A stretch of 64,000 bases of DNA from assembly GCA_030018935.1 (NCBI GenBank), contig JASEGZ010000001.1, positions 33,290 through 97,289 of the forward strand, given 5' to 3'. Within the stretch, counting starts at the first letter, position 1. Every line of letters starts with the position of its first letter. This stretch comes from Syntrophales bacterium (GTDB lineage: Bacteria > Desulfobacterota > Syntrophia > Syntrophales > CG2-30-49-12). This document shows positions 1 to 64,000 of this stretch, piece after piece. Position numbers and translations under genes: made by a program. The notes under the pieces are model-generated. The model had not been told where the DNA came from. It saw only the letters and a list, made by a program, of their open reading frames with translations, and ran no database searches.

Positions 1-1082
1 TAATCTCCGATCGCCTCCGGTGTCCAGTATCCAAGAAATACAGCCCCGGCGTTCCTGATCCTGTCCAGTACTTCCCGTGGCTTTTCGACCATCAATTCTA
101 AATGCTCCGGGGCAAACCGGTTGGCAATGGCAATGGCCTCATCAATACTTTCCGTGACAATAATAGCACCGAATTCCTGCAAGGAATTTTCCGCAATGTT
201 TCTTCTCGGCAGGCTATCCAGTTGCATCTTTACCTCTGAGGTCACCTGGTGGGCAAACACTTCATCAGGCGTCAGAAGGACAGCGCTCGCCATTTCATCA
301 TGCTCGGCCTGGGCAAGCAGATCGGCGGCCACAAAGGAAGCATCGGCCCTCCCGTCAGCAATGACGAGAATCTCACTGGGACCGGCAATCATGTCAATTG
401 CAACATGACCATAGACCATCTTTTTTGCCGCTGCTACGTAAGCATTCCCTGGTCCCACAATTTTATCTACCCCGGGAATTGACTCGGTGCCATAGGCAAG
501 AGCGGCTATTGCCTGGGCGCCACCTATCCTGAATATTCGCCTCACGCCGCCTATCTTGGCGGCAGCGGCAAGAAGGGGATTTATTCCTCTTCCCCTGGGA
601 GGTGTAACAAGAATGATCTCTTCGACACCGGCAATCCTTGCCGGGATTGCCGCCATAAGCACCGTAGAGGGATAGCAGGCAAGGCCCCCGGGGACATATA
701 TACCAATACGTTCCAGGGGCAATATCCGTAATCCAAGTTCGATCCCCTCTTCGTCGGAACAAAAATAGCCTTGGGTGCCCTGTTTCTCGTGGAATCTTTC
801 TATTCTGCCGGCAGCCAGTTTCAACACTTCCAAATCTTCTTTCTCCACTTGCCTGATGGCATCTTCCCTTTCCCCGGAAGATACCATGACAGTACCGGCG
901 TTTATCGTCTGTCTATCAAACTTTTCCGTATATTCGAAGAGGGCCTGATCTCCTCTACGGGCTACATCTTCTACGATTTCTTTGACAATCGTCCAGACAT
1001 CTTCATCAAAGACCTTGCCCCGATGCCTGAGCCGCCGGAGAGTCTCCTCAAAATTAAAATCACCCGTGTGGATAACTCTCAT
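1..1082 (-). CDS. hisD: histidinol dehydrogenase, 3' end outside window
   Basis: Absent from ORF track because it runs off the edge. Manual minus-strand translation from ATG 1082-1080 gives MRVIHTGDFNFEETLRRLRHRGK...GGAQAIAALAYGT...IDMIAGPSEILVIAD...AQAEHD, the HisD signature blocks. The plus-strand ORFs listed here are antisense artefacts. Confidence 0.9.
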   Translation of the reverse strand, partial: MRVIHTGDFNFEETLRRLRHRGKVFDEDVWTIVKEIVEDVARRGDQALFEYTEKFDRQTINAGTVMVSSGEREDAIRQVEKEDLEVLKLAAGRIERFHEKQGTQGYFCSDEEGIELGLRILPLERIGIYVPGGLACYPSTVLMAAIPARIAGVEEIILVTPPRGRGINPLLAAAAKIGGVRRIFRIGGAQAIAALAYGTESIPGVDKIVGPGNAYVAAAKKMVYGHVAIDMIAGPSEILVIADGRADASFVAADLLAQAEHDEMASAVLLTPDEVFAHQVTSEVKMQLDSLPRRNIAENSLQEFGAIIVTESIDEAIAIANRFAPEHLELMVEKPREVLDRIRNAGAVFLGYWTPEAIGD

Positions 1083-1083
1083 C

Positions 1084-2334
1084 CTAAACAACAACCCTTC
1101 TTATATTGGCGCCCAGGGTAGAAAGTTTCTTTTCTATTTCCTGGTATCCCCGGTCAATATGATAGACCCGCAAGAGTTCCGTCTTACCTTCCGCCACTAA
1201 CCCGGCAAGGATCAGAGAAGCGGAGGCCCTAAGATCGGTGGCCATAACCTGTGCACCCTTTAGCTTCGGGACACCCCTTATGAGAGCGGTGTTTCCCTTG
1301 ATCTGTATATCGGCCCCCATCCGCTTCAGCTCGCTTGCATGCATAAACCTTTTTTCAAAGACCGTTTCTGTAATCACACTGGATCCACTACCCACCGACA
1401 CAAAGGCCATCATCTGTGCCTGCAGGTCCGTAGGGAATCCTGGATAGGGAAGGGTTTTTATGTCCACGTTTTTAATTTCCTTATTGCCTTTCGCCCCGAT
1501 ACCAACGTCACTTATGGTTATCTCCATACTGGTATCACGCAGTTTATTGATCAGCGCATCAAGGTGAGATGGGTCGCATCCTAAGACCTTGACGTTCCCT
1601 CCCGTTATCCCGGCGGCAATCATAAAGGTCCCCGCCTCAATCCGGTCAGGTATCACGGTAGCCTCCACAGGATGCAGGCTATTAACCCCCTCGATAATGA
1701 TCATATCTGTTCCCGCCCCACTGATCTTTGCCCCCATACCGCTCAATACCTCGGCAAGATTGACGACTTCCGGTTCTTTGGCCGCATTTTTCAGCAGGGT
1801 TGTTCCCTTTGCCAGACAGGCGGCCATCATGATATTTTCCGTTCCTGTGACCGTGGGAATGTCGAAATAGATAGATGCTCCCTTCAATCGCGACGCCTTT
1901 GCCTTCACATAACCGTCTCTCAGTTCCACCTCCGCCCCCAGTTCCTGAAGGGCCTTGATATGAAGGTTTACCGGCCTGTCACCGATGGCGCATCCTCCGG
2001 GAAGAGAAACCCTTGCCCTGCCCATCCTGGCCACAAGAGGACCGAGAACCAGGATCGAAGCCCTCATCGTCCTGACAAGATCGTAAGAGGCCTCACAACT
2101 GCCGATCTCACCTGTCCTTATCCTGACAGACGATTCCCCTTCGATTTCCGCTCCCAGACTCCTTAAAAGTTTCTTGATGGTCTTGATGTCCACGAGATCA
2201 GGGATGTTGTGAAAGGTATTCCACCCGTCCACCAAGAGCGATGAAACCATGATCGGGAGAGCAGCATTCTTGGCACCGCTGATCTGGACCTCGCCGAGGA
2301 GTTTCTCGCCACCGTGGATGACCATCTTATCCAT
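1084..2334 (-). CDS. murA: UDP-N-acetylglucosamine 1-carboxyvinyltransferase
   Basis: 416-aa ORF. N-terminus [29 protein letters not shown] and full length are typical of MurA. Confidence 0.95.
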
Positions 2335-3231
2335 TTATCCCTTCCTCCTTGCCATGGCGACCCGCTCTATGCCGGCATAATCTGTCCTAAAGGCTATATT
2401 ATCATAAAGGTCGGATTCCCTGAAGACATCTGCGATACGGTCCCTCTGACCGGCCCCCATCTCCAGGAAAAGCCAGCCCCCGTCTTTCAAATGGAAAGCC
2501 CCCTCCCTGATGATAGTTTCATGAAATGATGTACCCTCTCTTCCGGCTACTAATGCCGATTCCGGCTCGAACTCTCTGACATCCGGGGGAAGATAATGAA
2601 ATTCACCTTCAGAGACGTAGGGAGGATTGGAAACAATGCAATCAAATTTCTCTGCGGACACAGGCTCGAACAGGTTCCCTATCCGGAAAGAAATCCTGCC
2701 ATCAACACCATTTTTGCGGGCATTTCTCATGGCGACCTCGATAGCCCCCGGGGAGATGTCGGTAGCCACAATCCGTGCCTCCTTCAATTCAAAGGCCAGG
2801 GCGACACCGATGGCCCCGCTGCCCGTGCCGATGTCGAGAATACTGGGATCTTTATAATCCATCTCTGAACAGACTTTTATGACTTCCTCTACAAGAACTT
2901 CTGTCTCCGGCCTCGGCACGAGTACTTGGTCGTTGACTTCAAAAACGAGGGACCAGAACTCTTTCTGACCAACGATGTAGGCAACCGGTTCCCACTGTTG
3001 CCTTCTTGCAATCCAGGACTGGAATGCACGAATCTCTTCGTCTGCCAGTGACCTTTCGGGATGCCTGTAGAGGCCGAGACGGTCAGTTCTTAGATAATGA
3101 AAGAGGAGAACCTCAGCATCGAGCCAGGGGGTGGGAAGACCTCTACGCTCAAGGTCAATAGCCGTTATGTTCAGGGTAGTCCGGATATCCATAGGTAGTT
3201 CAAAGTTCAAAGCTGAAGGCTCATAGTTCAT
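2335..3231 (-). CDS. prmC: release-factor glutamine N5-methyltransferase
   Basis: 298 aa with SAM motif LDIGTGSGAIG and NPPY motif (VSNPPYV). Lies directly downstream of prfA. Confidence 0.9.
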   Translation of the reverse strand: MNYEPSALNFELPMDIRTTLNITAIDLERRGLPTPWLDAEVLLFHYLRTDRLGLYRHPERSLADEEIRAFQSWIARRQQWEPVAYIVGQKEFWSLVFEVNDQVLVPRPETEVLVEEVIKVCSEMDYKDPSILDIGTGSGAIGVALAFELKEARIVATDISPGAIEVAMRNARKNGVDGRISFRIGNLFEPVSAEKFDCIVSNPPYVSEGEFHYLPPDVREFEPESALVAGREGTSFHETIIREGAFHLKDGGWLFLEMGAGQRDRIADVFRESDLYDNIAFRTDYAGIERVAMARRKG

Positions 3232-3261
3232 GACTTATGACTGACGACTTATGACTGACGA
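3232..3261. repeat. heptamer-type tandem repeat, family A (GACTTAT/GACTGAC)
   Basis: gacttatgactgacga x2 fills the whole prfA-prmC spacer. Confidence 0.9.
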
Positions 3262-4332
3262 CTAATGGAGAGATTGTTTCAACGCCTCGGCCTGGAAATG
3301 GGTTGTCAGGGCATCAATTATCTCCTGGATGTTTCCATCAAGAAAATTCTCCAGATCATAACGTGTCAGGCCTATACGGTGATCGGTAACTCTTCCCTGG
3401 GGGAAATTATAAGTTCTGATCCTCTCACTTCTATCCCCGCTTCCCACCTGGCTTTTTCTCGCTTCCGAGATCTCTGCGTTCTGCTTCTTCACCATCATGT
3501 CCAGTAGCCTCGCCCTCAGGATCTTCATGGCCTTTGCCTTATTTTTAAGCTGGGATTTCTCATCCTGGCAGGTAACCACCAGAGAGGTGGGCAGGTGGGT
3601 AATCCTTACGGCAGAATCTGTCGTATTTACACTCTGTCCCCCATGGCCGCTGGAGTGATAGACATCAATTCGCAATTCATTGGGATCAATATGAACTTCT
3701 ACCTCTTCTGCCTCCGGAAGGACGGCTACCGTAACCGCAGAGGTATGGATACGTCCCTGGGCCTCTGTAATGGGAACCCTCTGGACCCGGTGGACGCCGC
3801 TTTCGTACTTTAGCTTGCTATAGGCACCTTTCCCTTCAATGAGGGCGATGATTTCCTTAAAGCCCCCTACGCCACCGGCCGGGTTACTGCTCATTACCTC
3901 TACCTTCCACCGGTTTAGTTCCGCATGTCTTGCATACATCCGGAAAAGGTCCCCGGCGAAAAGCCCCGCCTCATCACCACCGGTGCCCGCCCTGATTTCG
4001 AGGAGCACATTCCTGTCATCATTCTGGTCCCTGGGAAGGAGGAGAATCTTTAATCTGTCTTCTAAAACTACTAAGTTTTCCCTAAGCTGAGGTATCTCCT
4101 CCTTGACGATTTCTTTCAGCTCCTCGTCATTTCCCCGCAGGAGATCCTGGTCTTCCTCGAGACGGCCTCTTGTTTTCTCGTATTCCCTGTAAGTTTTCAC
4201 AAGATCACGTAGATCTGCATGCTCCCTGGCATATTTCTGATAGACCTGGGGTTTGGCGACGATGTCAGGGTTACTCAATCGCCTTTCCAGTTCTTCATAC
4301 CTTGTCTCAACATCTTTAAGTCTGTCGAACAT
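3262..4332 (-). CDS. prfA: peptide chain release factor 1
   Basis: 356 aa with GGQ motif ([23 protein letters not shown]) and RF1-type N-terminus. Confidence 0.95.
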
Positions 4333-4398
4333 AACTTCACATCATCTATGGGCAGTTGTAGGTTGTGGGGTCGTATGTCATACGTCTTTCAATTTTCA

Positions 4399-4436
4399 AC
4401 TTACGACTTATGACTTATGACTTACGACTTACGACT
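4399..4436. repeat. tandem heptamers, family A
   Basis: cttacga cttatga cttatga cttacga cttacga, 5 units between rpmE and prfA. Confidence 0.9.
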
Positions 4437-4638
4437 ATTGTTTTACCCCGTACTTCTTATGGAACCGTTCCACACGGCCGGCGGTATCAACGATCTTCTG
4501 TTTGCCCGTCATAAAAGGGTGGCAGCGGGAACATATATCCACCTTTATGCCCTGTTTGGTAGACATGGTCTCAATGACGTTCCCACAGACGCAGGTAATT
4601 GTTGTTTTCTTATATTCTGGATGAATACCTTTTTTCAT
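4435..4638 (-). CDS. rpmE: 50S ribosomal protein L31
   Basis: 67 aa, [20 protein letters not shown]...[13 protein letters not shown], the zinc-ribbon L31 pattern. Confidence 0.95.
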
Positions 4639-4657
4639 CGTTCCCCTCCTTTGTTTA

Positions 4658-4749
4658 GGCTGAAGGCTGAAGACTGAAGGCTATAAAACATCTCGCAAGA
4701 CACGAATCAAGCCATTCAAAACCTTCATAGCCTTCAGCCTTCAGCCTAT
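4658..4749. repeat. heptamer-arm hairpin, family B (TGAAGGC/TGAAGAC)
   Basis: The left arm is ggctgaaggctgaagactgaaggctat, the right arm atagccttcagccttcagcctat, with a 42-nt loop. Lies between rho and rpmE. Confidence 0.9.
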
Positions 4750-4761
4750 CCACCTAAGAAT

Positions 4762-6009
4762 TTACTGATTCATGGAATCTAAGAAGGCCTGATTCGTTTC
4801 TGTCTTCCGTATCTTGTCAATGATAAATTCCATGGCATCCAACGGATTCATCTCCTGAAGAAGCCTCCTTAATATCCATATCCTGTTGAGGTTATGCTTC
4901 AGTATCAGGAGTTCTTCCTTTCTGGTACCGGAACGGATGAGGTCAAAGGCGGGAAACACCCTTCTATCAGCGATCCTGCGATCTAAGTGCAGTTCCATGT
5001 TTCCGGTTCCCTTGAACTCTTCAAAGATGACTTCATCCATTCTGCTTCCTGTGTCAATGAGGGCTGTGGAAATAATGGTCAGGCTGCCCCCATTTTCGAT
5101 GTTCCTGGCGGCGCCGAAGAATCGTTTCGGTTTGTGCAGGGCATTGGAATCAACGCCACCGGACAGGACCTTGCCGCTGGGTGGAACCACCGTATTATAG
5201 GCCCTGGCCAGCCTGGTGATACTGTCAAGAAGGATGACGACATCCCTGTTATGTTCGACGAGACGCTTCGCCTTTTCAATGACCATTTCGGCAACCTGGA
5301 CGTGCCGTGCAGCCGGCTCATCAAAGGTCGAGGATATGACCTCCCCCGCCACATTTCGCTGCATATCGGTCACTTCTTCGGGACGTTCATCAATCAGCAG
5401 AACCATCAAAATGACCTCTTTATGGTTAGTGGTAATACTGTGGGCTATATCCTGAAGTAAAACCGTTTTACCCGCCCTCGGGGGGGACACGATCAGCCCC
5501 CTCTGACCTTTACCGATGGGCGTAAAAAGGTCTATAATCCTTGTGGATAAGTTTCCCGGATTGGCCTCAAGGTTCAGTTTCTCCTGAGGATAAAGTGGTG
5601 TGAGGTTGTCGAAGAGGATTTTGTCTCTCGCTGCCTCGGGATTCTCAAAATTGACCGTATCCACCTTGAGAAGGGCAAAATATTTCTCTCCCTCCTTGGG
5701 TGGTCTGACCTCACCTGAGACCGTGTCTCCGGTCCTCATACTGAATCTTCGGATCTGCGAGGGGGAAATATAGATATCATCTGGACTGGGGAGATAGTTA
5801 TAATCTACCGCCCGGAGAAAGCCAAAACCATCCGGCAGGATTTCCAGAACACCGGCCCCGGAAATCACCCCATTTTTTTCTGCTTGGGCCTGCAGAATAG
5901 CAAAGATCAGATCCTGCCTCCTCAGGCCGCTGGCACCATTGACATTTAACTCTTTGGCCATACTTGTAAGCCTACTGATTGGTTGTCTCTTGATTTCCTC
6001 AATATTCAT
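4762..6009 (-). CDS. rho: transcription termination factor Rho
   Basis: ORF runs 4762-6039. The likely start is ATG at 6009 ([14 protein letters not shown]), preceded by AAGGAA. Walker A is [11 protein letters not shown], and Rho N-terminal and RNA-binding regions are present. Confidence 0.93.
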
Positions 6010-6285
6010 AACCGATTCCTTGTACGTTTTTTCCCACACCCTGATTGCAGCACGTATTACACGCCTCTCGGTTCCAATAAATCTGCCGGTATTCCTTTAA
6101 AGAAATATCAGTTTTATCAGACACTGAGTCCTGGAAAAGAAGGATGTGGATTAAGATAATGGGTTGCCAATTTTGAACTCTAAGATTCCAGAAAGGAAGG
6201 ATTTAGCATACATCTTCTTACTTTTTTATTCTTTTTATACCAAACTTTTTACCATGTCAAGCACTTTTTAATGCCTCTTAGGGGT

Positions 6286-7251
6286 TCATACAAGATGATT
6301 TCTACGCCTGAGAAAATCACAGAGCCTGGCCATGTCGTCCGGCATGGGAGACGAAAAAGTCATTTCCGCATTGTTAATGGGGTGGGAGAAGGCAATCCGG
6401 CTTGCATGCAGCGCCTGCCTGGTCATTGTTCTCATCTCTGCCCTCAGAAGCGGATCCCCTATGGCGCCGACTCTTCTTGAGCTGCCGTAGATGTTGTCCC
6501 CCACCACAGGGTAACTCATGGCGTTTAAGTGGACCCTGATCTGGTGAGTCCTTCCCGTTTCCGTATCCACATCGAGGAGGGTTGCCACCCGGTACCTCTT
6601 GGAGACCCGCCAGCGTGTGATGGCCTCCCTTCCCCTCCTGCTCCTCGTGGACATCTTCTTTCGATCCACGGGGTGCCTTCCCACCGACGCATCAATCATG
6701 CCCTGATCCCCTTCCACATCTCCATACACGAGAACCTTGTAACTTTTCTGAACCTGATGTTTCTTGAACTGGGCGGCAAGCCCCCGGTGGGCTTCATCGG
6801 ATTTGGCCACGACCAGCAGGCCGGATGTTCCCTTATCCAGGCGGTGAATAATTCCGGGTCTCAAGACCCCCCCGATTCCTGAGAGATCCTTGCAGTGGAA
6901 GAGGAGGGCATTGACCAGGGTGCCCCGATCGTGACCCGGCGCTGGATGGACGACCATCCCGGCAGGTTTGTCAACCACAAGGAGAAAGGGATCTTCATAA
7001 ACAATGGTCAGGGGAATCTTCTGGGGAAGGACATGGTAGCTTGCCGCTGCCTTCTTGCAGAGGTGAACGGTATCGCCGTTTCTTAATTTGTAGCCTGCCT
7101 TTACTTTTAGATCGTTAACCAGCACCAGTCCTTCATCCACAGCCCTCTTGATCTGTGAACGGGATAGAGTCAGGTCCTTTCGGGAGAGGAAGATGTCAAG
7201 CCTCAGGCCGCTTTCATGACATGCCACAATAAATGTATATTTCTCACTCAT
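6286..7251 (-). CDS. rluD: RluA-family 23S rRNA pseudouridine synthase (RluD-like)
   Basis: 321 aa with an S4 domain N-terminus and catalytic motif HRLDKGTSGLLVVAK. Confidence 0.85.
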   Translation of the reverse strand: MSEKYTFIVACHESGLRLDIFLSRKDLTLSRSQIKRAVDEGLVLVNDLKVKAGYKLRNGDTVHLCKKAAASYHVLPQKIPLTIVYEDPFLLVVDKPAGMVVHPAPGHDRGTLVNALLFHCKDLSGIGGVLRPGIIHRLDKGTSGLLVVAKSDEAHRGLAAQFKKHQVQKSYKVLVYGDVEGDQGMIDASVGRHPVDRKKMSTRSRRGREAITRWRVSKRYRVATLLDVDTETGRTHQIRVHLNAMSYPVVGDNIYGSSRRVGAIGDPLLRAEMRTMTRQALHASRIAFSHPINNAEMTFSSPMPDDMARLCDFLRRRNHLV

Positions 7252-8663
7252 GTGGAAACGGCGTGTTTCAATCCATCTCTGATGAAGGCAAATTCCTCCT
7301 CTTCAACCGTTCTCAAATCAAAAAGGACCTGTTCTTCGGCGACCCTCGCAATAATAGGGACATCGAGACACCTCAGGCGTTCCTCCAGGGAGTTGGCCGA
7401 CATGCATCCCGGTTGAACGGCCAGCAGCATCGTCGGAATCTCGCAGGTGGGAAGAGACCCTCCCCCGGCCATAGAGAATCCCTTCTTCAGAGATAAAACT
7501 AACCCTTTTAGGCGGGCTCTTCTCAGCATGGCCAGAAGCCTCTTTGCCCTCTTTGTAACATCCGTCAGGGGTTCCGTCAGGGTCTTTAGAACCCGGAGAC
7601 GGCAGGCCGCCTTCTCCGGACGCAAATACTGGATCATCGTTGCCTCGAGAGCGGCGAGGGTCAATTTGTCAATCCGGACTACCCGGTTGAGGGGATTCTT
7701 CTTAATCCGCTGGAGGAGTTCCCTTTTCCCAAGGATAATGCCCGCCTGGGGGCCACCTAACAGTTTATCGCCACTGAAAGAGACCACATCCACTCCCGTT
7801 TCCATGACATCGGAAACAGTAGGTTCCCTCTCCAGACCATAATGGTCCAGCTCGAGAAAACAGCCGCTTCCCAGGTCCTCCATTACCGGCACGCCACGTT
7901 TTTCACCGAGCGCCACCAGTGATGCAAGCCCCGTATCCTCGGTAAAGCCCATCATCTTGAAATTACTGGTGTGGACCTTCAGGATAAGCCCGGTATTTTC
8001 CCCGATGGCGTTTTCATAATCGCTGATACGGGTTCGGTTGGTTGTACCCACTTCCCTAAGGTGGGCTCCGCTTTTGGCCATCACCTCCGGTATGCGGAAC
8101 TCACCGCCGATTTCAATAAGTTCTCCCCTCGAGACGATGACCTCCTTCCCCTCGGCTAAGGTGTTGAGAATCAGCAGGACGGCAGCGGCATTATTATTGA
8201 CGATCAAGGCATCTTCCGCCCCTGACAGGGCACAGAGAATACTCTGTATATGGTCATATCGGAGACCTCTCTGTCCCCTGGCCAGGTCAAACTCGAGGTT
8301 TGAGTATCCTCCGCCGACCTCCAGCACCCTTTCGAGGGCTTCCCTGCAGAGGGGGGCCCTGCCCAGATTGGTATGCAGGATGGTTCCCGTTGCATTCACA
8401 ACTCTGCGGAGACGGTATTGGTGAAGGACTTCGATGATTTCGGTAACCTTATCTGCAACCTGCTTTGCCACAGGCAGGCGGATACTTATTTCCTCCCCCC
8501 CTGTTTTCATAATTGTGTGTCGTAGATCTTCCACCACCTGCCGGCAGGTAGCTTTTACGATCTCCCGCGGCGCCTTTTCATAAATCCCCTTTTTTTCTAA
8601 AAGGACCAGCAATTCATCAATGCTGGGAAGACTGCTCAACAATGCTTTTTTCCGCTCATCCAT
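7248..8663 (-). CDS. selA: L-seryl-tRNA(Sec) selenium transferase
   Basis: ORF track extends to 8768. The probable start is ATG at 8663 (MDERKKALLSSLPSIDELL), preceded by AAGGAAAGGAA. The PLP-lysine region FSGDKLLGGPQAG is typical of SelA. Confidence 0.9.
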   Translation of the reverse strand: MDERKKALLSSLPSIDELLVLLEKKGIYEKAPREIVKATCRQVVEDLRHTIMKTGGEEISIRLPVAKQVADKVTEIIEVLHQYRLRRVVNATGTILHTNLGRAPLCREALERVLEVGGGYSNLEFDLARGQRGLRYDHIQSILCALSGAEDALIVNNNAAAVLLILNTLAEGKEVIVSRGELIEIGGEFRIPEVMAKSGAHLREVGTTNRTRISDYENAIGENTGLILKVHTSNFKMMGFTEDTGLASLVALGEKRGVPVMEDLGSGCFLELDHYGLEREPTVSDVMETGVDVVSFSGDKLLGGPQAGIILGKRELLQRIKKNPLNRVVRIDKLTLAALEATMIQYLRPEKAACRLRVLKTLTEPLTDVTKRAKRLLAMLRRARLKGLVLSLKKGFSMAGGGSLPTCEIPTMLLAVQPGCMSANSLEERLRCLDVPIIARVAEEQVLFDLRTVEEEEFAFIRDGLKHAVST

Positions 8664-8737
8664 ACTATTCCTTTCCTTTTCCCCTGCCTGTTCCTCTCCT
8701 CCCTTCTCACCCTTCATATTCATTCGAGGCATGCCTT

Positions 8738-8815
8738 TAAGGCACGATCTTGGCCCGGCAAAAATCACGGAAGTTGTTTACCGCAATAAAAAACTCCCGC
8801 ATCATCATGATCAAC
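8738..8815 (-). pseudogene. orphan 3'-terminal fragment of a hemN-like radical SAM gene (copy A of a direct repeat)
   Basis: 8739-8798 is 60/60 identical to 24181-24240, and the match continues to 8815 / 24254 with one 3-nt indel. The minus strand reads ...LIMMMREFFIAVNNFRDFCRAKIVP-stop, which is the C-terminus of the intact gene at 24179-25450 plus one extra Met codon. No upstream coding part is present. Confidence 0.8.
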
Positions 8816-9051
8816 AACCTTTCCTCCCCTATTCTTTCCCTATTGATGTCTATTGTGATTGTGGGAAAAAGGAAAGTAAATACAGTAAATATATGAGAAA
8901 TTATCTTACGGGTCAAGAAAATACCACATTTATCCGATCATGGCCTGAACCACCTCGAGTGGCGTTTCACCTGTGAAGACCTCACCGTTTTCCTCAAGCG
9001 GACGTTGGTGTGGTATCCGTACCAGCGTACCAGATGCAGTTGATCTGTCAA

Positions 9052-9144
9052 AGTAAACAAACCTCAAACTGGTGAATAAATCAGCGGTGGCGAGTTGGGA
9101 AGAGGGAAGAAAAGCCGCTATATGGACGCGCCCCCATGTTAGAG
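9052..9144 (-). other. attC-like site (most distal)
   Basis: Plus strand reads AGTAAAC ... aaatcagcggtggc ... gccgctatatgg ... GTTAGAG. The 14-nt inner arm aaatcagcggtggc is shared with the attC at 14901-14958. Confidence 0.5.
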
Positions 9145-9413
9145 TTTGTCGAGTGGCTTCAGCTATAAGAGTTACCTCCTATGGCTTCACTCCCAGCTAC
9201 CTGGATGAATGAGGAATTTCCAGGACAGGTCTCTCACCTGCAAGCCTTGAGTCCTCCACGGCGCACTTTTCCGCATCCGGCTCTTCAGGCAGGCTCACAG
9301 ATAATCTCTGATAGCCGAATCAGTTCCGTTCACAATGTTTCTCCAGGCTCTGTGTCCTGCATTGTCTCCCTTCCTCAGTACACCCGCCTGTCAACCCCTT
9401 CCCTCCACCGGCA

Positions 9414-9677
9414 TTACCCGGCTTCACCAGTACTATGGGTTGATCCGACTACTTGCGCCTTGTCCTTTTTCAGAAAGGAATATATTTGCAGCGCCGGGTA
9501 AATGATGCCTACGATACTGATTATGATCATCAAAGATGCGGAAAAAAATGTCATGACGAATTCAAAAGGGTTTTTCAGCTCATAGGAATTGCCAAGGTTG
9601 ACGATCCCAAAGGTCAGAAATAAAAGCGAAATTACGCCAAGTAAAGCATTTTTCATCCACCAGATAAACGATCCCAC
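9414..9677 (-). CDS. small membrane protein, unknown function (cassette ORF)
   Basis: 87 aa (GTG start; alternative ATG at 9654). Two hydrophobic helices (LLGVISLLFLTFGIV, SASLMIIISIVGIIY). No recognisable domain. Confidence 0.45.
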   Translation of the reverse strand: MGSFIWWMKNALLGVISLLFLTFGIVNLGNSYELKNPFEFVMTFFSASLMIIISIVGIIYPALQIYSFLKKDKAQVVGSTHSTGEAG

Positions 9678-9908
9678 TGTCCGTCCTTTCTTTTTGCCAT
9701 CTTACCAATAATCCTCAAATGAAGCAATCATGATATCCCTGTAAAAAAGGATAAAGCACTTTTGTTTAATTATTAATTTTGTTAGATGAAAGGGTAAAAC
9801 CCCTGTGTGTCTGGGGTTTCTGTTTTGTGATATAATTGACTACACCTACCTACAAGTCTACATATTTGAATATTTTAAAAAAGCGAAGATTACCAAAAGA
9901 AATAGGGA

Positions 9909-10000
9909 GGATAACGGTATCAGCATAAAAGAAGTTTTTGCGAAGCCAAAATGTGGGTGAACCCGCCTCTGGCGGACGAAGCTTTTATGCTGTGTTAGGC
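9909..10000 (-). other. attC site
   Basis: GGATAAC ggtatcagcataaaagaag ... gaagcttttatgctgt GTTAGGC, a 92-nt imperfect palindrome. Confidence 0.65.
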
Positions 10001-10060
10001 GATGCAGCGGGCTTTCTCTATTGTTCTTCATGATCATTTTCGTGATGCCCAACACGGCGA

Positions 10061-10111
10061 GCATAACCGGCTGGCAATGAAGCGCAGCGGAATTGCCAGT
10101 CCGAGTTGATG
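10061..10111 (-). other. attC site (short)
   Basis: GCATAAC cggctggcaat gaagcgcagcgg aattgccagtccga GTTGATG. Ends 7 nt before the stop of the 10118 ORF. Confidence 0.6.
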
Positions 10112-10117
10112 CGATTG

Positions 10118-10567
10118 TTATGGGAGATGTTTCAGATCCTCCAGATCCTTATACCTGCCACATGCCTGCTTGTTAGTCTTAAGATCCTCAATCGAAATGA
10201 AGTTCACCGATATGCCATCTATATCTATTACCTCTCGGCGCAAATAGCATTCATCGAAGTTTACACCAGAGGCTCCCGTTATTACTTCGATCCGGATGGG
10301 GGGAATCCCCATTCGGATAATCTTGTCCTTTTCGATGAACAAATCTTTAATCGCCTCTCTTTCCGGCATCCCAAAGTCACGAAGCACCTGTGCCATCTTT
10401 CTGGCATTTAGTTCGCTGACCGCGATCCAAATATCCATGTCACCAGTGGCACGCGGATAGCCATAATACCCCACAGCATATCCACCAATCATAAGGTACT
10501 CAACGCTGTGTAAGTTCAGCAGTCTCAAGAAATCTTTGAAGTCTGGATGTAGTTCGATCTGTGCCAT
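10118..10567 (-). CDS. nucleotidyltransferase-fold protein, putative TA-module component
   Basis: ORF 10118-10597, likely start MAQIELHPDFKDFLRLLN at 10567. The motif IGGYAVGYYGYPRATGDMDIWI resembles the minimal NTase fold GG...DxD. Paired with the small upstream ORF. Confidence 0.6.
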   Translation of the reverse strand: MAQIELHPDFKDFLRLLNLHSVEYLMIGGYAVGYYGYPRATGDMDIWIAVSELNARKMAQVLRDFGMPEREAIKDLFIEKDKIIRMGIPPIRIEVITGASGVNFDECYLRREVIDIDGISVNFISIEDLKTNKQACGRYKDLEDLKHLP

Positions 10568-10709
10568 AGACCATCCTTCGGTTAATCTCGATTGCATTCA
10601 AACGGTCGGCCTTTCCAAGGGACAGCCAGTACTGTTTCTCTTCCACAAATTCATCAAGGGAAGAGACAGTAAGTCGTGTTTTATCCAAGCGAGGCATTTC
10701 AATATCCAT
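10500..10709 (-). CDS. small protein partner of the NTase-fold protein (putative antitoxin-like)
   Basis: 69 aa. Its 3' end overlaps the downstream NTase gene, and it starts 26 nt after the attC box at 10735-10741. The C-terminal RLQRFLE motif recalls small proteins commonly paired with such NTases (from memory, not searched). Confidence 0.5.
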   Translation of the reverse strand: MDIEMPRLDKTRLTVSSLDEFVEEKQYWLSLGKADRLNAIEINRRMVYGTDRTTSRLQRFLETAELTQR

Positions 10710-10734
10710 GTCTCATTATTCCTTGCGTTTTTCC

Positions 10735-10865
10735 CATAACGTAAAGCTGAGTGGCTGGGCAACGATAACAGAAAAACTATGATAAAGATAAAAACTACCG
10801 GTTAAATACTGCCTCTCAAAAACCGGCACGGCTTTGCCCAGTCTATCTCCAGCGCCTGGTTGGGC
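10735..10865 (-). other. attC site
   Basis: CCATAAC gtaaagctgagtggctgggcaa ... ttgcccagtctatctccagcgcctg GTTGGGC, 131 nt. Ends 2 nt before the restriction enzyme stop codon. Confidence 0.65.
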
Positions 10866-10866
10866 C

Positions 10867-11622
10867 TTATTTCTTTCCTGAGTTGAATTGAATTACTTTT
10901 TCCCAATGAATTGCTCCGGTTGAATCGCAAAACATTTCCATAAATTCAAGGGAAAACTTATTGATAACCTTGCTGTCTTCTTCAAGAAATTGATCGTTTT
11001 TCTCTTTTGCTCGATGCCCAAGAGGTTCGATAATTTCAGTATATAAGTTGTCGTTGCCAGAAATAAAGGCCCAAAATCTTTGTCCACACAATTTCAGGTA
11101 TTCGCCTTTGTCGGGATTGTTGTCTTTGCCGTAACAACAACCATTGACTGCAATAACATTGAGAGATGAAGCAATGTTGGTTCCCAAAATACGCTTGGCC
11201 TTGCTAAAATTATCCTTCATTTTATTGATCTGGCTTGAGTTACCCCAGTTTGGCCCAGATTTAATGGAAACAATGTATTTAGCACTATCTTTTTCAAGCT
11301 CTAAGTCAATTCCTTCGGCAGAGGATTTGCTGCCATGATAAACATAGTTGCAAATATAAATTGCTAATCCTTCGAGAAAGCTACCGAATAATGTTTCTTC
11401 TTGTGAGGATAAATGAGCATCAAGAATCGTTTTTATAAAATCGCCAGCGGTAGTGATATGCTTGACCTTGAAAAGATAAGGATTTTTACGCTTGAGTACC
11501 GCTTTCAATTTGAGTTTCTTCAACTTTTCTATTCGGTTGTGATGAAACTCCGGTATCTTTCTCTCGACATACTCCGCTATTTTTTCTTTGGTTATTGGTT
11601 TTTCTTTGGTTATTGGTTTCAT
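10867..11622 (-). CDS. putative type II restriction endonuclease (TdeIII/Eco47II-like)
   Basis: ORF 10867-11706, likely start MKPITKEKPITKEKIAEYV at 11622. The motif EGIDLELEKDSAKYIVSIKSGPNWGNSSQ looks like a PD-(D/E)XK-type core, as I recall it from TdeIII/Eco47II-family enzymes. Adjacent to a methyltransferase. Confidence 0.55.
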   Translation of the reverse strand: MKPITKEKPITKEKIAEYVERKIPEFHHNRIEKLKKLKLKAVLKRKNPYLFKVKHITTAGDFIKTILDAHLSSQEETLFGSFLEGLAIYICNYVYHGSKSSAEGIDLELEKDSAKYIVSIKSGPNWGNSSQINKMKDNFSKAKRILGTNIASSLNVIAVNGCCYGKDNNPDKGEYLKLCGQRFWAFISGNDNLYTEIIEPLGHRAKEKNDQFLEEDSKVINKFSLEFMEMFCDSTGAIHWEKVIQFNSGKK

Positions 11623-12463
11623 ATTCAGCTTCGTCCTCGCATATTCTGTACTGATACTGGGCTGTCCTTTTTTGTGCAAGTTTGCAATATTCAGGAAGAA
11701 CATCAATGCCCACGGAGTTTCTGTTTAAGTTTTGGGCCACCTCTGCGGTAGTGCCGGAACCGGCAAAAGGGTCAAGTACCCAATCGTACTCTTTTGTGAA
11801 CAATTTAATAAACCATTCCGGTAGAGATTTTGGGAAAACTGCGCTGTGATTTTTGTTGTAACACTCGGTTGCAAAATGCAAAACATTTGTAGGATAAGCC
11901 ACGTCTCGACCTACCCAGTTTGAAATATTCTTGCCAAACCCGCTATTAACTTTTGATTCATCCCTGGTACGGTCAGTGTCGCTGAGTTTTTTTAAGCGAG
12001 TTTTTGCCCAATCACCCATAGTAACCATGACTTCTTCCTGGTACATATTGAACTTCTTGGATTTGTTAAATTGCAGACAACGTTCCCATGAGTCTCTAAA
12101 GCGGTTCGGCCATTTTCCAGGGAAACAATTCTTTTTATGCCATACAAACTCCTCTGTCCAAAGCCACCCCTGCTTACGTAAGGCTAATATTAACTCTATT
12201 ACGTATGTATGGCGTTCTCCATTGACCGCTTTTTCTTTTATGTTGAGAACAAAAGTGCCATCTATCTTTAGAACCCGAAGGAATTCTTTTGCTCGTGGCA
12301 AAAACCATTCAACATATTCATTTGGTTTGATGCCGCCGTATGTTTTACTTCTACTATCTGCATACGGTGGTGAAGTGATAATTAAATTAAAGAAATTATC
12401 TGGATACCGTTTAAGCACCTCTAAGCAGTCACCATTTTCTATTTTTGTTTTAATTTGTTCCAT
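11486..12463 (-). CDS. DNA methyltransferase, N4-C/N6-A beta class
   Basis: 325 aa with motif IV SPPY (IITSPPYADS) preceding motif I DPFAGSGTT, the beta-class order. The C-terminal ~45 aa overlap the REase gene out of frame and may be read-through. Confidence 0.85.
   Translation of the reverse strand: MEQIKTKIENGDCLEVLKRYPDNFFNLIITSPPYADSRSKTYGGIKPNEYVEWFLPRAKEFLRVLKIDGTFVLNIKEKAVNGERHTYVIELILALRKQGWLWTEEFVWHKKNCFPGKWPNRFRDSWERCLQFNKSKKFNMYQEEVMVTMGDWAKTRLKKLSDTDRTRDESKVNSGFGKNISNWVGRDVAYPTNVLHFATECYNKNHSAVFPKSLPEWFIKLFTKEYDWVLDPFAGSGTTAEVAQNLNRNSVGIDVLPEYCKLAQKRTAQYQYRICEDEAEYETNNQRKTNNQRKNSGVCREKDTGVSSQPNRKVEETQIESGTQA
11584..11619. repeat. perfect 18-bp tandem duplication in the MTase/REase overlap
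   Basis: ttctttggttattggttt x2. Encodes KPITKE-KPITKE in the REase frame and TNNQRK-TNNQRK in the MTase tail. Confidence 0.95.
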
Positions 12464-12565
12464 AATGTCTCCCTTTTCCGTTTCATGGAATGGGGTGATT
12501 ATAAACTATTATTGCAAGAATATCTTTATCTATTTTTTCCGGGCATGGAGCATAGTTTCAAGAAG

Positions 12566-12709
12566 CCCAATGCCGAGTTGAGCTGCAAAATTGCATGCAT
12601 AACGGATACGAAGTGGCTGGTTATGCAGGCAATTTTGTCAGCTCGAACGATTTGTTCACGCCGCTTGCGGCGGGGACAAATCGGAAGAGCGTAGCTCAAC
12701 TCGGCATTC
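12566..12709. repeat. ORF-less nested palindromes (possible empty or decayed cassettes, attC-like)
   Basis: Outer arms are aatgccgagttgagctgc (12568) and gtagctcaactcggcatt (12692). The inner mini-palindrome is GCATAAC...GTTATGC (12597-12626). GTTCACGccgcttgcggcgg (12654) pairs with ccgccgcaggcgacGTGAAC (to 12732). Confidence 0.4.
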
Positions 12710-12725
12710 ACGCCGCCGCAGGCGA

Positions 12726-12789
12726 CGTGAACAAAAAGCTAAGCGGGATGCCGGCTTTATGGCCGATCCGCTTCAGCGACTGGTTACAT
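12726..12789 (-). other. attC site
   Basis: CGTGAAC aaaaagctaagcgggatg ccggctttatggc cgatccgcttcagcgactg GTTACAT, 64 nt. Ends 6 nt before the DUF2971 stop codon. Confidence 0.65.
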
Positions 12790-12794
12790 GGCCT

Positions 12795-13691
12795 TTACTT
12801 TAGCCGCTCAAACTCAATCTTGTAGGCTCTCTGCCCGTCAACCGCTTTCCATATTTCCATATTGGGTAGACTCTGACCCGCCAATTCCATTATTTCCTCT
12901 TCGTCCTTGCGAGACATACGGCAGCCGAGATATATAGCTCCGAATACCTCCGAAGGCTCCCTGAAATCGATGGCGCCGCCCAGAGGATGCGTTTCATCGG
13001 TTATTGACACCCTCCACTCATTCTCGTAACGCCAGTCCTCACCTTTTACTAAAAGAAGGTCGCCCTCGCGTCTTCCCATATCTATTCGATTTATGCACAG
13101 TGCATGATCTACCCACTCCTCTTCGGCCACGAGTACTGGGTACTCTCTGGAATACCTCACTTTCTTCGCTGCCAAAAGAGGGACATCGAGTTTATCGATT
13201 GCATTGAGCTTGAAGACGGCTCCGGTGTGTGATCCTGTGTAGTGCGACCACATCAACAGATTGTCGTTCTCTTCTGCTAAACACAACACTCTCGTCTGAA
13301 AACGTGCACGCCTTGTCTCTTCATTGAACTCCGCAAGGGCGCGCTGGCCTGCCTGAATAATCTGTTGTCTGATCGTCTCAGCATTTCGCCGGAATGCTTC
13401 TCGCGGTATTACATCTTTATTTTTTTTGAACAGAACCAGAATGGTGCCAAAAGGGTGCGTCTCATCATATTGAATATCATCTCGTTCCCAGATGTACGTC
13501 TCGAATCGTTTTACGAGCAGTTCAAAAATGGCTTCAATGCGAGACTCCTCAAAGAATGCAAATCTGTGGTCGAACGGATCATTGAAATCGACGGGGCAAG
13601 ACCATCTCAGTGTGTGATTCTGGATTATCGACTTGGCAATTTTATTTGTCACATACTTAAAGAAGCAATCTCTATCGTGGTATCTCGGCAT
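12795..13691 (-). CDS. DUF2971-like protein (cassette ORF)
   Basis: 298 aa. The N-terminal pattern FFKYVTNKIAKSIIQNHTLRWSCPVDFNDPFD matches my recollection of the DUF2971 signature (...fs.p..fNDPfE). Confidence 0.55.
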   Translation of the reverse strand: MPRYHDRDCFFKYVTNKIAKSIIQNHTLRWSCPVDFNDPFDHRFAFFEESRIEAIFELLVKRFETYIWERDDIQYDETHPFGTILVLFKKNKDVIPREAFRRNAETIRQQIIQAGQRALAEFNEETRRARFQTRVLCLAEENDNLLMWSHYTGSHTGAVFKLNAIDKLDVPLLAAKKVRYSREYPVLVAEEEWVDHALCINRIDMGRREGDLLLVKGEDWRYENEWRVSITDETHPLGGAIDFREPSEVFGAIYLGCRMSRKDEEEIMELAGQSLPNMEIWKAVDGQRAYKIEFERLK

Positions 13692-13703
13692 TATCTTTCT
13701 ATC

Positions 13704-13835
13704 ATGTAACGACAGAATTGAGGGGGCGGGAAGCGCATACTGAAGATAGAACTATAGAGCCCCTATTTTGCGCTTACCGATGGCGGCGAAAAAAGCCGTA
13801 GCCTTTCCCGCTCCCTCTCGAATGATTTGTTCGGT
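13704..13835 (-). other. attC site
   Basis: ATGTAAC gacagaattgagggggcgggaag ... ctttcccgctccctctcgaatgattt GTTCGGT, 132 nt. Confidence 0.65.
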
Positions 13836-13843
13836 GCTATATT

Positions 13844-14251
13844 TCAGAATTGAACTTTATATGATCTTCCATCGTTAGTTCTGGCTTCACCAAAGCCATG
13901 CCCCGTCCATTCACTGTAAGCAACAATTATTTCCATCATCAAAGTTGATGTTTTACTTTTAAGCAATGCATAAGCTTGGCTTTTACCTCCAGACGATATA
14001 CCGTAACCAAAACCTGTCGCAGTTGCGGCACCAGAAAAAGCTGTAGCTGTGCCAAAAGAAAAGGAAGCATTACTTACAGCACTATACTTTCCTTTCAAAA
14101 CTTCGCCGTCAGGCATTACTACTGTTACAATCCGATTTAGTTCATTGTAATTGCCTTGTAATACCTGACCAGTTTGGAAATGCGTTATTTCAATTTTATG
14201 CACACACCCGGCTATTATAAAACTAAGCACAATCAATAAAAATCTTTTCAT
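13844..14251 (-). CDS. lipoprotein of unknown function (cassette ORF)
   Basis: ORF track starts at 14368. The likely start is MKRFLLIVLSFIIAGC at 14251 (signal peptide plus lipobox IAGC). The middle is Gly/Ala/Ser-rich. Confidence 0.6.
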   Translation of the reverse strand: MKRFLLIVLSFIIAGCVHKIEITHFQTGQVLQGNYNELNRIVTVVMPDGEVLKGKYSAVSNASFSFGTATAFSGAATATGFGYGISSGGKSQAYALLKSKTSTLMMEIIVAYSEWTGHGFGEARTNDGRSYKVQF

Positions 14252-14265
14252 TTTTCTTTTCTTAT

Positions 14266-14427
14266 TATAACACTGAACATTGAAGTCAGGGGGCAGCCAG
14301 GCCTGCCATTGACCTTTGCTACCGAACGTTCCACGCAATGTTCCGGATGGTATGCGTATGCGCGGCAACCTCTGCCAAAACCGCTGTGCCCCTGATCATA
14401 CACGTGCACTCTACTATTAGGTTCTTT
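14266..14427 (-). other. degenerate attC-like spacer
   Basis: Arms gtcagggggcag (14285) and ctgtgcccctgat (14384) pair, but the terminal boxes are poor (TATAAC / GTTCTTT). The two flanking genes may form one cassette. Confidence 0.3.
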
Positions 14428-14894
14428 CATTTGCCTAAACGAAGATACTTCTGGAACTTCTCTTTTGCTGGCTCAAACTGAGCGACGAGCCAGGTAAGCT
14501 CCTTATGCTTTTCCGATACAATCTTGTTGTGATCGTAGCCTTCCGGATGTACTTGTGTAATGTCGCGATACTCGTCATTCCATCGTCCAAGATTACAGCT
14601 GTGTGTATAGATTTCGTCGATATATTCCCTGATTTCGGGTCCAAAAAGAAAATCCGCTTCAGATACAGACGTGCGAAACTCAAGAAGATCGCTTAGGCTT
14701 GCCTTAGCATCACGCGCGATGATGCGTAAAATTTTTTGAACTTCCTCGTATATGCGAAGTCTTCTCTCATATAGATCGAGCTCAAGCTTTTGCCGGTTGG
14801 TTCGCCACTGTTGCCAGGCAATATACGTCGCAACTGCTGCGATCACAGGCGTCAGCAGGCCCTTTGAAATTTCAATTATCTGTTCTATGCACAT
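14427..14894 (-). CDS. single-pass membrane protein, unknown function (cassette ORF)
   Basis: 155 aa with an N-terminal TM helix (LLTPVIAAVATYIAWQQW) followed by a helical domain. Starts 7 nt after attC 14901-14958. Confidence 0.6.
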   Translation of the reverse strand: MCIEQIIEISKGLLTPVIAAVATYIAWQQWRTNRQKLELDLYERRLRIYEEVQKILRIIARDAKASLSDLLEFRTSVSEADFLFGPEIREYIDEIYTHSCNLGRWNDEYRDITQVHPEGYDHNKIVSEKHKELTWLVAQFEPAKEKFQKYLRLGK

Positions 14895-14900
14895 TTTGAA

Positions 14901-14958
14901 ACCGAACGACTGAAATCAGCGGTGGCTGTAAGCCATCCGCTGGAGTGACTTGTTAGGC
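14901..14958 (-). other. attC site (58 nt)
   Basis: ACCGAAC gactgaaatcagcggtggc tgtaa gccatccgctggagtgactt GTTAGGC. Confidence 0.7.
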
Positions 14959-15012
14959 GCTGATTATCTTCTGCCCTTTTCATAAAATCAATAATCAAGT
15001 CTGCCCCCCATC

Positions 15013-15564
15013 CTACCTACTTTCTTCGGAAACTTTTCCTCTCCTACTCTCTAATTCCTCCAAGACTGATTTGATAATTTCGGTAGAATTTTTTTCATCT
15101 AATGATCGGTACTCTTCTACCTTGCGTTTGAAAGCCTCTGTCAATTCACGAGCCCACTCTTCGGGTACATTTTCGCTCTTACATATTACCTTAATATCCT
15201 CCAAAAGCCTTTTGAATACTTCGTTCTCAAGTATTCCCTTACTTTTAAACATTATGTCTTTTCCAATTGCATAAGAAACAAGCATATATTTGGCCAACCT
15301 GTTAATCTCTTCGTTCTTGATTTTCAATATCGCTTCTAATGACTTTCTTCTCATGGCTTCATCTGAATGTTTTTTATATTTACCCATTGCGGCCCATATA
15401 AGGAGGATAGACCACACGATTGGCTTCAAAACCCAAATCCACCCGTAATCGACAAAGGGTCGCTCCGGGGGCATGCCAAAAATAGCATCCAATAAGATCG
15501 TGATAGAAAAACAGGCAATGAACCATGCAGCGAACCCCGCAAATTTATCGCTTATGTCTTCCAC
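15013..15564 (-). CDS. two-TM membrane protein with helical C-terminal domain, unknown function (cassette ORF)
   Basis: 183 aa with two hydrophobic helices (FAAWFIACFSITILLDAIF, LKPIVWSILLIWAAM) followed by a charged, coiled-coil-like region. Confidence 0.6.
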   Translation of the reverse strand: MEDISDKFAGFAAWFIACFSITILLDAIFGMPPERPFVDYGWIWVLKPIVWSILLIWAAMGKYKKHSDEAMRRKSLEAILKIKNEEINRLAKYMLVSYAIGKDIMFKSKGILENEVFKRLLEDIKVICKSENVPEEWARELTEAFKRKVEEYRSLDEKNSTEIIKSVLEELESRRGKVSEESR

Positions 15565-15617
15565 GTTATCTCTCTCCTTTTTGAAGCTCTGATTTGCTTT
15601 TTTGCGACAGGGTAATG

Positions 15618-15703
15618 GCCTAACGTAGAATTAAGCCGCCGGGCCGCTACCATGCTATGAACCACAAAGGGAATCCCCGGTCGGCTTGAATGACTGGTTA
15701 GAT
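15618..15703 (-). other. attC site
   Basis: GCCTAAC gtagaattaagccgccggg ... cccggtcggcttgaatgactg GTTAGAT. On the cassette strand the toxin stop codon TAA lies inside ATCTAAC, and the other box reads GTTAGGC. Confidence 0.75.
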
Positions 15704-16003
15704 GCTATCTATTCTCTTTTTTGTTAAGTTTGGACTTCTTTTGCCATGGATTACAGCTAAGACAGTTATTCTTTCTTCTTCAAGCAGATAGATTATTTTG
15801 TATGGAAACCTCTTGATGAGGTATTTTCTTGTTTCTTTATACTCTGCTGGACAAATCTTCGGATTTCTTTCTATGAATCTCAGCCCAGCATCAACCTGCA
15901 AAAGAAAGTCGTAGCCCAATCCTTGCCTTTTGTCTTCATACCAAGAGAAAGCTTCCTTCAGGTCATTTTCAGCCTCAAGCCTGATGATAACTCTATATCT
16001 CAT
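15698..16003 (-). CDS. RelE/ParE-family toxin
   Basis: Likely start MRYRVIIRLEAENDLKEAFSWY at 16003, a 4-nt ATGA overlap with the antitoxin stop. The ~100-aa size and the ...RFPYKIIYLLEEERITVLAVIHGKR ending are typical of ParE/RelE. Confidence 0.8.
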   Translation of the reverse strand: MRYRVIIRLEAENDLKEAFSWYEDKRQGLGYDFLLQVDAGLRFIERNPKICPAEYKETRKYLIKRFPYKIIYLLEEERITVLAVIHGKRSPNLTKKRIDSI

Positions 16004-16221
16004 TTTTTGCTCACTATTCTCTTGAAAACATCCTCCCACGGAGAACCTAAATCAGGATTCTGATGATACGCCTCTAATCTTTCATCGATTATCTTCTTTT
16101 CTTCTTCAGTTAATTCGACCGAGCCAGCTTCTACAGCTATCGTATCCCAAATGTCCTCTACCAGTTGAATTCTCTCTGGGATTGATAAATCAAGAGTATC
16201 AGTTACAGCAAGCGTTTTCAT
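16000..16221 (-). CDS. putative addiction-module antitoxin
   Basis: The track begins at TTG 16257. ATG at 16221 (MKTLAVTDTLDLSIPERIQLVEDIWDTI) follows AGGAGG. The pattern resembles the small 'addiction module component' family that pairs with ParE toxins. Confidence 0.7.
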   Translation of the reverse strand: MKTLAVTDTLDLSIPERIQLVEDIWDTIAVEAGSVELTEEEKKIIDERLEAYHQNPDLGSPWEDVFKRIVSKK

Positions 16222-16435
16222 AATCCATATCCTCCTTTTTTCTTTTTCATCTAACAATTAATATACGTAATGTCTTACATACTGCCCGATAGTCGTCATA
16301 TTTAAAAGAATGCAGCAAATTTAGACTGGTTTATCTGAAAAGTCAAAGAAATTTCTTTAAAATTTACCGATAATATGTTTATTATCACCCAATAAGTAAT
16401 CGGTATATTATCGACCCTTTAACAGGGAGCTGTTT
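16222..16435. promoter_or_regulatory. attI / divergent promoter region of the integron
   Basis: AT-rich 214 nt between the first cassette and intI. The minus-strand GTTAGAT core (plus ATCTAAC 16249-16255) sits at the first cassette junction. Inverted repeat ccgataatat / atattatcga at about 16365-16415. Confidence 0.45.
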
Positions 16436-17746
16436 GTGAAAGAAATTTTGCCTGATTTCCAAAAGTATCTTGTTGAACATAAGCTCGTACCAGAGGGGCA
16501 TGTTTCCTTTTATGCCTTGTGGACGAGCAAATTCCTTTTCTTTTCCAACAAGCATCAGGATAAATCAATAGTGCTTAGAAAGAGGCTTTTTCTTGATTCC
16601 CTGATGAAAGAGCAAAAGTTACAGGACTGGCAGGTGCATCAGGTGGAAAACGCCATCGGGCTTTATCTGAATCATTTTCTGTCCGGCGATGTTTCGTTAT
16701 TGTCACTAAATGCTGAACCCGTTTTTCAGAACAGGTTTCCGGATTATCAGGAAATGCGGGAGACGCTCCGGGAGGCGATAAGAATCAAACATTATGCCTA
16801 CAGTACTGAACGTACCTACATAGATTGGTTCCAGAGGTTTTATGCTTATGTTACCGCTATAAAAGGCAAAGATTGGCAAAAGGGTGGTGCTGATGAGACG
16901 GATGTCAGAGATTTCCTGAGTCACCTGGCCGTCAGGCAGAGGGTGTCATCATCTACTCAGAATCAGGCATTCAATGCTCTGCTTTTTCTCTTTCGGGAAG
17001 TACTCAAGATTAACCTCCAGGACCTCAGTAAAACAGTGCGGGCCAAAAGAGGGTCAAAGATCCCTGTCGTATTGACACAGGATGAAGTCAAACGGCTGCT
17101 TAACGAGATAGGGGGCAGAAATTTGCTCATCATCCAGATTCTGTATGGCACGGGCATGAGGCTCATGGAACTTGCCCGGTTACGTGTTCAGGATATCGAT
17201 TTCGGTCTGAATTCGATTATTGTCAGAGCAGACAAGGGGGACAAAGACAGGATGACCATCATGCCTGAATTCGTAAAAGAAAGCCTGAAAGAACATCTTT
17301 CCAGGGTAAGGAAATTTCATGAAAAAGACTTGGAAATGAAACATGGCGAGGTATATCTGCCGGAAGGTCTTGACCGCAAGTATCCGAATGCAGGCAAGGA
17401 ATGGGGATGGCAATATGCTTTTCCTTCGGCTACGCTTTCCGTCGATCCACGGACGGGGAAGGTGCGCCGCCACCATATAAGCCCCAGTTCCATACAAAAG
17501 ATAGTGGCGGCGGCGGTGAAAAAAGCGGGGATTGCCAAACATGCCAGTGTTCATACGCTGCGCCACAGTTTTGCCACACATTTGTTGATGAACGGTGTAA
17601 ACATCCGCGAGGTTCAGGAATTGCTCGGCCACAAGAACATTGAGACTACAATGATTTATACCCATGTTCTCAGGAATATGTCGAAAGCGCCGGAAAGTCC
17701 GCTGGACATACTCCTGCGGCAAGAGAAGGGGCATCCATCGCCATGA
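16436..17746 (+). CDS. intI: integron integrase
   Basis: 436 aa, GTG start after GGGAG. Tyrosine recombinase boxes (HTLRHSFATHLL, LLGHKNIETTMIYTHV) are present, plus the IntI-specific insertion GLDRKYPNAGKEWGWQYAFPSATLSVDPRTGKVRRHH (IntI1: [37 protein letters not shown]). About 100-aa N-terminal extension relative to IntI1. Confidence 0.9.
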   Translation: MKEILPDFQKYLVEHKLVPEGHVSFYALWTSKFLFFSNKHQDKSIVLRKRLFLDSLMKEQKLQDWQVHQVENAIGLYLNHFLSGDVSLLSLNAEPVFQNRFPDYQEMRETLREAIRIKHYAYSTERTYIDWFQRFYAYVTAIKGKDWQKGGADETDVRDFLSHLAVRQRVSSSTQNQAFNALLFLFREVLKINLQDLSKTVRAKRGSKIPVVLTQDEVKRLLNEIGGRNLLIIQILYGTGMRLMELARLRVQDIDFGLNSIIVRADKGDKDRMTIMPEFVKESLKEHLSRVRKFHEKDLEMKHGEVYLPEGLDRKYPNAGKEWGWQYAFPSATLSVDPRTGKVRRHHISPSSIQKIVAAAVKKAGIAKHASVHTLRHSFATHLLMNGVNIREVQELLGHKNIETTMIYTHVLRNMSKAPESPLDILLRQEKGHPSP

Positions 17747-19323
17747 CAGGGAATATACTAAAACTTGAAGATATTGATCTCAATTCCCAGTTCCGCCGTG
17801 CGCTTGAGCTGATGGAAGAGACGGATAAAAACATCTTCATTACAGGCCGGGCGGGTACCGGTAAATCAACGCTGCTTCAGTTTTTTCGTTACCACACAGG
17901 TAAAAATGCCGTGATTCTGGCGCCGACGGGCGTGGCCGCCGTCAATGTAGGCGGGCAGACCATCCATTACTTTTTTCATTTCAAACCGAATGTGACGCTG
18001 GCATCCATCAAAAAGAGAAAGAGCAAGGAAGAAGACAAACCGACAATTTACAAAAAGCTCACCGCAATTGTGATTGATGAGGTCTCGATGGTGCGTGCCG
18101 ACCTGCTGGACTGCGTGGATAAATTCCTACGGCTCAACGGTCCCGATCCAAAAAGACCCTTCGGCGGCGTGCAGATGATCTTCATCGGCGATCTGTATCA
18201 ATTGCCGCCCGTTGTCTCCAGCCGGGAAAAAGAGATATTCCGCGGGCATTATAAAAGCCCTTATTTCTTCAGCGCCGAAGTTTTCGGACAACTGGATATG
18301 GAGTTTGTCGAACTGGAAAAAGTTTACCGCCAGAATGATGATGAATTCATCCGTCTGCTCAACGCGATCCGTAACCGCACGGTTTCGGATGACGATCTGG
18401 CGCTGTTCAACCGCCGTTGTGATCCCTTGTTTGAAGCACCCGTCAATGAATTTTATATTTCGCTGACCAGCGTCAATGATACGGCCGATTCAATCAACGA
18501 GCGGCAACTTTCCCAATTGCCCGGCAAAATATGGAAAGCGCAAGGTCTGATCGAAGGGGAATTCGACAAGGAATATCTTCCGACAGCCTTGGAATTGAAA
18601 CTGAAAAAGGGCGCCCAGATCATGCTCCTGAACAATGATTCCTACGGACGCTGGATCAACGGCACCATAGGCAAGGTAACGGGATTTAAAAAAGATGACG
18701 AAGGCGAAGAGATCATTACCGCCAGATTGGATAATGGCAATATTGTGGAAATCGGTTACTACACTTGGAAAATATACCGTTTTTTCCTGAAGAATGGGGA
18801 GCTTTGTTCCGAAGCCGTTGGCTCGTTTACACAATATCCGGTGCGGCTGGCCTTTGCCGTTACCATTCATAAAAGCCAGGGCAAAACCTTTGAGAAGGCC
18901 GTCATTGATGTGGGACGAGGCACTTTTGCTCATGGACAAATGTACGTGGCGCTTTCGCGCTGCGTGTCCCTGGATGGGATCATCCTGAAACAGCCGCTGA
19001 AAAAAAGCCATATTCTGATGGATTGGCGTATTGTTCAATTTCTGACGCGCATGCAATACGACAAGGCGGAACAAAAATGCTCTCATGAAGATAAGCTGGA
19101 GATAATTCATTCAGCGATCAAAGAAAAGAAAAATCTGAATATCCTTTACTTGAAAGCAAAAGACGAAAAATCGTGCCGCACGATACGTCCGCTTTTTGTC
19201 GGAGAAATGGAATATAAAGGGCATCCTTTTGTCGGGATGAATGCCTATTGCCTGACGCGTAAGGAAAAGCGCGTTTTTAACGTGGATCGAATCTTGGAAA
19301 TCTGCTTTACGGAAAACAGATAA
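17743..19323 (+). CDS. pif1: Pif1-family SF1B DNA helicase with C-terminal WYL-like domain
   Basis: 526 aa. Walker A is GRAGTGKSTLL, motif II is VIDEVSMV, and FGGVQMIFIGDLYQLPPV and TIHKSQGKTF are present. The C-terminal ~75 aa (NILYLKAKDEKSCRTIRPLFVG...YCLTRKEKRVFNVDRILEI) fit the WYL pattern. The start ATG overlaps the intI stop (ATGA). Confidence 0.85.
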   Translation: MTGNILKLEDIDLNSQFRRALELMEETDKNIFITGRAGTGKSTLLQFFRYHTGKNAVILAPTGVAAVNVGGQTIHYFFHFKPNVTLASIKKRKSKEEDKPTIYKKLTAIVIDEVSMVRADLLDCVDKFLRLNGPDPKRPFGGVQMIFIGDLYQLPPVVSSREKEIFRGHYKSPYFFSAEVFGQLDMEFVELEKVYRQNDDEFIRLLNAIRNRTVSDDDLALFNRRCDPLFEAPVNEFYISLTSVNDTADSINERQLSQLPGKIWKAQGLIEGEFDKEYLPTALELKLKKGAQIMLLNNDSYGRWINGTIGKVTGFKKDDEGEEIITARLDNGNIVEIGYYTWKIYRFFLKNGELCSEAVGSFTQYPVRLAFAVTIHKSQGKTFEKAVIDVGRGTFAHGQMYVALSRCVSLDGIILKQPLKKSHILMDWRIVQFLTRMQYDKAEQKCSHEDKLEIIHSAIKEKKNLNILYLKAKDEKSCRTIRPLFVGEMEYKGHPFVGMNAYCLTRKEKRVFNVDRILEICFTENR

Positions 19324-19375
19324 GTGCCAAGCGCCGGGATTTTGGTGCTACAGGGTCCGCCGTGCCTTCCGGTTT

Positions 19376-20785
19376 CTATATGTGACTCAGCGGTTCGACC
19401 AGCCTGAGATCGTCTTTAATGGGGCTGACCCCGTCCCAGCACTTCAGGCAGAGGTCTTTTCTGGGAATGTCGAGGGCGGCAACGAAGGCGTCAATGCTGT
19501 TGTATTTAACGGAATCGGCGCCGATCTGGTCCGCCATCCAGGCTTCCATATCCCTGAGTTGTTCCATGGTCAGGATATTGCCGGTCTTAAGGTAACGCCT
19601 GGCGGCCAGCTCTTCATAGGAACGGGTGGAAATCCCGAAATCGCAGGGATACATCAAGGGCGGACAGGCAATGCGAACGTGCACTTCCTTTGCGCCGGCC
19701 TTTTTTAAATCCCTGACCTTATGGAGAATCTGCGTGCCTCTTACGATGGAGTCGTCGCAAAGGACGACGCGTGTGTTTTCCACTGCGTAGCGAAGAACGG
19801 AGAGCTTGCGTTTAGCCATCTGCTCGCGGGCATGCTGTGTGGACTGGGTATAGCTCCGGTCGGCGTAACGGTTGTAAAGAAACACCTCCTGATACTTGAT
19901 CCCAGATTGCTGGTGGTATCCGAGGGCATGGCCAATGCCGGACATGGGCACCGGCGCGACGATATCGGCTGCGATATACGCCTCGTCCATGTCCCGTTGG
20001 GCAAGGCTTTTGCCCAGGTTGTTCCGGGCTTCCTGGACATACAGGCCGTCAATAATTGAATCAATGCTGGCGGTGTATGCCCATTCAAAGGAACAGTGCG
20101 CTTTCCGGGGGGAGTCAAGCTGTTTCACAGAGTGAAAACCCCGGCCGTTGATCAGGACGATTTCTCCCGGTTTAATGTCGCGGTAGATCTCCATATCCAT
20201 GTTCTGAAGCGCCCTGGATTCGGAGCTCACGGCATAGCGTCCGGCGTCCTGACCCAGGATTAAAGGACGAAATCCATAGACATCCCTCGTGGCATAGATC
20301 CCTTCCTCGGTCAGGATGACAAGAGAATAGGCGCCTTTGATCCGTTTTGAGAGGGCGGAGATGCCGGAGACCATGTCCGGCGCTTCCATAACGATCTTGG
20401 CAATGACCTCTGTGTCGTAGTCCCGGTAAAAGGCATGGCCATGATCCTTCATTTCCCGGATCAGTTCACCAGAATTGATGATATTGCCGCTGAAGGCAAC
20501 GGATATCTGTCCGAGCCGTGATTGCCAGGTCATCGGCTGGCGTTCCGACAGGCTGACATGCCCGATGCCCGAGCTGCCGGACAGGTAGTTAAATTCGTTT
20601 TCGGTGAAAGAATTAGCCGCCTTGCCGTGATGGGTTACATGGCGGATCTGGCTGTCAAAGGTTGCAATGCCGCAGTATTCCTGCCCCCTGTGCTGTAGAA
20701 AGTCCATCCCCTGGTAGATATCCTGAATACAGGCCGCAGGGGAGTAAATTCCGAAAATGCCGCATTTTTCTCCAAATGATTTCAT
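19376..20785 (-). CDS. purF: amidophosphoribosyltransferase
   Basis: 469 aa with an Ntn-type Cys after a short propeptide (MKSFGEKCGIFGIY) and the PRPP motif VVLCDDSIVRGTQ. Confidence 0.85.
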   Translation of the reverse strand: MKSFGEKCGIFGIYSPAACIQDIYQGMDFLQHRGQEYCGIATFDSQIRHVTHHGKAANSFTENEFNYLSGSSGIGHVSLSERQPMTWQSRLGQISVAFSGNIINSGELIREMKDHGHAFYRDYDTEVIAKIVMEAPDMVSGISALSKRIKGAYSLVILTEEGIYATRDVYGFRPLILGQDAGRYAVSSESRALQNMDMEIYRDIKPGEIVLINGRGFHSVKQLDSPRKAHCSFEWAYTASIDSIIDGLYVQEARNNLGKSLAQRDMDEAYIAADIVAPVPMSGIGHALGYHQQSGIKYQEVFLYNRYADRSYTQSTQHAREQMAKRKLSVLRYAVENTRVVLCDDSIVRGTQILHKVRDLKKAGAKEVHVRIACPPLMYPCDFGISTRSYEELAARRYLKTGNILTMEQLRDMEAWMADQIGADSVKYNSIDAFVAALDIPRKDLCLKCWDGVSPIKDDLRLVEPLSHI

Positions 20786-20812
20786 GTATTCGCCCCTATC
20801 TTTATTCGTAAT

Positions 20813-23800
20813 CTATCGGATGTCTGCGTGGTAGTTCTGGAGCGATCTTGCCCTTCCGTGTCCTTCGCGGAAGGCGGCAATGCCCTTTACGGCCGCAACG
20901 GCTGCGGCCACGGTCGTGATATACGGTATTTTATACTTGATGGCGGCCTTGCGTATGTATGAATCATCATGAGTGCCGAGCCTGCCTGTCGGCGTATTGA
21001 TAACGAGTTGTATCTCCCCGTTCTTTATTCCATCCACAATATTTGGCCGGCCTTCGTGCATCTTCAGAATCGGTTCGGATGCGATGCCGTTTGCGGCGAG
21101 GAATTGGCATGTCCCGCCCGTTGTCTTGATCTTGAAACCCAATTCCTCGAATCTTCGGGCCACTTCCAGAACGGCGTTTTTATCCTTCTGGTTTACCGTG
21201 ATCAGCACCGTGCCTTCCCCGGGAAGCGTCTGCTGGGCCGCGACCTGTGCCTTGTAGAAGGCCAATCCAAAGGAATCGGCCAGTCCCAGGACTTCTCCGG
21301 TAGAGCGCATCTCGGGGCCAAGGAGAGGATCGACTTCCTGAAGCATGTTGAAAGGGAAGACGGCCTCCTTGACTCCGAAGTGGGGAAATGATTTTTGTTT
21401 CAGGTCGAAATCCTTAAGTTTTTTCCCCAGCATGACCTGCGTGGCAATGCGCGCCATCTGAATGTTGCAGACCTTGGAAACCAGGGGCACCGTGCGTGAG
21501 GCCCGCGGGTTGGCCTCCAGTATGTAAACCACATCGCCGGCAATGGCGTATTGAATGTTCATCAGGCCGACAACATTAAATTCAACGGCGATCTTGCGGG
21601 TATATTCACGTATGGTTTCGATATGCCTGGCGGGGATGCTGATAGGGGGAATGACGCATGCGGAATCGCCGGAATGGATGCCGGCCAGCTCGATATGCTC
21701 CATCACTGCCGGAACGAAAGCATCGGCGCCGTCCGAGATGGCATCCGCTTCCGCCTCAATAGCGTTTTCAAGGAATTTGTCTATCAGAATAGGGCGTTCT
21801 GGCGTCACGCCGACAGCGGCGGCCACATAGCGCTTCAGCATATCTTCGTCATAGACAACCTCCATACCCCTGCCGCCGAGGACATAGGAAGGCCTGACCA
21901 TCAGGGGATAGCCGATTTCTTTCGCAATCCGGACCGCTTCATCCAGGGTGGAGGCCATACCGGACGCGGGCATGGGAATATTGAGCTTTTGCATCATCTT
22001 GCGGAAACGGTCGCGGTCTTCAGCCAGGTCTATGGTTTCCGGCGAGGTGCCGATGATTGTTGCTCCCGACTGCGCCAGTTCGGCGGCAATGTTCAGCGGC
22101 GTCTGTCCGCCAAACTGAACGACAACGCCCTCGGGTTTTTCTTTTTCATAGATGGCGAGTACATCCTCGACAGTCAGAGGTTCAAAGTAGAGCTTGTCCG
22201 AGGTGTCGTAATCGGTGGAGACTGTTTCAGGGTTGCAGTTGACCATGATCGATTCATAGCCTTCATCGCGCAGAGTAAAGGCGGCGTGGACGCAGCAGTA
22301 GTCGAATTCGATGCCCTGGCCGATCCGGTTCGGACCTCCGCCTAAGACCATGATCTTTTTCCGATTGCTTGTGGGAACGCTGTCAGGCGCATTGTAAGTG
22401 GAAAAATAATAGGCCGCATTTTCCACCCCGCTTACGGGGACGGCTTCCCAGCCTTCCACGACGCCGAGAGCAGTGCGGCGTTTGCGTATATCCGCTTCAG
22501 GGACATCCAGTATCTTTGCCAGATATCTGTCGGCGAAACCGTCCTTCTTGGCCACAATCAGCAGTTTGTCCGGCAGCATCTTTCCCTTATATTTGAGGAT
22601 TTCCGTTTCCATCTCCACGAGTTCTTTCATCTGCCGGATGAACCAGTGCTTGATGTGGGTCTTCCGATGGAGGGTATCGCAATCGGCGCCTTTTCGCAGG
22701 GCCTCGTACATGATAAATTGCCTTTCACTCGAAGGCGCCGCAAGGAGGTCCATGAGATCTTCAAGGGGCTTGTCATGGAAATTCTTGACAAAACCGAGTC
22801 CATAGCGGCTTTTTTCCAATGAACGGATGGATTTCTGGAAGGCTTCCTTGTAGGTTTTTCCAATGCTCATCACCTCGCCTACCGCCCGCATCTGGGTACC
22901 GAGCTTATCCTCGGAACCGGGGAACTTCTCAAAGTCCCAGCGGGCGAACTTGACCACCACGTAATCGCCGGAGGGCGTGTATTTGTCGAGCGTACCGTCC
23001 CGCCAGTAGGGTATTTCATCGAGGGTAAGACCGGCAGCCAGCATGGAAGAAATCATGGCGATGGGGAAGCCCGTGGCCTTGGAGGCCAGAGCCGACGAGC
23101 GGGATGTCCGGGGATTGATCTCGATGACCACGATCCGGCCTGTTTCCGGATCGTGGGCGAACTGGATGTTGGTGCCCCCAATGACCTGAATTGCCTCGAC
23201 GATATCATAGGAATATTTCTGCAGCCGCTGCTGCAATTCGGGGGCTATCGTAAGCATAGGAGCGGTGCAGTAAGAATCGCCGGTATGTATGCCCATCGCA
23301 TCCACATTCTCGATAAAGCAAACGGTAATCATCTGGTTCTTGGTGTCACGGACCACTTCAAGTTCCAGTTCTTCCCAGCCCAAGACAGATTCCTCAATAA
23401 GTATCTGGCCGATAAGGCTCGCCGATAGCCCGCGGCCGGCCACTATTCTCAATTCTTCGAGATTGTAAACGAGCCCCCCGCCTGTCCCTCCCATCGTGTA
23501 TGCCGGACGTATAACCACCGGGTAACCGAGCTGGATGGCGATCTTTTCCGCCTCCTCAACGCTTAAGGCGGCTTCGCTTCGGGGCATACCGATGCCGAGG
23601 CGTGTCATAGTTTCTTTGAAAGCGATCCTGTCTTCTCCCCGTTCGATAGCATCGACCCGCACGCCGATCACCTGAACGCCATACTTTTCCAGGACGCCGG
23701 CACGGGCAAGTTCGGAAGTAAGGTTCAGGCCGGTCTGTCCGCCAAGGTTCGGCAGGATGGCATCAGGACGTTCATTTTCGATGATTTCCGTCAGGGACTG

Positions 23801-24019
23801 GAGGTTAAGGGGCTCCAGGTAGGTGACATCGGCCATGCCTGGATCCGTCATGATAGTTGCCGGATTGGAATTGACCAGGACAATCTTGTACCCCAACTTT
23901 CGCAAGGCCTTACAGGCCTGGGTGCCGGAATAGTCAAACTCGCAGGCCTGGCCGATCACGATTGGCCCGGATCCTATGATAAGAACTTTATGGATGCTGT
24001 CGATTATTGGCATATTCAA
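20813..24019 (-). CDS. carB: carbamoyl-phosphate synthase large subunit
   Basis: 1068 aa with duplicated ATP-grasp halves and a typical CarB N-terminus (KVLIIGSGPIVIGQACEFDYSGTQA). No carA is adjacent. Confidence 0.95.
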   Translation of the reverse strand: MNMPIIDSIHKVLIIGSGPIVIGQACEFDYSGTQACKALRKLGYKIVLVNSNPATIMTDPGMADVTYLEPLNLQSLTEIIENERPDAILPNLGGQTGLNLTSELARAGVLEKYGVQVIGVRVDAIERGEDRIAFKETMTRLGIGMPRSEAALSVEEAEKIAIQLGYPVVIRPAYTMGGTGGGLVYNLEELRIVAGRGLSASLIGQILIEESVLGWEELELEVVRDTKNQMITVCFIENVDAMGIHTGDSYCTAPMLTIAPELQQRLQKYSYDIVEAIQVIGGTNIQFAHDPETGRIVVIEINPRTSRSSALASKATGFPIAMISSMLAAGLTLDEIPYWRDGTLDKYTPSGDYVVVKFARWDFEKFPGSEDKLGTQMRAVGEVMSIGKTYKEAFQKSIRSLEKSRYGLGFVKNFHDKPLEDLMDLLAAPSSERQFIMYEALRKGADCDTLHRKTHIKHWFIRQMKELVEMETEILKYKGKMLPDKLLIVAKKDGFADRYLAKILDVPEADIRKRRTALGVVEGWEAVPVSGVENAAYYFSTYNAPDSVPTSNRKKIMVLGGGPNRIGQGIEFDYCCVHAAFTLRDEGYESIMVNCNPETVSTDYDTSDKLYFEPLTVEDVLAIYEKEKPEGVVVQFGGQTPLNIAAELAQSGATIIGTSPETIDLAEDRDRFRKMMQKLNIPMPASGMASTLDEAVRIAKEIGYPLMVRPSYVLGGRGMEVVYDEDMLKRYVAAAVGVTPERPILIDKFLENAIEAEADAISDGADAFVPAVMEHIELAGIHSGDSACVIPPISIPARHIETIREYTRKIAVEFNVVGLMNIQYAIAGDVVYILEANPRASRTVPLVSKVCNIQMARIATQVMLGKKLKDFDLKQKSFPHFGVKEAVFPFNMLQEVDPLLGPEMRSTGEVLGLADSFGLAFYKAQVAAQQTLPGEGTVLITVNQKDKNAVLEVARRFEELGFKIKTTGGTCQFLAANGIASEPILKMHEGRPNIVDGIKNGEIQLVINTPTGRLGTHDDSYIRKAAIKYKIPYITTVAAAVAAVKGIAAFREGHGRARSLQNYHADIR

Positions 24020-24178
24020 ATCTGTTCCTTCTGCCCGTCATGATGGCGACAGGCAAGTTATGCAGACATATTATCTGTCCGGGCGCTGGTCATGGCCGAG
24101 GCGTACTTCACGGAATTTGCATAGAACAGCCATTGCCTTATCCACATCTGCTCTATGGTTTCATCAAAGGTAGTAGTA

Positions 24179-25450
24179 TCAAGGCACGATCTTGGCCCGG
24201 CAAAAATCACGGAAGTTGTTTACCGCAATAAAAAACTCCCGCATCATGATCAACCACGTATAACACCCCCGTCTGGTCAGGTAGAAACAGGGCGGGCGAT
24301 AACGCAGATCGCCTGTTAGGATAAAAGCGGCAATATCAGGCCAGAGATATCTGTAAAACCTCCCACCGTATTTTTTGCGCAGGGCAGGGACATCCAGTTT
24401 CGTGCCGAAGAGCTTCATCAGGAAATCATAACGTATCCTGTCTTTAAGGGAAAAATTACCGGAGGCCAGCAGAGGCAATTCCCCCTGGTTTACCGCGGCG
24501 ATATATTCCTGGATGTCAAAGGTATTTGCATAACACCTGCCGTTTAAGTATCCGATGGATCCGCTGCCAAGCCCCGCATACTCGTCATAATCAACGATAT
24601 ACTCGTCAATAATGGAGACTGTTTTTGTTCTGGAGAAACACCAGGCCGAGGAGAAGCGGTATGCCGGCGCCAGCCGTTTTACAATTTGGCGGTAAAACTG
24701 TTTTTCTCTGTCGTAATCCACCTGTCCCAGTGTCTTATTGATTACCCCTCGTGTGGAATCGGAAACCATCAGCGGATAGTAGGTGATCTGATCTACCCCT
24801 GTTTCCATCAGGATGTCCAGGTCCCTGTCGAGCCCTGCCATGCTCTGAGAGGGAAAGTTAAAGATCATATCCGCATTGAGGGTAGCAAACAGTCCCAGGG
24901 TCTGCTTCAGCCGTTCCGTAATGACCTCGCCGCTTCCGTATTTATCATACCGTTCCATCTCCTTCAGGAGACCATCGTCAAAGCTCTGTACACCCACCGA
25001 AAGGCGACTTACACCGGCCCGCTTCAAAACCGCCATATTTTTATCTGTCAGATGGTTCGGGTTTGTCTCGACGGAAATTTCCTCGATGCGAAAACAATCC
25101 CTCGCCAGGGCTATTGTTTCTTCCAGTTCGTCAATCAGGATGGTCGGGGTTCCCCCTCCCACATAGAGGCCGCAGAAGTCGCAGCCCTTTTCTCTATAGA
25201 GCAGTATCTCTTTCCGGAGGGCACGGAAGTAATTTCGGCAAAGGGTATCTTCAAAGACGACACGATGGAAAGAACAGTAAGGACAGAGCCTCTCACAGAA
25301 GGGGATGTGAATATAGAGAAGTCTTGGCTTCCTAAGGCTACAGGTAGGGATATCCGGCTTCACCCCATCTCTGAATCTCATCGCCCTGGCAAACTTCTGC
25401 CGGGCTTTCCTGGTAATGATGTCATGAATTCTCGGTATTAATCTCATCAA
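24179..25450 (-). CDS. HemN/HemW-like oxygen-independent coproporphyrinogen-III oxidase family radical SAM protein
   Basis: 423 aa with CxxxCxxC (IPFCERLCPYCSF) and the GGGTPT motif. Its last 25 codons are the source of repeat copy B. Confidence 0.8.
   Translation of the reverse strand: MMRLIPRIHDIITRKARQKFARAMRFRDGVKPDIPTCSLRKPRLLYIHIPFCERLCPYCSFHRVVFEDTLCRNYFRALRKEILLYREKGCDFCGLYVGGGTPTILIDELEETIALARDCFRIEEISVETNPNHLTDKNMAVLKRAGVSRLSVGVQSFDDGLLKEMERYDKYGSGEVITERLKQTLGLFATLNADMIFNFPSQSMAGLDRDLDILMETGVDQITYYPLMVSDSTRGVINKTLGQVDYDREKQFYRQIVKRLAPAYRFSSAWCFSRTKTVSIIDEYIVDYDEYAGLGSGSIGYLNGRCYANTFDIQEYIAAVNQGELPLLASGNFSLKDRIRYDFLMKLFGTKLDVPALRKKYGGRFYRYLWPDIAAFILTGDLRYRPPCFYLTRRGCYTWLIMMREFFIAVNNFRDFCRAKIVP
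24181..24254. repeat. copy B of the 74/77-nt direct repeat (3' end of the hemN-like gene)
   Basis: 24181-24240 is identical to 8739-8798, then gcatcatgatcaac versus gcatcatCATgatcaac. Confidence 0.95.
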
Positions 25451-25691
25451 TCAAAGCTGTACCTCGCCATTCACTCCATCCCTCTCCCCGCCGGGGAGAG
25501 GGGAAGGGTGAGGGGCAAAATTTCAAATATCTTTGGCTAGTTTTAGGAAACTAACAGAGATACTGAAAATTATCAAGGGTATTTAAAAAGTCATAAATCC
25601 ACCACCTGTTTTGCCCTTATTCATCATTGAAATAATACCTCCGAGGTGCTATATTTTCAAAAAGAAATGGTCTTACACGGGAGAAGTGCCG

Positions 25692-26267
25692 ATGTGCAGA
25701 ACGAGAATCTTAACACTGTGGAGCGATGAGGGGATAAATGGAGAAGAGGCGCAAATCCTGAGAAAACCCTCCGTGGATGTACCGATCCCCATTGATAGCA
25801 ATGAGCAAAGAGATATCAAAACCCTGGTCAATGCTTTCCTCGAAAGGGATGATGCATTAGGTCTGGCGGCCCCGCAGGTTGGAATTAAAAAAAGAATTAT
25901 AGTTTTTCGAACTAAAGGATTTAACGAGAAAGAACGGATAAATAGTGAAAATGACTATGACGTCCTGATAAATCCCCGGATCACACAGTTCCGGGGGGAA
26001 GAGGTGTCAGCGTTCGAGGGATGTCTCTCATGTCCTGAAATCAAGGTCGAGGTTAGCAGATTTTCTGAAATTAAGATACGGGCTCACGACCTCAATGGTC
26101 GTAAAATAAGCAAACGATATACCGATTTTCTTGCCCGCATCGTACAGCACGAAATTGACCATCTGGAAGGGAAACTTGTCATTGACTATGAAGGAACGGT
26201 GTACTTTCCCAGGAAGAGGCAGGAATTCTTCGCCTGGTTATTTCAAGAAAAGTTAAAGGAAGCATAA
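25692..26267 (+). CDS. def: peptide deformylase
   Basis: The track starts at TTG 25611; ATG at 25692 follows GGGAGAAG. Motifs GLAAPQVG, EGCLSCP and HEIDHLEG are present. Confidence 0.9.
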   Translation: MCRTRILTLWSDEGINGEEAQILRKPSVDVPIPIDSNEQRDIKTLVNAFLERDDALGLAAPQVGIKKRIIVFRTKGFNEKERINSENDYDVLINPRITQFRGEEVSAFEGCLSCPEIKVEVSRFSEIKIRAHDLNGRKISKRYTDFLARIVQHEIDHLEGKLVIDYEGTVYFPRKRQEFFAWLFQEKLKEA

Positions 26268-26268
26268 C

Positions 26269-26655
26269 ATGTCTAAACCGAATCCAGGGGACAGAAAATA
26301 TGCAAAAGAACATACCTGGGCCCTGGATAATAAGGACGGTTCGGTTACAGTGGGTATCACCGATTATGCCCAGGAACAGCTCACGGATATTGTTTACGTG
26401 GAGCTACCGGAGATCGGGAAAAAAGTGAAGCAGAGGGAAACATTAGCCGTCTTAGAGTCGGTTAAATCGGTATCTGATGTCTATGCACCGGTCAGCGGAG
26501 AGGTGATCGAGGTCAATCACAGGCTGGACAATCAGCCCGATCTCATCAATCAGGACCCCTTTGGAGAAGGCTGGATAGTCAGGCTTAAAATGGACGATGC
26601 CAGCAAACTGGACACACTCATGGATGCCGCCACTTATGATGCATTCATTACATGA
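26269..26655 (+). CDS. gcvH: glycine cleavage system protein H
   Basis: 128 aa with the lipoyl-lysine motif LESVKSVSDVYAPVSG. Confidence 0.92.
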   Translation: MSKPNPGDRKYAKEHTWALDNKDGSVTVGITDYAQEQLTDIVYVELPEIGKKVKQRETLAVLESVKSVSDVYAPVSGEVIEVNHRLDNQPDLINQDPFGEGWIVRLKMDDASKLDTLMDAATYDAFIT

Positions 26656-26684
26656 CAGGTCATAAGTCATATGTCATATGTCAG
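26654..26684. repeat. family A heptamer palindrome
   Basis: gacaggtcataagtcatatgtcatatgtcag, immediately after the gcvH stop. Confidence 0.85.
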
Positions 26685-26762
26685 TTTCCCTAAAAGAGCC
26701 AAAGTTGGCTGAGATACTGAGGTTTTTGGGTCTGCTTGTCTGATAAGGATTTATAGTATAAC

Positions 26763-27626
26763 GTGGCACAACGGAAGCCGTACTGGCTCAAGGTGAGGCT
26801 GCCCAGCAGCCTTCAATTTAAGCGGGTAAAGGGAATCCTGAGGCAACTTAAGCTGCATTCGGTCTGCGAGGAAGCACTCTGTCCCAATATTACCGAATGT
26901 TTTCATTCAGGAACAGCTACTTTTTTGATTCTCGGCAATACCTGTACACGAGGCTGCCGCTATTGCCACATAACGCCCGGCAGACCACAGGCTGTGGATG
27001 AGAAGGAACCGGAGCGACTGGTTGAGGCTGTTAAAACGCTGGGTTTGCAGTATGTCGTCATTACCTCGGTTACACGTGATGATTTACCAGAGGGAGGAGC
27101 GGAGATATTTGCTCGATCTGTGGAATCTTTGCACTGTGAAATCCCGGACTGTAAAGTGGAAGTACTTGTCCCTGATTTTCAGGGTAACCGGGAGGCCCTG
27201 GAACGGATCATATATGCCAGACCTGATGTAATTAACCATAACATGGAAGTAGTCCCCGCCTTATTCAGAGATCTTCGTCCTCACGGACACTATGAGGTTT
27301 CTCTGGAACTGCTCCATCGGGTACACCAACACAATGTTGTAACCAAGTCAGGATTTATGGTCGGGTTCGGGGAAAAACAGAGAGATATCCTAAGACTACT
27401 CCGTGACCTGAGCCTGGTTAATTGTGAATGTTTAACCGTTGGGCAGTATCAACAACCAACCCGTAACCACTGGCCGGTCAAGAAGTATTACTCTCTTGGT
27501 GAATTTGAGGAAATCAAAAAGATGGCCTACGAGATGGGATTCAGATATGTTGAATCTAGCCCTCTGGTGCGCAGTTCTTATAGGGCAGCTTATGCAGGGC
27601 AAAGGGCGAGGGGTGACGAGGATTAG
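26763..27626 (+). CDS. lipA: lipoyl synthase
   Basis: GTG start. N-terminal cluster motif CEEALCPNITEC and radical SAM motif CTRGCRYC. Confidence 0.92.
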   Translation: MAQRKPYWLKVRLPSSLQFKRVKGILRQLKLHSVCEEALCPNITECFHSGTATFLILGNTCTRGCRYCHITPGRPQAVDEKEPERLVEAVKTLGLQYVVITSVTRDDLPEGGAEIFARSVESLHCEIPDCKVEVLVPDFQGNREALERIIYARPDVINHNMEVVPALFRDLRPHGHYEVSLELLHRVHQHNVVTKSGFMVGFGEKQRDILRLLRDLSLVNCECLTVGQYQQPTRNHWPVKKYYSLGEFEEIKKMAYEMGFRYVESSPLVRSSYRAAYAGQRARGDED

Positions 27627-27628
27627 CC

Positions 27629-28981
27629 ATGTCTGAAACTTTTGACTTAGTCGTCATTGGTGCAGGTCCTGGTGGCCATGCAGCGGCTGAACATGCTGCC
27701 AGATGGGGAGTCAGGGTGGCCATTATCGAAAAAAACCTCTGGGGTGGCACGTGTACCCATCGGGGTTGCATCCCTACGAAAGCCCTGCTGGCCTGCAGCA
27801 GGCAATACGCAGACCTTAAAAGAGGGAAGCGTATGGGAATTAACGTGGGTAAGACATCCTTTGATTTTTCGGCGATAAAGCGACATCAGCAGCACGCGGT
27901 TAATATCTCGGCACTCGGTGTAGAGAGATCGTTAAAAGATGCCGGGGTTGAATTGAAAGTCGGAGAGGGAAGAATCCTCTCCCCTCATGAGGTACAATGG
28001 ATCTCAGCGGAAGGGGAGATAAATCGTCTCCAGGCGGAAAATATCATTATTGCCTGGGGTTCAGAACCTCTTCTCTTGCCCGGCGTGGAAACTTCAAAAC
28101 GCATTTTAACTTCTGACGGCTTCCTGGCACTGGAGAAGTTGCCCGAAACCGTTATCATTGTGGGGGGAAGTGCCATAGGTGTGGAATTTGCCACATTCCT
28201 GGCCGAGCTTGACGTCAGGGTAGGCGTGATCGAACTTATGGATCAATTGCTTCCCCTTGAAGATCAGGAAGCCGCCAGTTTCCTGAAGCAGAATCTAACC
28301 GGTCTGGGTATTGACATCCACACATCAACAAAGGTGGAAACGCTTCACGAGGTACCCGATGGGATTCTGGTAACGGCAACTCAACAGTCTCGGACACTTG
28401 AACTAACAGCCGAATATGCCCTGGTCTGTACCGGCAGAAAACCCTCATTAAGGACCGATGAATTGAATCAACTGGGCATTCAATATGATCACAGGGGTAT
28501 TTTTGTGGATGGGTGTCAGATGACAAATGTGGAAGGTATATATGCGATTGGTGATGTGACCGGGGGGATTATGCTTGCCCACCGTGCGATTCAGCAGGGC
28601 AGGGCTGTTGCCAGTCATCTTTACGGAGATCGCTCGGTGACGTACAGAGAGGACGCTGTACCTTTTGTTGTTTATACACATCCCAATGTCGCCAGGGTCG
28701 GTTTAACAGAAAAACAGGTTAAGGCAGATGGTATAGAGCCAGAGGTAAGAAGATCCCACTACGGTGCCAATATCATGGCCCGTGTGGAACTTCGAGGTAA
28801 TGGGTTTGTGAAGGCCCTGTTTCATAAGGATATGCTCGTCGGGGTTACGATCGTTGGCGAACAGGCATGTGAACTCATTGCTCCGATGAGCCTTGCCGTG
28901 GCCAATAGTATGAAAAAAAAGGAATTGAGAAAATGGACGCTTCCTCACCCGACCTTAAGCGAGGTCCTGAGCTTGTTTTAA
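27629..28981 (+). CDS. lpdA: dihydrolipoyl dehydrogenase
   Basis: 450 aa with FAD motif VIGAGPGG, redox disulfide GGTCTHRGCIPTK, and the C-terminal HPTLSE. Confidence 0.9.
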   Translation: MSETFDLVVIGAGPGGHAAAEHAARWGVRVAIIEKNLWGGTCTHRGCIPTKALLACSRQYADLKRGKRMGINVGKTSFDFSAIKRHQQHAVNISALGVERSLKDAGVELKVGEGRILSPHEVQWISAEGEINRLQAENIIIAWGSEPLLLPGVETSKRILTSDGFLALEKLPETVIIVGGSAIGVEFATFLAELDVRVGVIELMDQLLPLEDQEAASFLKQNLTGLGIDIHTSTKVETLHEVPDGILVTATQQSRTLELTAEYALVCTGRKPSLRTDELNQLGIQYDHRGIFVDGCQMTNVEGIYAIGDVTGGIMLAHRAIQQGRAVASHLYGDRSVTYREDAVPFVVYTHPNVARVGLTEKQVKADGIEPEVRRSHYGANIMARVELRGNGFVKALFHKDMLVGVTIVGEQACELIAPMSLAVANSMKKKELRKWTLPHPTLSEVLSLF

Positions 28982-29060
28982 AGACATGAACACGTACCAA
29001 TTTTCCTATGACAGAGAAATGCCTGAAAGAGACATTGTGTGTCCGGGGAAGGGACGTTTG

Positions 29061-29789
29061 CTAATAAATCCTGAAGGGACTGAAATCGGTTTGATAGTCA
29101 TAGAAGTCTTCCCGTTCTGCATCCTTGAGAAACCCGACAATAGTGTAAGTTACAGGTGTCATAAAGACCTCGATGGCGACCTTGAAGATATAATTTGCCA
29201 TGATCAGACTCAACATTAGGGCGACGGGGAAAACCCCGAAAAGGGTGGCAATAATGACAAAAAAAAGCGTATCCACCCCTTCACCCACCAGGGTGCTCCC
29301 GATGGTACGTGTCCATAACCACCTTCCCCTGGTTAGGATCTTCATTTTGGCCAGAACAAAGGCGTTGGAGAATTCACCCATCCAGTAACCGAGAAGACTT
29401 GCCAGAACAATACCCCCCGATGTCATCCCTTGCAGGATGGCATCGTATGCGTTTTGGCCGGCATACCTTTCCCAGGTGGCTTCTCCAGGGAGGATCTTTA
29501 CAATGTAAAAAATAATGCTTGAAAACGTAAGACAGGCAAATCCCGCCCAGATGACCCTTCTCGAACGTCTATAGCCATAAACCTCTGTGAGGATATCGCC
29601 AAAGATATAACTGAGGGGAAACAGGATCGTCCCCGCATCGAACGCCAATCTTACACCAAAGAGCGCAACGCCCCAGTCCACAATTTTGGCGGAAGAGGCG
29701 ATATTACTGAGTATGAGAACAGTGACAAAAAGGACCATAATCAGGTCATAGTATTTGTACGTCTTCTTTTCCACCAACATATCCATCAT
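29061..29789 (-). CDS. yhhQ: queuosine precursor transporter (YhhQ/DUF165 family)
   Basis: 242 aa, polytopic. Motifs AGTILFPLSYIFGDILTEVYGY and GEGVDTLFF are typical of the family. The exact start among MMDML is unclear. Confidence 0.8.
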   Translation of the reverse strand: MMDMLVEKKTYKYYDLIMVLFVTVLILSNIASSAKIVDWGVALFGVRLAFDAGTILFPLSYIFGDILTEVYGYRRSRRVIWAGFACLTFSSIIFYIVKILPGEATWERYAGQNAYDAILQGMTSGGIVLASLLGYWMGEFSNAFVLAKMKILTRGRWLWTRTIGSTLVGEGVDTLFFVIIATLFGVFPVALMLSLIMANYIFKVAIEVFMTPVTYTIVGFLKDAEREDFYDYQTDFSPFRIY

Positions 29790-30150
29790 CCATTTCTATG
29801 GTTCCAGATAACATATATTGCTCATCTTGCTTTTTCATTGCCTCTCGTATCTTTTGCAAAAGGTACCATGCTGTTGGATAAGAAACACCTATTTCTTTCA
29901 TTAATTGCATGGCTGAAAATCCCTTTTTGTCTTGAGCAACTCGATATATTGCCCAATACCATTTCCACAAAGGTAAATTCCTGCTATGAAAGATGGTGCC
30001 TGATGTTACTGAAGCTTGATACCCACATTTCAGACACCAGTTTAATTTCCTTTCCGGTTGAAAATGTGATTCTCTTTCCTTGCATCGAGGACATACGAAT
30101 CCTTCTGACCAGCGCTTTTCTTTGATAGGATTTGATAGGAACTTGCTTTC
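29746..30150 (-). pseudogene. IS1595-family transposase remnant (N-terminal third only)
   Basis: The continuous minus-strand frame has no start codon: ...KRWSEGFVCPRCKERESHFQPERKLNWCLKCGYQASVTSGTIFHSRNLPLWKWYWAIY...IEMDDGYVGGKE. This is a zinc ribbon and HTH up to the first DDE Asp. It then stops, overlapping the yhhQ start. Confidence 0.75.
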
Positions 30151-30343
30151 TCACGGGGAAAAGTATAGATGAGAGGAATATGTGTGTCAAGAGTAAAAGG
30201 CCAGAGGGTATGGGGGGAAACTGGTGATTACCATTGATGGTCCGGGCAGGGATGTCGAGTGGTTTTCTCCACACGAGACCGATGCTATCCGGAAGCAGAT
30301 GGGGAAGTTTTTGTGAGTTGCAGGGCAAAGACGGCGAAATTTC

Positions 30344-30372
30344 TTGACTTCAGAAAGGTATGGATATAGTTT
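30344..30372 (+). promoter_or_regulatory. candidate sigma70-type promoter upstream of valS
   Basis: TTGACT (30344-30349), then TATAGT at 15-nt spacing or TAGTTT at 17-nt spacing. It would give a ~170-nt leader containing the heptamer hairpin. Confidence 0.3.
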
Positions 30373-30379
30373 AATTAAT

Positions 30380-30520
30380 GTAAGCGTTCAGCAATCAGCC
30401 GTCAGCTTTCAGTAAAAAACAGATGCTTAGACGAGCCCCCTCTTTTTGCTAAAGCAATGTTTTTATGGATAATACGTTACTTTTCTTTGTCTTGCTGATG
30501 GCTGACTGCTGAATGCTTAC
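30380..30520. repeat. heptamer-arm hairpin, family C (TCAGCNN), capped GTAAGC...GCTTAC
   Basis: gtaagcgttcagcaatcagccgtcagctttcag ... cttgctgatggctgactgctgaatgcttac. Lies in the valS leader. Confidence 0.9.
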
Positions 30521-30542
30521 GTTTTTTTAATGGTGGTCTTAG

Positions 30543-33221
30543 ATGGGCAAGAAGTCGTTGAGTAAGGTCTATGAGCCTCGCGAGTCAGAGGCAAAGTGGT
30601 ACAAGTTCTGGTTTGATCACGGTTTCTTCCGGGCAGAGGACAAGAGTTCGAAGCCCCCATTTTCTATTGTCATTCCCCCTCCCAACGTTACGGGGATGCT
30701 CCACATGGGGCATGCCTTGAATAATGTTCTCCAGGACATCATCATCCGGTTTAAAAGGATGCAGGGGTATAATACCCTCTGGATGCCGGGGATGGATCAT
30801 GCGGGAATAGCTACCCAGAATGTTGTTGAGCAGGAACTGGCGAGGGAGGGTATCACAAGACACGATCTCGGTAGAGAAAAGTTTATTGAGCGAATATGGG
30901 AGTGGAAGGCAAGATACGGGGGTGTAATCATCAACCAGCTCAAGCGACTGGGGTGCTCCTGTGACTGGTCTCGGGAACGCTTTACCATGGATAAGGGCTT
31001 ATCCAGGGCGGTGCGGGAGGTCTTCGTCAGGCTGTATGGCAAGGGTCTGATATATCAGGGTGATTATATCGTAAACTGGTGCCCCCGCTGTCACACCGCT
31101 ATCTCAGACCTTGAGGTGGAATATAAAGAGGAAGAGGGTTTTCTCTGGCATATCCGCTATCCCCTTGCGGATAGTAATGTAGCGCTTGTGGTGGCCACGA
31201 CGCGACCGGAGACGATGCTTGGTGACACGGCAGTTGCCGTTAACCCGAACGATGAACGATACAGGGATAAAATCGGGAAAGAGGTGATCCTGCCCTTGGT
31301 CGGCAGGAAGATACCTATCGTTGCCGACGATTATGTGAGCATGGAGTTCGGTTCCGGGGCGGTGAAGGTCACCCCTGCCCATGATCCCAATGACTTTGCC
31401 ATTGCGGCAAGACACAAACTCGAAGCCATCAAGATCATGGACGGCGATGCCGTGATCAATGAACGGGGAGGTCTTTATCAGGGGCAGGATCGCTACGAGT
31501 GCAGGGGAAATATCGTCGGGGATCTGGAGAAGGAAGGATTCCTCGTCGGCAAGGAACCTTATATCCACCGTATCGGACAGTGTTATCGGTGCGGGACAGA
31601 CATTGAGCCGACCATTTCGAGACAATGGTTTGTCAAGATAAAACCCCTGGCGAAGATGGCGAGTACGGCCGTGGTCAAAGGGAAAACGAAGATCGTACCC
31701 GCCACCTGGGAGGCGACCTATTTTGAATGGCTGAACAATATCAGGGACTGGTGTATTTCGCGACAGATATGGTGGGGGCACAGAATTCCCGTGTGGTATT
31801 GCGACAACTGTGGAGAGATGATTGTCTCCGCCCGGGATCCGGATAAATGCCCTTCCTGCGGTGAAATTAGCTTAAGGCAAGAAGAGGATGTCCTGGATAC
31901 CTGGTTCAGCTCCGCCCTCTGGCCCTTTTCCACCCTCGGATGGCCGGACAAGACCGGGGCATTAAAGGCATTTTATCCCACCTCTGTTCTGATTACCGGT
32001 TTTGATATCCTCTTTTTCTGGGTGGCCAGGATGATGATGATGGGGCTGTACATCATGAAGGATGTACCCTTCAGGTACGTGTATCTCCACGCCCTTGTGC
32101 GGGATGAAAAGGGTGAAAAGATGAGTAAGTCCCGGGGGAATATTATAGATCCTATAGAGATGATTGATAAATATGGCGCCGATGCCTTCAGATTTACCTT
32201 AGCCGCCTTTACGGCCCAGGGCAGAGATGTGCGGATGTCCGAGGAGCGGATTGAGGGCTATAAGTTTTTTGTGAATAAGATCTGGAATGCCACTAAGTTC
32301 TCTCTGATGAATCTAAAAGACTACCCGGCGGGGGTTCATGTTGGAAGGGACGGGGAATCCCTTGCCGACCGCTGGATTAAGGACAGACTGAATGCAACCA
32401 TTACCGAGATAATCAGTGCCCTCGATGAGTATCGCTTTAATGAAGCGGCCACAAGTATTTATCAGTTTATCTGGCACGAACTCTGCGACTGGTACCTGGA
32501 GATGATAAAACCCGTCCTCTACGGGAGGGGGAACCCTGTAGGGAGACTTGCCGCCCAGCATACGTTGTTTACCGTATTAAAAACTTCTCTGAAACTACTT
32601 CACCCCTTTATGCCCTTCGTTACCGAAGAGATATGGCAGGCCCTGGTCAACAATGGCAGCTCCATTATGGTTAGTGAATTTCCTTCTGCCGATGATGACA
32701 ATCGGGATCCGGAGGCAGAAAAAAAGATGGCCGTTATTATGGAGGTGATCAGTAAGATCAGGAATATCAGGGGCGAGATGAATATAGCGCCGTCGCAGAG
32801 GATAAAGGTGATTATCTCTGTCCCGGATAAGGAATTGAGTGCCGTTATAGAAGAGGGGAAAGATTACATCGTGGATCTGGCCCATCTCGAGACCCTGACC
32901 ATCAGGGGTGATGTGGGAGAACCGAAGGGTGCGGCGACGGGTGTCGTCGGTTCCATGCGGATCTTTGTTCTGTTGGAAGGGATGGCCGATATTGCCGCAG
33001 AGAAGGCAAGACTCGAAAAGGAAATAGCGAAGGTGACCAGGGAACTGACCTTTGTCTCGAAAAAACTGGCCAACCGTGATTTCCTGACAAGGGCTGCGGA
33101 GACAGTGGTTAAAAAGGAAGAGGAGAAATTCAGGGAACTGAGGGATAAACATGTTATGCTGGAGGCAGCCATCAGAAAGGTTCGGGAGATGGGAATGGAG
33201 ACCCTAAGCACGAAATCCTAA
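30543..33221 (+). CDS. valS: valyl-tRNA synthetase
   Basis: 892 aa with HIGH-type (PNVTGMLHMGH) and KMSKS motifs and a C-terminal coiled coil. Confidence 0.95.
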   Translation: MGKKSLSKVYEPRESEAKWYKFWFDHGFFRAEDKSSKPPFSIVIPPPNVTGMLHMGHALNNVLQDIIIRFKRMQGYNTLWMPGMDHAGIATQNVVEQELAREGITRHDLGREKFIERIWEWKARYGGVIINQLKRLGCSCDWSRERFTMDKGLSRAVREVFVRLYGKGLIYQGDYIVNWCPRCHTAISDLEVEYKEEEGFLWHIRYPLADSNVALVVATTRPETMLGDTAVAVNPNDERYRDKIGKEVILPLVGRKIPIVADDYVSMEFGSGAVKVTPAHDPNDFAIAARHKLEAIKIMDGDAVINERGGLYQGQDRYECRGNIVGDLEKEGFLVGKEPYIHRIGQCYRCGTDIEPTISRQWFVKIKPLAKMASTAVVKGKTKIVPATWEATYFEWLNNIRDWCISRQIWWGHRIPVWYCDNCGEMIVSARDPDKCPSCGEISLRQEEDVLDTWFSSALWPFSTLGWPDKTGALKAFYPTSVLITGFDILFFWVARMMMMGLYIMKDVPFRYVYLHALVRDEKGEKMSKSRGNIIDPIEMIDKYGADAFRFTLAAFTAQGRDVRMSEERIEGYKFFVNKIWNATKFSLMNLKDYPAGVHVGRDGESLADRWIKDRLNATITEIISALDEYRFNEAATSIYQFIWHELCDWYLEMIKPVLYGRGNPVGRLAAQHTLFTVLKTSLKLLHPFMPFVTEEIWQALVNNGSSIMVSEFPSADDDNRDPEAEKKMAVIMEVISKIRNIRGEMNIAPSQRIKVIISVPDKELSAVIEEGKDYIVDLAHLETLTIRGDVGEPKGAATGVVGSMRIFVLLEGMADIAAEKARLEKEIAKVTRELTFVSKKLANRDFLTRAAETVVKKEEEKFRELRDKHVMLEAAIRKVREMGMETLSTKS

Positions 33222-33348
33222 ATCCTAAACAAACTCAAATGGCCAAAATTAAAAATTCAAAACAATATGATTTGGAAGAGCGCACCTTGAAATTTATTAG
33301 AGTAAAATAGTTTTGAAATTTGGATTTGTTTTAGGATTTAGTGCTTAG
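33204..33348. repeat. heptamer-arm hairpin, family D (AAATCCT)
   Basis: ctaagcacgaaatcctaaatcctaaacaaactcaaat ... atttggatttgttttaggatttagtgcttag. The left arm overlaps the last valS codons. Confidence 0.9.
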
Positions 33349-33376
33349 TAGGATTTAAGAAAAAGGGGCGTGGCGA

Positions 33377-34258
33377 GTGATCTCGTATTTTATGAAATCT
33401 ATCGTACCCTGGCTGATACAGGCAGCCCTGGAAGAGGATGTAGGGACAGGGGATGTTACAACTGGTGCTGTGCTTACAGGTGAAGAAGTTGGTTATGCGC
33501 AGGCGGTGGCCAGATCGGCGCTGGTGGTGGCGGGGATAGATATTTTCAAAGAGGTTTTTCTCTTCTCGGATGGAGATTTAAAGTTTACTGGCGAGAGGGA
33601 AGATGGTCAGATGGCGGCACCGGGTGATGTCTTGGCGGAAATCTCCGGGAAGCTCAGCACCATTCTGACGGCGGAGAGGGTGGCCCTCAATTTTTTTCAG
33701 AGGATGTGTGGCATTGCCACATTGACGAGACAGTATGTAGACGAGGTCAAGGGGACACAGGCAAAAATCCTGGATACGAGGAAGACGGTGCCGGGTCTCA
33801 GGGTTCTTGACAGGTATGCCGTAAGGATCGGAGGTGGTTTTAACCACCGGTTTGGCCTGTATGATGGTGTCCTGATCAAAGACAATCATATCGCCGCGGC
33901 AGGTGGTATATCCTGTGCTGTGGCCAGGGTTCGGGATCGTATTCCCCATACATTGAAGGTGGAGATTGAAGTCAGGAATCTGAGGGAGGTTGAAGAGGCC
34001 ATTGCTTCGGGGGTGGATGTGATTATGCTCGATAACATGAGTATCGGTGAGATGAGGGAAGCGGTTTCCCTCATCAGGGGAAGAATACCACTTGAGGCAT
34101 CGGGAGGTGTCAACCTTTCCAATGTGAAACAGATTGCCGAGACGGGAGTTGATCTTATCTCGGTAGGCGCACTGACCCACTCCGTAACGGCATCGGATAT
34201 ATCCTTGCAAATCAGGGAACAGAGGCCAGGAAACAGGGATCGGGATTTGAAGGATTAA
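33377..34258 (+). CDS. nadC: nicotinate-nucleotide pyrophosphorylase (carboxylating)
   Basis: 293 aa (GTG 33377; alternative ATG 33392). N-terminal ALEEDVGTGDVTT, and full length is QPRTase-like. Confidence 0.88.
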   Translation: MISYFMKSIVPWLIQAALEEDVGTGDVTTGAVLTGEEVGYAQAVARSALVVAGIDIFKEVFLFSDGDLKFTGEREDGQMAAPGDVLAEISGKLSTILTAERVALNFFQRMCGIATLTRQYVDEVKGTQAKILDTRKTVPGLRVLDRYAVRIGGGFNHRFGLYDGVLIKDNHIAAAGGISCAVARVRDRIPHTLKVEIEVRNLREVEEAIASGVDVIMLDNMSIGEMREAVSLIRGRIPLEASGGVNLSNVKQIAETGVDLISVGALTHSVTASDISLQIREQRPGNRDRDLKD

Positions 34259-34281
34259 TAACCCATGACCCATAACCTGCT

Positions 34282-35091
34282 GTGGATAACGGAAAACTGC
34301 CGGTGGATTTTAGTGAAGACATCTTAAGGGACCTTCTCTCGAGAAAACTGATAGGGAGCAGCGTACACTTCTTCCGTGAAGTCGCCTCCACAAACGATGT
34401 TGCCTTCAAGCTTGCCTTAAAGGGTGCTTCCGAGGGGACCGTTGTCGTTGCAGATGCTCAGACAAAGGGAAGAGGTCGTTTGAGTAGGGCGTGGCAATCA
34501 CCTGCGGGCTGTAATCTGTATACGTCAATCATCATAAGACCCCCCACGGAACCTGCCCGTGCTTCCCAGATTACCCTTATGGCAGGCGTTGCTGTAGCCG
34601 AGCTTCTCTCCTTCTATTGTCCTTCTGTTACCCTTAAGTGGCCGAATGATGTGCAGGTCGGCGGGAAAAAGGTGACCGGTATCCTTGCGGAGATGCGGAC
34701 ATCCGGGAAAGGGATTGATTTTATCATTGTGGGGATCGGTATCAATATTAACATGAAAAGGGATGCATTCGGGGAGGCTATTCAAGATATTGCAACATCC
34801 CTGAGAGAGGAAACAGGGGGCGATATCTCCCGCCTTGATTTGACCGTTAAATTGTACGATAGTTTTGAAAGATGGTATAAAAGGTACATCAGGGAGGGAT
34901 TCGATCCGATAAGGGATATGTGGCTCAAATACGATATCATTAAAGGAAGACATATCCAGGTGATGTCTGGAGATGAGGTGCAGAGAGGGGAAGTAGTGGG
35001 TATTGATGGAGACGGGTCGCTCCTCCTGCTTAATGAAAATAACATTACCCGGCGGATCATAGCCGGTGATGTTTCCATCATAAAGGGTTAA
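34282..35091 (+). CDS. birA: biotin--[acetyl-CoA-carboxylase] ligase
   Basis: 269 aa with the motif [14 protein letters not shown]. No N-terminal HTH is obvious. Confidence 0.85.
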
Positions 35092-35092
35092 T

Positions 35093-35857
35093 ATGCTTTT
35101 AGCCATTGATGTGGGAAATACAGACACTGTCCTTGGTTTATATGATGGAGATAAACTGGTACATGACTGGAGGATCAGGACAGTTGTTGATCATACCGTG
35201 GATGAGTACGGGATGCTGATCCTCAATCTGTATAAATCACGCAGGATCAGCTCGAAGGTAATTAAGGATATTATCATTTCCTGTGTCGTTCCGCCGATGT
35301 TGAATATCTTAGAGCCGGTTTGCAGTAAATATTTTGCTATCAAGCCCTTGATTGTCGGGCCAGGCATCAAGACGGGAATGCCGATCTTTTATGATAATCC
35401 GAGGGAAGTGGGTGCCGACCGGATTGTCAATGCCGTTGCGGCCTATGAAAAACACAGGAGGGAGCTTATTATCGTAGATTTTGGCACCGCCACTACCTTT
35501 GATTATGTGTCAGGCAAAGGGGAATATATGGGGGGATGTATATCGCCCGGTATTACGATCTCCTCTGAGGCCCTCTTTGCCCGGGCGGCGAAGCTGCCGA
35601 GGGTGGAATTGAGCAAACCCAGGTCCATCATCGGCAAGGATACGGTAAGCAGTATGCAGGCAGGAATCGTGTATGGCTATGCGAGCCTTGTGGATGGTAT
35701 CATTGATCGTATGAAAGCGGAGGTGAAATCAGATCCATTGGTTGTGGCAACAGGGGGACTGGCGAAGATCATCGCACCTGAAACAAAAAGCATCGCTGTG
35801 GTTGATGAAATGCTTACCCTCGAAGGGCTTCGCATCATCTATTTGCGAAACAGGTAA
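35093..35857 (+). CDS. coaX: type III pantothenate kinase
   Basis: 254 aa with [10 protein letters not shown] and DFGTATT motifs. Confidence 0.9.
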
Positions 35858-35952
35858 CTACTTCCGAATTTACCAAATTGGTTGTTGTGGAAGACATACA
35901 CTGCTTCTATTCTGGATTCTGGCTCCTGAGTAGTTACGATGGATGTGGCATT

Positions 35953-36564
35953 ATGTTGAATGTGGGTCTAACAGGTGGGATTGCCTCCGGAAAATCTACG
36001 GTAGCAAAGATGTTTCAGGAGAAAGGGGCATGTCTGATTGACCTTGATGAAATTGCCCACTACGTGGAGGAACCGGATCGTCCTGCCTGGAAGGCGATTG
36101 TGGAGTATTTTGGAGCAGAGATCCTCAATGAGGACAGGACGATAAACCGGGCAAAATTAGGCGCCATCGTCTTTAAAGACAGAGAGAAATTAGCCGTCCT
36201 CGGCCGTATTGTTCATCCCCATATCATTCCCGAATGGCGGAAGAGGATAACCGAGATCGGGAAAACCAAGCCAGACGGGATATTCCTGTCAGATGTTCCT
36301 CTGCTCATCGAGGGCAGGTTGCAGCATTTAGTGGATGTTGTTGTGCTGGTCTATATTTCTCCTGATGAACAGATAGAGAAATTGATGAAGAGAAACGGAT
36401 GCTCCCGGGAAGATGCCGTGGAGAGACTTGCCTCCCAGATGCCCATTGATGATAAGATCCAATATGCCGACGTTGTCATTAACAACCAGGGTTCGGTGGA
36501 AAGGACGAGAGAAATTGTCAGTGAGGTCTGGGAAGAGCTGCTGAAGAGAAGAACTGCGAAGTGA
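35953..36564 (+). CDS. coaE: dephospho-CoA kinase
   Basis: The track starts at 35878. The likely start is MLNVGLTGGIASGKST at 35953 (P-loop at the N-terminus). Confidence 0.88.
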   Translation: MLNVGLTGGIASGKSTVAKMFQEKGACLIDLDEIAHYVEEPDRPAWKAIVEYFGAEILNEDRTINRAKLGAIVFKDREKLAVLGRIVHPHIIPEWRKRITEIGKTKPDGIFLSDVPLLIEGRLQHLVDVVVLVYISPDEQIEKLMKRNGCSREDAVERLASQMPIDDKIQYADVVINNQGSVERTREIVSEVWEELLKRRTAK

Positions 36565-36568
36565 TGAT

Positions 36569-37183
36569 ATGATAGAGAAGAATGTATTAACGGATTTTTG
36601 CACGAAGGTATCGGAGCCGGTCATTGATCCTTCGACCTATGTCCACACCCTGGCGGCTGTTATCGGAAACGTCGTTCTTGGCAGGAACATCATGGTTGCG
36701 CCGATGGCATCCGTCCGCGGTGATGAGGGGCAGCTCCTCTATGTCGGTGATGATTCAAATATCCAGGACGGGGTTGTTATCCATGCCCTCGAGACGGAGA
36801 GCGAGGGAAAGGCCGTGGAGAAGAATCTATACGAAGTAAATGGCAGGCGGTATGCCGTTTATATTGGAAAGAGGGTCTCCCTGGCCCATCAGGCACAGAT
36901 TCATGGGCCGGCCGTTATTATGGATGATACCTTTGTCGGAATGAAGGCCCTGGTCTTTAAATCCTCTGTGGGGAGGCGCTGTGTCATCGAACCGGGGGTG
37001 ATCCTCATGGGGGTGACCGTGGCGGATCACCGCTATGTCCCGGCTGGTTCCGTGATCAGCGCTTCACAGCAGGCGGATCAGCTTCCTGAAATTACAGAGG
37101 ATTACCCGATGAGGGATATAAACAGGGAAGTCGTCCGCGTCAATACATCCCTGGCCAAAGGATACCTGTCAGTTAAGAAATAG
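36569..37183 (+). CDS. cam: gamma-class carbonic anhydrase, Cam type
   Basis: 204 aa, collinear with Methanosarcina Cam as I recall it: PVIDPSTYVH, MASVRGDEGQ, NIQDGVVIHALE, VSLAHQAQIHGPA, FVGMKALVFKS, DQLPEITEDY. Confidence 0.8.
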   Translation: MIEKNVLTDFCTKVSEPVIDPSTYVHTLAAVIGNVVLGRNIMVAPMASVRGDEGQLLYVGDDSNIQDGVVIHALETESEGKAVEKNLYEVNGRRYAVYIGKRVSLAHQAQIHGPAVIMDDTFVGMKALVFKSSVGRRCVIEPGVILMGVTVADHRYVPAGSVISASQQADQLPEITEDYPMRDINREVVRVNTSLAKGYLSVKK

Positions 37184-37242
37184 GACGTCATAGACCCCAG
37201 TATTTTTTCAAGTTTGGGAAGAGGGTTCTAATAAAATATCCC

Positions 37243-37271
37243 TTGACAAAAAATCAATAAACCCTTAAAAA
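37243..37271 (+). promoter_or_regulatory. candidate sigma70-type promoter for fhs
   Basis: TTGACA (37243-37248), 17 nt, TAAAAA (37266-37271), about 63 nt upstream of the fhs ATG. Confidence 0.35.
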
Positions 37272-37334
37272 GGCGAGCGTCAGAATTTCTATAAATGGAA
37301 ATTATGCCATAAAATTCAAGAAGGAGGAGTATGA

Positions 37335-39113
37335 ATGATGGGTGCTAAGGTTGCAGATTTAGATCCAAGAAAGTATGCAGATTGGCAGATTGCGGAAGCG
37401 GCTGAGGAAAATATGCCTACCCCCGAAGAATGGCGGGAGAGACTGGGTTTGCAAAAGGATGAGATTATTCCCCAGGGGAGATTATGTAAACTTGACTTCA
37501 TGAAGATTATTGAGCGACTGAAAGATAGGCCAGACGGAAAATACATCGAAGTTACGGCCATTACCCCTACGCCCCTCGGAGAAGGAAAAACGACTACACT
37601 CATGGGATTGCTGGAGGGGTTAGGCAAAAGGGGCAAAAATGTTGGTGGTTGTATCCGCCAGCCTTCGGGTGGCCCCACGATGAATATTAAGGGGACGGCC
37701 GCCGGAGGTGGTATCTCCCTGCTCATTCCGATGACTGAATTTTCTCTGGGTCTCACCGGCGACATCAACGACATTACCAATGCCCACAACCTGGCCATGG
37801 TCGCCCTGACTGCCCGGATGCAGCACGAACGAAACTACGACGATGCCGAGCTGACCAAGCGTAAACTCAAACGTTTAGACATTGACCCTACCAATATAGA
37901 GATGGGTTGGGTCATGGATTTTTGCGCCCAGTCTTTGCGGAACATTATTATCGGCATGGGAGGCAGGATGGATGGTTACATGATGGCCTCCAAATTCGGC
38001 ATTACGGTTAGCTCGGAGATCATGGCGATCCTTTCCATTGTCCGTGACCTCCCGGACCTGCGGGAGAGACTGGGCAATATTATTGTTGCCTATGACAAAA
38101 AGGGTAAGCCGGTCACTACTACAGACCTTGAATGCGCAGGTGCGATGACTGCCTGGATGCGGAATACCATCAATCCCACCCTGATGTGCACGGTGGAATA
38201 CCAGCCATGCCTGGTACATGCCGGTCCCTTTGCCAACATTGCCGTTGGTCAATCCTCTATTATTGCAGATCGCATTGGTTTAAAGATGTTTGATTATCAC
38301 GTCACCGAGAGCGGTTTTGCTGCCGATATCGGTTTTGAGAAATTCTGGAACGTGAAATGCCGGATCAGTGGTCTTGTTCCTAATGTTTCGGTACTGACGG
38401 CAACGATCAGGGCCCTGAAGATGCACGGTGGCGGGCCGACAGTGGTGGCAGGACGGCCCCTTCCCGAAGAGTATACAAAAGAAAATTTAGGGCTTCTGGA
38501 GAAGGGGATTGCCAATTTGTTGCACCACATTGCAACGGTAAAGAAATCAGGGATCAGTCCGGTGGTCTGCATTAATTCCTTCCATACAGATACCAAGGAT
38601 GAAATTGCCATGGTACGAAAGTATGCGGAGCAGGCAGGTGCCCGTTGCGCTCTTTCGGAACACTGGCTCAAAGGTGGTGAAGGCGCCCTGGAGTTTGCCG
38701 ACGTTGTTATGGATGCTTGTAAGGACAAAGTTGACTTCAAGTTCCTTTATCCTCTTGAGATGCCGCTGCGGCAGCGGGTTGAGACAGTTGCCAGGGAAGT
38801 ATACGGTGCCGACGGTGTTAGCTGGACCCCTGAGGCCGAGGCCAAGGCCAAACGCCTTGAGGCCGATCCTGCAATGAAGGATTTCAATACGATGATGGTA
38901 AAAACACACCTCTCCCTCTCCCATGACCCAACTTTGAAGGGGGTGCCCAAGGGGTGGGTCCTGCCGGTTCGCGATGTACTGATCTTTGCCGGTGCGAAGT
39001 TCCTCTGTCCGATGACGGGGGCCATCAGCCTGATGCCAGGGACCAGTTCTGATCCGGCCTTTAGAAGGGTGGATGTTGATGTACAAACCGGTAGGGTAAT
39101 GGGGCTCTTTTAA
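37335..39113 (+). CDS. fhs: formate--tetrahydrofolate ligase
   Basis: 592 aa with AAGGAGG 7 nt upstream. The [12 protein letters not shown]-loop and overall FTHFS pattern are present. Confidence 0.95.
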
Positions 39114-39157
39114 ATGGTAGGGGGCATTCCCTGCATTTTCGCCAAGGAGGAAAAAAG

Positions 39158-40048
39158 ATGACGGCAAAGCTTATCAATGGCAATGAAATCGCCGGGCAGA
39201 TCCGGGAGGAGTTGAAACAGGAGACGGCTCTATTAAAAGAGAAGTATAATATGGAGCCGGGTTTAGTTACTATCCTGGTAGGCCAGAACCCTGCCTCGGT
39301 GAGCTATGTTACCGGGAAGCAGAAGACAGCCAAGGAGTTAGGGTTTTACTCTCTTCAGGACAATCAACCGGAAGATATTACGGAGGAGCAGTTGCTCAGG
39401 CTGATTGAGCAGTATAACAATGACCCGAAGATCCATGGGATCCTGGTTCAGCTTCCTTTACCAAAGCACATCAATGAGACGAAGGTCCTCTACGCCATTG
39501 ATCCCCGAAAGGATGTGGATGGCTTCCACCCGGTCAACGTAGGGAAAATGGTGATCGGTGGGGCCGACTACCTTCCCTGTACTCCAGCAGGTATCCAGCA
39601 ACTCCTGATCCGGTCAGGCGTGAAAATAGATGGCGCTGAGGTGGTGGTGGTGGGCAGATCGAACATCGTGGGAAAACCGATCGTCAATATTCTCTTACAG
39701 AAACAGAAAGGGGCCAATGCGACGGTGACGGTCTGCCACACAGGTACAAAGGATATCGCTTTCCATACCAAGAGGGCAGACATCCTCATCGTGGCGGCAG
39801 GGAAGCCCAATGCGGTCACAGCGGATATGGTGAAAGAAGGGGTTGTGGTCATTGATGTGGGTGTCAACCGGATCGGGATGACTCCGGAGGGGAAGGCCAA
39901 GCTCTGTGGAGATGTTGATTTTGAAGGGGTCAAGGAGAAGGCGAGCGCCATTACCCCTGTCCCCGGCGGCGTCGGACCGATGACCATTACGATGTTGATG
40001 ATGAACACCGTCAAGGCTGCCAAACTTGCTGCGGGGATTAAACCATAA
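39158..40048 (+). CDS. folD: bifunctional methylene-THF dehydrogenase / methenyl-THF cyclohydrolase
   Basis: 296 aa with GILVQLPLP, VVVGRSNIVGKP and PGGVGPMT motifs. Confidence 0.95.
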   Translation: MTAKLINGNEIAGQIREELKQETALLKEKYNMEPGLVTILVGQNPASVSYVTGKQKTAKELGFYSLQDNQPEDITEEQLLRLIEQYNNDPKIHGILVQLPLPKHINETKVLYAIDPRKDVDGFHPVNVGKMVIGGADYLPCTPAGIQQLLIRSGVKIDGAEVVVVGRSNIVGKPIVNILLQKQKGANATVTVCHTGTKDIAFHTKRADILIVAAGKPNAVTADMVKEGVVVIDVGVNRIGMTPEGKAKLCGDVDFEGVKEKASAITPVPGGVGPMTITMLMMNTVKAAKLAAGIKP

Positions 40049-40152
40049 GTAAGCCATCAGCCATTAGCCATTAGCGATCAGGGGTCAGAATTTAGAATTT
40101 ATGCATCTTCCTGTTTTAGCTGAAAGCTGACAACTGAGAGCTGGAGGCTTAC
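40049..40152. repeat. heptamer-arm hairpin, family C, capped GTAAGC...GCTTAC
   Basis: gtaagccatcagccattagccattagcgatcagg ... agctgaaagctgacaactgagagctggaggcttac. The arms pair imperfectly. Confidence 0.8.
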
Positions 40153-40161
40153 AATCGGGCA

Positions 40162-40833
40162 GTGAAAACTGTACATCTCCATATAGATGGTAGAGAAGTA
40201 GAGACTCTCGTAGGTAGTAAGATACTATGGGCAGCTCTCGATAACGGTGTCTATATTCCCAATTTATGCGCCATCAGGGAAAGAGGTGAACCTTTTGCCT
40301 CCTGTCGCTTATGTTTTGTGGAGGTAGAGGGGAGGGAAAGGCCGGTTACTGCCTGTACGACATCAGTAACAGAAGGGATGGTAGTTGATACCAAGGGGTC
40401 AAAGGCCTTAAGGCTGGCAAGAACAGCATTTGAGCTGATTTTGAGTAACCATTTGCTCGATTGTGCCCACTGCCCTAAAAAGGGCTCATGTGAATTACAC
40501 AGGATTGCCAGGCATCTGGGTGTGAAACTTAATACAGAGAGATTCAGGAAAGTTCTCCGGGATCTGCCGGTAGATACAAGCAGTCCTGTATTTACATATA
40601 TCCCTGATAAATGTGTCCTCTGTGGCAGGTGTGTTTGGGTGTGTGAGGAGAAGCTCGGTGTAGGAGCTATTGGTTTTGCCTATCGTGGCTTTCAACGGCG
40701 GGTTACCACCTTTGGGGACGAGCCTCTAAGTGTATCCGGGTGCCAGACCTGTATCGAGTGCGTTGACGTTTGTCCTGTGGGCGCCTTGGTACCCAAAGAA
40801 GGAGGGCAAGCTTTTGTTCTTACTGAAAGCTGA
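40162..40833 (+). CDS. [2Fe-2S]/[4Fe-4S] ferredoxin-like protein (NuoG/HydA N-terminal type)
   Basis: 223 aa, GTG start. 2Fe-2S-type N-terminus (IDGREVE...CRLCFVEV), the HxxxC...C motif (HLLDCAHCPKKGSCEL), and two CxxCxxCxxxCP-like motifs. Confidence 0.7.
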   Translation: MKTVHLHIDGREVETLVGSKILWAALDNGVYIPNLCAIRERGEPFASCRLCFVEVEGRERPVTACTTSVTEGMVVDTKGSKALRLARTAFELILSNHLLDCAHCPKKGSCELHRIARHLGVKLNTERFRKVLRDLPVDTSSPVFTYIPDKCVLCGRCVWVCEEKLGVGAIGFAYRGFQRRVTTFGDEPLSVSGCQTCIECVDVCPVGALVPKEGGQAFVLTES

Positions 40834-40855
40834 CGGCTGAGAGCTGAACACTTAC
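40823..40855. repeat. family C half-element (right-arm type)
   Basis: ctgaaag ctgacgg ctgagag ctgaaca cttac. Overlaps the stop of the Fe-S gene. Confidence 0.8.
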
Positions 40856-40857
40856 AA

Positions 40858-41760
40858 ATGATGGAGGAAAAGATGATAATTATAGGTGAGAATATACATG
40901 TTATTGCAAAGGATGTCTCCATAGCGATAAGGGAGAGAAATGCAAAGGTAATTCAGGACTTGTCAAGGGCTCAAGCTGAGGCGGGAGCTGATTATATTGA
41001 CCTGAATGTTGGTCCCATGAAGAAGGACACGGAAGAGACAATGGAATGGCTGGTCAATACAGTGCAGGAGGTTACCGATTTACCTCTCTCCATAGATACT
41101 ATGAATCCCGTGGCTATGGAAGCAGGCCTGAAGGCTTGCAAGAGGCGACCTTTACTCAACTCTGCCTCGGGGAAGACCGACTCCAAAGAGCAGGTGCTCC
41201 CTTTGGCTAATAAATACAACTGTGATGTGATAATCTCGGTCATGACGGATAAAGGGATGCCGCCTGACGTTGATTCTAAGATCGAGAGCATCATGGACAC
41301 AGTGGCGTATGCCAATGAATTAGGGATTCCCAATGAAGATATCTGGATAGACCCCATAATTCTCCCCGTGGGCACTGCCGGTGAAGGACAGAGGTCCGCC
41401 GTCGTCTGTTTGGAATTTATCAAGATACTTCAAGATGTCCTGCCCGGGGTTAAATCAACAGTGGGACTTTCCAACGTATCCAATGGGGTACCAGCTCAAC
41501 TGAGGCCAATCCTTAACCGTACCTACCTCGTGATGCTGGAGAGAATGGGACTTTATTCTGCCATCGCCGATCCCCTGGATAAAGAGTTTATGAGCCTGGT
41601 GAAAGGGGAGATGCCGGAGATCGTTAACCTTATATACCGGATCATGGATGGTGAGAAGATCGCTCTCTCCTCTCTATCTCAGAAAGAAATTGAATATGCG
41701 AAGACAACCAGGGTTCTTATGGGTGAGACGCTATATTCCGATGCCTGGCTGGAAAGTTAA
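40858..41760 (+). CDS. acsE: methyl-THF:corrinoid/iron-sulfur protein methyltransferase
   Basis: 300 aa pterin-binding TIM barrel (IIGENIHV..., GADYIDLNVGP, SNVSNG). Confidence 0.85.
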   Translation: MMEEKMIIIGENIHVIAKDVSIAIRERNAKVIQDLSRAQAEAGADYIDLNVGPMKKDTEETMEWLVNTVQEVTDLPLSIDTMNPVAMEAGLKACKRRPLLNSASGKTDSKEQVLPLANKYNCDVIISVMTDKGMPPDVDSKIESIMDTVAYANELGIPNEDIWIDPIILPVGTAGEGQRSAVVCLEFIKILQDVLPGVKSTVGLSNVSNGVPAQLRPILNRTYLVMLERMGLYSAIADPLDKEFMSLVKGEMPEIVNLIYRIMDGEKIALSSLSQKEIEYAKTTRVLMGETLYSDAWLES

Positions 41761-42159
41761 TAATTTGGGAAGGAGAATAATCTATAGGGCGGTGTAGACG
41801 ACAACGTCATCTACACCGCTAAACTCAAAGAAAAGGCGACGTTGTCGTCTGTGAACAAGTTATCTGCAATTACGCACAGAGAAAAATATGTATATGACAA
41901 CTCACTGGGACCTTTGCATAACTTGCAAAAGGGGTTCTGAGTGGCGAATCAAAGATTTTTTCTCGATGACAAATGTTTATATCACCGTTTGTTCTCGTTG
42001 GTTTATTAATTTCTCTCACAAGACGCGAAAAAAGATTTTGAGCCACGATGAACCCCTTTTGCAAAGCTCTCTCACTATAATGGGTGTGAGACGAATGTCA
42101 AGCCGTCCAAATCCAGGCAACAATAAGAGCATTCCCATAGATATCGTGAAGGTGGAACC

Positions 42160-42468
42160 GTGAGAAAAAAAGATCAAATAGGACTCCCTGAAGACAAGAT
42201 CGCATCATTCTGTAAGAAGCATCACATCCGAAAGCTATCCATCTTCGGTTCCGTTCTTCGAGATGATTTCGGACCTGGTAGCGACATAGACATCCTGGTG
42301 GAATTCGAGCCCGGAAAGGCACCCAGTTTCTTCCGTCTGTTCGATATGGAAGAAGAATTATCCACCATGATGGGTGGACGAAAGGTGGATCTCCGCACAC
42401 CCGAGGATCTGAGCCGCTATTTTAGGGATAAAGTCTTAGCTGCAGCGGTGGTACAATATGCAGCGTGA
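42160..42468 (+). CDS. mntA: MntA-type nucleotidyltransferase antitoxin
   Basis: 102 aa with the motif FGSVLRDDFGPGSDIDILVEF. Overlaps the downstream HEPN gene. Confidence 0.85.
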   Translation: MRKKDQIGLPEDKIASFCKKHHIRKLSIFGSVLRDDFGPGSDIDILVEFEPGKAPSFFRLFDMEEELSTMMGGRKVDLRTPEDLSRYFRDKVLAAAVVQYAA

Positions 42469-42805
42469 TGACATCGTTTGTGTCCGCCATATCCTCGATG
42501 CCGCTCGCAGGGCCATGCATTTTGCACGAAACCGCACCAGGGAGGATTTAGATAGCGACGAAATGCTATCACTATCTCTGGTACACCTTCTGGAGATAAT
42601 TGGCGAGGCGGCAAATGGTGTGACGATCGGTTTTCGGGAGAAACATCCCCATATACCCTGGAAAAAAATGATTGGATTGCGCAACCGATTGATCCACGGG
42701 TATTTTGACATCAATCTCGACATTGTATGGGATACGGTCATGGAGGACCTGCCACCCCTTGTAGCAGACTTGGAGAAGATAGTTCCATGGGAGGAAACAA
42801 CTTGA
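42458..42805 (+). CDS. hepT: HepT-type HEPN (DUF86) toxin
   Basis: 115 aa with the Rx4-6H motif in GLRNRLIHGYFDINLDIVW. Confidence 0.85.
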   Translation: MQRDDIVCVRHILDAARRAMHFARNRTREDLDSDEMLSLSLVHLLEIIGEAANGVTIGFREKHPHIPWKKMIGLRNRLIHGYFDINLDIVWDTVMEDLPPLVADLEKIVPWEETT

Positions 42806-42922
42806 GAACCGCCATGGACCAGCTCATCGTCAATTCTCGATGTGATAAGACGGCAGTTCATTGGCGTTACGAACACGAAACACGCTCATCCATCCTCAAC
42901 AATCGTGTTGTATTCGAAAGTG

Positions 42923-43042
42923 GCGTAACAGCAGATAACAGAGCGTATCTGGCTTCGTGCCTTCGGCACTCCGCCCAAATTCCTTGCTTCGCTCGGAACT
43001 TCAGATACGCTCAGCCGGGTGAGCTTCATTTAAAGGTTACAT
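42923..43042 (+). other. attC-like palindrome after the MntA/HepT module
   Basis: GCGTAAC / AGATAAC ... gagcgtatctg (42941) ... cagatacgctc (43002) ... GTTACAT (43036). Box-to-arm spacing is asymmetric, so the call is tentative. Confidence 0.35.
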
Positions 43043-43135
43043 CTCCCAATAACATTAAGGCAGTGATGAAGACAGGCGGATTTGGTGGCTCCAATTGGAG
43101 CAAATAAGGACACGGTCTGATTTGTTTGCAATGGC

Positions 43136-43211
43136 GGCTAACATCAGGCTAAAAGGAAAAAGATTTCGCGACAAATGCTATCGCGCTTCTTTTAGCCTGC
43201 AACCGGTAGGC
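43136..43211 (+). other. attC-like palindrome
   Basis: GGCTAAC at caggctaaaagg ... cgcga/tcgcg ... cttttagcctg caacc GGTAGGC, 76 nt with symmetric architecture. Confidence 0.45.
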
Positions 43212-43573
43212 AAAACGGTGGCTTTATCGGATAATTATAACGAGGAAAGGCTGGAGGGGCATCACCGGCATCATCGAAGCGATCCGAGCAAATCGAGTTC
43301 GGATCACCGACCATGCTGATGAAGAAGCCGAGGGCCGATTAACTCACGTTTGATGAAATCTACTTCTCGGTTCTTCACGGTGAAATCATCGAGGATTATC
43401 CGACCAACAGGCCGTATCCGAGCTGTCTGATATACGGTCGGACCTTCGGTGGCGATCCTGTCCATAGTGTTTGGGCATATAACGAGCAGAACCGATGGGC
43501 CGTCTTGATCATGGTTTATCGGCCTGATCCCGATCTGTGGATCAACTGGCGGGAAAGGAGAAAGAAGCAATGA
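43210..43573 (+). pseudogene. DUF4258-like toxin gene, frameshifted and lacking an obvious start
   Basis: Frame 1 reads ...IIEAIRANRVRITDHADEEAEGRLTHV-stop. The adjacent frame continues LTFDEIYFSVLHGEIIEDYPTNRPYPSCLIYGRTFGGDPVHSVWAYNEQNRWAVLIMVYRPDPDLW. A single extra A near 43340 would explain the shift. The stop overlaps the ygiT-like ATG. Confidence 0.55.
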
Positions 43574-43812
43574 TGCCATTTGAGAAGTGTCCGATTTGCG
43601 GTGGTGAATTGGTGGCGAAAGAGGTTGAGAAACTCTTGCGAAGGGGGATTCATACTGCCATCTTGAAGGTGCACGCTGAGGGTTGCCTGCACTGTGGGGA
43701 CCGCCTGTATTCACAAGAAACTGTCAGGCGATTTGAAGAGATCAGAGCCAAACTGGAGCGCCGGGAGACGGCAGATTTTCAACCCCTGGGATTATCGTTT
43801 CAGGTGGTGTAA
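43570..43812 (+). CDS. YgiT/MqsA-type zinc-finger antitoxin-like protein
   Basis: Likely start MMPFEKCPICGGEL at 43570. It has two CxxC pairs (CPICGG ... CLHCGD). Confidence 0.7.
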   Translation: MMPFEKCPICGGELVAKEVEKLLRRGIHTAILKVHAEGCLHCGDRLYSQETVRRFEEIRAKLERRETADFQPLGLSFQVV

Positions 43813-43938
43813 CAAGTTCGCTGAGTTTTGCTGACCTCCGTATGGAATTGATGAGATATTTTAACAAAATTTGCGGTAGAAGTGAATTAAGAGATGCTCA
43901 CAGAGCCTTGATTTTCAAGCATCTGTGAGATGTTGAAC
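43807..43938 (+). other. attC-like palindrome at the right end of the insertion
   Basis: GTGTAAC (43807) ... gctcacag / ctgtgag ... GTTGAAC (43932, fits GTTRRRY). Confidence 0.35.
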
Positions 43939-43967
43939 AGGCTACTTATCTGGGAAGGAGGTAAAGA

Positions 43968-44864
43968 ATGGAATACAGGGCACCAGTTGAAGCTTATACG
44001 GGAATGGTAAGGGAGGTGACAATCGGCAAGGGAGAAAAGGCAATAAAGATCGGAGGGGAGAATAGGCTCCCCTTACATTTCTTTGACCAGGGATCCTGTC
44101 CCAACCCTCCGAGGTTTGCCTTACAAATCCTTGATATGAAACCCACGGATTGGCCAGATCACTTAGTCGAGCCTTTCCGGGATGTAATATCCGACCCGGT
44201 AAAATGGGCCAAGAGATGTGCGGAATTCGGCGTAGATGCCATCGCCCTTTATCTTATCAGCACCGATCCGTCGGAGAAAGATACCTCTGCTCAAGAGGCA
44301 GCAGCGATGGTGAAGAGGATAATTGGTGAGGTAAATCTCCCCTTAGTTCTCTACGGCTCAGGGGATGAGAAAAAGGACGGAGAAGTTCTCTCTAAGGTTG
44401 CCGAGGTGTGTGATGGCGAGAATCTCCTTATGGGTCCGGTGCAAAAGGAGAATTATACAGTGGTGGCAAAGGCAATCTTAGACCATGGACATACCGCTAT
44501 TGCCCAGACACCTCTCGATATCAATCTCCTTAAAGAACTGAATGTCAAACTCTGTAAGCTCCTCCCCCCGGAGAGGATTGTCATTGATCCCCTATCCTCC
44601 CCGCTGGGCTATGGCATGGAGTACAGCTTTTCTTTAATGGAGAGGGTAAAACAGATCGGAATAGTCACCGAGGATAGTATGACACAGATGCCGATTATTG
44701 CCAATCTTGGTGATGAATGCTGGAAGGCAAAGCAAGCAAAAGAGAACAAGGAACAGGGCCTGCTCTGGGAAGGGATAACAGCCCTCTCACTTCTCCTGGC
44801 CGGGGCAAATATCCTTGTTTTGAGACATCCCGAGACATTGAAATTGGTGAGAGAAACCATCTAG
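43968..44864 (+). CDS. acsD: corrinoid iron-sulfur protein small subunit (ACDS delta)
   Basis: 298 aa. The N-terminus MEYRAPVEAYTGMVREVTIGKGEKAIKIGGE is typical of CdhD/AcsD. Sits in the cdh cluster. Confidence 0.85.
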   Translation: MEYRAPVEAYTGMVREVTIGKGEKAIKIGGENRLPLHFFDQGSCPNPPRFALQILDMKPTDWPDHLVEPFRDVISDPVKWAKRCAEFGVDAIALYLISTDPSEKDTSAQEAAAMVKRIIGEVNLPLVLYGSGDEKKDGEVLSKVAEVCDGENLLMGPVQKENYTVVAKAILDHGHTAIAQTPLDINLLKELNVKLCKLLPPERIVIDPLSSPLGYGMEYSFSLMERVKQIGIVTEDSMTQMPIIANLGDECWKAKQAKENKEQGLLWEGITALSLLLAGANILVLRHPETLKLVRETI

Positions 44865-44879
44865 TGAGGAGGTGAAAAG

Positions 44880-47183
44880 ATGGCTGAATTGAAGGAGATA
44901 AGAAAGAGGTTAGAAGAAATTGAAAAGTTGATAAAGGCAGAGATTGCCTGGGAACCGGTAGGTCCCACACCAATGCCGGAGGTTCCTGCTCTCAGAAATT
45001 GGGATATGAGGCTTCTCAAAACGTATGCGCCGTGGTATGCCCCTTTTTGTGATCTTTGCTGCCTGTGCACCTTTGGGAAGTGTGATCTCACTGAGGACAG
45101 GAGAGGGGCCTGTGGTATTGATATCGCGACGCAGCAGGCAAGGATGGTGCTTTTAGCTTGCCTGATAGGATGTTCATGCCACACTGCTCATGGCGCTCAT
45201 ATTCTGGAGTACCTGATTGAAAAGCACGGTCCGGATAAAAAGATAGATCTCGGTAGAGGAATTGAGGTGGAAGCGCCACATATAAGGACAGTTATTGGCT
45301 TAAAGCCTGAGACCCTAAGCGATCTTAAAATAGCTATCGAGTATGTCTATAAGGAGATTACCCATCTTCTCGATTCCGTTCATACGGGGCAGGAGGGGAG
45401 TTATCTGGATTATGAATCCAAAGCGCTGCACGCCGGTATGTTGGATCATGTGGGAATGGAGGCAGCCGATATCGCACAGATCGTGGGATTTAATTATCCT
45501 ACCTCCGTTGCAGAGACACCCCTGGTAGGTCTGGGATGGGGGGCAATAGATAAGACCAAGCCGGTAATTTTAGTGGTGGGACATAATCCGGTTACTTCTA
45601 CGGCACTTATTGATTACTTAAGGGCGAATAACCTCTATGACAAGGTCGAGGTCGGTGGTATATGCTGCACTGCCCTGGAGACAACCAGATACTCGGATAG
45701 GGCCAAGGTCGTTGGCCCGCTTTCCCGGCAGCTCTTCTTCCTCAGGACAGGTATCCCCGATGTCATCATGACCGATGAGCAGTGCATCAGGACTGACATG
45801 CCGATAGAGGCCTCCAAAGCTGGCTCAGCGCTTATTGCCACCTTGGACAAGGCGATGTATGGGCTTCCCGATGCCACAGAGATGGCAACGGAAGAGATAG
45901 TAAAACAGATGGTCGGGGAGAAGAAACATTTCGCTATCCTTGAACCAGCGAAGGCAGCAGAGGTGGCAGTAAAGGTTGCCATGGAGATTGCCCCCCAGAG
46001 GAAGAAAGAGTGGCTATCTGAGGAAGAGGCTAAAGGACTGGCAGAAAGATGTAACGATTGTGGCATGTGTGAGCGGGTATGCCCTAATCTCTTCTCCATT
46101 GGTGACGGTATAATTGAGGTTGCCAAGGGCAATTTTGACCTCATAAGGGAGCAATTCAGACGATGTATCGGCTGTGGAAAATGTGAGGAGGAATGTCCTC
46201 GTGAAGTTCCCATTTTCAAGATAATGCAGACGGCGGCAAGTAAGGAGAGCTGGAAGATAAGGGCAGGCCGTGGTCCTATTATGGATACCGAGATCAGGAA
46301 TGTGGGGGCCTCCATAACGCTGGGCACGATCCCTGGAGTTGTTGCCTTCGTCGGTTGCTCCAACTATCCTGATATAGAGGACCTTGCCGAGATGGTGGAG
46401 GAGTTTGCCAAGAGGAAGTATATCGTCGTTGTCTCAGGTTGTGCGGCCATGGTTGCGGGTATGAAAAAGGATGCCGATGGCAAGACCATCTATGAGAAAT
46501 ACCCACCCGATTTTGATGGTGGTGGGATAGTAAATGTAGGTTCCTGTGTTGCTAACAGCCACATCACGGGAGCGGCAATAAAGGTAGTTAATATCTTCGC
46601 CAAACTCCCATTAAGGGGAAATTACGAGGTAGTAGCCGATCACACCCTGAACAGGCTCGGTGCCTGTGGTGTGGCCTGGGGGGCATATTCTCAGAAGGCG
46701 GCAGCTATTGGTACGGGATGTAATAGATTGGGTATTCCTGTCATACTGGGACCTCACTCCTCCAAATATAGGAGGCTATATCTCTCGAGAAAAGAGGAGG
46801 GTGATTGGCGGGTCATGGATGCAAGGACGAAGGAAGTCGTTGATACAGGAGAGCCTGCACCTGAGCATCTCACCTATGTATGCGAGACCAAGGAGAAGGC
46901 GATGGTGATGATCGCCAAACTGTGCATAAGGAGGAATGATACCCCCCAGGGAAGGGCGATAAAACTGAATCACTATATATCCCTGTACAAGAAATACATG
47001 GGAGGTGGTCTTCCCGAAGATCTTCATCTCTTTGTTCGCAGGGATGCCGATCTCCCCATAGTCTATAAGAAGGAAGCGAGGGTATATCTACAAGAAATTG
47101 GCTGGAAACCAAAGGAACCTGTGGGACTTCCAACTCTGATCGGCACTTACCCCAGCAAGGTTTCTGTGGATTCTGTTATCTAA
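44880..47183 (+). CDS. cdhA: CO dehydrogenase catalytic subunit, archaeal ACDS alpha type
   Basis: 767 aa. N-terminal Cys cluster region FCDLCCLCTFGKCDL...ACGI and an inserted 2x[4Fe-4S] ferredoxin domain (CNDCGMCERVCP, CIGCGKCEEECP). Followed by an epsilon subunit gene. Confidence 0.85.
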   Translation: MAELKEIRKRLEEIEKLIKAEIAWEPVGPTPMPEVPALRNWDMRLLKTYAPWYAPFCDLCCLCTFGKCDLTEDRRGACGIDIATQQARMVLLACLIGCSCHTAHGAHILEYLIEKHGPDKKIDLGRGIEVEAPHIRTVIGLKPETLSDLKIAIEYVYKEITHLLDSVHTGQEGSYLDYESKALHAGMLDHVGMEAADIAQIVGFNYPTSVAETPLVGLGWGAIDKTKPVILVVGHNPVTSTALIDYLRANNLYDKVEVGGICCTALETTRYSDRAKVVGPLSRQLFFLRTGIPDVIMTDEQCIRTDMPIEASKAGSALIATLDKAMYGLPDATEMATEEIVKQMVGEKKHFAILEPAKAAEVAVKVAMEIAPQRKKEWLSEEEAKGLAERCNDCGMCERVCPNLFSIGDGIIEVAKGNFDLIREQFRRCIGCGKCEEECPREVPIFKIMQTAASKESWKIRAGRGPIMDTEIRNVGASITLGTIPGVVAFVGCSNYPDIEDLAEMVEEFAKRKYIVVVSGCAAMVAGMKKDADGKTIYEKYPPDFDGGGIVNVGSCVANSHITGAAIKVVNIFAKLPLRGNYEVVADHTLNRLGACGVAWGAYSQKAAAIGTGCNRLGIPVILGPHSSKYRRLYLSRKEEGDWRVMDARTKEVVDTGEPAPEHLTYVCETKEKAMVMIAKLCIRRNDTPQGRAIKLNHYISLYKKYMGGGLPEDLHLFVRRDADLPIVYKKEARVYLQEIGWKPKEPVGLPTLIGTYPSKVSVDSVI

Positions 47184-47198
47184 AAGGAGGAGGGGAAA

Positions 47199-47744
47199 AT
47201 GAGTGCAACTGTACCGTTTCACCGGGTAAATGTCTTGACAGGAATAAAATCGGCCAGGATGATAGAAGATGCTGGAGAATATGCTAAGTTAATAAAAAGG
47301 GCGAAGAGACCCCTTCTTGTACTTGGACCTCTCCTGGTCAAAGGTTCGCTCAACGGAAGGTTTCTTATTGAGTACGCTTTTGAGATTGCAAAGAGTGCCA
47401 GCATCCCGATATGTGCTACGGGGCATGTTAAGGTAAAGATGATGGAGGCAGGGGTAAAGCCGGATAGCGAATACGATGTTGTGGAGATAATAAATGCCCT
47501 CAAGGACCCTGATTGGATGGGAGTTAAAAAGGAAGGGAACCACGATCTGGTAATCTTTTTTGGCATAAGGAGTGATTTTGCCGAGCAAGGTCTTTCTGTA
47601 CTGAAGCATTTTGCCCCCCATTTAAAGACCATGACACTTTGTAAATTTTACTTTCCCCATGCCAATTATTCACTTCCCAATATCAAGAAGGATGAGCAAT
47701 GGAAGGAATTCCTGGAGGCTTTAATATCCAACCTTAGAGGATGA
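47199..47744 (+). CDS. cdhB: ACDS epsilon subunit
   Basis: 181 aa directly after cdhA. The size and the RPLLVLGP pattern are typical of CdhB. Confidence 0.75.
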   Translation: MSATVPFHRVNVLTGIKSARMIEDAGEYAKLIKRAKRPLLVLGPLLVKGSLNGRFLIEYAFEIAKSASIPICATGHVKVKMMEAGVKPDSEYDVVEIINALKDPDWMGVKKEGNHDLVIFFGIRSDFAEQGLSVLKHFAPHLKTMTLCKFYFPHANYSLPNIKKDEQWKEFLEALISNLRG

Positions 47745-47792
47745 GTTCATAAATCTGTCTTAAGGAAAAGAATGAGAAAGGAGAGATAAGAA

Positions 47793-49019
47793 ATGTCAGA
47801 GTTTCATGTAGACATTGGTCCCCAGTATGAGGGTGAGGCCATAAGAAAAGAGGATCTCTATGTTGAGTTTGGCGGACCTAAGATAAGTCATAAGTTTGAG
47901 TGGGCAAGATTAAAGAGCCCTGAGGAGGTAGAGCATGAGAAGGTGGAGATTATCGGACCGGACCTGAAGGATCTGGAGGAGGGGGGGAGTTACCCCCTGG
48001 CGATTTTGATTGATGTTGCCGGAGAGGAACTTGAACCAGATATGGAGCCGGTCATCGAGAGAAGGATACACATGTATGCCAACTATATCGAGGGATTCTG
48101 GCATATAGCGCAGAGGAACGATATCTGGCTCAGATTAAGTAAGAATTCCTATAAGAAAGGTCTTAACTCCTTAAAGGAAATAGGAGAGATGCTGATATTC
48201 CTTTATACCTCTGAAATTGCCGCTATCGAGAATATTTCCATTACCTTCATTACAGATGAGAAGAAGGTGGAGGAACTCCTTCCTGAAGCCTTAAAGGTTT
48301 ATGAGGCGAGAGATAAAAGGGCACTGGGTCTTAAGGATGAGGATGTGGACGAATTCTATTGCTGCGTTCTCTGCCAGAGCTTTGCCCCCACACATTCCTG
48401 CATTATTGTCCCCTCTCGGTTGGCAAACTGTGGGGCGATGAACTGGTTTGATTGTAAAGCTGCCTATAAACTTGACCCTGAAGGACCTATATTCGGGTTT
48501 CAGAAGGGAGAATGTCTTGATCCTATCAAAGGGGAATATGGGGGGGCTGATGATGTAGTAAAGGTAAAGTCCCTGGGAAACTACGATAAAGTCTATCTCC
48601 ATAGCGCTTTTGAACATCCTCACACCTCCTGTGGTTGTTTTCAGGCTATCTGTTTTTATATCCCTGAGGTGGATGCCTTTGGCATCATCCATAGAGATTA
48701 TACGGGACTCACTCCGGCGGGGGTGAAATTCTCCAGTATGGCCGGTGCCACGAGTGGTGGCAAACAGGTAGAGGGTTTTTGCGGCCTTGCTCTCGAGCTC
48801 CTGAGGTCACCAAAATTCTTCCAGGCAGACGGAGGAAGGAAGAGGTTGGTCTGGTTGCCCAAGGATATTAAGGAAAGGTACAGGGAACCTCTCGAGGCGG
48901 ATGGGGTGTATGATAAGATAGCTACGGAAGAAGATGTGAAAAGCACCGATGAACTCGCTGAATTCCTCGAAAGGGTGGGACACCCCTGGGTAAAGGGAGA
49001 GGTTGAGCTTCCGGGATAA
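47793..49019 (+). CDS. cdhC: acetyl-CoA synthase (A-cluster) subunit, short archaeal beta type
   Basis: 408 aa with the A-cluster ligand region CCVLCQSFAPTHSCIIVPSRLANCGAMNW and the later HTSCGCF. It lacks the long N-terminal domain of bacterial AcsB. Confidence 0.88.
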   Translation: MSEFHVDIGPQYEGEAIRKEDLYVEFGGPKISHKFEWARLKSPEEVEHEKVEIIGPDLKDLEEGGSYPLAILIDVAGEELEPDMEPVIERRIHMYANYIEGFWHIAQRNDIWLRLSKNSYKKGLNSLKEIGEMLIFLYTSEIAAIENISITFITDEKKVEELLPEALKVYEARDKRALGLKDEDVDEFYCCVLCQSFAPTHSCIIVPSRLANCGAMNWFDCKAAYKLDPEGPIFGFQKGECLDPIKGEYGGADDVVKVKSLGNYDKVYLHSAFEHPHTSCGCFQAICFYIPEVDAFGIIHRDYTGLTPAGVKFSSMAGATSGGKQVEGFCGLALELLRSPKFFQADGGRKRLVWLPKDIKERYREPLEADGVYDKIATEEDVKSTDELAEFLERVGHPWVKGEVELPG

Positions 49020-49026
49020 TCTCAAT

Positions 49027-49046
49027 GTAAGTGTTCAGCTATCAAC
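49027..49046. repeat. family C half-element (left-arm type)
   Basis: gtaagtgttcagctatcaac. Its first 14 nt are the exact reverse complement of 40842-40855. Confidence 0.8.
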
Positions 49047-49206
49047 ATCTGGATTTTCGAGAATCGTAAATGGGAATTCGCCAACCCCGGCGTCCCGTTA
49101 TCTGCAATTGCCGGGAAAAAAGAGGGTGAAGGAAAATTGAACCATCCTTCTTGTACCTCTGGAGTTCTCAAAATTCCAAAATTAGTATTCAATCAGGAGG
49201 GTAGTT

Positions 49207-50562
49207 ATGCCAATTTCAGGGTCTGAAATCGTAAAGATGCTTCCCGGGAGGAAGCCGTGTAAAGATTGTGGTTTTCCCACCTGTTTTGCCTTCGCTATGA
49301 AGCTCGTATCTGGCGGAGCGACTGTGGATAAGTGCCCTTATCTCTCAGAAGAGGTGAAGGCAAAGCTCGCGGATCTATTAGCGCCACCAATAAGGCTCGT
49401 TACCATAGGCTCGGGAGAAGATAAGTTGCAGATCGGGAACGAGGAGGTGATATATCGTCATGATAAGACCTTTATCCACCCACCAGGGATCGCTCTTCTC
49501 ATCTCGGACAGGGAAGATGAATCGAGAGTGGAGGAGAAGATAAGAAAGATAAAAAATCTTCAGTTCCCCTGGGTTGGTCTGAATCTGAAGGCGGACCTTG
49601 TGGCCCCATACTTTGAATCGGGAGAGAAGAATAAGTATTTAGCTCTGGTGAAAAAAATCTATGATGCGGTAGACTCGGGCATGGTATTGATCTCCCAGGA
49701 TATGGATGTCCTTTTTTCTGCCCGGGATATATGTGCGGACAGAAATCCCCTTCTCTACCCGATAACCGGAGAGAACCTCGATAGGGCAATACCGAAGATT
49801 AAAGAAAAGCTTACACCAATAGGGGTTCGTGGGAAAGGTATAGAAGAGTTGATATCTCTGACTGGCAAGTTAAAGGATGCGGGGGTTGAAGATTTAATCC
49901 TGGACCCGGGCTCTGAGAGCTTGATGGAGGCGATGAGAGATCAGACTTTTATCAGGAAGGCGGCCTTAAAGCAGAGCGTAAGACCCCTCGGCTATCCAAC
50001 CATTACCTTCCCTTGTTTTATAGCCAAAGATGGTCTGAAGGAGATCCTTGCCGCTGCCCTGTTAATAGTAAAATACGCAGGCATAATCGTCCTTTCCGAT
50101 TTCGACCAATACTCTCTCCTTCCCCTTTTAGTACAGAGGCTTAATATCTATACTGACCCCCGCTTTCCCCTGGCGGTAGAAGAGAAGTACTATGAAATAG
50201 GGGAACCGGCTGAAGGGTCGCCTGTTCTGATCACTTCAAACTGGGCATTGACATACTTTATTGTCGCGTCGGCGATTGAGGCCACTAAAATCCCCTCTTA
50301 TCTCTGTGTGAAGGATACAGAGGGGCTTGGTGTCCTTACAGGTTGGGCGGCGGGTAAGTTCAGCGGGGATTCTATTGCCGCATTCGTCAAGAAATGTGGC
50401 ATCGCTGAGAGGGTAAAACACAAAAAGTTAGTTATCCCCGGGAAGGTGGCACGTATTAAAGGGGAATTAGAGGATGCCCTGCCGGGGTGGGAAATTGTGG
50501 TTGGGCCCAGAGAGGCGATGGGATTGGCGGCATTCCTTCCCGAGTTTATTAAGAAGAGTTGA
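49207..50562 (+). CDS. acsC: corrinoid iron-sulfur protein large subunit (ACDS gamma)
   Basis: 451 aa with the N-terminal [4Fe-4S] motif CKDCGFPTCFAFAMKLVSGGATVDKCP. Confidence 0.88.
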   Translation: MPISGSEIVKMLPGRKPCKDCGFPTCFAFAMKLVSGGATVDKCPYLSEEVKAKLADLLAPPIRLVTIGSGEDKLQIGNEEVIYRHDKTFIHPPGIALLISDREDESRVEEKIRKIKNLQFPWVGLNLKADLVAPYFESGEKNKYLALVKKIYDAVDSGMVLISQDMDVLFSARDICADRNPLLYPITGENLDRAIPKIKEKLTPIGVRGKGIEELISLTGKLKDAGVEDLILDPGSESLMEAMRDQTFIRKAALKQSVRPLGYPTITFPCFIAKDGLKEILAAALLIVKYAGIIVLSDFDQYSLLPLLVQRLNIYTDPRFPLAVEEKYYEIGEPAEGSPVLITSNWALTYFIVASAIEATKIPSYLCVKDTEGLGVLTGWAAGKFSGDSIAAFVKKCGIAERVKHKKLVIPGKVARIKGELEDALPGWEIVVGPREAMGLAAFLPEFIKKS

Positions 50563-51050
50563 AAAAAGAGATGACCGGGGAGGAAAGAGAGAAATTAGCC
50601 GGGATTATACATGGGTACAGGGGAGAGAGGAGAGAGTTGATCCCCCTCTTGCAGGAGATCCAGGAAGAGTTGGGCTATCTCCCCCGGGAGGCAATGGAGG
50701 AGATAGCCAACTTCCTCAGGATACCGAAGGTATTGGTTTGGGGAGTCGCTACCTTCTATAATCAGTTTCGTTTTGTTCCCCTTGGTAAATACCCGATCAG
50801 GGTTTGTCTTGGGACCGCCTGTCATCTGGCAGGGGGCAACCTTATCCTGGAGGCCCTGGAGAGGGAGTTAAACATTACGGTAGGAGGGACTACCGAAGAT
50901 TATAAATTTAGCATGGAGAGGGTCGCCTGCATAGGCTGCTGTATGCTGGCTCCCGTTGTAGTAATAAAGACTAAAATTTATCCGGGGATGACACCTTTTA
51001 AGGTGGAGGAATCTCTGATACCTTATAAGCAGGATTCTCTGTCTCCTTGA
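50559..51050 (+). CDS. NuoE/HoxE-like [2Fe-2S] thioredoxin-fold subunit
   Basis: 163 aa (TTG 50559 or ATG 50571). Motifs LIPLLQEIQEELGYLP, VCLGTACHLAG and ACIGCC are present. Confidence 0.8.
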   Translation: MKKEMTGEEREKLAGIIHGYRGERRELIPLLQEIQEELGYLPREAMEEIANFLRIPKVLVWGVATFYNQFRFVPLGKYPIRVCLGTACHLAGGNLILEALERELNITVGGTTEDYKFSMERVACIGCCMLAPVVVIKTKIYPGMTPFKVEESLIPYKQDSLSP

Positions 51051-51138
51051 TGACTTGAGAGAAGGTCTCAGCCTTCCAGGAGGGAGAGAAACCTGTTCCT
51101 GACAGTTTCAGGAACAGGCTCAATTAAATTATAATACT

Positions 51139-53013
51139 ATGACTTTCAGGGAGGTTGAGGATAAGGCAAGGTCAGAATGGGAGACCCTGCAGAATAGGAT
51201 CTATATTACCATAAGCACAGCTACCTGTGGTAGGGCAGCCGGCGCTTTAGATATAGCCGATCTCATCAATAAAGAACTGGCTCGGCGAAGCATGGAAATC
51301 CCGGTCATAGAGACGGGGTGCATGGGGCTATGTTATGCCGAGCCATTGGTTACCATATCCAAACTCGAATCCCTCCGTATCGTATATCATAACATAACTC
51401 CAGAGCTTGTCCCACGTCTGATCGATGGTTACATCTTAGGTGATGACCCCTGTCTGGAGCTTGCCCTGGGAACCCTCGAGACAGAGGGGGAGAACGGTCC
51501 CTATATCCCCGAACTTTCCCGGTTTGAACACGAGTTACGTCTGATACTACGTCGCTGTGGCTACATTGACCCTAAAAATATCTACCACTATATCGCCAAT
51601 GGTGGCTATCGTGGTCTTGATAAAGCACTGAGGATGTCGCCTGAGGAGATAATTGGGAAGGTAAAAGGGTCAGGGCTCCGAGGGCGAGGTGGTGCCGGGT
51701 TTCCTGCCGGCAGTAAATGGGAACTATGCCGCACTGCTAAGGATACACCAAAATATGTGATATGCAATGGAGACGAAGGAGACCCTGGTGCATTTATGGA
51801 TCGAGTTATCCTGGAGAGCGACCCACAGCAAGTTATCGAGGGGATGATTATTGCTGGCTATGCCATAGGTGCCAGGGAGGGTTATATCTATGTTCGTGCC
51901 GAATATCCTCTCGCAGTTGAACGAACGCAGGTTGCCTTGAGACAGGCTAAGGAATTGGGTTTCCTCGGGGATGATATTATGGGTAGCGGTTTTGGTTTTC
52001 ATATCGAGATAGCAAAGGGGGCTGGCGCTTTTGTCTCTGGTGAAGCGACGGCACTGGTTTCTGCTATGGAAGGAAGGAGGAGTGAACCGAGACCGAGACC
52101 TCCTCGTCTTGCAGAAGCTGGATTATGGGCCAAACCTACCCTGTTAAACAATGTGAAAACCTTTTCCTATGTCCCTTTGATAATTGAGTGGGGAGCAGAC
52201 TGGTTTTCCGGGATTGGTACCAAAAGGAGTAAGGGTACAGCGGTGTTTGCCCTGGCAGGCAAGGTTAACAATCCTGGTCTCACCGAGGTGCCCATGGGGA
52301 CGACATTACGCGAGATTGTTTATGATATTGCCGGTGGTATGCAAAATGGGAAACGATTTAAAGGGGTACAGATTGGTGGTCCCTCAGGAGGTTGTCTTCC
52401 AGAAAGTCTGCTTGACACCCCTGTTGACTTTGATTCCCTGCGTGAGGCTGGCTCCATGATGGGTTCAGGTGGGATGATCTTTATGGATGAGGGTGATTGT
52501 GCTGTTGATACGGCCGAATTCTTTCTTGACTTTGTTACGAGGGAATCCTGTGGTAAGTGCACTATGTGTCGCCTGGGGACCTTACATCTGCTCCACATTC
52601 TGGAGGACATCACGAAAGGGAGAGGGAAAATGGAAGACATTGATCTTCTCCTTGCCCTGGCTGAAGACGTGAAGGGGGGATCACTTTGTGGCTTGGGAAG
52701 TACAGCCCCTAATCCTATCCTTACTACCTTGCGCTATTTCCGAGATGAATACGAGGCCCATATAGGGGAAAAACGTTGCCCGGCATTGGTGTGTAAGGAG
52801 CTTATCGCCTATTACATCCTCCCTGAGAAGTGTGATAGGGGATGTGAACATTGTGTCCTGGTCTGTCCAACAGAGGCGATTAAAGGGGGGAAGGGGGAAG
52901 TAAAGGTTATTGATCAGAATAAGTGTTCTAAATGCAGCTCATGCCTTCAAGTTTGCCCTCCTGAATACAATGCGGTAGTAAAGCTTTCGCCAATTAGTGA
53001 ACTTCCGCCATAG
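51139..53013 (+). CDS. NuoF-like NAD(P)H/FMN/Fe-S subunit with C-terminal 2x[4Fe-4S]
   Basis: 624 aa with GLRGRGGAGFPAGSKWE, ESCGKCTMCR, and C-terminal motifs CDRGCEHCVLVCP / CSKCSSCLQVCP. Confidence 0.85.
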   Translation: MTFREVEDKARSEWETLQNRIYITISTATCGRAAGALDIADLINKELARRSMEIPVIETGCMGLCYAEPLVTISKLESLRIVYHNITPELVPRLIDGYILGDDPCLELALGTLETEGENGPYIPELSRFEHELRLILRRCGYIDPKNIYHYIANGGYRGLDKALRMSPEEIIGKVKGSGLRGRGGAGFPAGSKWELCRTAKDTPKYVICNGDEGDPGAFMDRVILESDPQQVIEGMIIAGYAIGAREGYIYVRAEYPLAVERTQVALRQAKELGFLGDDIMGSGFGFHIEIAKGAGAFVSGEATALVSAMEGRRSEPRPRPPRLAEAGLWAKPTLLNNVKTFSYVPLIIEWGADWFSGIGTKRSKGTAVFALAGKVNNPGLTEVPMGTTLREIVYDIAGGMQNGKRFKGVQIGGPSGGCLPESLLDTPVDFDSLREAGSMMGSGGMIFMDEGDCAVDTAEFFLDFVTRESCGKCTMCRLGTLHLLHILEDITKGRGKMEDIDLLLALAEDVKGGSLCGLGSTAPNPILTTLRYFRDEYEAHIGEKRCPALVCKELIAYYILPEKCDRGCEHCVLVCPTEAIKGGKGEVKVIDQNKCSKCSSCLQVCPPEYNAVVKLSPISELPP

Positions 53014-53018
53014 AAAAT

Positions 53019-53074
53019 AGTCATAAGTCATAAGTCGTAAGTCGTAAGTCGTAAGTCAAAAGACGTATGACGTA
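53019..53074. repeat. tandem heptamers, family A
   Basis: gtcataa gtcataa gtcgtaa gtcgtaa gtcgtaa gtc aaaa gacgtatgacgtaa. Confidence 0.9.
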
Positions 53075-53109
53075 AAAGGGAAAGGCTATGGCTGTAAGTG
53101 TAGAATAGA

Positions 53110-53865
53110 ATGCCGAGAAAAATTGTTTCCACAGGAAGAGGGGGGGCAGGAAAAACAACCTTCGTTGCCTTAAGCAGTCGCTATCTCAAGCCCCCGTCAC
53201 TCCTTATTGACCTCGATCCTGACCTTAGTCTGGGAGATATGCTGGGAGTTGATCTTCACAGAGAAGGAAAAAGGACGGTAAGTGAAGTACTCTATGATGT
53301 TATTGATGAAAGGCAGGGTGGTGGGAGTCCTCTGGTTTCGGTAAACGAGAGGCTTGAGTCTTTAATATGGAGTGATTGCTTATATGAGGATGTAAGGTTT
53401 GACCTTATCACTCTGGGAACAAAGGATTTCGAAGGCTGCTATTGCTTTCCTGACCATCTATTAAAGAAAACCATCCTCGGGGTAGCCAAGAACTACACGA
53501 ATATTATCATAGACTCACCGGCAGGGCTGGAACATTTAAATCGGAAGATAGTTTCAGATATAGATGATCTGTTTGTTATCCTGGATCCCTCCGAGAAATC
53601 TCTGAAGCATATCGAAAGGGTCAAGGATATTACCAAGGCAGTGGGGATCCACTATAACCACTTTTATCTGGTGGCAAATTATATGTTTGATGAAGAGTCA
53701 GAAAGATATCTGCAACTTACAGGTGAAACTTACCTGGGGAAGATAGATTATGATACCGATGTGGAAGAGTATAACCTGAAAGGAAGATCCTTGCTCGACT
53801 TGCCTGAAGATTCACCTGCCTGCCTCGCTGTCATGAATATTTTAGCCAGGGCAAAATTGGTTTAA
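53110..53865 (+). CDS. cooC: CooC/AcsF-type Ni-insertion ATPase, paralogue 1
   Basis: 251 aa with the deviant Walker A GRGGAGKTT, DLDPD, a CxC motif (EGCYCFPD), and DSPAGLEH. Confidence 0.8.
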   Translation: MPRKIVSTGRGGAGKTTFVALSSRYLKPPSLLIDLDPDLSLGDMLGVDLHREGKRTVSEVLYDVIDERQGGGSPLVSVNERLESLIWSDCLYEDVRFDLITLGTKDFEGCYCFPDHLLKKTILGVAKNYTNIIIDSPAGLEHLNRKIVSDIDDLFVILDPSEKSLKHIERVKDITKAVGIHYNHFYLVANYMFDEESERYLQLTGETYLGKIDYDTDVEEYNLKGRSLLDLPEDSPACLAVMNILARAKLV

Positions 53866-53871
53866 TGAGGT

Positions 53872-54645
53872 ATGGGTAAAATAATCGTCTCTACGGGAAG
53901 AGGGGGAACGGGAAAATCGTCCTTTGTCGTCTTATTTACCAGATATATCAATGCCTATCCCATCTTGCTTGTTGATCTTGATCCTGATGGAAGCTTAGTT
54001 GGGATGCTTGGTGTGGATCTGGAAAAGGAAGGGAAAAGGACCGTATCGGAGGCGCTCTACAATATTATTGGAGAAATGGGGGATATCAAGGGAACAGATG
54101 ATGGTTCTACTTCTGATTTAATAAGAGGTATGATCAAAGGTGGTGATTGTCTATATAAAGATGGAAAATTTGATCTTATCTCCCTGGGGGAAAAGTTAAC
54201 CCCAGGTTGTTATTGTATGGCCGATGAGATAATTAAGGATGCCATTTCTGAACTGGTTCAAAACTATGAAAAAATAGTGGTGGATTCACCTGCCGGGTTA
54301 GAGCATTTGAACCGAAAGATAACACCTCGTATAGATGATTTGTTTGTCATATTAGATCCCTCAGAGAAGTCAATAAAGCACATAGAAAGGATTAAACATG
54401 TTGCAAGAGGGGTAAAAATCAGCTATAAGCACCTTTACCTGATAGGGAACTATAGATTTACTGAGGAAGCGGAAGAATATTTACGAAACACAGGCGAAAC
54501 TTATGCAGGAAGAATAGACTATGACCCCGATGTGAGGGGATATAACCTGAAAGGTAAGTCCTTACTGGAGCTACCCGAAGATTCACCTGCCTCGCTGTCC
54601 ATTAAAAAAATACTGCTAAGGGTTGGTTATGAGCTTACTTCCTGA
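53872..54645 (+). CDS. cooC: CooC/AcsF-type Ni-insertion ATPase, paralogue 2
   Basis: 257 aa with the same motif set (GRGGTGKSS, DLDPD, PGCYCMAD, DSPAGLEH). It is collinear with paralogue 1 throughout. Confidence 0.8.
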   Translation: MGKIIVSTGRGGTGKSSFVVLFTRYINAYPILLVDLDPDGSLVGMLGVDLEKEGKRTVSEALYNIIGEMGDIKGTDDGSTSDLIRGMIKGGDCLYKDGKFDLISLGEKLTPGCYCMADEIIKDAISELVQNYEKIVVDSPAGLEHLNRKITPRIDDLFVILDPSEKSIKHIERIKHVARGVKISYKHLYLIGNYRFTEEAEEYLRNTGETYAGRIDYDPDVRGYNLKGKSLLELPEDSPASLSIKKILLRVGYELTS

Positions 54646-54715
54646 TTATGGGGAACGGCTTATTGGATTACCTGTAATTGCCTGTGTAAAGCTTGTTAGT
54701 TACTGAAATATCATT

Positions 54716-55804
54716 ATGCTTAAGCCGCCACAATGCAGAACAACGGCGATGGGCATTATGCCCTATACAGATATCGAGAAGGCCATTGAATTTGCCCTGA
54801 GTCTGGATATTCCATTCTGGCCCCAGCTTCCCAGGGTAAGCTTCTATGAGGATATGTATGCCCAGGCATCAGAGAATTTCCCCGGTATAGTGGTAGATAC
54901 TGAAAATAAGAGGCTTAACTTTAGTACGGTCAGGTTTGAACAGGAACTGGGGGGTTATTTTGAAAAAATGGACGATACCGAAACCTTTGCCCTGAGCGAG
55001 AAGTATTCGGTGGTTTATCACAAATTTCTGGCGAGGGAGACGGGAGGATGCTATGCCATCAGGGGGCAGATCACCGGGCCAGTGAGTTTTGGCTTCAATG
55101 TGATTGATGAGAATCGGAAGCCTATCATCTATAATGATGAGGTAAGGGCTGTTCTATTTGACTTCATCCAGAAAAAGGTAAATGTCCAGTACCATGAGCT
55201 CAGAGAAAGGAATCCAGATGCCTTTGTCTGGGTGGATGAGCCAGGACTAGGCTACGTGTTTAGTGGTTACTCCGGTTACAACGACCGCCAGGCTCAGAAA
55301 GACTATCTGGGCTTTCTTCAGGGATTAGAAGGTCCTAAGGGTCTCCATCTTTGCGCTAATGTGAACTTGCCTTACCTGCTGAAATTAGGGATTGAGATCC
55401 TCTCCTTTGATGCCTATCAAATTGAATTCATGCCCAGGGAATATGCCGGTGCAGTGGCTGAATTTCTGAGAGGCGATGGTGTTATATGCTGGGGTATCAT
55501 CCCCACTGAATCAGCGATTCTCGCCAGAGAAACACCAGAGACATTAGCTGATCGGTTAATAGATTATTGGGAAGTCGCTGCCCAGTATACGAATTTGACA
55601 GTTGAGGAGATTGCTGAACGGGCATTGGTGGCGCCAGCGAGGTGTTGTCTTAGGGATATTAGCGAGGAGGGCGATGAGATAACCGCACAAATCCAGGAAA
55701 AATGTCAGTTTCCCACTATTGAGGAATGTATTGTGGAAAGGGCGTTTACCTTCCTCCCGGAACTCTCCTGGATACTAAGGGAGAAGTACCACCTTTATAG
55801 CTAA
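54716..55804 (+). CDS. URO-D / MetE-like TIM-barrel protein of unknown role
   Basis: 362 aa. The family assignment rests only on general resemblance (PYTDIEKAIEF...FWPQLP..., later WVDEPGL). No catalytic motif was confirmed. Confidence 0.4.
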   Translation: MLKPPQCRTTAMGIMPYTDIEKAIEFALSLDIPFWPQLPRVSFYEDMYAQASENFPGIVVDTENKRLNFSTVRFEQELGGYFEKMDDTETFALSEKYSVVYHKFLARETGGCYAIRGQITGPVSFGFNVIDENRKPIIYNDEVRAVLFDFIQKKVNVQYHELRERNPDAFVWVDEPGLGYVFSGYSGYNDRQAQKDYLGFLQGLEGPKGLHLCANVNLPYLLKLGIEILSFDAYQIEFMPREYAGAVAEFLRGDGVICWGIIPTESAILARETPETLADRLIDYWEVAAQYTNLTVEEIAERALVAPARCCLRDISEEGDEITAQIQEKCQFPTIEECIVERAFTFLPELSWILREKYHLYS

Positions 55805-55849
55805 TATCGCAAACTATTTGCGACCTTCAGGGAAAAGAAGGTCTTATAA

Positions 55850-56416
55850 ATGATGAATCAAGACGAAAAGAGAGGCCAGAGGGGAGATTCTTTCCTCTCG
55901 GAAGTAGTTAATGCGAGCGGTGAGACAATAGATAGCTGTTATCAGTGTCAGAAGTGTTCCGCAGGGTGTCCGGTTGCCTATGCGATGGGTATCCTTCCCC
56001 ATCAGATCCTCCGCCACATACAGTACGGCCATCGGGAGAAGGTTCTCTCTTCGAGGACCATCTGGATTTGCGCCTCATGTTATACCTGTGGCGTTCGCTG
56101 TCCCAATAACATCAGTATTGCCAGAGTCATGGATACCTTAAGGCACTTGGCGATTCATGCGGGGGTCAAGTTAGGGGAAGAGGACGTTCCCATTTTCCAC
56201 TCCGTCTTTTTGGATGCCATCAAAAAAGGGGGAAGGGTTTACGAGCTTGGCCTCATCTTCCAGTTTAAGTCTAAGACCCGGGACTTTCTCAAAGACACCG
56301 AGTTGGGATGGAAGATGTTCCGCCGGGGAAAGATTAGGCTCCTCCCCCCCCCCTTCAGTTCTAAAAAAGAGATCAGGGAGATCTTCAACGTTTATGAGAA
56401 AGGAAAGAGAGGTTGA
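55850..56416 (+). CDS. hdrC: heterodisulfide reductase subunit C-like
   Basis: 188 aa with two 4Fe-4S motifs, CYQCQKCSAGCP and CASCYTCGVRCP. Confidence 0.85.
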   Translation: MMNQDEKRGQRGDSFLSEVVNASGETIDSCYQCQKCSAGCPVAYAMGILPHQILRHIQYGHREKVLSSRTIWICASCYTCGVRCPNNISIARVMDTLRHLAIHAGVKLGEEDVPIFHSVFLDAIKKGGRVYELGLIFQFKSKTRDFLKDTELGWKMFRRGKIRLLPPPFSSKKEIREIFNVYEKGKRG

Positions 56417-57234
56417 AAGAAGTTTCTTATTACCCTGGATGTTCCCTCCACGGGACGGCAAGGGAGTATGACGAGTCATGCCGGGGCGTCTCAGATATCC
56501 TCGGTATCAAGCTTTCTGAGCTTGAGGACTGGAACTGCTGCGGTGCAAGTTCCGCCCACTGTACGGATGAGCGGTTGTCCATCGCGCTTGCCGGCCGGAA
56601 TCTTGACATTGCCAACAAATCCGCCAGGGAACTGCTTGTCCCCTGTGTAGCCTGTTTTAGCCGGCTTAAGGCAGCGGAAAAGGAAATAGGGGAGGGAGGT
56701 GTTCCCATCCGGTATGCCCTTGAATTCTTTTCCGACGAGCCGGTCTTAGAGGAGATGAAGAAGAGGCTGGTCAGACCCCTTTCCGGGCTTAAGGTCGTCT
56801 GTTATTACGGGTGTCTTGCCGTTCGCCCCCCGCAGCTTACGGGAGTGAAAGAACATGAAAACCCTCAGCATATGGACAGGGTGGTGGAAGCGATTGACGC
56901 CGAGCCGATACCTTGGTCGTATAAAACTGACTGTTGTGGATCCTCCCTGATGCTGGCGCGGACAGATATTGTAAAAAAATTGACTGGACGCCTCCTCTCT
57001 ATGGCCAGAGAGGCAGAGGCAGATTGCATCGTTGTAGGTTGTCCTATCTGTCAGGCCAATCTCGATACCCGCCAGGAGGAGCTGGAAAAGGAGGCAGGAG
57101 AAAACTTTAACCTCCCTATCCTCTATTTTACAGAGTTAATGGGATTGGCACTCGGCCATAAAGATGTAAAAAAATGGTTGGGCCGGCATATTGTTGACCC
57201 CACCAAAATGCTGAGTAAAAAGGGATTGATTTAA
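56413..57234 (+). CDS. hdrB: heterodisulfide reductase subunit B-like
   Basis: 273 aa with a TTG start overlapping the hdrC stop. Two CCG domains are present (WNCCGASS, TDCCGSS). Confidence 0.85.
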   Translation: MKEVSYYPGCSLHGTAREYDESCRGVSDILGIKLSELEDWNCCGASSAHCTDERLSIALAGRNLDIANKSARELLVPCVACFSRLKAAEKEIGEGGVPIRYALEFFSDEPVLEEMKKRLVRPLSGLKVVCYYGCLAVRPPQLTGVKEHENPQHMDRVVEAIDAEPIPWSYKTDCCGSSLMLARTDIVKKLTGRLLSMAREAEADCIVVGCPICQANLDTRQEELEKEAGENFNLPILYFTELMGLALGHKDVKKWLGRHIVDPTKMLSKKGLI

Positions 57235-57251
57235 AGCTTATTCATGCAGAG

Positions 57252-57360
57252 AAATTCTAAATACGAAATACTAAATCCTAAACAAGCACAAATGTTCAAA
57301 ATACAAATGACTCAAACAAAAAAGTTTAAAATTTTGATATTTGAATTTGTTTAGAATTTT
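57252..57360. repeat. heptamer-arm hairpin, family D
   Basis: aaattctaaatacgaaatactaaatcctaaacaagcacaaatg ... tttgaatttgtttagaatttt. Shares aaatcctaaacaa with 33204-33348. Lies upstream of hdrA. Confidence 0.85.
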
Positions 57361-57378
57361 ATCCATTGTGAGGGATAT

Positions 57379-60300
57379 ATGACCGATAAAATAGGGGCCG
57401 TCATGGTTGTAGGAGGCGGGATCGCGGGAATCCAGGCTTCCCTTGACCTGGCCGAATCCGGTTACTATGTTTACCTGGTGGAGTCCTCGCCGGCGATTGG
57501 CGGCGTCATGGCCCAACTGGACAAGACCTTTCCCACCAACGATTGTGCCATGTGTATCGTCTCCCCCAAACTGGTCGAGGCAGGTCGTCACCTGAATATA
57601 GAGGTCCTCACCTACTCTGAGGTAGTAAAGGTAGAGGGGGAGCCCGGAAACTTCAGAGTTACCGTAAGGAAGAAGCCCCGTTACATTGATATTTCCAAAT
57701 GCACAGGTTGTGGGGCGTGTATTGAGGCCTGTATCATGAAAAAGGGTGTGCCTTCTGAATTTGAAGAAGGTTTGGCCAGGCGAAAGCCCATCTATATCCT
57801 CTTTCCCCAGGCCGTCCCGTTGAAGGCAGTTATAGACGAAAAGAGTTGCCTCTTTTTAAGCAGAGGAAAATGTCAGAAGAAATGTGTGGAAGCCTGTCAG
57901 GCAGGGGCCATTGATCTTGACCAGCAGGAAGAAATGGTCGTCATGGAAGTGGGCTCCATCATCCTGAGCCCGGGATTTGACGAATTCGATGCGAGACGAT
58001 TGACCGCCTATGGATATGGCCGTTTTCCCAATGTTATTACCAGCATCCAATTTGAGCGGATCCTCAGTCCCTCCGGTCCATTTCAGGGAACTATCTTAAG
58101 ACCCTCGGATCAGAAAACCCCGAAGAAGATTGCCTGGATCCAATGCTCTGGCTCCAGAGATATGACCGAGATGGGCGGCAATGAATATTGCAGTTCAATC
58201 TGCTGTATGTATGCCATCAAAGAGGCGGTCATCGCGCGTGAACATCAGCCGGATGTGGAACCCACGCTCTTTTATATGGATATCCGCGCCCATGGAAAGG
58301 GTTTCGATGCCTATTATGAGAGGGCAAAAGAGGAACATGGGGTCCGGTTTATCCGTTCGATGGTCTCCCGGGTGGCGGAGAGACCAAAGTCAAAAAACCT
58401 GATGATCACCTATGTGGATTCCGAAAATCATCTCCAGGAGGAGGAATTCGATCTGGTTGTCCTTTCCGTGGGTCTTACACCCTCAAAGGGTGCAAGAGAG
58501 GTTGCTCAGACACTTGGCCTTGAGCTGGATGCCTACGGGTTCTGCAAGACCGGTGGGTTTTCCCCTCTTGATACCAGCCGGTCCGGTATCTATGTGTGCG
58601 GTACTTTTCAGGGACCCAAGGATATTCCCGAGACGGTTGCCCAGGCCAGCGCCGCGGTAACAAACGCCTCTGGTCTCCTTGCCGGGGTGCGGGGAACCAT
58701 GATGAAGAAGAAGGACCTCCCTCCTGAGATTGATGTCCGGGGCGGGGAACCACGGATCGGTGTCTTCGTCTGCCACTGCGGGACCAATATTGGAGGTGTG
58801 GTCAATGTTCCCGGGGTGAAGGAGTATGCGCGCAACTTGGAGAATGTGGTTTACACAGATGAGAGTCTTTACGCTTGTTCCCAGGATAGCCAGGAAAAGA
58901 TTAAAGATGCGATCAGGGAGTACAAACTGAACCGTGTCGTCGTTGCCTCCTGTTCCCCGAGGACACACGAACCTCTGTTCCGTGAGACTGTCCGGGAGGC
59001 CGGGCTGAACAAATACCTCTTTGAGATGGCCAACATTCGTGACCAGTGCTCTTGGGTCCACATGCACGAGAAAGAAAAAGCGACCATTAAGGCTAAAGAC
59101 CTCGTCCGGATGGCCATGGCCAATGCGAGATTGGTTCAGCCTCTCCATGAATCAATCGTGTCGGTCATCCCGAAGGGATTAGTCATCGGAGGAGGGGTAG
59201 CGGGGATAACCGCCTCCCTCAAGCTGGCTCAGCAGGGGTATGAGGTCTTTTTGATTGAAAAAGAGGCCGAGCTGGGAGGGAATGCGAGGAACATCCATTA
59301 TACAATCGAGGGCGAAGACGTCCAGGAATATTTGCAGGATTTGATCGGGCAGGTGACCGCTCATCCTTTAATCGTCGTCATCACCAATGCGCTGGTCGTT
59401 GATTTCAGCGGCTCTAGAGGGAACTTTTCCACCGGGATCATGGTGGCGCCGACTATGTACTATCAGAAGATCGAGCATGGGATAACGATCGTGGCCACAG
59501 GCGCCGAAGAATGGAAACCCACTGAATATCTCTATGGGGAAGACCCCCGTATTGTTACCCAGTTGGAACTGGAAGGCAGCATTGCCTCCCATCCGGAGGA
59601 AACGACACAGTTAAGACAGGTGGTGATGATTCAGTGTGTAGGATCGAGGAATGAAGAACGGCCTTACTGTAGCCGGGTTTGTTGCGCGGAGGCGGTGAAG
59701 AATGCCCTCAAATTGAAGGCACTCAGTCCCGGTGCGAAAATCTATATCCTCTATAGAGATATGCGAACCTATGGACTCCTCGAATCTTACTATACGAAGG
59801 CCCGTAAGGAAGGGATTATGTTTGTCAAATATGACCCCGGCAATAAACCTGAAGTCAAGAAGGAGGGTAAAAATCTCTTTGTTTCCCTTATGGATGATAC
59901 CATCGGGGAACGGGTCGCTTTAAAGCCTGACCTTCTGGTTCTGTCTGCCGCTACCATTCCGAGGGGGAATAAGGAATTAGCGAACCTCTTGAAAGTACCC
60001 CGCACGGCAGAGGGGTTTTTCTTAGAAGCCCATATGAAGTTGAGACCGGTGGATTTTGCTACCGATGGTCTCTATCTGGCAGGGACGGGACACGGCCCGA
60101 AATTGATCAGCGAGAGTATCTCTCAGGCAATGGCCGCCGCGGCCCGGGCCTGTACCATCCTGTCCAAAGAGAAGATACTGGTAGGGGGAGTTGTGGCGGT
60201 GGTAGATGGTGAGCGGTGTGCGGCATGTCTGACCTGCGTAAGGGTCTGTCCCTATGAAGTGCCGGTGATCAACGTCCGGGGTGAGGCGGAGATTGATATT

Positions 60301-60414
60301 GCGAAGTGTAAGGGGTGTGGATCCTGTGCGGCGGAATGTCCAGCTATGGCCATAGAACTGATGCATTTTCGCGAAGCCCAGCTTGAGGCCAAATGCCAGG
60401 CACTCATGTCATAA
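57379..60414 (+). CDS. hdrA: large HdrA-like flavoprotein with duplicated FAD/Fe-S module
   Basis: 1011 aa with two GGGxAG FAD motifs (VVGGGIAGIQ, VIGGGVAGIT), two C.GSR...CS..CC signatures and several ferredoxin motifs. No in-frame stop codon. Confidence 0.88.
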   Translation: MTDKIGAVMVVGGGIAGIQASLDLAESGYYVYLVESSPAIGGVMAQLDKTFPTNDCAMCIVSPKLVEAGRHLNIEVLTYSEVVKVEGEPGNFRVTVRKKPRYIDISKCTGCGACIEACIMKKGVPSEFEEGLARRKPIYILFPQAVPLKAVIDEKSCLFLSRGKCQKKCVEACQAGAIDLDQQEEMVVMEVGSIILSPGFDEFDARRLTAYGYGRFPNVITSIQFERILSPSGPFQGTILRPSDQKTPKKIAWIQCSGSRDMTEMGGNEYCSSICCMYAIKEAVIAREHQPDVEPTLFYMDIRAHGKGFDAYYERAKEEHGVRFIRSMVSRVAERPKSKNLMITYVDSENHLQEEEFDLVVLSVGLTPSKGAREVAQTLGLELDAYGFCKTGGFSPLDTSRSGIYVCGTFQGPKDIPETVAQASAAVTNASGLLAGVRGTMMKKKDLPPEIDVRGGEPRIGVFVCHCGTNIGGVVNVPGVKEYARNLENVVYTDESLYACSQDSQEKIKDAIREYKLNRVVVASCSPRTHEPLFRETVREAGLNKYLFEMANIRDQCSWVHMHEKEKATIKAKDLVRMAMANARLVQPLHESIVSVIPKGLVIGGGVAGITASLKLAQQGYEVFLIEKEAELGGNARNIHYTIEGEDVQEYLQDLIGQVTAHPLIVVITNALVVDFSGSRGNFSTGIMVAPTMYYQKIEHGITIVATGAEEWKPTEYLYGEDPRIVTQLELEGSIASHPEETTQLRQVVMIQCVGSRNEERPYCSRVCCAEAVKNALKLKALSPGAKIYILYRDMRTYGLLESYYTKARKEGIMFVKYDPGNKPEVKKEGKNLFVSLMDDTIGERVALKPDLLVLSAATIPRGNKELANLLKVPRTAEGFFLEAHMKLRPVDFATDGLYLAGTGHGPKLISESISQAMAAAARACTILSKEKILVGGVVAVVDGERCAACLTCVRVCPYEVPVINVRGEAEIDIAKCKGCGSCAAECPAMAIELMHFREAQLEAKCQALMS

Positions 60415-60431
60415 AACATCAGTCATACGTC

Positions 60432-60498
60432 ATACGTCATAAGTCGTAATATAAAAGACATAAGACATAAGACATATGACATATGACGTGTGTCAACA
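60432..60498. repeat. heptamer-arm hairpin, family A
   Basis: gtcatacgtcatacgtcataagtcgtaa tataaaa gacataagacataagacatatgacatatgacg. Lies between hdrA and mvhD. Confidence 0.9.
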
Positions 60499-60514
60499 GG
60501 TAGGATAAAGAGGT

Positions 60515-60940
60515 ATGGTGGAAAATAACGGTTTTGAGCCGGAGGTTCTCGCTTTTTGTTGTGAGTATTGAGCCTATACCGCAGCGGACCTGGCAGGTTC
60601 GATGAGGCTCGATTATCCCAGCAATGTGAAGATTGTGAAGGTCCCCTGTACGGGAAGGGTGGATATCCTGATGATTCTTCGCACCTTTGAGTCTGGGGTG
60701 GATGGTGTATTTGTGGCCGGATGTCTCGAAGGAGAATGCCATTTTCTTAAAGGTAATCTAAGGGCGAAGAAGCGTGTTCAGTATGTGAAAGAATTACTGG
60801 ATGAGTCGGGGATTGGTGGTTCACGGTTAGAGATGTACAACATGTCTGCTGCTGAGGGGCAGCGGTTTGCCGCAGTAGCCAAAGAAATGACGGAGAAGAT
60901 TCGATCCCTGGGACCGTCTCCCGTAAAAACAGGTAGATAG
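60515..60940 (+). CDS. mvhD: MvhD-like [2Fe-2S] protein with in-frame UGA (selenocysteine)
   Basis: The track shows only 60602-60940. Reading from ATG 60515 (after AAAGAGG) gives MVENNGFEPEVLAFCCEY-TGA-AYTAADLAGSMRLDYPSNVKIVKVPCTGRV. The UGA (60569-60571) aligns with the Cys of the MvhD motif FCCNWC.Y.GADLAG. Confidence 0.8.
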
Positions 60941-60988
60941 ACTGAAGGCTGAAGACTTTTAGGACACTTCAGCCTTTGGTCTTCAGCC
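60941..60988 (+). terminator. family B heptamer hairpin after mvhD (possible terminator or RNA-stability element)
   Basis: ggctgaagac (60947) pairs with gtcttcagcc (60979). There is no clear U-tract, so the terminator function is uncertain. Confidence 0.35.
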
Positions 60989-61074
60989 TAAACACCTGAG
61001 TAGTTACAGAGTAAAGAATTACAGGACAGGGGGGCTGTAAAGTCTCTATGGCGCTGTAATTATCGGAGGAAGCA

Positions 61075-61743
61075 ATGATTGTAGCAAATCGTAAACCCCT
61101 GGAGGAGATTTTAGAGATGGTCAAACCCTATAAGAAGATTCTCCTTCTCGGGTGCAATGAATGTGTGACGGTCTGTGCGGTGGGAGGACAGAGGGAGGTA
61201 GGAGTCCTCGCTTCGGAGTTGCGACTCTCCCGAGCAAAGGATGGGGATGAGGTTGAGATAAAGGAACACACCCTGGAACGTCAATGTGATTATGAATACA
61301 TTGATCAGATCCGCCCCTTTGTGGGAGACTATGAGCTAATCCTCTCCATGGCCTGTGGGGCCGGGGTTCAATATGTGGCAGAGACTTACCGGTCGAAATT
61401 GGTGGTGCCGGCGGTCAATACCACCTTCTTAGGGGTGACCCTGGAGCAGGGGGTATGGTCGGAGCGATGCCAGGGCTGTGGGAGCTGCATCCTGGATAAG
61501 ACGGGTGGAATATGTCCGATTGCCCGTTGTGCGAAGAGCTTGCTTAATGGTCCATGTGGCGGTTCTTCAGGAGGCAAGTGTGAGATTGACAAAGAGGTTG
61601 ACTGTGGCTGGCAGTTGATCATAGATCGGTTGCAGGAACTCGGCCAGATGGATCGCTATGAAGAGATTATCCCGGTTAAGGATTGGACGACGGCAAGAGA
61701 TGGGGGACCGAGGAAGAGAGTAAGGGAGGATTTGAGGCTATGA
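61075..61743 (+). CDS. metV: MetV (methylene-THF reductase C-terminal-domain Fe-S/zinc-ribbon protein)
   Basis: 222 aa, Cys-rich (GCNECVTVC, CQGCGSC, CPIARC, NGPCGG). Its stop overlaps the metF start. Confidence 0.75.
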   Translation: MIVANRKPLEEILEMVKPYKKILLLGCNECVTVCAVGGQREVGVLASELRLSRAKDGDEVEIKEHTLERQCDYEYIDQIRPFVGDYELILSMACGAGVQYVAETYRSKLVVPAVNTTFLGVTLEQGVWSERCQGCGSCILDKTGGICPIARCAKSLLNGPCGGSSGGKCEIDKEVDCGWQLIIDRLQELGQMDRYEEIIPVKDWTTARDGGPRKRVREDLRL

Positions 61744-62669
61744 CAAACACCAGATCAAACATTGAGCGGATCCTGGATGCAGGAGGATTTGTAGTTACTT
61801 CGGAGTGCGGGCCACCGCGAGGTGCCGATGCGGAAGTAGTGCGTAAAAAGGGAGAGCTGCTCAAGGGAGTGGTGGATGCGGTCAATGTAACGGATAATCA
61901 GACCTCGGTAGTAAGAATGTCCTCTCTTTCCTCCTGTGTGATCTTGAAGGAGATGGGGTTTGATCCGATCCTCCAGGTGGTCTGCCGGGACCGGAATCGA
62001 ATTGCTCTCCAGAGTGACATTCTTGGCGCAGCGGCGCTTTCGATCAACAACATCCTCTGTCTTTCCGGTGATCATCAGAAGTTCGGAGATCATCCGAAGG
62101 CGAAGAATGTATTTGACATAGATTCGATCCAGTTGATTCAGGCAGTGAGAACAATGAGGGATGAGGGAAGATTTATTGGTGGAGAGGAGATCAAGGGAAA
62201 ACCGATGCTCTTCATCGGGGCGGCGGAGAATCCCTTTGCAGATCCCTTTGAGATACGGGCGCCCCGGTTGGGAAAGAAGGTAAAGGCCGGCTGTGAATTT
62301 ATCCAGACACAGTGTATCTATAACCTGGAGCGGTTTGAACGCTGGATGGTGATGGTGAGAGACCGGGGGTTGCATGAGAAATGTGCAATCCTGGCAGGGG
62401 TGACGCCATTTAAATCGGTAGGGATGGCACGGTACATGAAAAATCAGGTGCCGGGAATGGATGTGCCGGATGAGATGATTGAGAGGATGAAAGGGGTGCC
62501 GAAGGAGCAGCAGGCAGAGGAGGGGATAAATATCTGCGTGGAGACGATCCAGAGGTTAAAAGAGATCCCCGGCGTCCGGGGGATACACATTATGGCCATT
62601 GAGTGGGAGGAGAAGGTGTCGGAGATTGCCGAAGCGGCAGGTCTTCTGCCCAGGCCGCAATTACCGTGA
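61740..62669 (+). CDS. metF: methylenetetrahydrofolate reductase
   Basis: The track starts at 61683. The likely start is MTNTRSNIERILDAGGFVVTSECGPPRG at 61740 (ATGA overlap). It is a typical acetogen-type MetF TIM barrel. Confidence 0.85.
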   Translation: MTNTRSNIERILDAGGFVVTSECGPPRGADAEVVRKKGELLKGVVDAVNVTDNQTSVVRMSSLSSCVILKEMGFDPILQVVCRDRNRIALQSDILGAAALSINNILCLSGDHQKFGDHPKAKNVFDIDSIQLIQAVRTMRDEGRFIGGEEIKGKPMLFIGAAENPFADPFEIRAPRLGKKVKAGCEFIQTQCIYNLERFERWMVMVRDRGLHEKCAILAGVTPFKSVGMARYMKNQVPGMDVPDEMIERMKGVPKEQQAEEGINICVETIQRLKEIPGVRGIHIMAIEWEEKVSEIAEAAGLLPRPQLP

Positions 62670-62722
62670 ATTGTAGCGAGTAGTTACGGTTATTGTAAAG
62701 TTGGGCAAGAGGGTAGACAATC

Positions 62723-64000
62723 ATGAGACAAAGCCTTAGTTGTGAAGCACTGAAACGAAAGGTAACCGATCTGGAGAAGAGGTTAAAAGAGTCTGAACAA
62801 AAGGTAATCCAGCAAGACATCCATGAGGCGACTAAACGCTTTGAGAAGATCGCGGAGATGGGTGATGATGGCATTATCGTCTTCGATGAGGCGTACCGGA
62901 TCGAGTTCGCCAATACCGTTGCCTCTGAACTGACCGGATACCCAAAAGAGAAATTGATAGGAAAGGATTTTCGTTGTCTCCTGATTGAGGGGGATATCGG
63001 TTATCTTGCCCAAATGCATTCAGGATTGGGAGCGGATGAAAGTAAACGGCTCTGTACAGGGATGGAGATCATAACGAGCAGTGGTACAAAAAGGGATGCA
63101 GAGGTCTGCATTACCATTGAGAAGTTGGAGCAGGGGGGGGTAAGGACCTATGCCTATCTCCGGGATATTACGGAGAGAAAAAAGTACGAAAGGGATTTAA
63201 AGGAATCGGAGGAGAAATACCGTAACCTCTTCGAAAGGGTGCGGCATGGCCTCTATATCAGTACCAATGAGGGACGTTTTCTCGACTGCAATCAGGCTTT
63301 GCTTGAGATGTTGGGATACCAGGATAAAAATGAATTTTTGCAGATTGATATCGCCAAGGATCTCTATATGAGGCCGGAAGATCGCACGGCCTTTCAGGGT
63401 TTGATTGAAAAACAGGAATTCGTTAAAGAGCTTGAATTGGAGTTTAAGAAAAAGAATGGCGAGAAGATCACGGTTTTAGTTACTGCCCATGCAAAAAGGG
63501 ATGAAAAGGGAACGATCATAGGGTATGAAGGGATCATGAACGATGTTTCCGAAAGAAAGAGGATGGAAAGAGAACTGAGAGAGGCGAACGAATTCTTAAC
63601 AAATCTGATTGAGAGTTCGGTTGACGCGATCTTTGTAACTGATATGAAGGGTAATATCCTCATCTTTAACAGGGGAGCGGAAAACATCCTGGGCTATACG
63701 GCAGGGGAGGTGGTGGGAAAGATGAATATCAGCAACATCTATCCACCTGGCGTAGCCAGGGAAGTGATGAAGAAACTGAAAATGCCTGATTTTGGAGGGG
63801 TGGGAAAGTTGACTTCCTTTCCTATTACACAACGGAGAAAGGATGGAGAACTGATCGAGGGAGACCTTTCGGCGTCTATCATCTACAATGGGGGGGGAAA
63901 AGAGGTTGCCAGTGTGGGTATCTTTAAGGACTTGAGAGAGAGATTGAGGATAGAGAGAGAACTCCAGAAGACGCAGCAGGCCCTTCTCCAGTCGGAAAAG
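62723..64000 (+). CDS. multi-PAS-domain sensor protein (probably histidine kinase), 3' end outside window
   Basis: Not in the track because it is open to the window end. Manual translation from ATG 62723 gives MRQSLSCEALKRKVTDLEKRL... with three PAS-like blocks separated by coiled-coil linkers (ITERKKYERDLKESEEKYRNLFE; SERKRMERELREANEFLTNLIESS; RERLRIERELQKTQQALLQSEK). Confidence 0.75.
   Translation, partial: MRQSLSCEALKRKVTDLEKRLKESEQKVIQQDIHEATKRFEKIAEMGDDGIIVFDEAYRIEFANTVASELTGYPKEKLIGKDFRCLLIEGDIGYLAQMHSGLGADESKRLCTGMEIITSSGTKRDAEVCITIEKLEQGGVRTYAYLRDITERKKYERDLKESEEKYRNLFERVRHGLYISTNEGRFLDCNQALLEMLGYQDKNEFLQIDIAKDLYMRPEDRTAFQGLIEKQEFVKELELEFKKKNGEKITVLVTAHAKRDEKGTIIGYEGIMNDVSERKRMERELREANEFLTNLIESSVDAIFVTDMKGNILIFNRGAENILGYTAGEVVGKMNISNIYPPGVAREVMKKLKMPDFGGVGKLTSFPITQRRKDGELIEGDLSASIIYNGGGKEVASVGIFKDLRERLRIERELQKTQQALLQSEK

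What the first reader, a model, noticed from the sequence alone, without database searches (positions are those of the whole stretch)
3232..60988. Four families of intergenic tandem-heptamer repeats, often arranged as long hairpins (STRR-like)
At least 13 intergenic sites consist of 7-nt units repeated 3-6 times. Family A is GTC(A/G)TAA / TTA(T/C)GAC at 3232, 4399, 26654, 53019 and 60432. Family B is TGAAG(G/A)C at 4658 and 60941. Family C is TCAGCNN with GTAAGC...GCTTAC caps at 30380, 40049, 40823 and 49027. Family D is AAATCCT-type at 33204 and 57252. Most occur as two inverted arms 20-40 nt long around a 7-80-nt loop, placed exactly between stop and start codons and sometimes overlapping the last codons. 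Heptameric STRR repeats are classically described in heterocystous cyanobacteria. A comparable system in a Wood-Ljungdahl anaerobe is unusual as far as I know. The elements could act as RNA-stability or processing signals, protein-binding sites or recombination hotspots.
Basis: seen in the sequence. Interest (0 to 1): 0.6.

Follow-up and report, generated by a model that had tools for sequence, protein, structure and literature searches.

The report
Heptamer-repeat hairpins, partly IS66-type MITEs
The spacers between housekeeping and Wood-Ljungdahl genes of this uncultured Syntrophales bacterium hold about 15 small elements built from 7-base repeats; several are miniature transposons with IS66-family ends whose arms have been stretched by repeat slippage, which links two kinds of bacterial junk DNA usually described separately.

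Summary
Period-7 tandem repeats are the only enriched period in the window (11 regions, against 0-1 for other lags and 0.02 in shuffles). All of them lie in the 10% of the window that is non-coding. All 13 cited sites check out, and I found three more.

The window comes from a Syntrophales MAG. Close relatives carry such elements in the same operon spacers, but with different units, copy numbers, or nothing at all.

The STRR-like reading is only part of the story. Families B and C and a new AGCCAGA type are short palindromic elements capped by a conserved terminal inverted repeat, GTAACTACTCAGG or GTAAGCG. That cap is the end of IS66-family insertion sequences. A full 1833-bp IS with the same end, an 8-bp target duplication and a DDE_Tnp_IS66 transposase was recovered. 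Filled and empty sites and 8-bp duplications are seen in relatives.

On top of this, heptamers expand in place by slippage (5 units against 2 against 1 at orthologous sites). Slippage is the only process shown for family A. Family D is a recent insertion without a recognised end.

Heptamer-rich intergenic DNA is already known in several phyla, and GTCRTAA arrays occur in at least 120 loci of other phyla. Any effect on mRNA is inferred, not shown.

Verdict: new variant of known kinds, moderate interest.

The parts
3230..3265 (-). Family A direct array in the prfA>prmC spacer. In the sense strand it reads TAGTCGTCAGTCATAAGTCGTCAGTCATAAGTCATG, and the prfA stop TAG is its first triplet. No hairpin.
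   Evidence: z = +1.0. L001 carries an identical array. L003 and L125 carry a GGTTCAG hairpin here instead.
3197..3224 (-). TTTGAAC/TTCAGC remnant arm next to the family A array. It is homologous to the right arm (CCTTGAAC)n of the hairpin that L125 and L003 carry at this site. It lies in the over-called 5' end of prmC, whose likely start is the ATG at 3192.
4370..4437 (-). Family A hairpin in the rpmE>prfA spacer. The long arm (GTCRTAA)x5 is at 4399-4437 and the short inverted arm is at 4370-4386.
   Evidence: z = -5.2. Copy number is 5 here, 2 in L001 and L125, and a single TTCGTAAG in L004. L003 has no element.
4654..4765 (-). Family B palindromic element in the rho>rpmE spacer. The arms (GGCTGAA)n are at 4727-4749 and 4654-4684. 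A degenerate IS66-type cap GTAAATTCTTAGG at 4753-4765 contains the rho stop codon. The 3' cap is lost.
   Evidence: (z = -9.1). L003 has a shorter copy. L001 has (TAGCTCA/TAGTTAA)x14 instead.
26659..26684 (+). Family A direct array (GTCATAA GTCATAT GTCATAT GTCAG), starting 3 nt after the gcvH stop codon. No hairpin.
   Evidence: z = +0.7
30380..30520 (+). Family C palindromic element upstream of valS. Its 24-nt TIR is GTAAGCGTTCAGCAATCAGCCGTC against GTAAGCATTCAGCAGTCAGCCATC (21 of 24). The tip GTAAGCG matches the canonical IS66 end. The loop is 82 nt and a T-run follows the element.
   Evidence: z = -8.0; literature on the IS66 tip
33204..33348 (+). Family D palindromic element in the valS>nadC spacer (CTAAGCAC + AAATCCT units ... 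GTGCTTAG). The valS reading frame now ends inside it.
   Evidence: z = -3.5. The site is empty in L201, L202 and L203.
34258..34277 (+). A small ATAACCC/ATGACCC x3 array that splits the nadC/birA junction. The two genes overlap in relatives.
   Evidence: (absent in L201 and L202; L203 has an ACTCGCA array at this site)
35854..35937 (+). An 84-bp MITE with IS66-family caps. The left cap is GTAACTACTTCCG (3 mismatches) and contains the upstream stop codon. The right cap is an exact CCTGAGTAGTTAC, 2 nt before the next ATG. The inner arm is TTCTGGA/AGCCAGA heptamers.
   Evidence: The site is empty in L202. The same cap plus AGCCAGA arrays sits at nusA>infB in L003 and L126.
40049..40152 (+). Family C palindromic element in the folD>ferredoxin spacer (GTAAGCC + CATCAGC/CATTAGC units ... 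AGCTGAN units + GGCTTAC).
   Evidence: z = -3.2
40819..40855 (+). Family C solo right end, (AGCTGAN)x4 + CACTTAC. The ferredoxin gene's stop codon TGA lies inside the array.
   Evidence: z = -2.1
49027..49046 (+). Family C solo left tip GTAAGTGTTCAGCTATCAAC, the reverse complement of the 40855 end. Only about 2 units, so this site is weak.
   Evidence: z = -0.7
53017..53074 (+). Family A element in the nuoF-like>cooC spacer. (GTCRTAA)x6 is followed by a short inverted arm GACGTATGACGTA.
   Evidence: z = -2.3. L198 has a homologous spacer with a single TCGCAAG.
57252..57359 (+). Family D hairpin in the hdrC-like>hdrA-like spacer (AAATWCT units ... AAATTTG/TAGAATTT).
   Evidence: z = -2.6. L198 has no array in this spacer.
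60417..60488 (+). Family A hairpin in the hdrA-like>mvhD spacer. (GTCATAC/GTCRTAA)x4, an ATATAAA loop, then (AAGACAT/ATGACAT)x5. The hdrA stop TAA lies in a GTCATAA unit just upstream.
   Evidence: z = -6.3. L198 has no array in this spacer.
60923..61007 (+). Family B MITE in the mvhD>metV spacer. The left end GTAAAAACAGGTAGATAG is degenerate and encodes the last 5 codons and the stop of mvhD. Arms are (CTGAAGR)n. The right end CAGCCTAAACACCTGAGTAGTTAC carries an exact IS66-type cap at 60995-61007.
   Evidence: (z = -4.3). The same right end is found in the L001 and L125 aroA>hisD elements. The same loop TTAGGACAC is found in the L003 rho>rpmE element.

Best explanation
Two processes are layered on each other.

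(1) Miniature transposons. Several of the elements are miniature inverted-repeat transposable elements (MITEs) of about 70-150 bp. These are family B, the AGCCAGA type at 35854-35937, and probably family C. Their ends are the terminal inverted repeats of IS66-family insertion sequences: GTAACTACTCAGG..., as in the single-ORF ISBst12 group, or GTAAGCG..., the canonical IS66 tip. They encode nothing. They would be moved in trans by an IS66-family DDE transposase encoded elsewhere, inserting with an 8-bp target duplication. The copies that survive are those in the short spacers between co-directional genes, often at the stop codon itself.

(2) Slippage. This lineage, like some cyanobacteria, Bacteroidota and others, amplifies 7-nt units in non-coding DNA, most plausibly by replication slippage. 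This acts on the arms of the MITEs, producing arrays of different heptamers behind one conserved cap. It also acts on seeds in ordinary spacers and is the only process shown for family A. Family D at valS>nadC is a recent insertion whose ends I could not assign to an IS family.

Because the elements lie inside operons, they are co-transcribed and can fold into long imperfect hairpins. An effect on mRNA processing or decay (an RNase III substrate, or a barrier to 3' exonucleases, as for Correia, ERIC and REP elements) is a likely side effect.

What is shown: period-7 enrichment, intergenic placement, the cap, its identity with an IS66-family end, 8-bp duplications, filled and empty sites, and copy-number differences.

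What is inferred: mobilisation in trans, slippage as the amplifying mechanism, and any RNA-level consequence.
For: A conserved cap:
- The 13-nt cap GTAACTACTCAGG borders heptamer arrays of different sequence: CTGAAGG, GGTTCAA, AGCCAGA, AGGCACA.
- In 158 kb of this lineage it occurs 7 times exactly and 7 times with one mismatch. About 0.005 and 0.19 are expected.

The cap is an IS66-family end:
- ISDge4 (IS66 family, ISBst12 group) has TIRs GTGACTACTCAGCA and GTAACTGCTCAGCA and an 8-bp direct repeat (PMC12898284).
- IS66 inverted repeats start GTAAGCG and give 8-bp direct repeats (PMC11946415).
- Own test: L254 2463-4295 is an 1833-bp element with TIRs GTAACTACTCAGGTAGGT... and a perfect 8-bp duplication TCTTTTTG. 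Its 535-aa ORF matches PF03050 DDE_Tnp_IS66 (E = 8.7e-36) plus zf-IS66.
- L229 5746-5901 is a 156-bp MITE with the same TIR and the 8-bp duplication GTAAGTGC.

Target duplications in the Syntrophales copies:
- L003 11621-11705: GTTCGATA / GTTCGATA.
- L125 9126-9273: AAAGGGTT / AAAGGGTT.
- L001 10836-10940: GAAGGGTT / AAAGGGTT.

Filled and empty sites:
- aroA>hisD is empty in the window and L003, and filled in L001 and L125 (alignment A1).
- valS>nadC and coaX>next are filled only in the window.

One element type at unrelated loci:
- The family B right end CAGCCTAAACACCTGAGTAGTTA is at mvhD>metV in the window and at aroA>hisD in L001 and L125.
- The AGCCAGA type is at coaX>nuoE-like in the window and at nusA>infB in L003 and L126.

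In-place expansion:
- rpmE>prfA has 5 units in the window, 2 in L001 and L125, and 1 in L004.
- nuoF>cooC has 6 units in the window and 1 in L198.
- The aroA>hisD left arm has 7 units in L125 and 3 in L001.

An internal control: the low-GC mobile island at 9-19 kb has none of these elements. This fits accumulation over time in the native genome.
Against: - No IS66-family transposase is present in the window or in any related contig I fetched. A cognate mobilising enzyme in this organism is therefore not shown.
- Clear 8-bp duplications are seen in only three capped copies, all in relatives. None of the window's own copies shows one.
- Families A and D, 7 of about 16 parts, have no recognisable IS66-type ends. 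At two sites family A is better explained by in-place growth from a homologous single-copy seed.
- The family C link rests on a 7-nt tip and a 21/24 TIR. A scan for an IS with that end found nothing.
- Heptamer arrays in other phyla show no conserved cap in their flanks. None of 123 cap hits in viral contigs is followed by heptamers. The two phenomena are therefore separable.
- Why the unit is 7 nt is unexplained.
Confidence: 0.6

Rival explanations
1. Pure simple-sequence repeats. All elements are STRR-like long SSRs generated in place by a 7-nt slippage bias, and the hairpins arise by local inverted duplication. No element is mobile.
For: - Unit-number differences at orthologous sites, with single-copy seeds in repeat-poor relatives.
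- Many different units: 15 in 149 kb of this lineage and 145 in 828 kb of other heptamer-rich genomes.
- The arms are often unequal in length, for example 5 against 2.5, 6 against 2 and 7 against 2 units.
- There is published precedent for heptamer SSR over-representation.
Against: It cannot explain:
- the conserved 13-nt cap shared by arrays of different units;
- the cap's identity with an IS66-family end;
- perfect 8-bp flanking duplications;
- whole-element presence or absence with exact boundaries;
- the same non-repeat tail and loop at unrelated loci.
Confidence: 0.2
2. Selected RNA elements. The hairpins are maintained because they act in polycistronic mRNAs as processing or stability determinants, or as insulators. 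Stop-containing heptamers would put a stop in all three frames right after each gene.
For: - All elements lie in transcribed spacers between co-directional genes, 0-10 nt after stop codons.
- Family A is in the same orientation relative to transcription in 5 of 5 cases. In other phyla the upstream gene is on the same strand in 56 cases against 31.
- 8 of 13 units contain a stop codon, against 34% expected.
- Seven hairpins are far more stable than shuffles.
Against: - Sense and antisense folding energies show no consistent advantage for the transcribed strand.
- Elements are absent from the same spacers in relatives that share 82-90% protein identity.
- Arm lengths are unbalanced and three sites have no hairpin.
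- No Rfam family matches and no element is terminator-like.
- In this window, gene strand and GC skew switch together near 16 kb. Orientation relative to transcription therefore cannot be separated from orientation relative to replication.
Confidence: 0.1
3. A REP/REPIN-like system. The palindromic elements are mobilised as single-stranded hairpins by a RAYT (IS200/IS605-like Y1 transposase).
For: - The elements are palindromic doublets in intergenic DNA at REP-like density.
- An uncalled RAYT/IS200-like remnant (motif AYCLMSNHVHF) lies upstream of the nuoF-like gene in relative L198 at 7198-8055.
Against: - REP/RAYT and IS200/IS605 transposition makes no target duplication, whereas 8-bp duplications are seen here.
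- The conserved end matches a DDE IS66-family element.
- L198, which carries the RAYT-like remnant, has no heptamer arrays in 20.7 kb.
Confidence: 0.04
4. Arrays of binding sites for a protein that reads 7 nt per subunit. Candidates are cold-shock-domain proteins, which MacGregor suggested for TAACTGA, or a HutP-like antiterminator that recognises UAG every 7 nt.
For: The strict 7-nt period. MacGregor 2015 cites work showing that CspB binds heptamer repeats, one protein per heptamer. Some units contain UAG (TAGCTCA in L001).
Against: At least 15 unrelated units occur in one lineage. This rules out a single sequence-specific reader. Rapid turnover of the unit at a fixed locus argues against a conserved operator.
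Confidence: 0.03

Closest known systems
MITEs derived from IS66-family insertion sequences (ISBst12 group; ISDge4 is the described active member, PMC12898284)
   Same: The terminal inverted repeat GTAACTACTCAG..., the 8-bp target duplication, small non-coding palindromic bodies, multiple copies at unrelated loci, and filled and empty sites.
   Different: - The arms here are filled with tandem heptamers that differ between copies.
- No cognate transposase was found in the DNA at hand.
- I found no paper describing IS66-type MITEs with heptamer arms. A string search for the cap and array sequences returned only unrelated primers.
Cyanobacterial STRR heptanucleotide repeats (Mazel et al. 1990, recalled from memory; cited as three tandem heptanucleotides of Calothrix PCC 7601 in PMC4692102)
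   Same: Tandem 7-nt units, several families per genome, intergenic and dispersed.
   Different: - The unit sequences differ; none of the three STRR consensus units is tandem here.
- The host is a different phylum.
- Here many arrays are paired as inverted arms and some carry transposon ends.
TAACTGA intergenic direct repeats of Beggiatoaceae, Cyanobacteria and Bacteroidetes (MacGregor 2015, PMC4679880)
   Same: - Heptamers containing stop codons.
- Almost all are intergenic.
- They overlap the stop codons of upstream genes.
- They have a patchy multi-phylum distribution and are mixed with other heptamers.
   Different: - TAACTGA sets are direct repeats placed just upstream of start codons. 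Only one inverted set was reported.
- No transposon ends were described.
- TAACTGA itself is not tandem in this window.
Long simple-sequence repeats with 5-11-nt units (Mrazek et al. 2007, as summarised in PMC4679880 and PMC4692102) and GGGAATC repeats of Xanthomonas
   Same: Heptamers are the over-represented unit length. The repeats are intergenic and vary in length between close relatives. Some Xanthomonas examples are arranged as inverted repeats.
   Different: Those repeats are treated purely as SSRs or G-quadruplex motifs. The units here are not G-rich, and part of the elements are bounded by IS ends.
Co-transcribed palindromic repeats: Correia elements (Neisseria), ERIC, REP/BIME/REPIN and BOX elements (properties recalled from memory; REPINs in PMC3116915)
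   Same: Small palindromic multi-copy elements inside operons that fold into RNA hairpins. BOX elements also have a variable number of internal tandem modules.
   Different: The ends and the transposition chemistry differ. The internal modules here are 7 nt (boxB is 45 nt) and are not conserved in sequence.

Membership tests
Heptamer long simple-sequence repeats (LSSR sensu Mrazek 2007) | Tandem repeats of a 5-11-nt unit, longer than composition predicts | tested here: met
   11 period-7 regions against 0.02 in shuffles. No other period is enriched.
Heptamer long simple-sequence repeats (LSSR sensu Mrazek 2007) | Preferentially intergenic, with unit-number variation between close relatives | tested here: met
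   10 of 10 are intergenic. Orthologous sites carry 5, 2 and 1 units.
Cyanobacterial STRR | Tandem heptanucleotide units dispersed in intergenic DNA | tested here: met
Cyanobacterial STRR | Unit consensus STRR1 CCCCAGT, STRR2 TTGGTCA or STRR3 CAACAGT (recalled from memory) | tested here: not met
   There are no tandem copies of any of the three in the window.
Cyanobacterial STRR | Host is a (heterocystous) cyanobacterium | tested here: not met
   The source contig is named as a Syntrophales MAG.
IS66-family MITE | Terminal inverted repeats matching IS66-family ends (GTAA...) | tested here: met
   - The cap GTAACTACTCAGG matches the ISDge4 TIRs.
- It also matches the ends of a DDE_Tnp_IS66-encoding element, L254.
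- Family C starts GTAAGCG.
- This is met for family B, AGCCAGA and C, but not for A or D.
IS66-family MITE | 8-bp target-site duplication | tested here: inconclusive
   The duplication is perfect in L003 and L125 and 7 of 8 in L001. It is absent in the window copies and in L003 10811-10892.
IS66-family MITE | Short, non-coding, multi-copy at unrelated loci, with filled and empty sites | tested here: met
   The elements are 82-148 bp. The same type occurs in different spacers. aroA>hisD, valS>nadC and coaX>next are polymorphic between relatives.
IS66-family MITE | A cognate autonomous IS or transposase in the same genome or lineage | not testable with these tools
   None is present in the 64-kb window or in about 120 kb of related contigs. 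The rest of the genome could not be fetched.
REP/REPIN-RAYT | No target duplication, and a RAYT gene flanked by the repeats | tested here: not met
   8-bp duplications are present. The only RAYT-like remnant seen is in L198, which lacks the arrays.
Intrinsic terminators | A GC-rich short-loop hairpin followed by a T-run | tested here: not met
   No element appears among the terminator-like sites, and counts equal the shuffles. Only the 30380-30520 element is followed by a T-run, and its loop is 82 nt.
Any Rfam RNA family | A match at gathering score | tested here: not met
   The only hit in the window is a group II intron fragment at 9134-9243.

The most novel reading that the evidence does not exclude
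The scattered heptamer-rich-genome syndrome (STRR, TAACTGA, GTCRTAA and similar arrays in Cyanobacteria, Bacteroidota, Beggiatoaceae, Chloroflexia and now Syntrophales) may not be independent slippage. It may be seeded and spread by IS66-family ends or MITEs, or by machinery travelling with them.

On this reading, heptamer units such as GTAAGTC and TAACTGA would be iterated transposon tips (GTAAG..., GTAACT...). That would explain why the same units recur in distant phyla.

Hints:
- Family A units read GTAAGTC.
- The ISBst12-type tip reads GTAACTG or GTAACTA.
- A Bacteroidia MAG (L008 15-194) has the exact Syntrophales cap, the same subterminal TAGGCT, and heptamer-like arms.

Against: flanks of 531 array ends in other phyla show no conserved cap.
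Probability: 0.1. Interest if true: 0.8.

Novelty: new variant of a known kind. Interest (0 to 1): 0.5.

Why it matters
Intergenic heptamer repeats have been catalogued in bacteria for decades without an accepted origin or function (the 1990 date for the first STRR report is from memory). This window shows one concrete route by which such arrays arise: the arms of IS66-family miniature transposons act as substrates for 7-nt amplification.

It also shows that these elements enter the tightest places in a genome. They sit in stop-start junctions inside essential operons (rho-rpmE-prfA-prmC, valS-nadC-birA, the acetyl-CoA pathway cluster). In places they rewrite the last codons of ValRS, MvhD and a ferredoxin.

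That gives a tractable system for three questions:
- How can operons tolerate, or exploit, long hairpins between cistrons?
- What sets the 7-nt unit?
- Are heptamer-rich genomes in different phyla connected by mobile DNA?

On the practical side, these elements break assemblies, shift called gene ends in MAGs, and give strain-level markers.

Tried and rejected
- Exact-protein look-ups with my own ORF calls for valS and the second cooC found nothing. The start codons probably differ from the deposited calls. The organism was identified through PrfA instead.
- Sense against antisense RNA folding, as a test for selection at the RNA level, showed no consistent difference.
- Rfam at gathering threshold gave no family for any element. 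There are no tRNAs in the window.
- Promoter and terminator consensus scans flagged no element, and counts equalled the shuffles.
- The PrmC-based metagenome scan returned only four close relatives. The other 69 loci served as a background set.
- A literature string search for the cap and array sequences returned only unrelated primer matches. A search on 'STRR' was swamped by the STRRIDE clinical trials.
- A scan of viral contigs for the family C tip GTAAGCGTTCAGCA gave 120 single chance hits and no inverted partner.
- A search for a conserved cap in the flanks of heptamer arrays of other phyla found none. The IS66 link should therefore not be generalised.
- Stop-codon content of the units (8 of 13 against 34% expected) is suggestive but too weak to carry an argument.
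- CRISPR was considered and dropped. There are no unique spacers of regular length between repeats and the units are only 7 nt.
- Assembly artefact was considered and dropped. Orthologous copies occur in independent assemblies from ENA and JGI samples.

Full report
**1. The observation**

I read all 13 cited sites and ran Tandem Repeats Finder. Each site holds 2.5-6 (once about 11) tandem 7-nt units of the stated family.

A lag-autocorrelation scan shows that period 7 is the only enriched period:
- 11 regions at lag 7.
- 0 at lags 3-13, apart from 1 at lag 9.
- 5 at lag 14, which is twice 7.
- 0.02 on average in shuffled sequence.

With a gene map built from ORFs and Pfam, 9 of 10 stricter regions lie in the 10% of the window that is intergenic. 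The tenth lies in an over-called 5' end of prmC. After correcting two start codons, all ten are intergenic, p about 1e-10. Single units of each family are also enriched in intergenic DNA.

As background, 470 kb of unrelated bacterial loci contain 3 period-7 regions. The same loci contain 55, 119 and 50 regions for the coding-compatible periods 6, 9 and 12.

The site at 49027 is weak.

RNA folding with dinucleotide shuffles gives strong hairpins (z <= -3) at seven sites, weaker ones at three and none at three.

**2. Context**

The window comes from a MAG named Syntrophales bacterium. PrfA and NadC are 100% identical to proteins from a 108,503-bp contig.

The elements sit between co-directional genes of conserved operons:
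- rho-rpmE-prfA-prmC on the minus strand.
- gcvH-lipA.
- valS-nadC-birA-coaX.
- The Wood-Ljungdahl cluster: folD, ferredoxin, acsE, acsB, acsD, nuoF-like, cooC, hdrC/A-like, mvhD and metVF.

Elements begin 0-10 nt after the upstream stop codon, or supply it themselves. A low-GC mobile island at 9-19 kb has none. It carries an integrase, a PIF1-WYL helicase, a DNA methylase, ParE and a group II intron fragment.

No element matches an Rfam family or a terminator consensus.

**3. Relatives show fast turnover at fixed sites**

I fetched contigs from relatives through PrfA, PrmC, CooC and NadC homologues.

| Spacer | State in each sequence |
|---|---|
| rho>rpmE | Window and L003: GGCTGAA hairpin. 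L001: (TAGCTCA/TAGTTAA)x14. L125: another repeat. L004: nothing. |
| rpmE>prfA | Window: 5 GTCRTAA units. L001 and L125: 2. L004: a single TTCGTAAG in an otherwise alignable spacer. L003: nothing. |
| nuoF>cooC | Window: six units. L198: one TCGCAAG. |

These cases show growth in place.

Relatives at about 82-88% protein identity (L004, L198, L199, L202, L203) have no arrays at the scan threshold; L203 holds one short ACTCGCA array below it. L001, L003, L125 and L201 do have them.

**4. Some elements are transposons**

The aroA>hisD junction is a tight stop-RBS-start in the window and in L003. In L001 and L125 it holds a 105-148-bp palindromic family B element (alignment A1).

That element starts GTAACTACTCAGG and ends CCTGAGTAGTTA(A/C). 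It is flanked by a duplicated AAAGGGTT: perfect in L125 and 7 of 8 in L001.

The same 13-nt cap borders arrays of quite different heptamers (CTGAAGG, GGTTCAA, AGCCAGA, AGGCACA). It is seen in the window (35925-35937 and 60995-61007) and in L001, L003, L125 and L126. There are 7 exact and 7 one-mismatch copies in 158 kb, where 0.005 and 0.19 are expected.

L003 11621-11705 has a perfect 8-bp duplication, GTTCGATA.

Further filled and empty pairs:
- The family D element at valS>nadC is present only in the window. L201, L202 and L203 read ...GCGGCCTAAAGGGGGG.... The ValRS frame in the window now ends inside the element.
- The capped element at 35854-35937 is absent in L202.
- The nadC/birA overlap is split by a 23-nt ATAACCC array in the window and by an ACTCGCA array in L203.

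The same element type occurs at unrelated loci:
- The family B right end plus tail is at mvhD>metV in the window and at aroA>hisD in relatives.
- The loop TTAGGACAC is shared between window 60941 and L003 rho>rpmE.
- The AGCCAGA type is at coaX>next in the window and at nusA>infB in L003 and L126.

**5. Identity of the cap**

Literature:
- ISDge4 is an active IS66-family element of the single-ORF ISBst12 group. It has TIRs GTGACTACTCAGCA and GTAACTGCTCAGCA and makes an 8-bp direct repeat (PMC12898284).
- IS66 inverted repeats start GTAAGCG and give 8-bp repeats (PMC11946415).

Own test: a scan of viral contigs for GTAACTACTCAGGT gave mostly chance hits but three inverted pairs.
- L254 2463-4295 is an 1833-bp element with about 28-bp TIRs beginning with the exact cap and a perfect 8-bp duplication, TCTTTTTG. 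Its 535-aa ORF matches PF03050 DDE_Tnp_IS66 (E = 8.7e-36) and zf-IS66.
- L229 5746-5901 is a 156-bp MITE with the same TIR and the 8-bp duplication GTAAGTGC.

The cap is therefore an IS66-family end. The capped Syntrophales elements have the anatomy of MITEs.

Family C starts with the canonical GTAAGCG, GTAAGCC or GTAAGTG and has a 21/24 TIR. A scan for an IS with that end found nothing, so that assignment is weaker.

Families A and D have no recognisable IS66 end.

**6. Relation to heptamer repeats elsewhere**

By my arithmetic for a uniform composition, about 2 are expected by chance. The hits are mainly Bacteroidota, Cyanobacteria, Gammaproteobacteria, Chloroflexia, Patescibacteria and Acidobacteriota.

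In those loci:
- 117 of 125 arrays are intergenic.
- The upstream gene is on the same strand in 56 cases against 31.
- Arrays start a median of about 9 nt after its stop codon.
- About a dozen loci have inverted arrays.
- The loci are heptamer-rich in general, with 395 arrays of 145 units in 828 kb.
- Their flanks show no conserved cap.
- None of 123 cap hits in viral contigs is followed by heptamers.

Heptamer amplification and IS66-type MITEs are therefore separable phenomena that coincide in this lineage.

One Bacteroidia MAG element (L008 15-194) does share the exact cap, the subterminal TAGGCT and heptamer-like arms.

Published work already documents heptamer SSR over-representation and TAACTGA and GGGAATC arrays (PMC4679880, PMC4692102). 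I found no paper linking such arrays to IS66 ends.

**7. Mechanism and its limits**

Shown:
- The anatomy of the elements.
- The ends and their identity with an IS66-family end.
- Target duplications.
- Site polymorphism.
- Unit-number change.

Inferred:
- Mobilisation in trans by an IS66-family transposase. None is present in the DNA I could reach.
- Slippage as the cause of amplification.
- RNA-level effects.

The RNA-function rival gains some support from the uniform orientation of family A, the stop-rich units and the stable hairpins. Against it:
- Strand-specific folding gives no signal.
- Elements are dispensable in close relatives.
- The arms are unbalanced.
- In this window, gene strand and GC skew flip together near 16 kb. 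Transcription and replication orientation are therefore confounded.

The REP/RAYT model conflicts with the target duplications. The reason for a 7-nt unit remains open.

**8. Verdict**

This is a new variant of known kinds, namely heptamer long SSRs and IS-derived MITEs. It sits in a lineage, and in an architecture (heptamer-armed MITEs inside essential operons), that I did not find described. Interest is moderate (0.5).

Noticed in passing
window 60515-60940 (TGA at 60569-60571); L198 18729-19160: mvhD (FlpD domain) has an in-frame TGA in the motif AFCCEY*AYTAADLAG, conserved in relative L198. It is very likely a selenocysteine codon. The ORF finder therefore calls the gene only from 60602. 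selA lies in the same window at 7248-8768 (-).
   Followed up: partly
window about 9000-19400: A low-GC (0.43-0.45) mobile island. It carries a tyrosine integrase (16436-17746), a PIF1-like helicase with a WYL domain (17743-19323), an N6/N4 DNA methylase (11486-12463), a DUF2971 protein, a ParE toxin (15698-16039) and several ORFs without a Pfam match. It has no heptamer elements.
   Followed up: partly
window 9134-9243 (-): An Rfam match to group II intron domains D1-D4 (RF02003, 57 bits), with no intron-encoded protein next to it. Probably an intron fragment at the edge of the island.
   Followed up: no
window about 16000: GC skew and gene orientation switch together: negative skew and minus-strand genes to the left, positive skew and plus-strand genes to the right. 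The cumulative-skew minimum is near 16 kb. This could mark a replication origin region or simply the strand switch. No dnaA was seen.
   Followed up: no
window 33186-33221, 60923-60940 and 40819-40833: The last codons and stop codons of ValRS, MvhD and the 2Fe-2S/4Fe-4S ferredoxin are encoded by the inserted elements. The C-termini therefore differ from those of relatives: ValRS ends ...EMGMETLSTKS* here and ...EMEAA* in L201 and L202.
   Followed up: partly
L198 7198-8055: An uncalled reading frame upstream of the nuoF-like gene in a relative. It has the IS200/RAYT-type motif ...AYCLMSNHVHFICVP..., so it is likely a decayed Y1 transposase. That contig has no heptamer arrays.
   Followed up: no
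L254 2463-4295; L229 5746-5901; L012 5949-6044: Complete IS66-family elements and MITEs with the GTAAC(T/A)ACTCAGG end occur in IMG/VR contigs and in a Chloroflexia MAG. The Chloroflexia copy is a 96-bp near-perfect hairpin without heptamers.
   Followed up: partly
L008 15-194 (Bacteroidia MAG, Lake Pavin): A 180-bp palindromic element with the exact Syntrophales cap GTAACTACTCAGG, the same subterminal TAGGCT / AGCCTAAACA motif and heptamer-like arms. This is the only cross-phylum hint that capped heptamer elements are shared.
   Followed up: partly
L125 5408-5498 and 7780-7886: Another dispersed repeat, AAGTGAGCTAAAGTTT(G/A)AAGTGCCTAAAGTT, occupies two different operon spacers of one relative (rho>rpmE and prmC>aroA). 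I did not classify it.
   Followed up: no
window 41761-41887 and 51051-51138: Non-heptamer inverted repeats in two other spacers: GGGCGGTGTAGACGACAACGTC...GACGTTGTCGTCTG, and CCTGTTCCTGACAGTTTCAGGAACAGG. These are ordinary hairpins and not part of the finding.
   Followed up: no

Follow-up and report, generated by a model that had tools for sequence, protein, structure and literature searches.

A duplicated radical-SAM gene end around an integron and core genes in a Syntrophales bacterium: the probable scar of an old chromosomal rearrangement

Introduction

The 3' end of one gene is present twice, in the same orientation and about 15 kb apart, in a contig of an uncultured Syntrophales bacterium, and between the two copies lie an integron and the genes pif1, purF and carB. 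How did such an arrangement arise? A preliminary description of this DNA likened the repeat to the attL/attR footprint of an element that had integrated into the end of a HemN-like gene, and named a segmental duplication junction as the alternative. We analyzed the whole stretch of 64,000 nucleotides (the window; assembly GCA_030018935.1, contig JASEGZ010000001.1, positions 33,290 to 97,289) together with related loci and metagenome contigs, which are given L numbers below.

Results

A repeat search of the window found a single two-copy family, the direct repeat 8739-8815/24181-24257, and a gapped alignment pairs 8739-8818 with 24181-24257. The repeat is therefore real, and its exact run is 67 nt long (8739-8805 equals 24181-24247) instead of the 60 nt claimed at first; the two copies differ by one 3-nt CAT/ATG indel and one mismatch. 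Read on the minus strand, both copies, here called A and B, end in ...(M)MMREFFIAVNNFRDFCRAKIVP followed by a stop codon, TAA at 8737-8739 in copy A and TGA at 24179-24181 in copy B, and the first base of the repeat is the T common to both stops. Alignment and minus-strand reading bear out the in-frame indel and the differing stop codons of the preliminary description. Copy B (24181..24257, minus strand), delimited by the repeat search and the alignment, is the working 3' end of an intact radical-SAM gene of the coproporphyrinogen-III-oxidase family (24179..25450, minus strand), which is divergent from def and 422/423 amino acids long. Its product matches NCBIfam PRK08629 with 498 bits, in accordance with the earlier view that copy B is the true C-terminus of this gene, and its homologues across Syntrophales are 60-93% identical. 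Copy A (8739..8818, minus strand) holds only the last ~26 codons of such a gene and the T of its stop codon. As had been noted, it is an orphan fragment near selA (selenocysteine synthase; 7248..8663, minus strand): there is no gene body upstream of it, and the selA start codon (8663) is 73 nt away.

The preliminary description had also considered that the repeat might prove to be a dispersed multi-copy element. The core 26-mer of the repeat has two matches in the window, copies A and B, where shuffled sequences lead us to expect none, and it has one match in each of six related loci and one in each of eight metagenome contigs. With a single match in each of these loci and contigs, the repeat is no dispersed element. 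Of all 60-nt windows in the radical-SAM gene, the last is the most conserved (identity 0.95-0.96 vs 0.86 overall). Its identity at third codon positions, 0.88, is not the highest of all windows, so this conservation is mainly driven by the protein, and a constraint at the nucleotide level was set aside. Variants specific to a lineage are shared by both kinds of copy: copies A and B of the window both read AAGATCGTGCCT, while the orphan of L097 and the working copy of L091 both read AAAATCAT. Such sharing within a genome suggests, as far as these sequences go, that gene conversion may have kept copies A and B alike.

The synteny comparison proposed in the preliminary description, whether the HemN-like gene directly precedes selA in relatives, gave a positive answer. 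In most of about 50 Syntrophales loci from a GTDB scan, def is followed, in divergent orientation, by the radical-SAM gene and then by selA, rluD and rho, and in more than 12 of them the conserved order extends to prfA, prmC, murA and hisD. The same genes (rluD, rho, prfA, prmC, murA, hisD) come after selA in the window, which stops within hisD. The two partners can be very tightly packed: in Syntrophus buswellii the radical-SAM ORF (9965-11308) overlaps selA (11301-12719; TIGR00474, 608 bits), the stop of the former lying across the start of the latter. The 15.4 kb of the window are an insertion into the ancestral junction between the radical-SAM gene and selA, its downstream partner, and copy A is the original gene end, displaced yet still joined to selA.

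The content of the insertion, namely cassettes, intI, a pif1-WYL helicase gene, purF and carB, is as it had been described. Beside the intact radical-SAM gene, a short flank, F (24167..24178, minus strand; TACTACTACCTT...), comes directly after the TGA of copy B; it is common to the window, L001, L002, L091 and L094 and missing after the orphans. It measures 12-40 nt, with a further 75 nt in L001. Flank F has diverged in step with its host gene, and its inheritance has therefore been vertical. In L002 the radical-SAM gene and flank F are followed by hisS, so that this site has seen more than one event. Next to flank F we found 29 codons of a multihaem cytochrome gene (24082..24168, minus strand; amino acids 374-402), identified by tblastn against the intact gene of L098. 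By its alignment, this remnant marks the carB-side breakpoint of the block. It is followed by carB (20813..24019, minus strand; carbamoyl-phosphate synthase large subunit, assigned by profile matches) and by a purF-like amidophosphoribosyltransferase gene (19376..20785, minus strand), whose match to TIGR01134, 330.5 bits, is slightly below the cut-off of 350 bits. The chromosomal origin of the block is evident from L098, which is 88.8% identical to the window across 7.9 kb and in which SurA, an intact cytochrome gene (441 aa), carB and purF are followed, on the opposite strand, by pif1 and intI. Different lengths of the cytochrome are kept elsewhere: amino acids 279-441 in L001, between the radical-SAM gene and carB, amino acids 420-441 in L094 and the last five codons in L091. 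L091 and L095 have large deletions in carB and pif1, which fit a redundant, duplicated block.

The integron integrase gene intI (16436..17746, plus strand) matches TIGR02249 with 409 bits (cut-off 265) over positions 4-314 of 315 and has an N-terminal extension of ~105 aa. Its stop is overlapped by 4 nt by the start of the gene for a Pif1-family helicase with a WYL domain (17743..19323, plus strand), which is 72-83% conserved across Syntrophales. The two genes adjoin in the window, L001, L086/87, L091 and L098; in L089 a fragmented recombinase lies beside pif1, and in L088 pif1 occurs without intI. Together, intI and pif1 make up a conserved locus of the chromosome. Pointing away from intI, the cassette array (9909..16260, minus strand) has a GC content of 40-45% and carries a ParE toxin cassette, several ORFs of unknown function, a DUF2971 protein, an EcoO109I-type restriction-modification pair and a putative toxin-antitoxin pair. 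The cassettes are separated by six attC-like sites on the minus strand (15700-15618, 14958-14901, 13835-13704, 12789-12726, 10122-10047 and 10000-9909), which have xxxxAAC ... GTTxxxx ends and fold into hairpins; they were picked manually, by eye and by folding, and not with a dedicated attC model. In Pfam and NCBIfam scans of the ORFs, IntI, an integron-type tyrosine recombinase, is the sole recombinase in 8.6-25.5 kb, and it lies 6.4-7.6 kb from the repeats.

Between the last attC and copy A lies segment S (8819..9853, minus strand). It contains an 87-aa membrane-protein ORF (9414-9677), the 19 final codons of a DprA-like gene (9084-9140), an IS3-OrfA-like remnant (in L093 an IS adjoins) and a D1-D4 fragment of a group II intron (9134-9243, with a weak further match at 9395-9482). 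The intron fragment scores 57 bits with RF02003 in the window and 90.6 bits in L097, and it is on the strand of the cassette ORFs, in the same orientation as the radical-SAM gene. Intron domains V/VI and a reverse transcriptase were absent from 8.8-9.5 kb and from L097, and RF00029 gave no match at E<=10. A sigma70-like promoter sequence (8916-8888; TTGACC-17-TATATT), which is kept in L097, points toward copy A and selA. From this arrangement, selA would now be transcribed from the putative promoter in S, with a predicted start at about 8880 and with the orphan within its leader. Around copy A and selA, Rfam at a permissive threshold gave neither a riboswitch nor a leader, a search beside copy A gave neither attC nor R'' boxes, and the window has no tRNA or tmRNA gene that could be an alternative att target. 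No source of flank F or of segment S was found in any of the fetched loci.

Both junctions recur in other contigs, all of which are independent assemblies. An orphan with the identical left junction (..GGGGAGGRAAGG joined to TTGTTGATC) is also present in L090, which is 92% identical to the window, and in L093 and L097, which are 87% identical in selA. Its recurrence in these three contigs establishes the scar as one old, inherited event. The order radical-SAM gene, flank F, cytochrome remnant, carB recurs in L001, L091/92/95 and L094. All orphans have TAA and are without flank F, while all working copies beside carB have TGA and flank F; the window contig is the only one in which both junctions are linked across the cassette array. 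L005 is of the TAA type without an insertion and co-occurs with L001 in one sample. Among 78 related loci, for which 10 kb downstream of the radical-SAM gene were fetched, none has a second end of this gene, and an integrase beside the gene was absent from the related loci apart from an intI-like pseudogene in L011. A 55-nt tandem-like repeat in a Coriobacteriaceae locus (L067) is seemingly unrelated. In L088 the pif1 locus is ~6 kb downstream of hisD, and the block may therefore derive from close by, L088 being a more distant relative and the sole one to show this position near hisD. Placement of the event on the tree of the radical-SAM gene was dropped because that tree is mosaic and recombinant.

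Discussion

We consider it probable that the repeat is the scar of an old chromosomal rearrangement, made by illegitimate joins, rather than a footprint left by a mobile element. Ancestrally, the radical-SAM gene would have formed a tight operon with selA, and a chromosomal block of at least 15 kb was joined at the extreme end of the radical-SAM gene. This block starts in the middle of the cytochrome gene, takes in carB, purF, pif1-WYL, intI and the array up to its far end, and closes with the junk segment S. One of the joins falls on the stop codon with which the radical-SAM gene ends, the other ~80 nt upstream of that stop; it is because of this stagger that the last ~80 nt of the gene are present twice. 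Copy B, upstream, completes the working gene, and copy A, downstream, is the original end stranded on selA. The orphan has kept its native neighbor selA while its 5' border abuts the unrelated segment S, as is expected of displacement. From the anatomy of the joins we infer that they were illegitimate and not site-specific. The same anatomy would allow two specific mechanisms. In the first, a neighboring block would have been locally duplicated in inverted orientation or transposed, either by the remodelled tandem-inversion-duplication type of event or through a pair of inversions with a staggered break. In the second, recombination would have used homology at one end only, the other end being joined illegitimately (homology-facilitated illegitimate recombination). 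Of relevance to a donor are the different allele types (TAA vs TGA with flank F) and the mosaic identities of the regions, the block itself being Syntrophales-like.

That the repeats are instead the attL/attR of a site-specific island, prophage or ICE which entered the radical-SAM gene at its 3' end, supplied a replacement for that end and has since decayed, with chromosomal DNA invading it, we regard as unlikely. Direct repeats of 77-80 nt do enclose the insert, the target gene is made whole by one of them, the copy in the intact gene brings a stop of its own (TGA) along with the hairpin-like flank F, the orphan retains the TAA type of the insertion-free L005, and mobile debris is present in S and in L093. 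However, neither end has a recombinase, IntI in the middle of the block being the only one in the Pfam and NCBIfam scans, and the insert starts within a truncated cytochrome gene which in L098 is intact and chromosomal. The cargo consists of conserved core genes in the chromosomal synteny carB-purF-pif1-intI and lacks discrete ends, flank F was inherited vertically, and the 78 related loci have no repeated gene end in the 10 kb fetched downstream and, apart from the pseudogene of L011, no integrase at this site. The preliminary description was right about an insertion between the HemN-like gene and selA, which synteny supports, but its site-specific attL/attR interpretation is not supported; its alternative, a segmental duplication junction, comes closer.

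It is very improbable that IntI itself made the left junction by recombining the last attC with a GTT that served as a secondary site within the radical-SAM gene. It is true that copy A begins its homology with GTTGATC, where an IntI crossover would fall between the G and the TT, the exact reverse complement GATCAAC lies where the last cassette ORF ends, in the place expected for R'', and an intact intI is at hand. Coincidence of a 7-mer is nevertheless insignificant over a sequence of this length, the 80-150 nt upstream of the junction form no attC, with no R'' box and no matching L''/L' pairing, and this mechanism leaves the breakpoint in the cytochrome gene unexplained and would have to account for one at a stop codon without GTT. 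Just as improbable is a fusion of the array to the orphan through homologous recombination of two group II intron copies, one in the gene at about -80 nt and one at the array end. The D1-D4 fragment does come after the last cassette and before copy A, in the orientation of the gene, and introns are frequent in the last cassettes of integrons (PMC3001079). But even at E<=10 neither domain V/VI nor a reverse-transcriptase ORF was detected, and the working copies of the gene are all free of introns. As the fragment and copy A are separated by ~320 nt (2.4 kb in L097) of unrelated sequence, the 3' end of the intron is not at the junction. Group IIC-attC introns, moreover, insert in the bottom strand of attC, opposing the transcription of the cassettes (PMC3001079), whereas the fragment has the opposite orientation and is far from a complete intron of this class. 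Least probable of all is a chimeric join of the contig via a short shared sequence: although the window comes from a metagenome-assembled genome, with identical proteins (MDI6775672/3/5) on a contig of 108.5 kb, and both copies are spanned by this contig only, both types of junction recur in independent assemblies from other samples (L001, L090, L091-L097), the repeats are internal to the contig, 15 kb apart and not at a contig join, and copies A and B differ by an indel and a stop codon.

A chromosomal rearrangement by illegitimate joins has parallels among known systems. Orphaned 3' gene ends are found at Rhs, CDI and T6SS effector loci, where they are ascribed to homology-facilitated illegitimate recombination (PMC5361080 and references therein; PMC3240628). 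Here, as there, a conserved upstream gene body could be the homologous anchor to which new DNA is joined, and the old 3' end is pushed downstream and survives as a short piece with a stretch identical to the working gene. Unlike those loci, the gene is a housekeeping radical-SAM enzyme and not a polymorphic toxin, and the insert is 15 kb of chromosomal genes of its own lineage with an integron and not a new effector tip. With islands, prophages and ICEs at gene 3' ends the locus shares repeats of tens of nucleotides, a replacement end and an empty site in relatives, but it differs from them in having no recombinase at an end, one end in a truncated chromosomal gene, conserved core genes as cargo and a site that is not used recurrently. 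Remodelled tandem inversion duplications and staggered-break inversions duplicate the sequence at their breakpoints. Both would resemble our case in that an inverted nearby segment lies between direct copies of the breakpoint and redundant genes decay, as carB and pif1 do in L091/L095. The integron is similar to sedentary chromosomal integrons, with divergent cassettes beside intI, attC-like sites, low-GC cassettes containing toxin-antitoxin and restriction-modification genes, and a position beside pif1 that is conserved within the clade. It differs in being a passenger in the rearrangement, which it gives no sign of having caused.

It is also conceivable, if rather doubtful, that copies A and B are an active recombination substrate and that the orphan has been co-opted as a translated leader which keeps selA expressed. 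If this were true, the 15-kb block with a complete chromosomal integron, carB, purF and pif1 could be lost by recombination from repeat to repeat and transferred among related Syntrophales by homologous recombination in the flanking core genes, and genomes of the L005 type (TAA, no block) would be the products of such recombination.

The rearrangement is an ordinary one and reveals no new kind of system, and its use is in genome annotation and in studies of integron location. It indicates that a short duplicated gene end can mimic the footprint of att sites, and that comparative synteny and the identity of the other end of the insert, here a truncated cytochrome gene, tell such a scar from the integration of a mobile element. 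For the uncultured Syntrophales it means that a sedentary integron has moved, along with housekeeping genes, into a conserved operon, and that selA, the downstream gene of this operon, now has a stranded gene fragment and a new promoter-like site upstream.

Results

The repeat and its genomic setting

A repeat search of the window gave a single two-copy family, 8739-8815 and 24181-24257, which gapped alignment lengthens to 8739-8818 (copy A) versus 24181-24257 (copy B). The two are identical over a run of 67 nt (8739-8805 and 24181-24247) and elsewhere differ by a mismatch and a 3-nt indel, which falls in a CAT/ATG run. Both read ...MMREFFIAVNNFRDFCRAKIVP and then a stop codon on the minus strand, TAA at 8737-8739 for copy A and TGA at 24179-24181 for copy B, and the repeat starts exactly at the T common to these stop codons. 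Copy B is the end of an intact gene (24179-25450, minus strand) for a 422/423-aa radical-SAM protein of the coproporphyrinogen-oxidase family (PRK08629, 498 bits), hereafter radSAM, and copy A is an orphan without the gene body; 73 nt separate it from the start codon of selA, downstream at 8663. The preliminary description was therefore right that the 3' end of a hemN-like gene is repeated at two sites. A core 26-mer occurs in the window only at copies A and B (shuffles expect 0) and has one match each in six related loci and in eight metagenome contigs (L numbers below denote such loci and contigs), therefore the repeat is not a dispersed multi-copy element, an objection which that description had anticipated. 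Conservation within the working radSAM gene peaks over its last 60 nt (0.95-0.96 versus 0.86) and is mainly protein-driven there.

The window originates from a MAG of an uncultured Syntrophales bacterium (identical proteins MDI6775672/3/5). Left of copy A lie hisD, murA, prmC, prfA, rho, rluD and selA on the minus strand. Copy A is followed by a mosaic of about 1 kb, segment S (8819-9853), and by an integron cassette array (9.9-16.3 kb, minus strand, 40-45% GC) whose ORFs comprise a ParE toxin, a DUF2971 protein, an EcoO109I-type restriction-modification pair and others of unknown function, and which also has six attC-like hairpins (ends xxxxAAC...GTTxxxx). Next comes plus-strand intI (TIGR02249, 409 bits versus a cut-off of 265), overlapped at its stop by the start of the gene for a Pif1-family helicase with a C-terminal WYL domain, then purF, carB and radSAM on the minus strand and, past radSAM, the divergent plus-strand genes def, gcvH, lipA and lpdA. 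The restriction endonuclease (PF14511, E 5e-88) and the N6/N4 DNA methylase (10867-12463, minus strand) lie jointly between attC-like sites, apparently as an integron cassette that holds the entire restriction-modification system; where the two ORFs overlap, 18 nt are perfectly duplicated in tandem (11581-11616). GC skew over 1-64000 is negative on the left, where genes are on the minus strand, and becomes strongly positive on the right, where they are on the plus strand, carB and purF being minus-strand genes with skew near zero. Its cumulative minimum falls near 16-17 kb, at the intI/attI boundary; this pattern is origin-like but could simply track gene orientation. Arrays of a 7-nt unit (GTCATAA/GTCGTAA-like, 3.6-11 copies) are found on both strands in at least five intergenic regions (3230-3267, 4399-4436, 26659-26683, 53019-53075 and 60410-60487), some being long imperfect inverted repeats of each other. 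The core-gene region right of the block also holds a 40-nt inverted repeat (30379-30418 and 40817-40856, 90% complementary, 10.4 kb between its arms) and, with 24 kb between its copies, a 51-nt direct repeat (33204-33254 and 57257-57307, 82% identical).

Ancestral gene order

With one genome taken per species, the order def | radSAM -> selA -> rluD -> rho was found in most of about 50 Syntrophales loci, and in more than 12 it continues to prfA-prmC-murA-hisD. TIGR00474 matches of 607-608 bits in L008 and L030 identify the gene downstream of radSAM as a true selA, and in Syntrophus buswellii, whose genome is complete, the selA start (11301) lies within the radical-SAM ORF (9965-11308). Adjacency in relatives and this overlap therefore indicate a tight radSAM-selA operon as the ancestral state, and orphan copy A is still attached to selA as in that order. 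The preliminary description had proposed this synteny comparison as a test of hemN-like/selA adjacency; judged by gene order, it is confirmed that the window carries 15.4 kb inserted into the ancestral operon. Other inserts 3' of radSAM are, in the close relative L005, the nickel-pincer cofactor genes larB and larE (NF033503, 297 bits, and TIGR00268, 325 bits) at 4325-5885 between radSAM and selA, hisS-aspS in L002, a 510-aa gene in L015 and about 6 kb of other genes in L075; this variety makes the 3' side of radSAM a recurrent breakpoint. L011, a more distant Syntrophales-like MAG with radSAM 67% identical, has a split intI-like gene (5567-7004) about 1.3 kb downstream of radSAM on the opposite strand, which is a second, independent pairing of an integron-type integrase with the radSAM locus.

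Junctions and the fate of the orphan

Every working copy that precedes a cytochrome remnant and carB ends in TGA followed by flank F, TACTACTACCTTGATAGTATAGGAATTTCCCTTTTA, of which 12 to 40 nt are retained; F is also present in L002, there with hisS downstream. The orphans of the window, L090 and L093/L097 all have TAA as their stop and no F, and their left junction is the same, ..GGGGAGGRAAGG|TTGTTGATC. As the orphan-bearing contigs differ by 7-13% outside it, this common junction points to a single old event. L005, from the same sample as L001 (the closest relative sharing the window's arrangement, radSAM 93% identical), is of the TAA type with larB-larE and has no orphan, therefore the block is polymorphic among co-occurring relatives. 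As the radical-SAM gene tree is mosaic, L005 may be either ancestral or a secondary loss.

Segment S contains a sigma70-like site, TTGACC-17-TATATT (8916-8888), directed at copy A and selA and kept in L097, and the orphan starts with in-frame TTG/ATG codons behind a GGAGG box; transcription of selA therefore probably begins in S now, which would place the orphan in the leader. The orphan sequences of L090 (Val to Ala, extra ATG missing) and L097 (last two residues altered) give no clear sign of selection on the orphan. Within each genome the two copies have lineage-specific variants in common, AAGATCGTGCCT in both window copies and AAAATCAT... in both L097 and L091. The window copies also agree exactly over 67 nt, although between lineages the adjoining S region diverges by 7%. 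The simplest reading of these sequences would be gene conversion between copies A and B.

At the end of the cassette array, S also carries a group II intron D1-D4 fragment (9134-9243, with a weak match at 9395-9482, minus strand; RF02003, 57 bits), matched with 90.6 bits in L097; neither reverse transcriptase nor domain V/VI was found with the fragment in S or L097. Between the window and L097, identity reaches 97.8% in this part of S and only 87% in the adjoining selA. In L097/L093 the fragment is followed by 1.4 kb, deleted in the window, with an IS3-OrfA-like remnant and a 228-aa DprA-like ORF (PF02481, E 1e-10); in L097 the features of this region lie at 590-910 and 1655-2341.

Origin of the block

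L098 has the order mreC <- mreB ... SurA -> multihaem cytochrome (441 aa) -> carB -> purF -> <-pif1 <-intI and is 88.8% identical to the window across 7.9 kb. Cytochrome codons 279-441 persist in L001 within the 800 nt separating radSAM from carB, only codons 374-402 (24168-24082) in the window, codons 420-441 in L094 and the last five codons in L091. On the carB side the insert therefore ends at a break within a chromosomal gene, whose remnant then decayed independently in four lineages. Across Syntrophales, the pif1-WYL helicase shows 72-83% conservation and adjoins intI in the window, L001, L086/87, L091 and L098, a fragmented recombinase in L089 and no intI in L088. Conservation of the pairing makes the integron sedentary and chromosomal, at a conserved locus, and the block is DNA of the lineage itself rather than a discrete mobile element. 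The intI-pif1 pair (16436-19323, plus strand), with an N-terminal extension of about 105 aa in the integrase, recurs in L001, L086, L087 and L098; it may reflect a functional integron-helicase link or simply a conserved insertion site. In L091 (9180-12290) and L095, related to window 18.4-24.2 kb, the radSAM-adjacent carB has two internal deletions that leave only aa 411-463 and 898-1068, and pif1 is fragmented, with purF (94%) and intI (98%) intact, which implies a second carB elsewhere in that genome.

Discussion

Both junctions recur in independent assemblies, which makes an assembly artefact unlikely. The main idea of the preliminary description, a site-specific element with the two copies as its attL/attR footprint, fails: the block ends lack a recombinase, one boundary is a broken gene, the cargo consists of core genes and, among 78 related loci covered over 10 kb downstream, the site shows no recurrent use. 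It is attractive to let IntI make the junction at the GTT of GTTGATC, as GATCAAC is present at the end of the last cassette ORF, but the junction has no attC beside it. The D1-D4 fragment in S suggests recombination between copies of a group II intron; against such recombination stand the missing domain V/VI and reverse transcriptase, the distance of the fragment from the junction (320 nt, 2.4 kb in L097) and an orientation opposite to that described for attC-targeting introns.

What is left is a complete gene with a new flank, a displaced block with a broken gene on one side and junk on the other, and an old gene end still on its native neighbor. This three-part anatomy argues for an illegitimate join, by which the radSAM-selA junction would have received the block, and not for site-specific integration, and the repeat is best read, from sequence comparison, as an inherited rearrangement scar rather than an att-site pair. 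One possible route is local inverted duplication or transposition of the block. In L088 the pif1 locus and cassette-like genes lie about 6 kb downstream of hisD, therefore the block may once have lain just past the selA-hisD segment in opposite orientation. The arrangement radSAM - block (inverted) - 80-nt repeat - selA...hisD would then result from a tandem inversion duplication that deletions trimmed, or from two inversions of which the first had a staggered break, and the large carB and pif1 deletions of L091/L095 fit initial redundancy. The other route would be recombination that is homologous within radSAM at one end and illegitimate at the other, a mechanism put forward for 3' ends orphaned at Rhs and T6SS loci (PMC5361080; PMC3240628); the difference between TAA and TGA+F alleles would fit it. 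Both routes fit the anatomy. The event is of a known kind, in which the integron was a passenger, and the locus is a well-resolved example of this type.

Follow-up and report, generated by a model that had tools for sequence, protein, structure and literature searches.

In an uncultured Syntrophales bacterium (GCA_030018935.1), the carbon-fixing acetyl-CoA synthase operon raises the question of how about 2.2 kb of unrelated genes came to lie between two of its members. The window, which is the whole stretch of 64,000 nt that was analysed, covers the forward-strand positions 33,290-97,289 of contig JASEGZ010000001.1. In this window the gene for an acsE-type methyltransferase (40858-41760) and that for CdhD (43968-44864) are separated by the block, and both gene identities as well as the co-orientation of block and operon genes were confirmed. 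Unless stated otherwise, the features described below lie on the plus strand. [quoted passage not shown]

The acsE-cdhD junction was compared in seven lineages. In five related contigs (L001, L002, L006, L007 and L009; four CdhD clusters) the gap is only 22-27 nt. L002 and L006 are precise empty sites, as they show exactly the window sequence with the two copies of the 10-mer TGGGAAGGAG merged. The short spacer that was predicted to arise from joining these repeats therefore exists in real sequences, reading ...GAAAGTTAATAATTTGGGAAGGAGGTAAAGAATGG. A CdhD scan of species-representative genomes gave a single locus (L013), which is an empty site as well. The junction comparison proposed earlier thus revealed a presence/absence polymorphism with empty-site alleles among relatives, and the 2.2-kb block is a genuine insertion. 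One other relative (L003/L010) carries a different cargo of 3.8 kb at the same insertion point, framed by the same 84-nt left end, the same 65-nt right end and the 10-nt repeat, and its nearest relatives are the empty L002 and L006. That the 22-nt spacer is an insertion hot spot and the block a horizontally acquired islet is part of the explanation which we favour.

The islet is built from a 10-nt direct repeat, the 84-nt left end (LE), the cargo, the 65-nt right end (RE) and a second 10-nt repeat. The exact 10-mer was found as described at 41766-41775 and 43951-43960, and only one other exact copy is present in the 64 kb (at 4032). Only the right copy acts as a ribosome-binding site, as had been proposed: it is the working Shine-Dalgarno sequence of cdhD, as in the empty-site relatives. 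The left copy is an orphan Shine-Dalgarno sequence, the nearest start codon in range being GTG 41792, directly followed by TAG; in L003 this copy has drifted to TGGAAAGGAG. LE (41776-41859) is identical to L003/L010 in 83 of 84 positions and has two mutually exclusive hairpins (41789-41819, or 41796-41808 paired with 41838-41850). It terminates in ...GTGAACAAG, and the cargo is joined directly after the final G. RE (43886-43950; 61/65 identical to L003) contains a hairpin at 43897-43929. In L003, RE interrupts a 571-aa-type gene after codon 454 and the cargo genes break off precisely at the borders to LE and RE; these junctions are not canonical cassette boundaries. Taken together, LE and RE are identical between the window and L003 in 144 of 149 positions (97%), as against only 67.7% of the fourfold-degenerate sites in acsE, cdhD and cdhA.

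This arrangement could be that of an integrase-less site-specific integrative element with a core of about 10 bp (TGGGAAGGAG), mobilized by a recombinase encoded elsewhere and carrying its cassettes as passengers from integron-bearing hosts. The same core at both junctions and the precise empty sites agree with such an element, as do junctions that recur in two lineages with an exact (window) or, on the left side of L003, near-exact repeat. The similarity of the ends relative to neutral sites (97% versus 68%), the empty closest relatives of L003 and the cargo genes cut exactly at its LE/RE borders point in the same direction. The lack of terminal inverted repeats, as read by eye, also fits: despite the 10-nt direct repeat, a DDE-type transposon or MITE is not indicated, since the left end AATAATCTATAGGG has only ATAA in common with the right end when this is read as its reverse complement, GATAAGTAGCCTG. 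However, no recombinase is encoded within either islet; domain searches revealed no recombinase domain in the window block or the L003 cargo, and no transposase was found in either of them. In addition, no circular junction was observed, and the LE stem pattern is confined to the same type of locus: a scan of the JGI metagenomes returned only L010, which is of the L003 type, and two chance matches, and two scans of viral collections, one for the LE stem pattern and one for the RE hairpin, gave no match. We regard such an element as possible but rather unlikely.

A single ancient insertion could also have spread between lineages by homologous recombination via the conserved acsE 3' and cdhD 5' ends; the cargo would have turned over later, and some of the empty sites would have arisen secondarily by deletion between the 10-nt repeats. 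Next to the repeat the window, L002 and L003 have the same sequence over about 38 nt to the left and 25 nt to the right, crossovers within these flanks would be traceless, and the spacer tolerates other insertions (L008 and the L014 group). Homology that short, however, recombines inefficiently, and outside the flanks, which are themselves too conserved for transferred tracts to show, no tract of donor type was seen: over its first 150 nt, cdhD of the window has 82% identity to that of L003 and likewise to that of L002. Neither the origin of the repeat nor the exact cargo breaks at LE and RE would be explained in this way, and we consider this scenario unlikely.

Judged by its sequence, the first part of the cargo (41860-43018, cassette A) is a genuine and complete integron gene cassette carrying an MntA/HepT pair. 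It starts with TTATCTGCAATTACGC, ends at the G of the R' box of the attC-type site b1 and shows the expected order of ORFs followed by R''-L''...L'-R'. Its 5' boundary G|TTATCT (41859/41860) is a canonical G|TT junction and is complementary to its own R'' box AGATAAC (42933-42939). A 17-nt inverted repeat (41859-41875 and 42923-42939, 15/17 identical) puts this boundary opposite R'' and likewise ties the R'' box of b1 to the point at which homology breaks off, G|TTATCTGC (41859/41860). At the 3' boundary the conserved GTT is missing, R' being GGTGAGC. The cassette is known from a second context: positions 42120-43012 of the window are 86.8% identical over 894 nt to positions 878-1738 of L026, where the cassette starts with G|TTCTCCGCCATTACGC at a homologous 5' boundary and is flanked by attCs of the same family in an unrelated cassette array. 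A long-stem palindrome of about 140 nt without assigned strand (41923-42064), located in the 5' untranslated part of cassette A, is missing from the orthologous L026 cassette and occurs once in the window.

The MntA/HepT pair at 42160-42805 was identified correctly before (PF01909, E 1.7e-12; PF01934, E 3e-27). The MntA-type nucleotidyltransferase antitoxin (42160-42468) with its GS...DIDIL motif and the HepT-type HEPN RNase toxin (42458-42805) with its RNRLIH motif both appear intact. Adjacent genes with GSx10DxD-type and Rx4H motifs visible in their translations are characteristic of type VII toxin-antitoxin (TA) systems of the MntA/HepT kind; the scores against the NCBIfam equivalog models stay below the cutoff.

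Three attC-like palindromes had been described in the block, and the first two are indeed of attC type. The first (b1) had been assigned the ends GCGTAAC/GTTACAT, which are not its boxes; these span 42933-43024, with R'' AGATAAC, an 11-bp L stem (GAGCGTATCTG/CAGATACGCTC), two inner hairpins and the degenerate R' GGTGAGC. The second (b2, 43136-43211) has R'' GGCTAAC and an L stem CAGGCTAAAAG/CTTTTAGCCTG. The GTT end ascribed to it is not present, as R' is GGTAGGC, one change away from GTTAGGC of the family. An ORF-less cassette-like segment (B) extends over 43019-43205, and its 5' boundary is not canonical. The third palindrome (43807-43938) is not attC-like by either of the two models described below, and its hairpin 43897-43929 belongs to RE and is common to L003. 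A truncated attC at 43809 was considered as well and is not supported by a position weight matrix of canonical attC 5' halves, which gave no score above 12 outside its training set.

The two sites were scored with a home-made attC family model (R1), built from two sequences only, a6 of the window's integron (9909-10000, minus strand) and c1 of L003, so that its E-values are rough. With this reservation b1 reached 24.0-24.5 bits (E 0.001-0.003) and b2 23.5 bits (E 0.002-0.004, higher on the plus than on the minus strand), although both were absent from the training. They were the sole new matches over 123 kb, and 71 kb of other loci gave no matches. In the L026 array three R1 matches were found (E 6e-9 to 2.5e-5) with canonical GTTAGGC/GTTCTCC boxes; the attC there that is orthologous to b1 (1663-1750) has R' GTCATTG. 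The geometry of b1 is that of a6 (7 + 1-2 + 11-bp stem ... 11-bp stem + 5 + 7), and b1 can be aligned with a6, c1 and the orthologous L026 attC, the L stems showing compensatory changes. On these comparisons b1 and b2 belong to the same attC family as a6, which is their closest relative in the window. Neither of them has a canonical GTT: the 3' junctions are GGT in b1 and b2 and GAT in c1 of L003, and GGT falls outside the published GWT consensus.

Could the palindromes be no more than terminators or REP-like repeats in a block that has nothing to do with integrons? The missing GTT of b1 and b2 would fit, as would an MntA/HepT pair in L027 that is 83% identical and stands without any attC-like element. 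A canonical attC model trimmed from a1-a5 of the resident array by removal of the variable loops (R2) also gave no match in the block; however, R2 recovers even its own long-loop training members weakly (a1 with 21 bits, a5 with 12.4 bits, a3 as an end fragment of 9.8 bits), and the absence of block matches therefore says little. Against this reading, b1 and b2 are homologous to, and share the geometry of, an attC in a bona fide array beside IntI, the same cassette with its attC is present in the L026 array, and the 5' boundary of cassette A complements its own R''. The reading is strongly disfavoured and very improbable. A scan for NNNNAAC...GTTNNNN with L-stem pairing gave 10 matches, compared to about 15 in shuffled sequences, and was dropped as unspecific; Rfam, which holds no attC model, returned nothing credible for 41700-44000 at permissive thresholds.

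The DUF4258-like/YgiT-like pair of the preliminary description is only half intact. Its zinc-ribbon ORF, an MqsA/YgiT-type antitoxin-like gene (43570-43812), ends at 43812 as described, and its ATG at 43570 overlaps the toxin stop as ATGA. The DUF4258 toxin gene (43255-43573) is a pseudogene: it contains a frameshift near 43340, and the upstream frame has no ATG, GTG or TTG start. The repaired translation matches PF14076 with an E-value of 9e-18. The third part of the cargo is thus a decayed TA module, in which the zinc-ribbon antitoxin is intact and the toxin is dead. PADLOC indicated only candidate families of the TA type.

The integron reported at about 25 kb from the block is real. IntI (16436-17746) scores 409 bits on TIGR02249 (cutoff 265), and the adjoining array of attC-bounded cassettes, located on the minus strand, begins with G|TTAGAT at about 16256 and extends to the left, the R'' of the first cassette being ATCTAAC. 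With the attCs a1-a7 it forms a complete integron at about 9.3-17.7 kb, and its first cassette is a ParE-toxin TA module. As b1 and b2 appear to share the attC family of this array, seeding of the block by the resident integron is plausible.

CALIN were reportedly defined by Cury et al. in 2016 as attC sites without an integron integrase. We required at least two attCs no more than 4 kb apart by the attC covariance model of IntegronFinder, and no integron integrase within 4 kb. The only IntI of the window is 24 kb away, and two sites 112 nt apart are counted by our home-made family model, which is not that of IntegronFinder. Experiments with E. coli and V. cholerae have shown that cassettes can move out of an integron and insert into minimal sites of the genome. 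Here an integron-type cassette lies in the acetyl-CoA synthase operon, at a site that is empty or differently filled in close relatives. The polymorphic insertion, integron-type cassettes, TA cargo and two attCs without an integrase within 24 kb all speak for the CALIN reading; the third attC was false and the other two lack GTT. IntI recombination creates no target duplication, and the bounding 10-nt repeat therefore needs a second mechanism. Because integron recombination leaves this repeat and the conserved ends unexplained, the CALIN reading is only partly supported.

CALIN/SALIN have been described as attC sites without an integron integrase which arise by IntI-mediated cassette insertion at genomic attG sites (10.1101/2022.09.11.507474). 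According to the same work, minimal GWT sites suffice for insertion, expression is possible from resident promoters, and the attCs of inserted cassettes can be lost later (10.1101/2022.09.11.507474). The block resembles these loci in that its cassettes lie outside an integron and are co-oriented with a resident transcription unit, its two attC-type elements are less than 300 nt apart with the nearest IntI 24 kb off, cassette A has a canonical G|TT 5' junction, and its attCs show the decay that is predicted for domesticated cassettes. It differs by its 10-nt repeat and its end modules of 84 and 65 nt, neither of which is made by attC x attG recombination, and by GGT 3' junctions outside the GWT consensus. 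The cargo (MntA/HepT, DUF4258/MqsA-like and ORF-less cassettes) and the resemblance of attCs within the family (a6, b1, b2, L003 c1 and L026) are also known from sedentary chromosomal integron arrays rich in TA modules; unlike these, the block is embedded in an essential metabolic operon and has no intI, recognisable attI or Pc promoter. Similar to cis-mobilisable, integrase-less elements, it has a short direct repeat that duplicates a functional host sequence so that the host signal survives, a polymorphic occupancy, conserved ends and a variable interior. In contrast to these elements the islet is very small (2.2-3.8 kb), no recombinase partner was found, and its target is a ribosome-binding site inside an operon and not a tRNA or gene 3' end.

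We regard the islet as probably horizontally acquired, with integron-derived cargo between LE/RE ends in the hot-spot spacer. As part of this explanation, the cargo consists of the complete MntA/HepT cassette with its attC, an ORF-less cassette with its attC and the decayed TA module. First to enter the spacer would have been a small LE-RE element or an earlier cargo; the accompanying 10-bp duplication would have copied the Shine-Dalgarno sequence of cdhD, so that cdhD would have kept its ribosome-binding site. An integron integrase acting in trans, such as the one encoded 24 kb off, may then have inserted one or more cassettes at the final G of LE by recombination of attC with a non-attI site of the attG type. 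Later loss of the conserved GTT from the R' boxes would have fixed the cassettes where they are. The cassette genes have the orientation of the operon and no strong terminators, so that they can presumably be transcribed together with it. Against this explanation stand, besides the 10-nt repeat, the GGT and GAT 3' junctions and the non-canonical cargo junctions of L003, the right-hand cargo/RE junction, which is without an attC, and the lack of similarity between LE and the resident attI region, from which the LE motif AGACGACAACGTC is absent. Neither LE nor RE resembled attC or attI in any comparison made, and the folded circular junction RE+DR+LE showed no attC-like structure.

In a bolder form of this proposal, LE-RE would itself be a docking platform, small and without an integrase, and would act as a mobile 'orphan attI' through which integron cassettes are plugged into an essential, strongly expressed operon. 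It would have inserted into the cdhD Shine-Dalgarno region with a 10-bp duplication and would offer an attI-like G| site (...GTGAACAAG|) to be loaded by the chromosomal IntI in trans. We consider a docking platform quite improbable.

To our knowledge, few natural cassette landings clearly show both the state before and the state after insertion, above all in uncultured anaerobes. At this locus, empty-site alleles occur together with a differently filled allele; the cassette recurs in an independent array, the resident integron has attCs of the same family, and decay is visible in the attCs and in one toxin gene. It is a natural case of the known movement of cassettes out of integrons, with a docking architecture that integron recombination does not explain. 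The cassettes lie midway through the Wood-Ljungdahl acetyl-CoA synthase operon, and the selfish TA modules could therefore ride on its transcript and possibly disturb it; the pathway concerned is central to carbon and energy metabolism in this syntroph. A second mechanism, which would open operon spacers while the downstream gene is spared, is suggested by the conserved ends together with the duplication of the ribosome-binding site.

Other insertions are present in two further acsE-cdhD spacers. In L008 a MITE-like palindrome of 130 nt is inserted, and the spacer of the L014 group contains an orphan Shine-Dalgarno sequence, hairpins and a second Shine-Dalgarno sequence.

Three operon genes are encoded on the plus strand at 40858-47183, namely a methyl-THF:corrinoid methyltransferase of the acsE type (ending at 41760), CdhD (starting at 43968), which has an identical annotated counterpart in a Syntrophales MAG, and a CdhA-type CODH. 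As stated in the preliminary description, acsE and cdhD are split by 2.2 kb of unrelated genes. The MntA/HepT pair (42160-42805) is intact and the MqsA/YgiT-type zinc-ribbon ORF (ending at 43812) was found as proposed, but its supposed partner, the DUF4258 gene, is frameshifted near 43340 and has no usable start; its repaired translation matches PF14076 (E 9e-18). The 10-nt sequence TGGGAAGGAG occurs in two exact copies at the block borders (41766-41775 and 43951-43960), and a start codon follows at working distance after the right copy only, in agreement with the proposal that this copy alone is a working RBS. The obvious selective logic of the duplicated repeat is that a full Shine-Dalgarno sequence is left before cdhD.

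For the nearest CdhD relatives, whose proteins are 82-86% identical in amino acids, the genomic context was fetched. The acsE-cdhD gap is only 22-27 nt in L001, L002, L006, L007 and L009, and the junction of L002 and L006, GAAAGTTAATAATTTGGGAAGGAGGTAAAGAATGG, is exactly the window minus the block and one repeat copy, which is the short spacer expected from joining the repeats. Besides these empty sites, the junction comparison revealed sites with other cargo. L003, L004, L005 and the JGI contig L010 carry at the identical nucleotide position a different 3.8-kb insert, which is bordered by TGGAAAGGAG and TGGGAAGGAG and encodes an SDH-type ClpP-like protease, small ORFs, a UPF0175/DUF3368 TA pair and a 469-aa ORF. 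The spacer of L008 contains a palindromic MITE-like element of about 130 nt (5500-5637) with inverted ends GTAACTA(C/T)TCAGGT and an apparent AAGTTTAT duplication. In a more distant sister group (L014, 1383-1479; also L015-L023) the spacer is 95 nt long and contains a REP-like double hairpin between an orphan SD (AGAAAGGAGG) and a second one, a layout that echoes the repeat-insert-repeat arrangement of the islet. The block is an insertion at a polymorphic site, and the acsE-cdhD spacer is an insertion hot spot.

By blastn the block and the L003 insert have only three pieces in common: the 84 nt after the left repeat (left end module LE, 41776-41859; 83/84 identical), the 65 nt before the right repeat (right end module RE, 43886-43950; 61/65 identical) and 38 nt of an attC-like element. 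LE and RE are discrete modules, and homologies of the L003 ORFs break at their edges. The 469-aa ORF aligns to residues 1-454 of 571-aa homologues and its homology stops exactly at the RE start, while the match of the SDH protease starts at residue 6, right after the LE end, at profile position 34. Full-length homologues of the truncated gene (about 570 aa, uncharacterised) were seen in L024 and L025, from bacteria and an Asgard-archaeal record, as single genes in defence- and TA-rich surroundings adjoining CRISPR-Cas genes. At the fourfold-degenerate sites of acsE, cdhD and cdhA, window and L003 are 67.7% identical (357/527), LE plus RE in contrast 96.6% (144/149), and empty sites were seen in the closest relatives of L003, namely L002 and L006 (81-82% identity at fourfold sites). 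This points to an ancestor of the islet ends much more recent than that of the host genes, or else to unusually strong constraint on the ends; we regard the islet as recent compared with the host genes. The host flanks beside the repeats are identical across lineages over about 38 nt (left) and 25 nt (right), so that site-specific insertion and recombination via these short flanks look alike. Neither terminal inverted repeats nor a recombinase or Rfam family were found for LE and RE, nor further copies in the searched collections.

The integron, which had been placed about 25 kb from the block, is real and lies 24 kb off. The ORF 16436-17746 reaches 409 bits on the integron-integrase model TIGR02249 (cutoff 265), and seven attCs (a1-a7) were located from 15703 to 9909. 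The first cassette (minus strand) starts with G|TTAGAT, ends in an attC with the R'' box ATCTAAC, and encodes an 85-aa ORF (16000-16257, minus strand), presumably an antitoxin, followed by a ParE-family toxin. The geometry of a6 (10000-9909, minus strand) is that of two elements of the block, b1 (42933-43024) and b2 (43136-43211), and of the attC-like c1 of L003 (2942-3027): R'' (7 nt), 1-2 nt, an 11-bp stem, inner hairpins, the stem partner, 5 nt and R' (7 nt). The stems vary by compensatory changes (CAGCATAAAAG in a6, GAGCGTATCTG in b1, GTGGATAAAAG in c1). A covariance model, R1, trained on a6 and c1 only and giving rough E-values, matched b1 at 24 bits (E 0.003) and b2 at 23.5 bits (E 0.004). 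No new match besides these was obtained over 123 kb, also with the filters off, and none over another 71 kb of unrelated loci. Of three palindromes described as attC-like these two stand, whereas 43807-43938 was not detected by the model and was rejected, its hairpin being part of RE. A weak palindromic R1 match in an intergenic gap (4658-4746; 13.8 bits, E 0.56) is probably due to chance.

As far as sequence comparison goes, two observations prove that 41860-43018 (cassette A) is an integron cassette. The homology to L003 ends at 41859, where the window continues as G|TTATCTGCAATTACGC, so that the first cassette joins LE by a canonical G|TT junction. This 17-mer is an inverted repeat (15/17) of GCGTAACAGCAGATAAC (42923-42939), which ends in the R'' box of b1, AGATAAC; first bases derived from the own attC are the expected signature of a cassette, and we put the probability that such a match arises by chance in 2.1 kb at roughly 1e-4. 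Secondly, L026 was reached through a HepT homologue with 92% identity; this 3.4-kb contig of another assembly is a cassette array with three R1 matches (E 6e-9, 3e-6 and 2.5e-5, all rough) and canonical R' boxes (GTTAGGC, GTTCTCC). The same MntA/HepT cassette is found there (window 42120-43012 versus L026 878-1738, 86.8% over 894 nt), starting with G|TTCTCCGCCATTACGC, and the homology stops within the attC just before R'. Another, more remote copy of this TA pair (83%) was seen in L027, where the context is not that of an integron and no such attC accompanies it. A near-perfect long-stem palindrome of about 140 nt (41923-42064) lies in the 5' untranslated part of the window cassette; it is unique in the window, is missing from the orthologous L026 cassette and may represent the insertion of a small hairpin element or MITE.

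The R' box is GTTATCC in a6, GGTGAGC in b1, GGTAGGC in b2 and GATAAGC in c1, the conserved GTT missing from all three full-length operon copies. The usual cassette start of this attC family is seen in L026 (GTTAGGCGAAATGG) and in a collapsed attC of L003 (GTTAGGCGAAATCC); that b2 (GGTAGGCAAAACGG) and c1 (GATAAGCAAAATGC) may be point-mutated descendants of it is only suggestive, given the few sites. This collapsed element, which lies after the UPF0175/DUF3368 pair of L003 (3825-3841) and reads GCCTAAC-GGGAAC-GTTAGGCGAAATCC (R' GTTAGGC), with R'' and R' boxes only 6 nt apart, looks like an attC with its centre deleted, as proposed for replication slippage.

These comparisons show the islet interior to be made of integron cassettes of the attC family of the resident integron. 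An IntI acting in trans would have placed the cassette(s) at the G with which LE ends, after which the attCs would have decayed and one toxin gene died. IntI recombination makes no duplication, and the 10-nt direct repeat is therefore not accounted for; the nature of LE and RE and the non-canonical right-hand and L003 junctions also lie outside this account. The preliminary observation was largely correct, and its CALIN-like reading, as an attC cluster without integrase, is partly right. Recombination of an attC with a genomic site, the reaction proposed here, was described for IntI1, with a GWT consensus, expression from resident promoters and later attC loss (10.1101/2022.09.11.507474). As a natural example documented by comparison, the islet shows integron cassettes fixed within a core carbon-fixation operon, in an unexplained docking architecture; cassettes outside integrons are a known kind, to which it adds a new twist, and it is not a categorically new system.

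The integron array itself includes, after a5 (R' ATTGGGC, not GTT), a complete type II restriction-modification pair with overlapping ORFs (10867-12463, minus strand), an EcoO109I-like endonuclease and an N6/N4 methylase. Near its distal end lies a group II intron (7248-9270, minus strand), oriented as the cassettes and matched by Rfam RF02003 (D1-D4) with 57 bits at 9134-9243; an ORF of 506 aa (7248-8768, minus strand) is presumably the intron-encoded reverse transcriptase. The intron may sit in or beside an attC (TGTGAAC... at about 9330). At the beginning of the 436-aa IntI ORF (16436-16760) the integrase model does not align, its match setting in only at residue 110, and the true start probably lies some 300 nt further downstream, which would make the attI/Pc region correspondingly longer. 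Directly downstream of intI, overlapping its stop codon, a PIF1-like helicase is encoded (17743-19323) that carries a WYL domain at its C-terminus.
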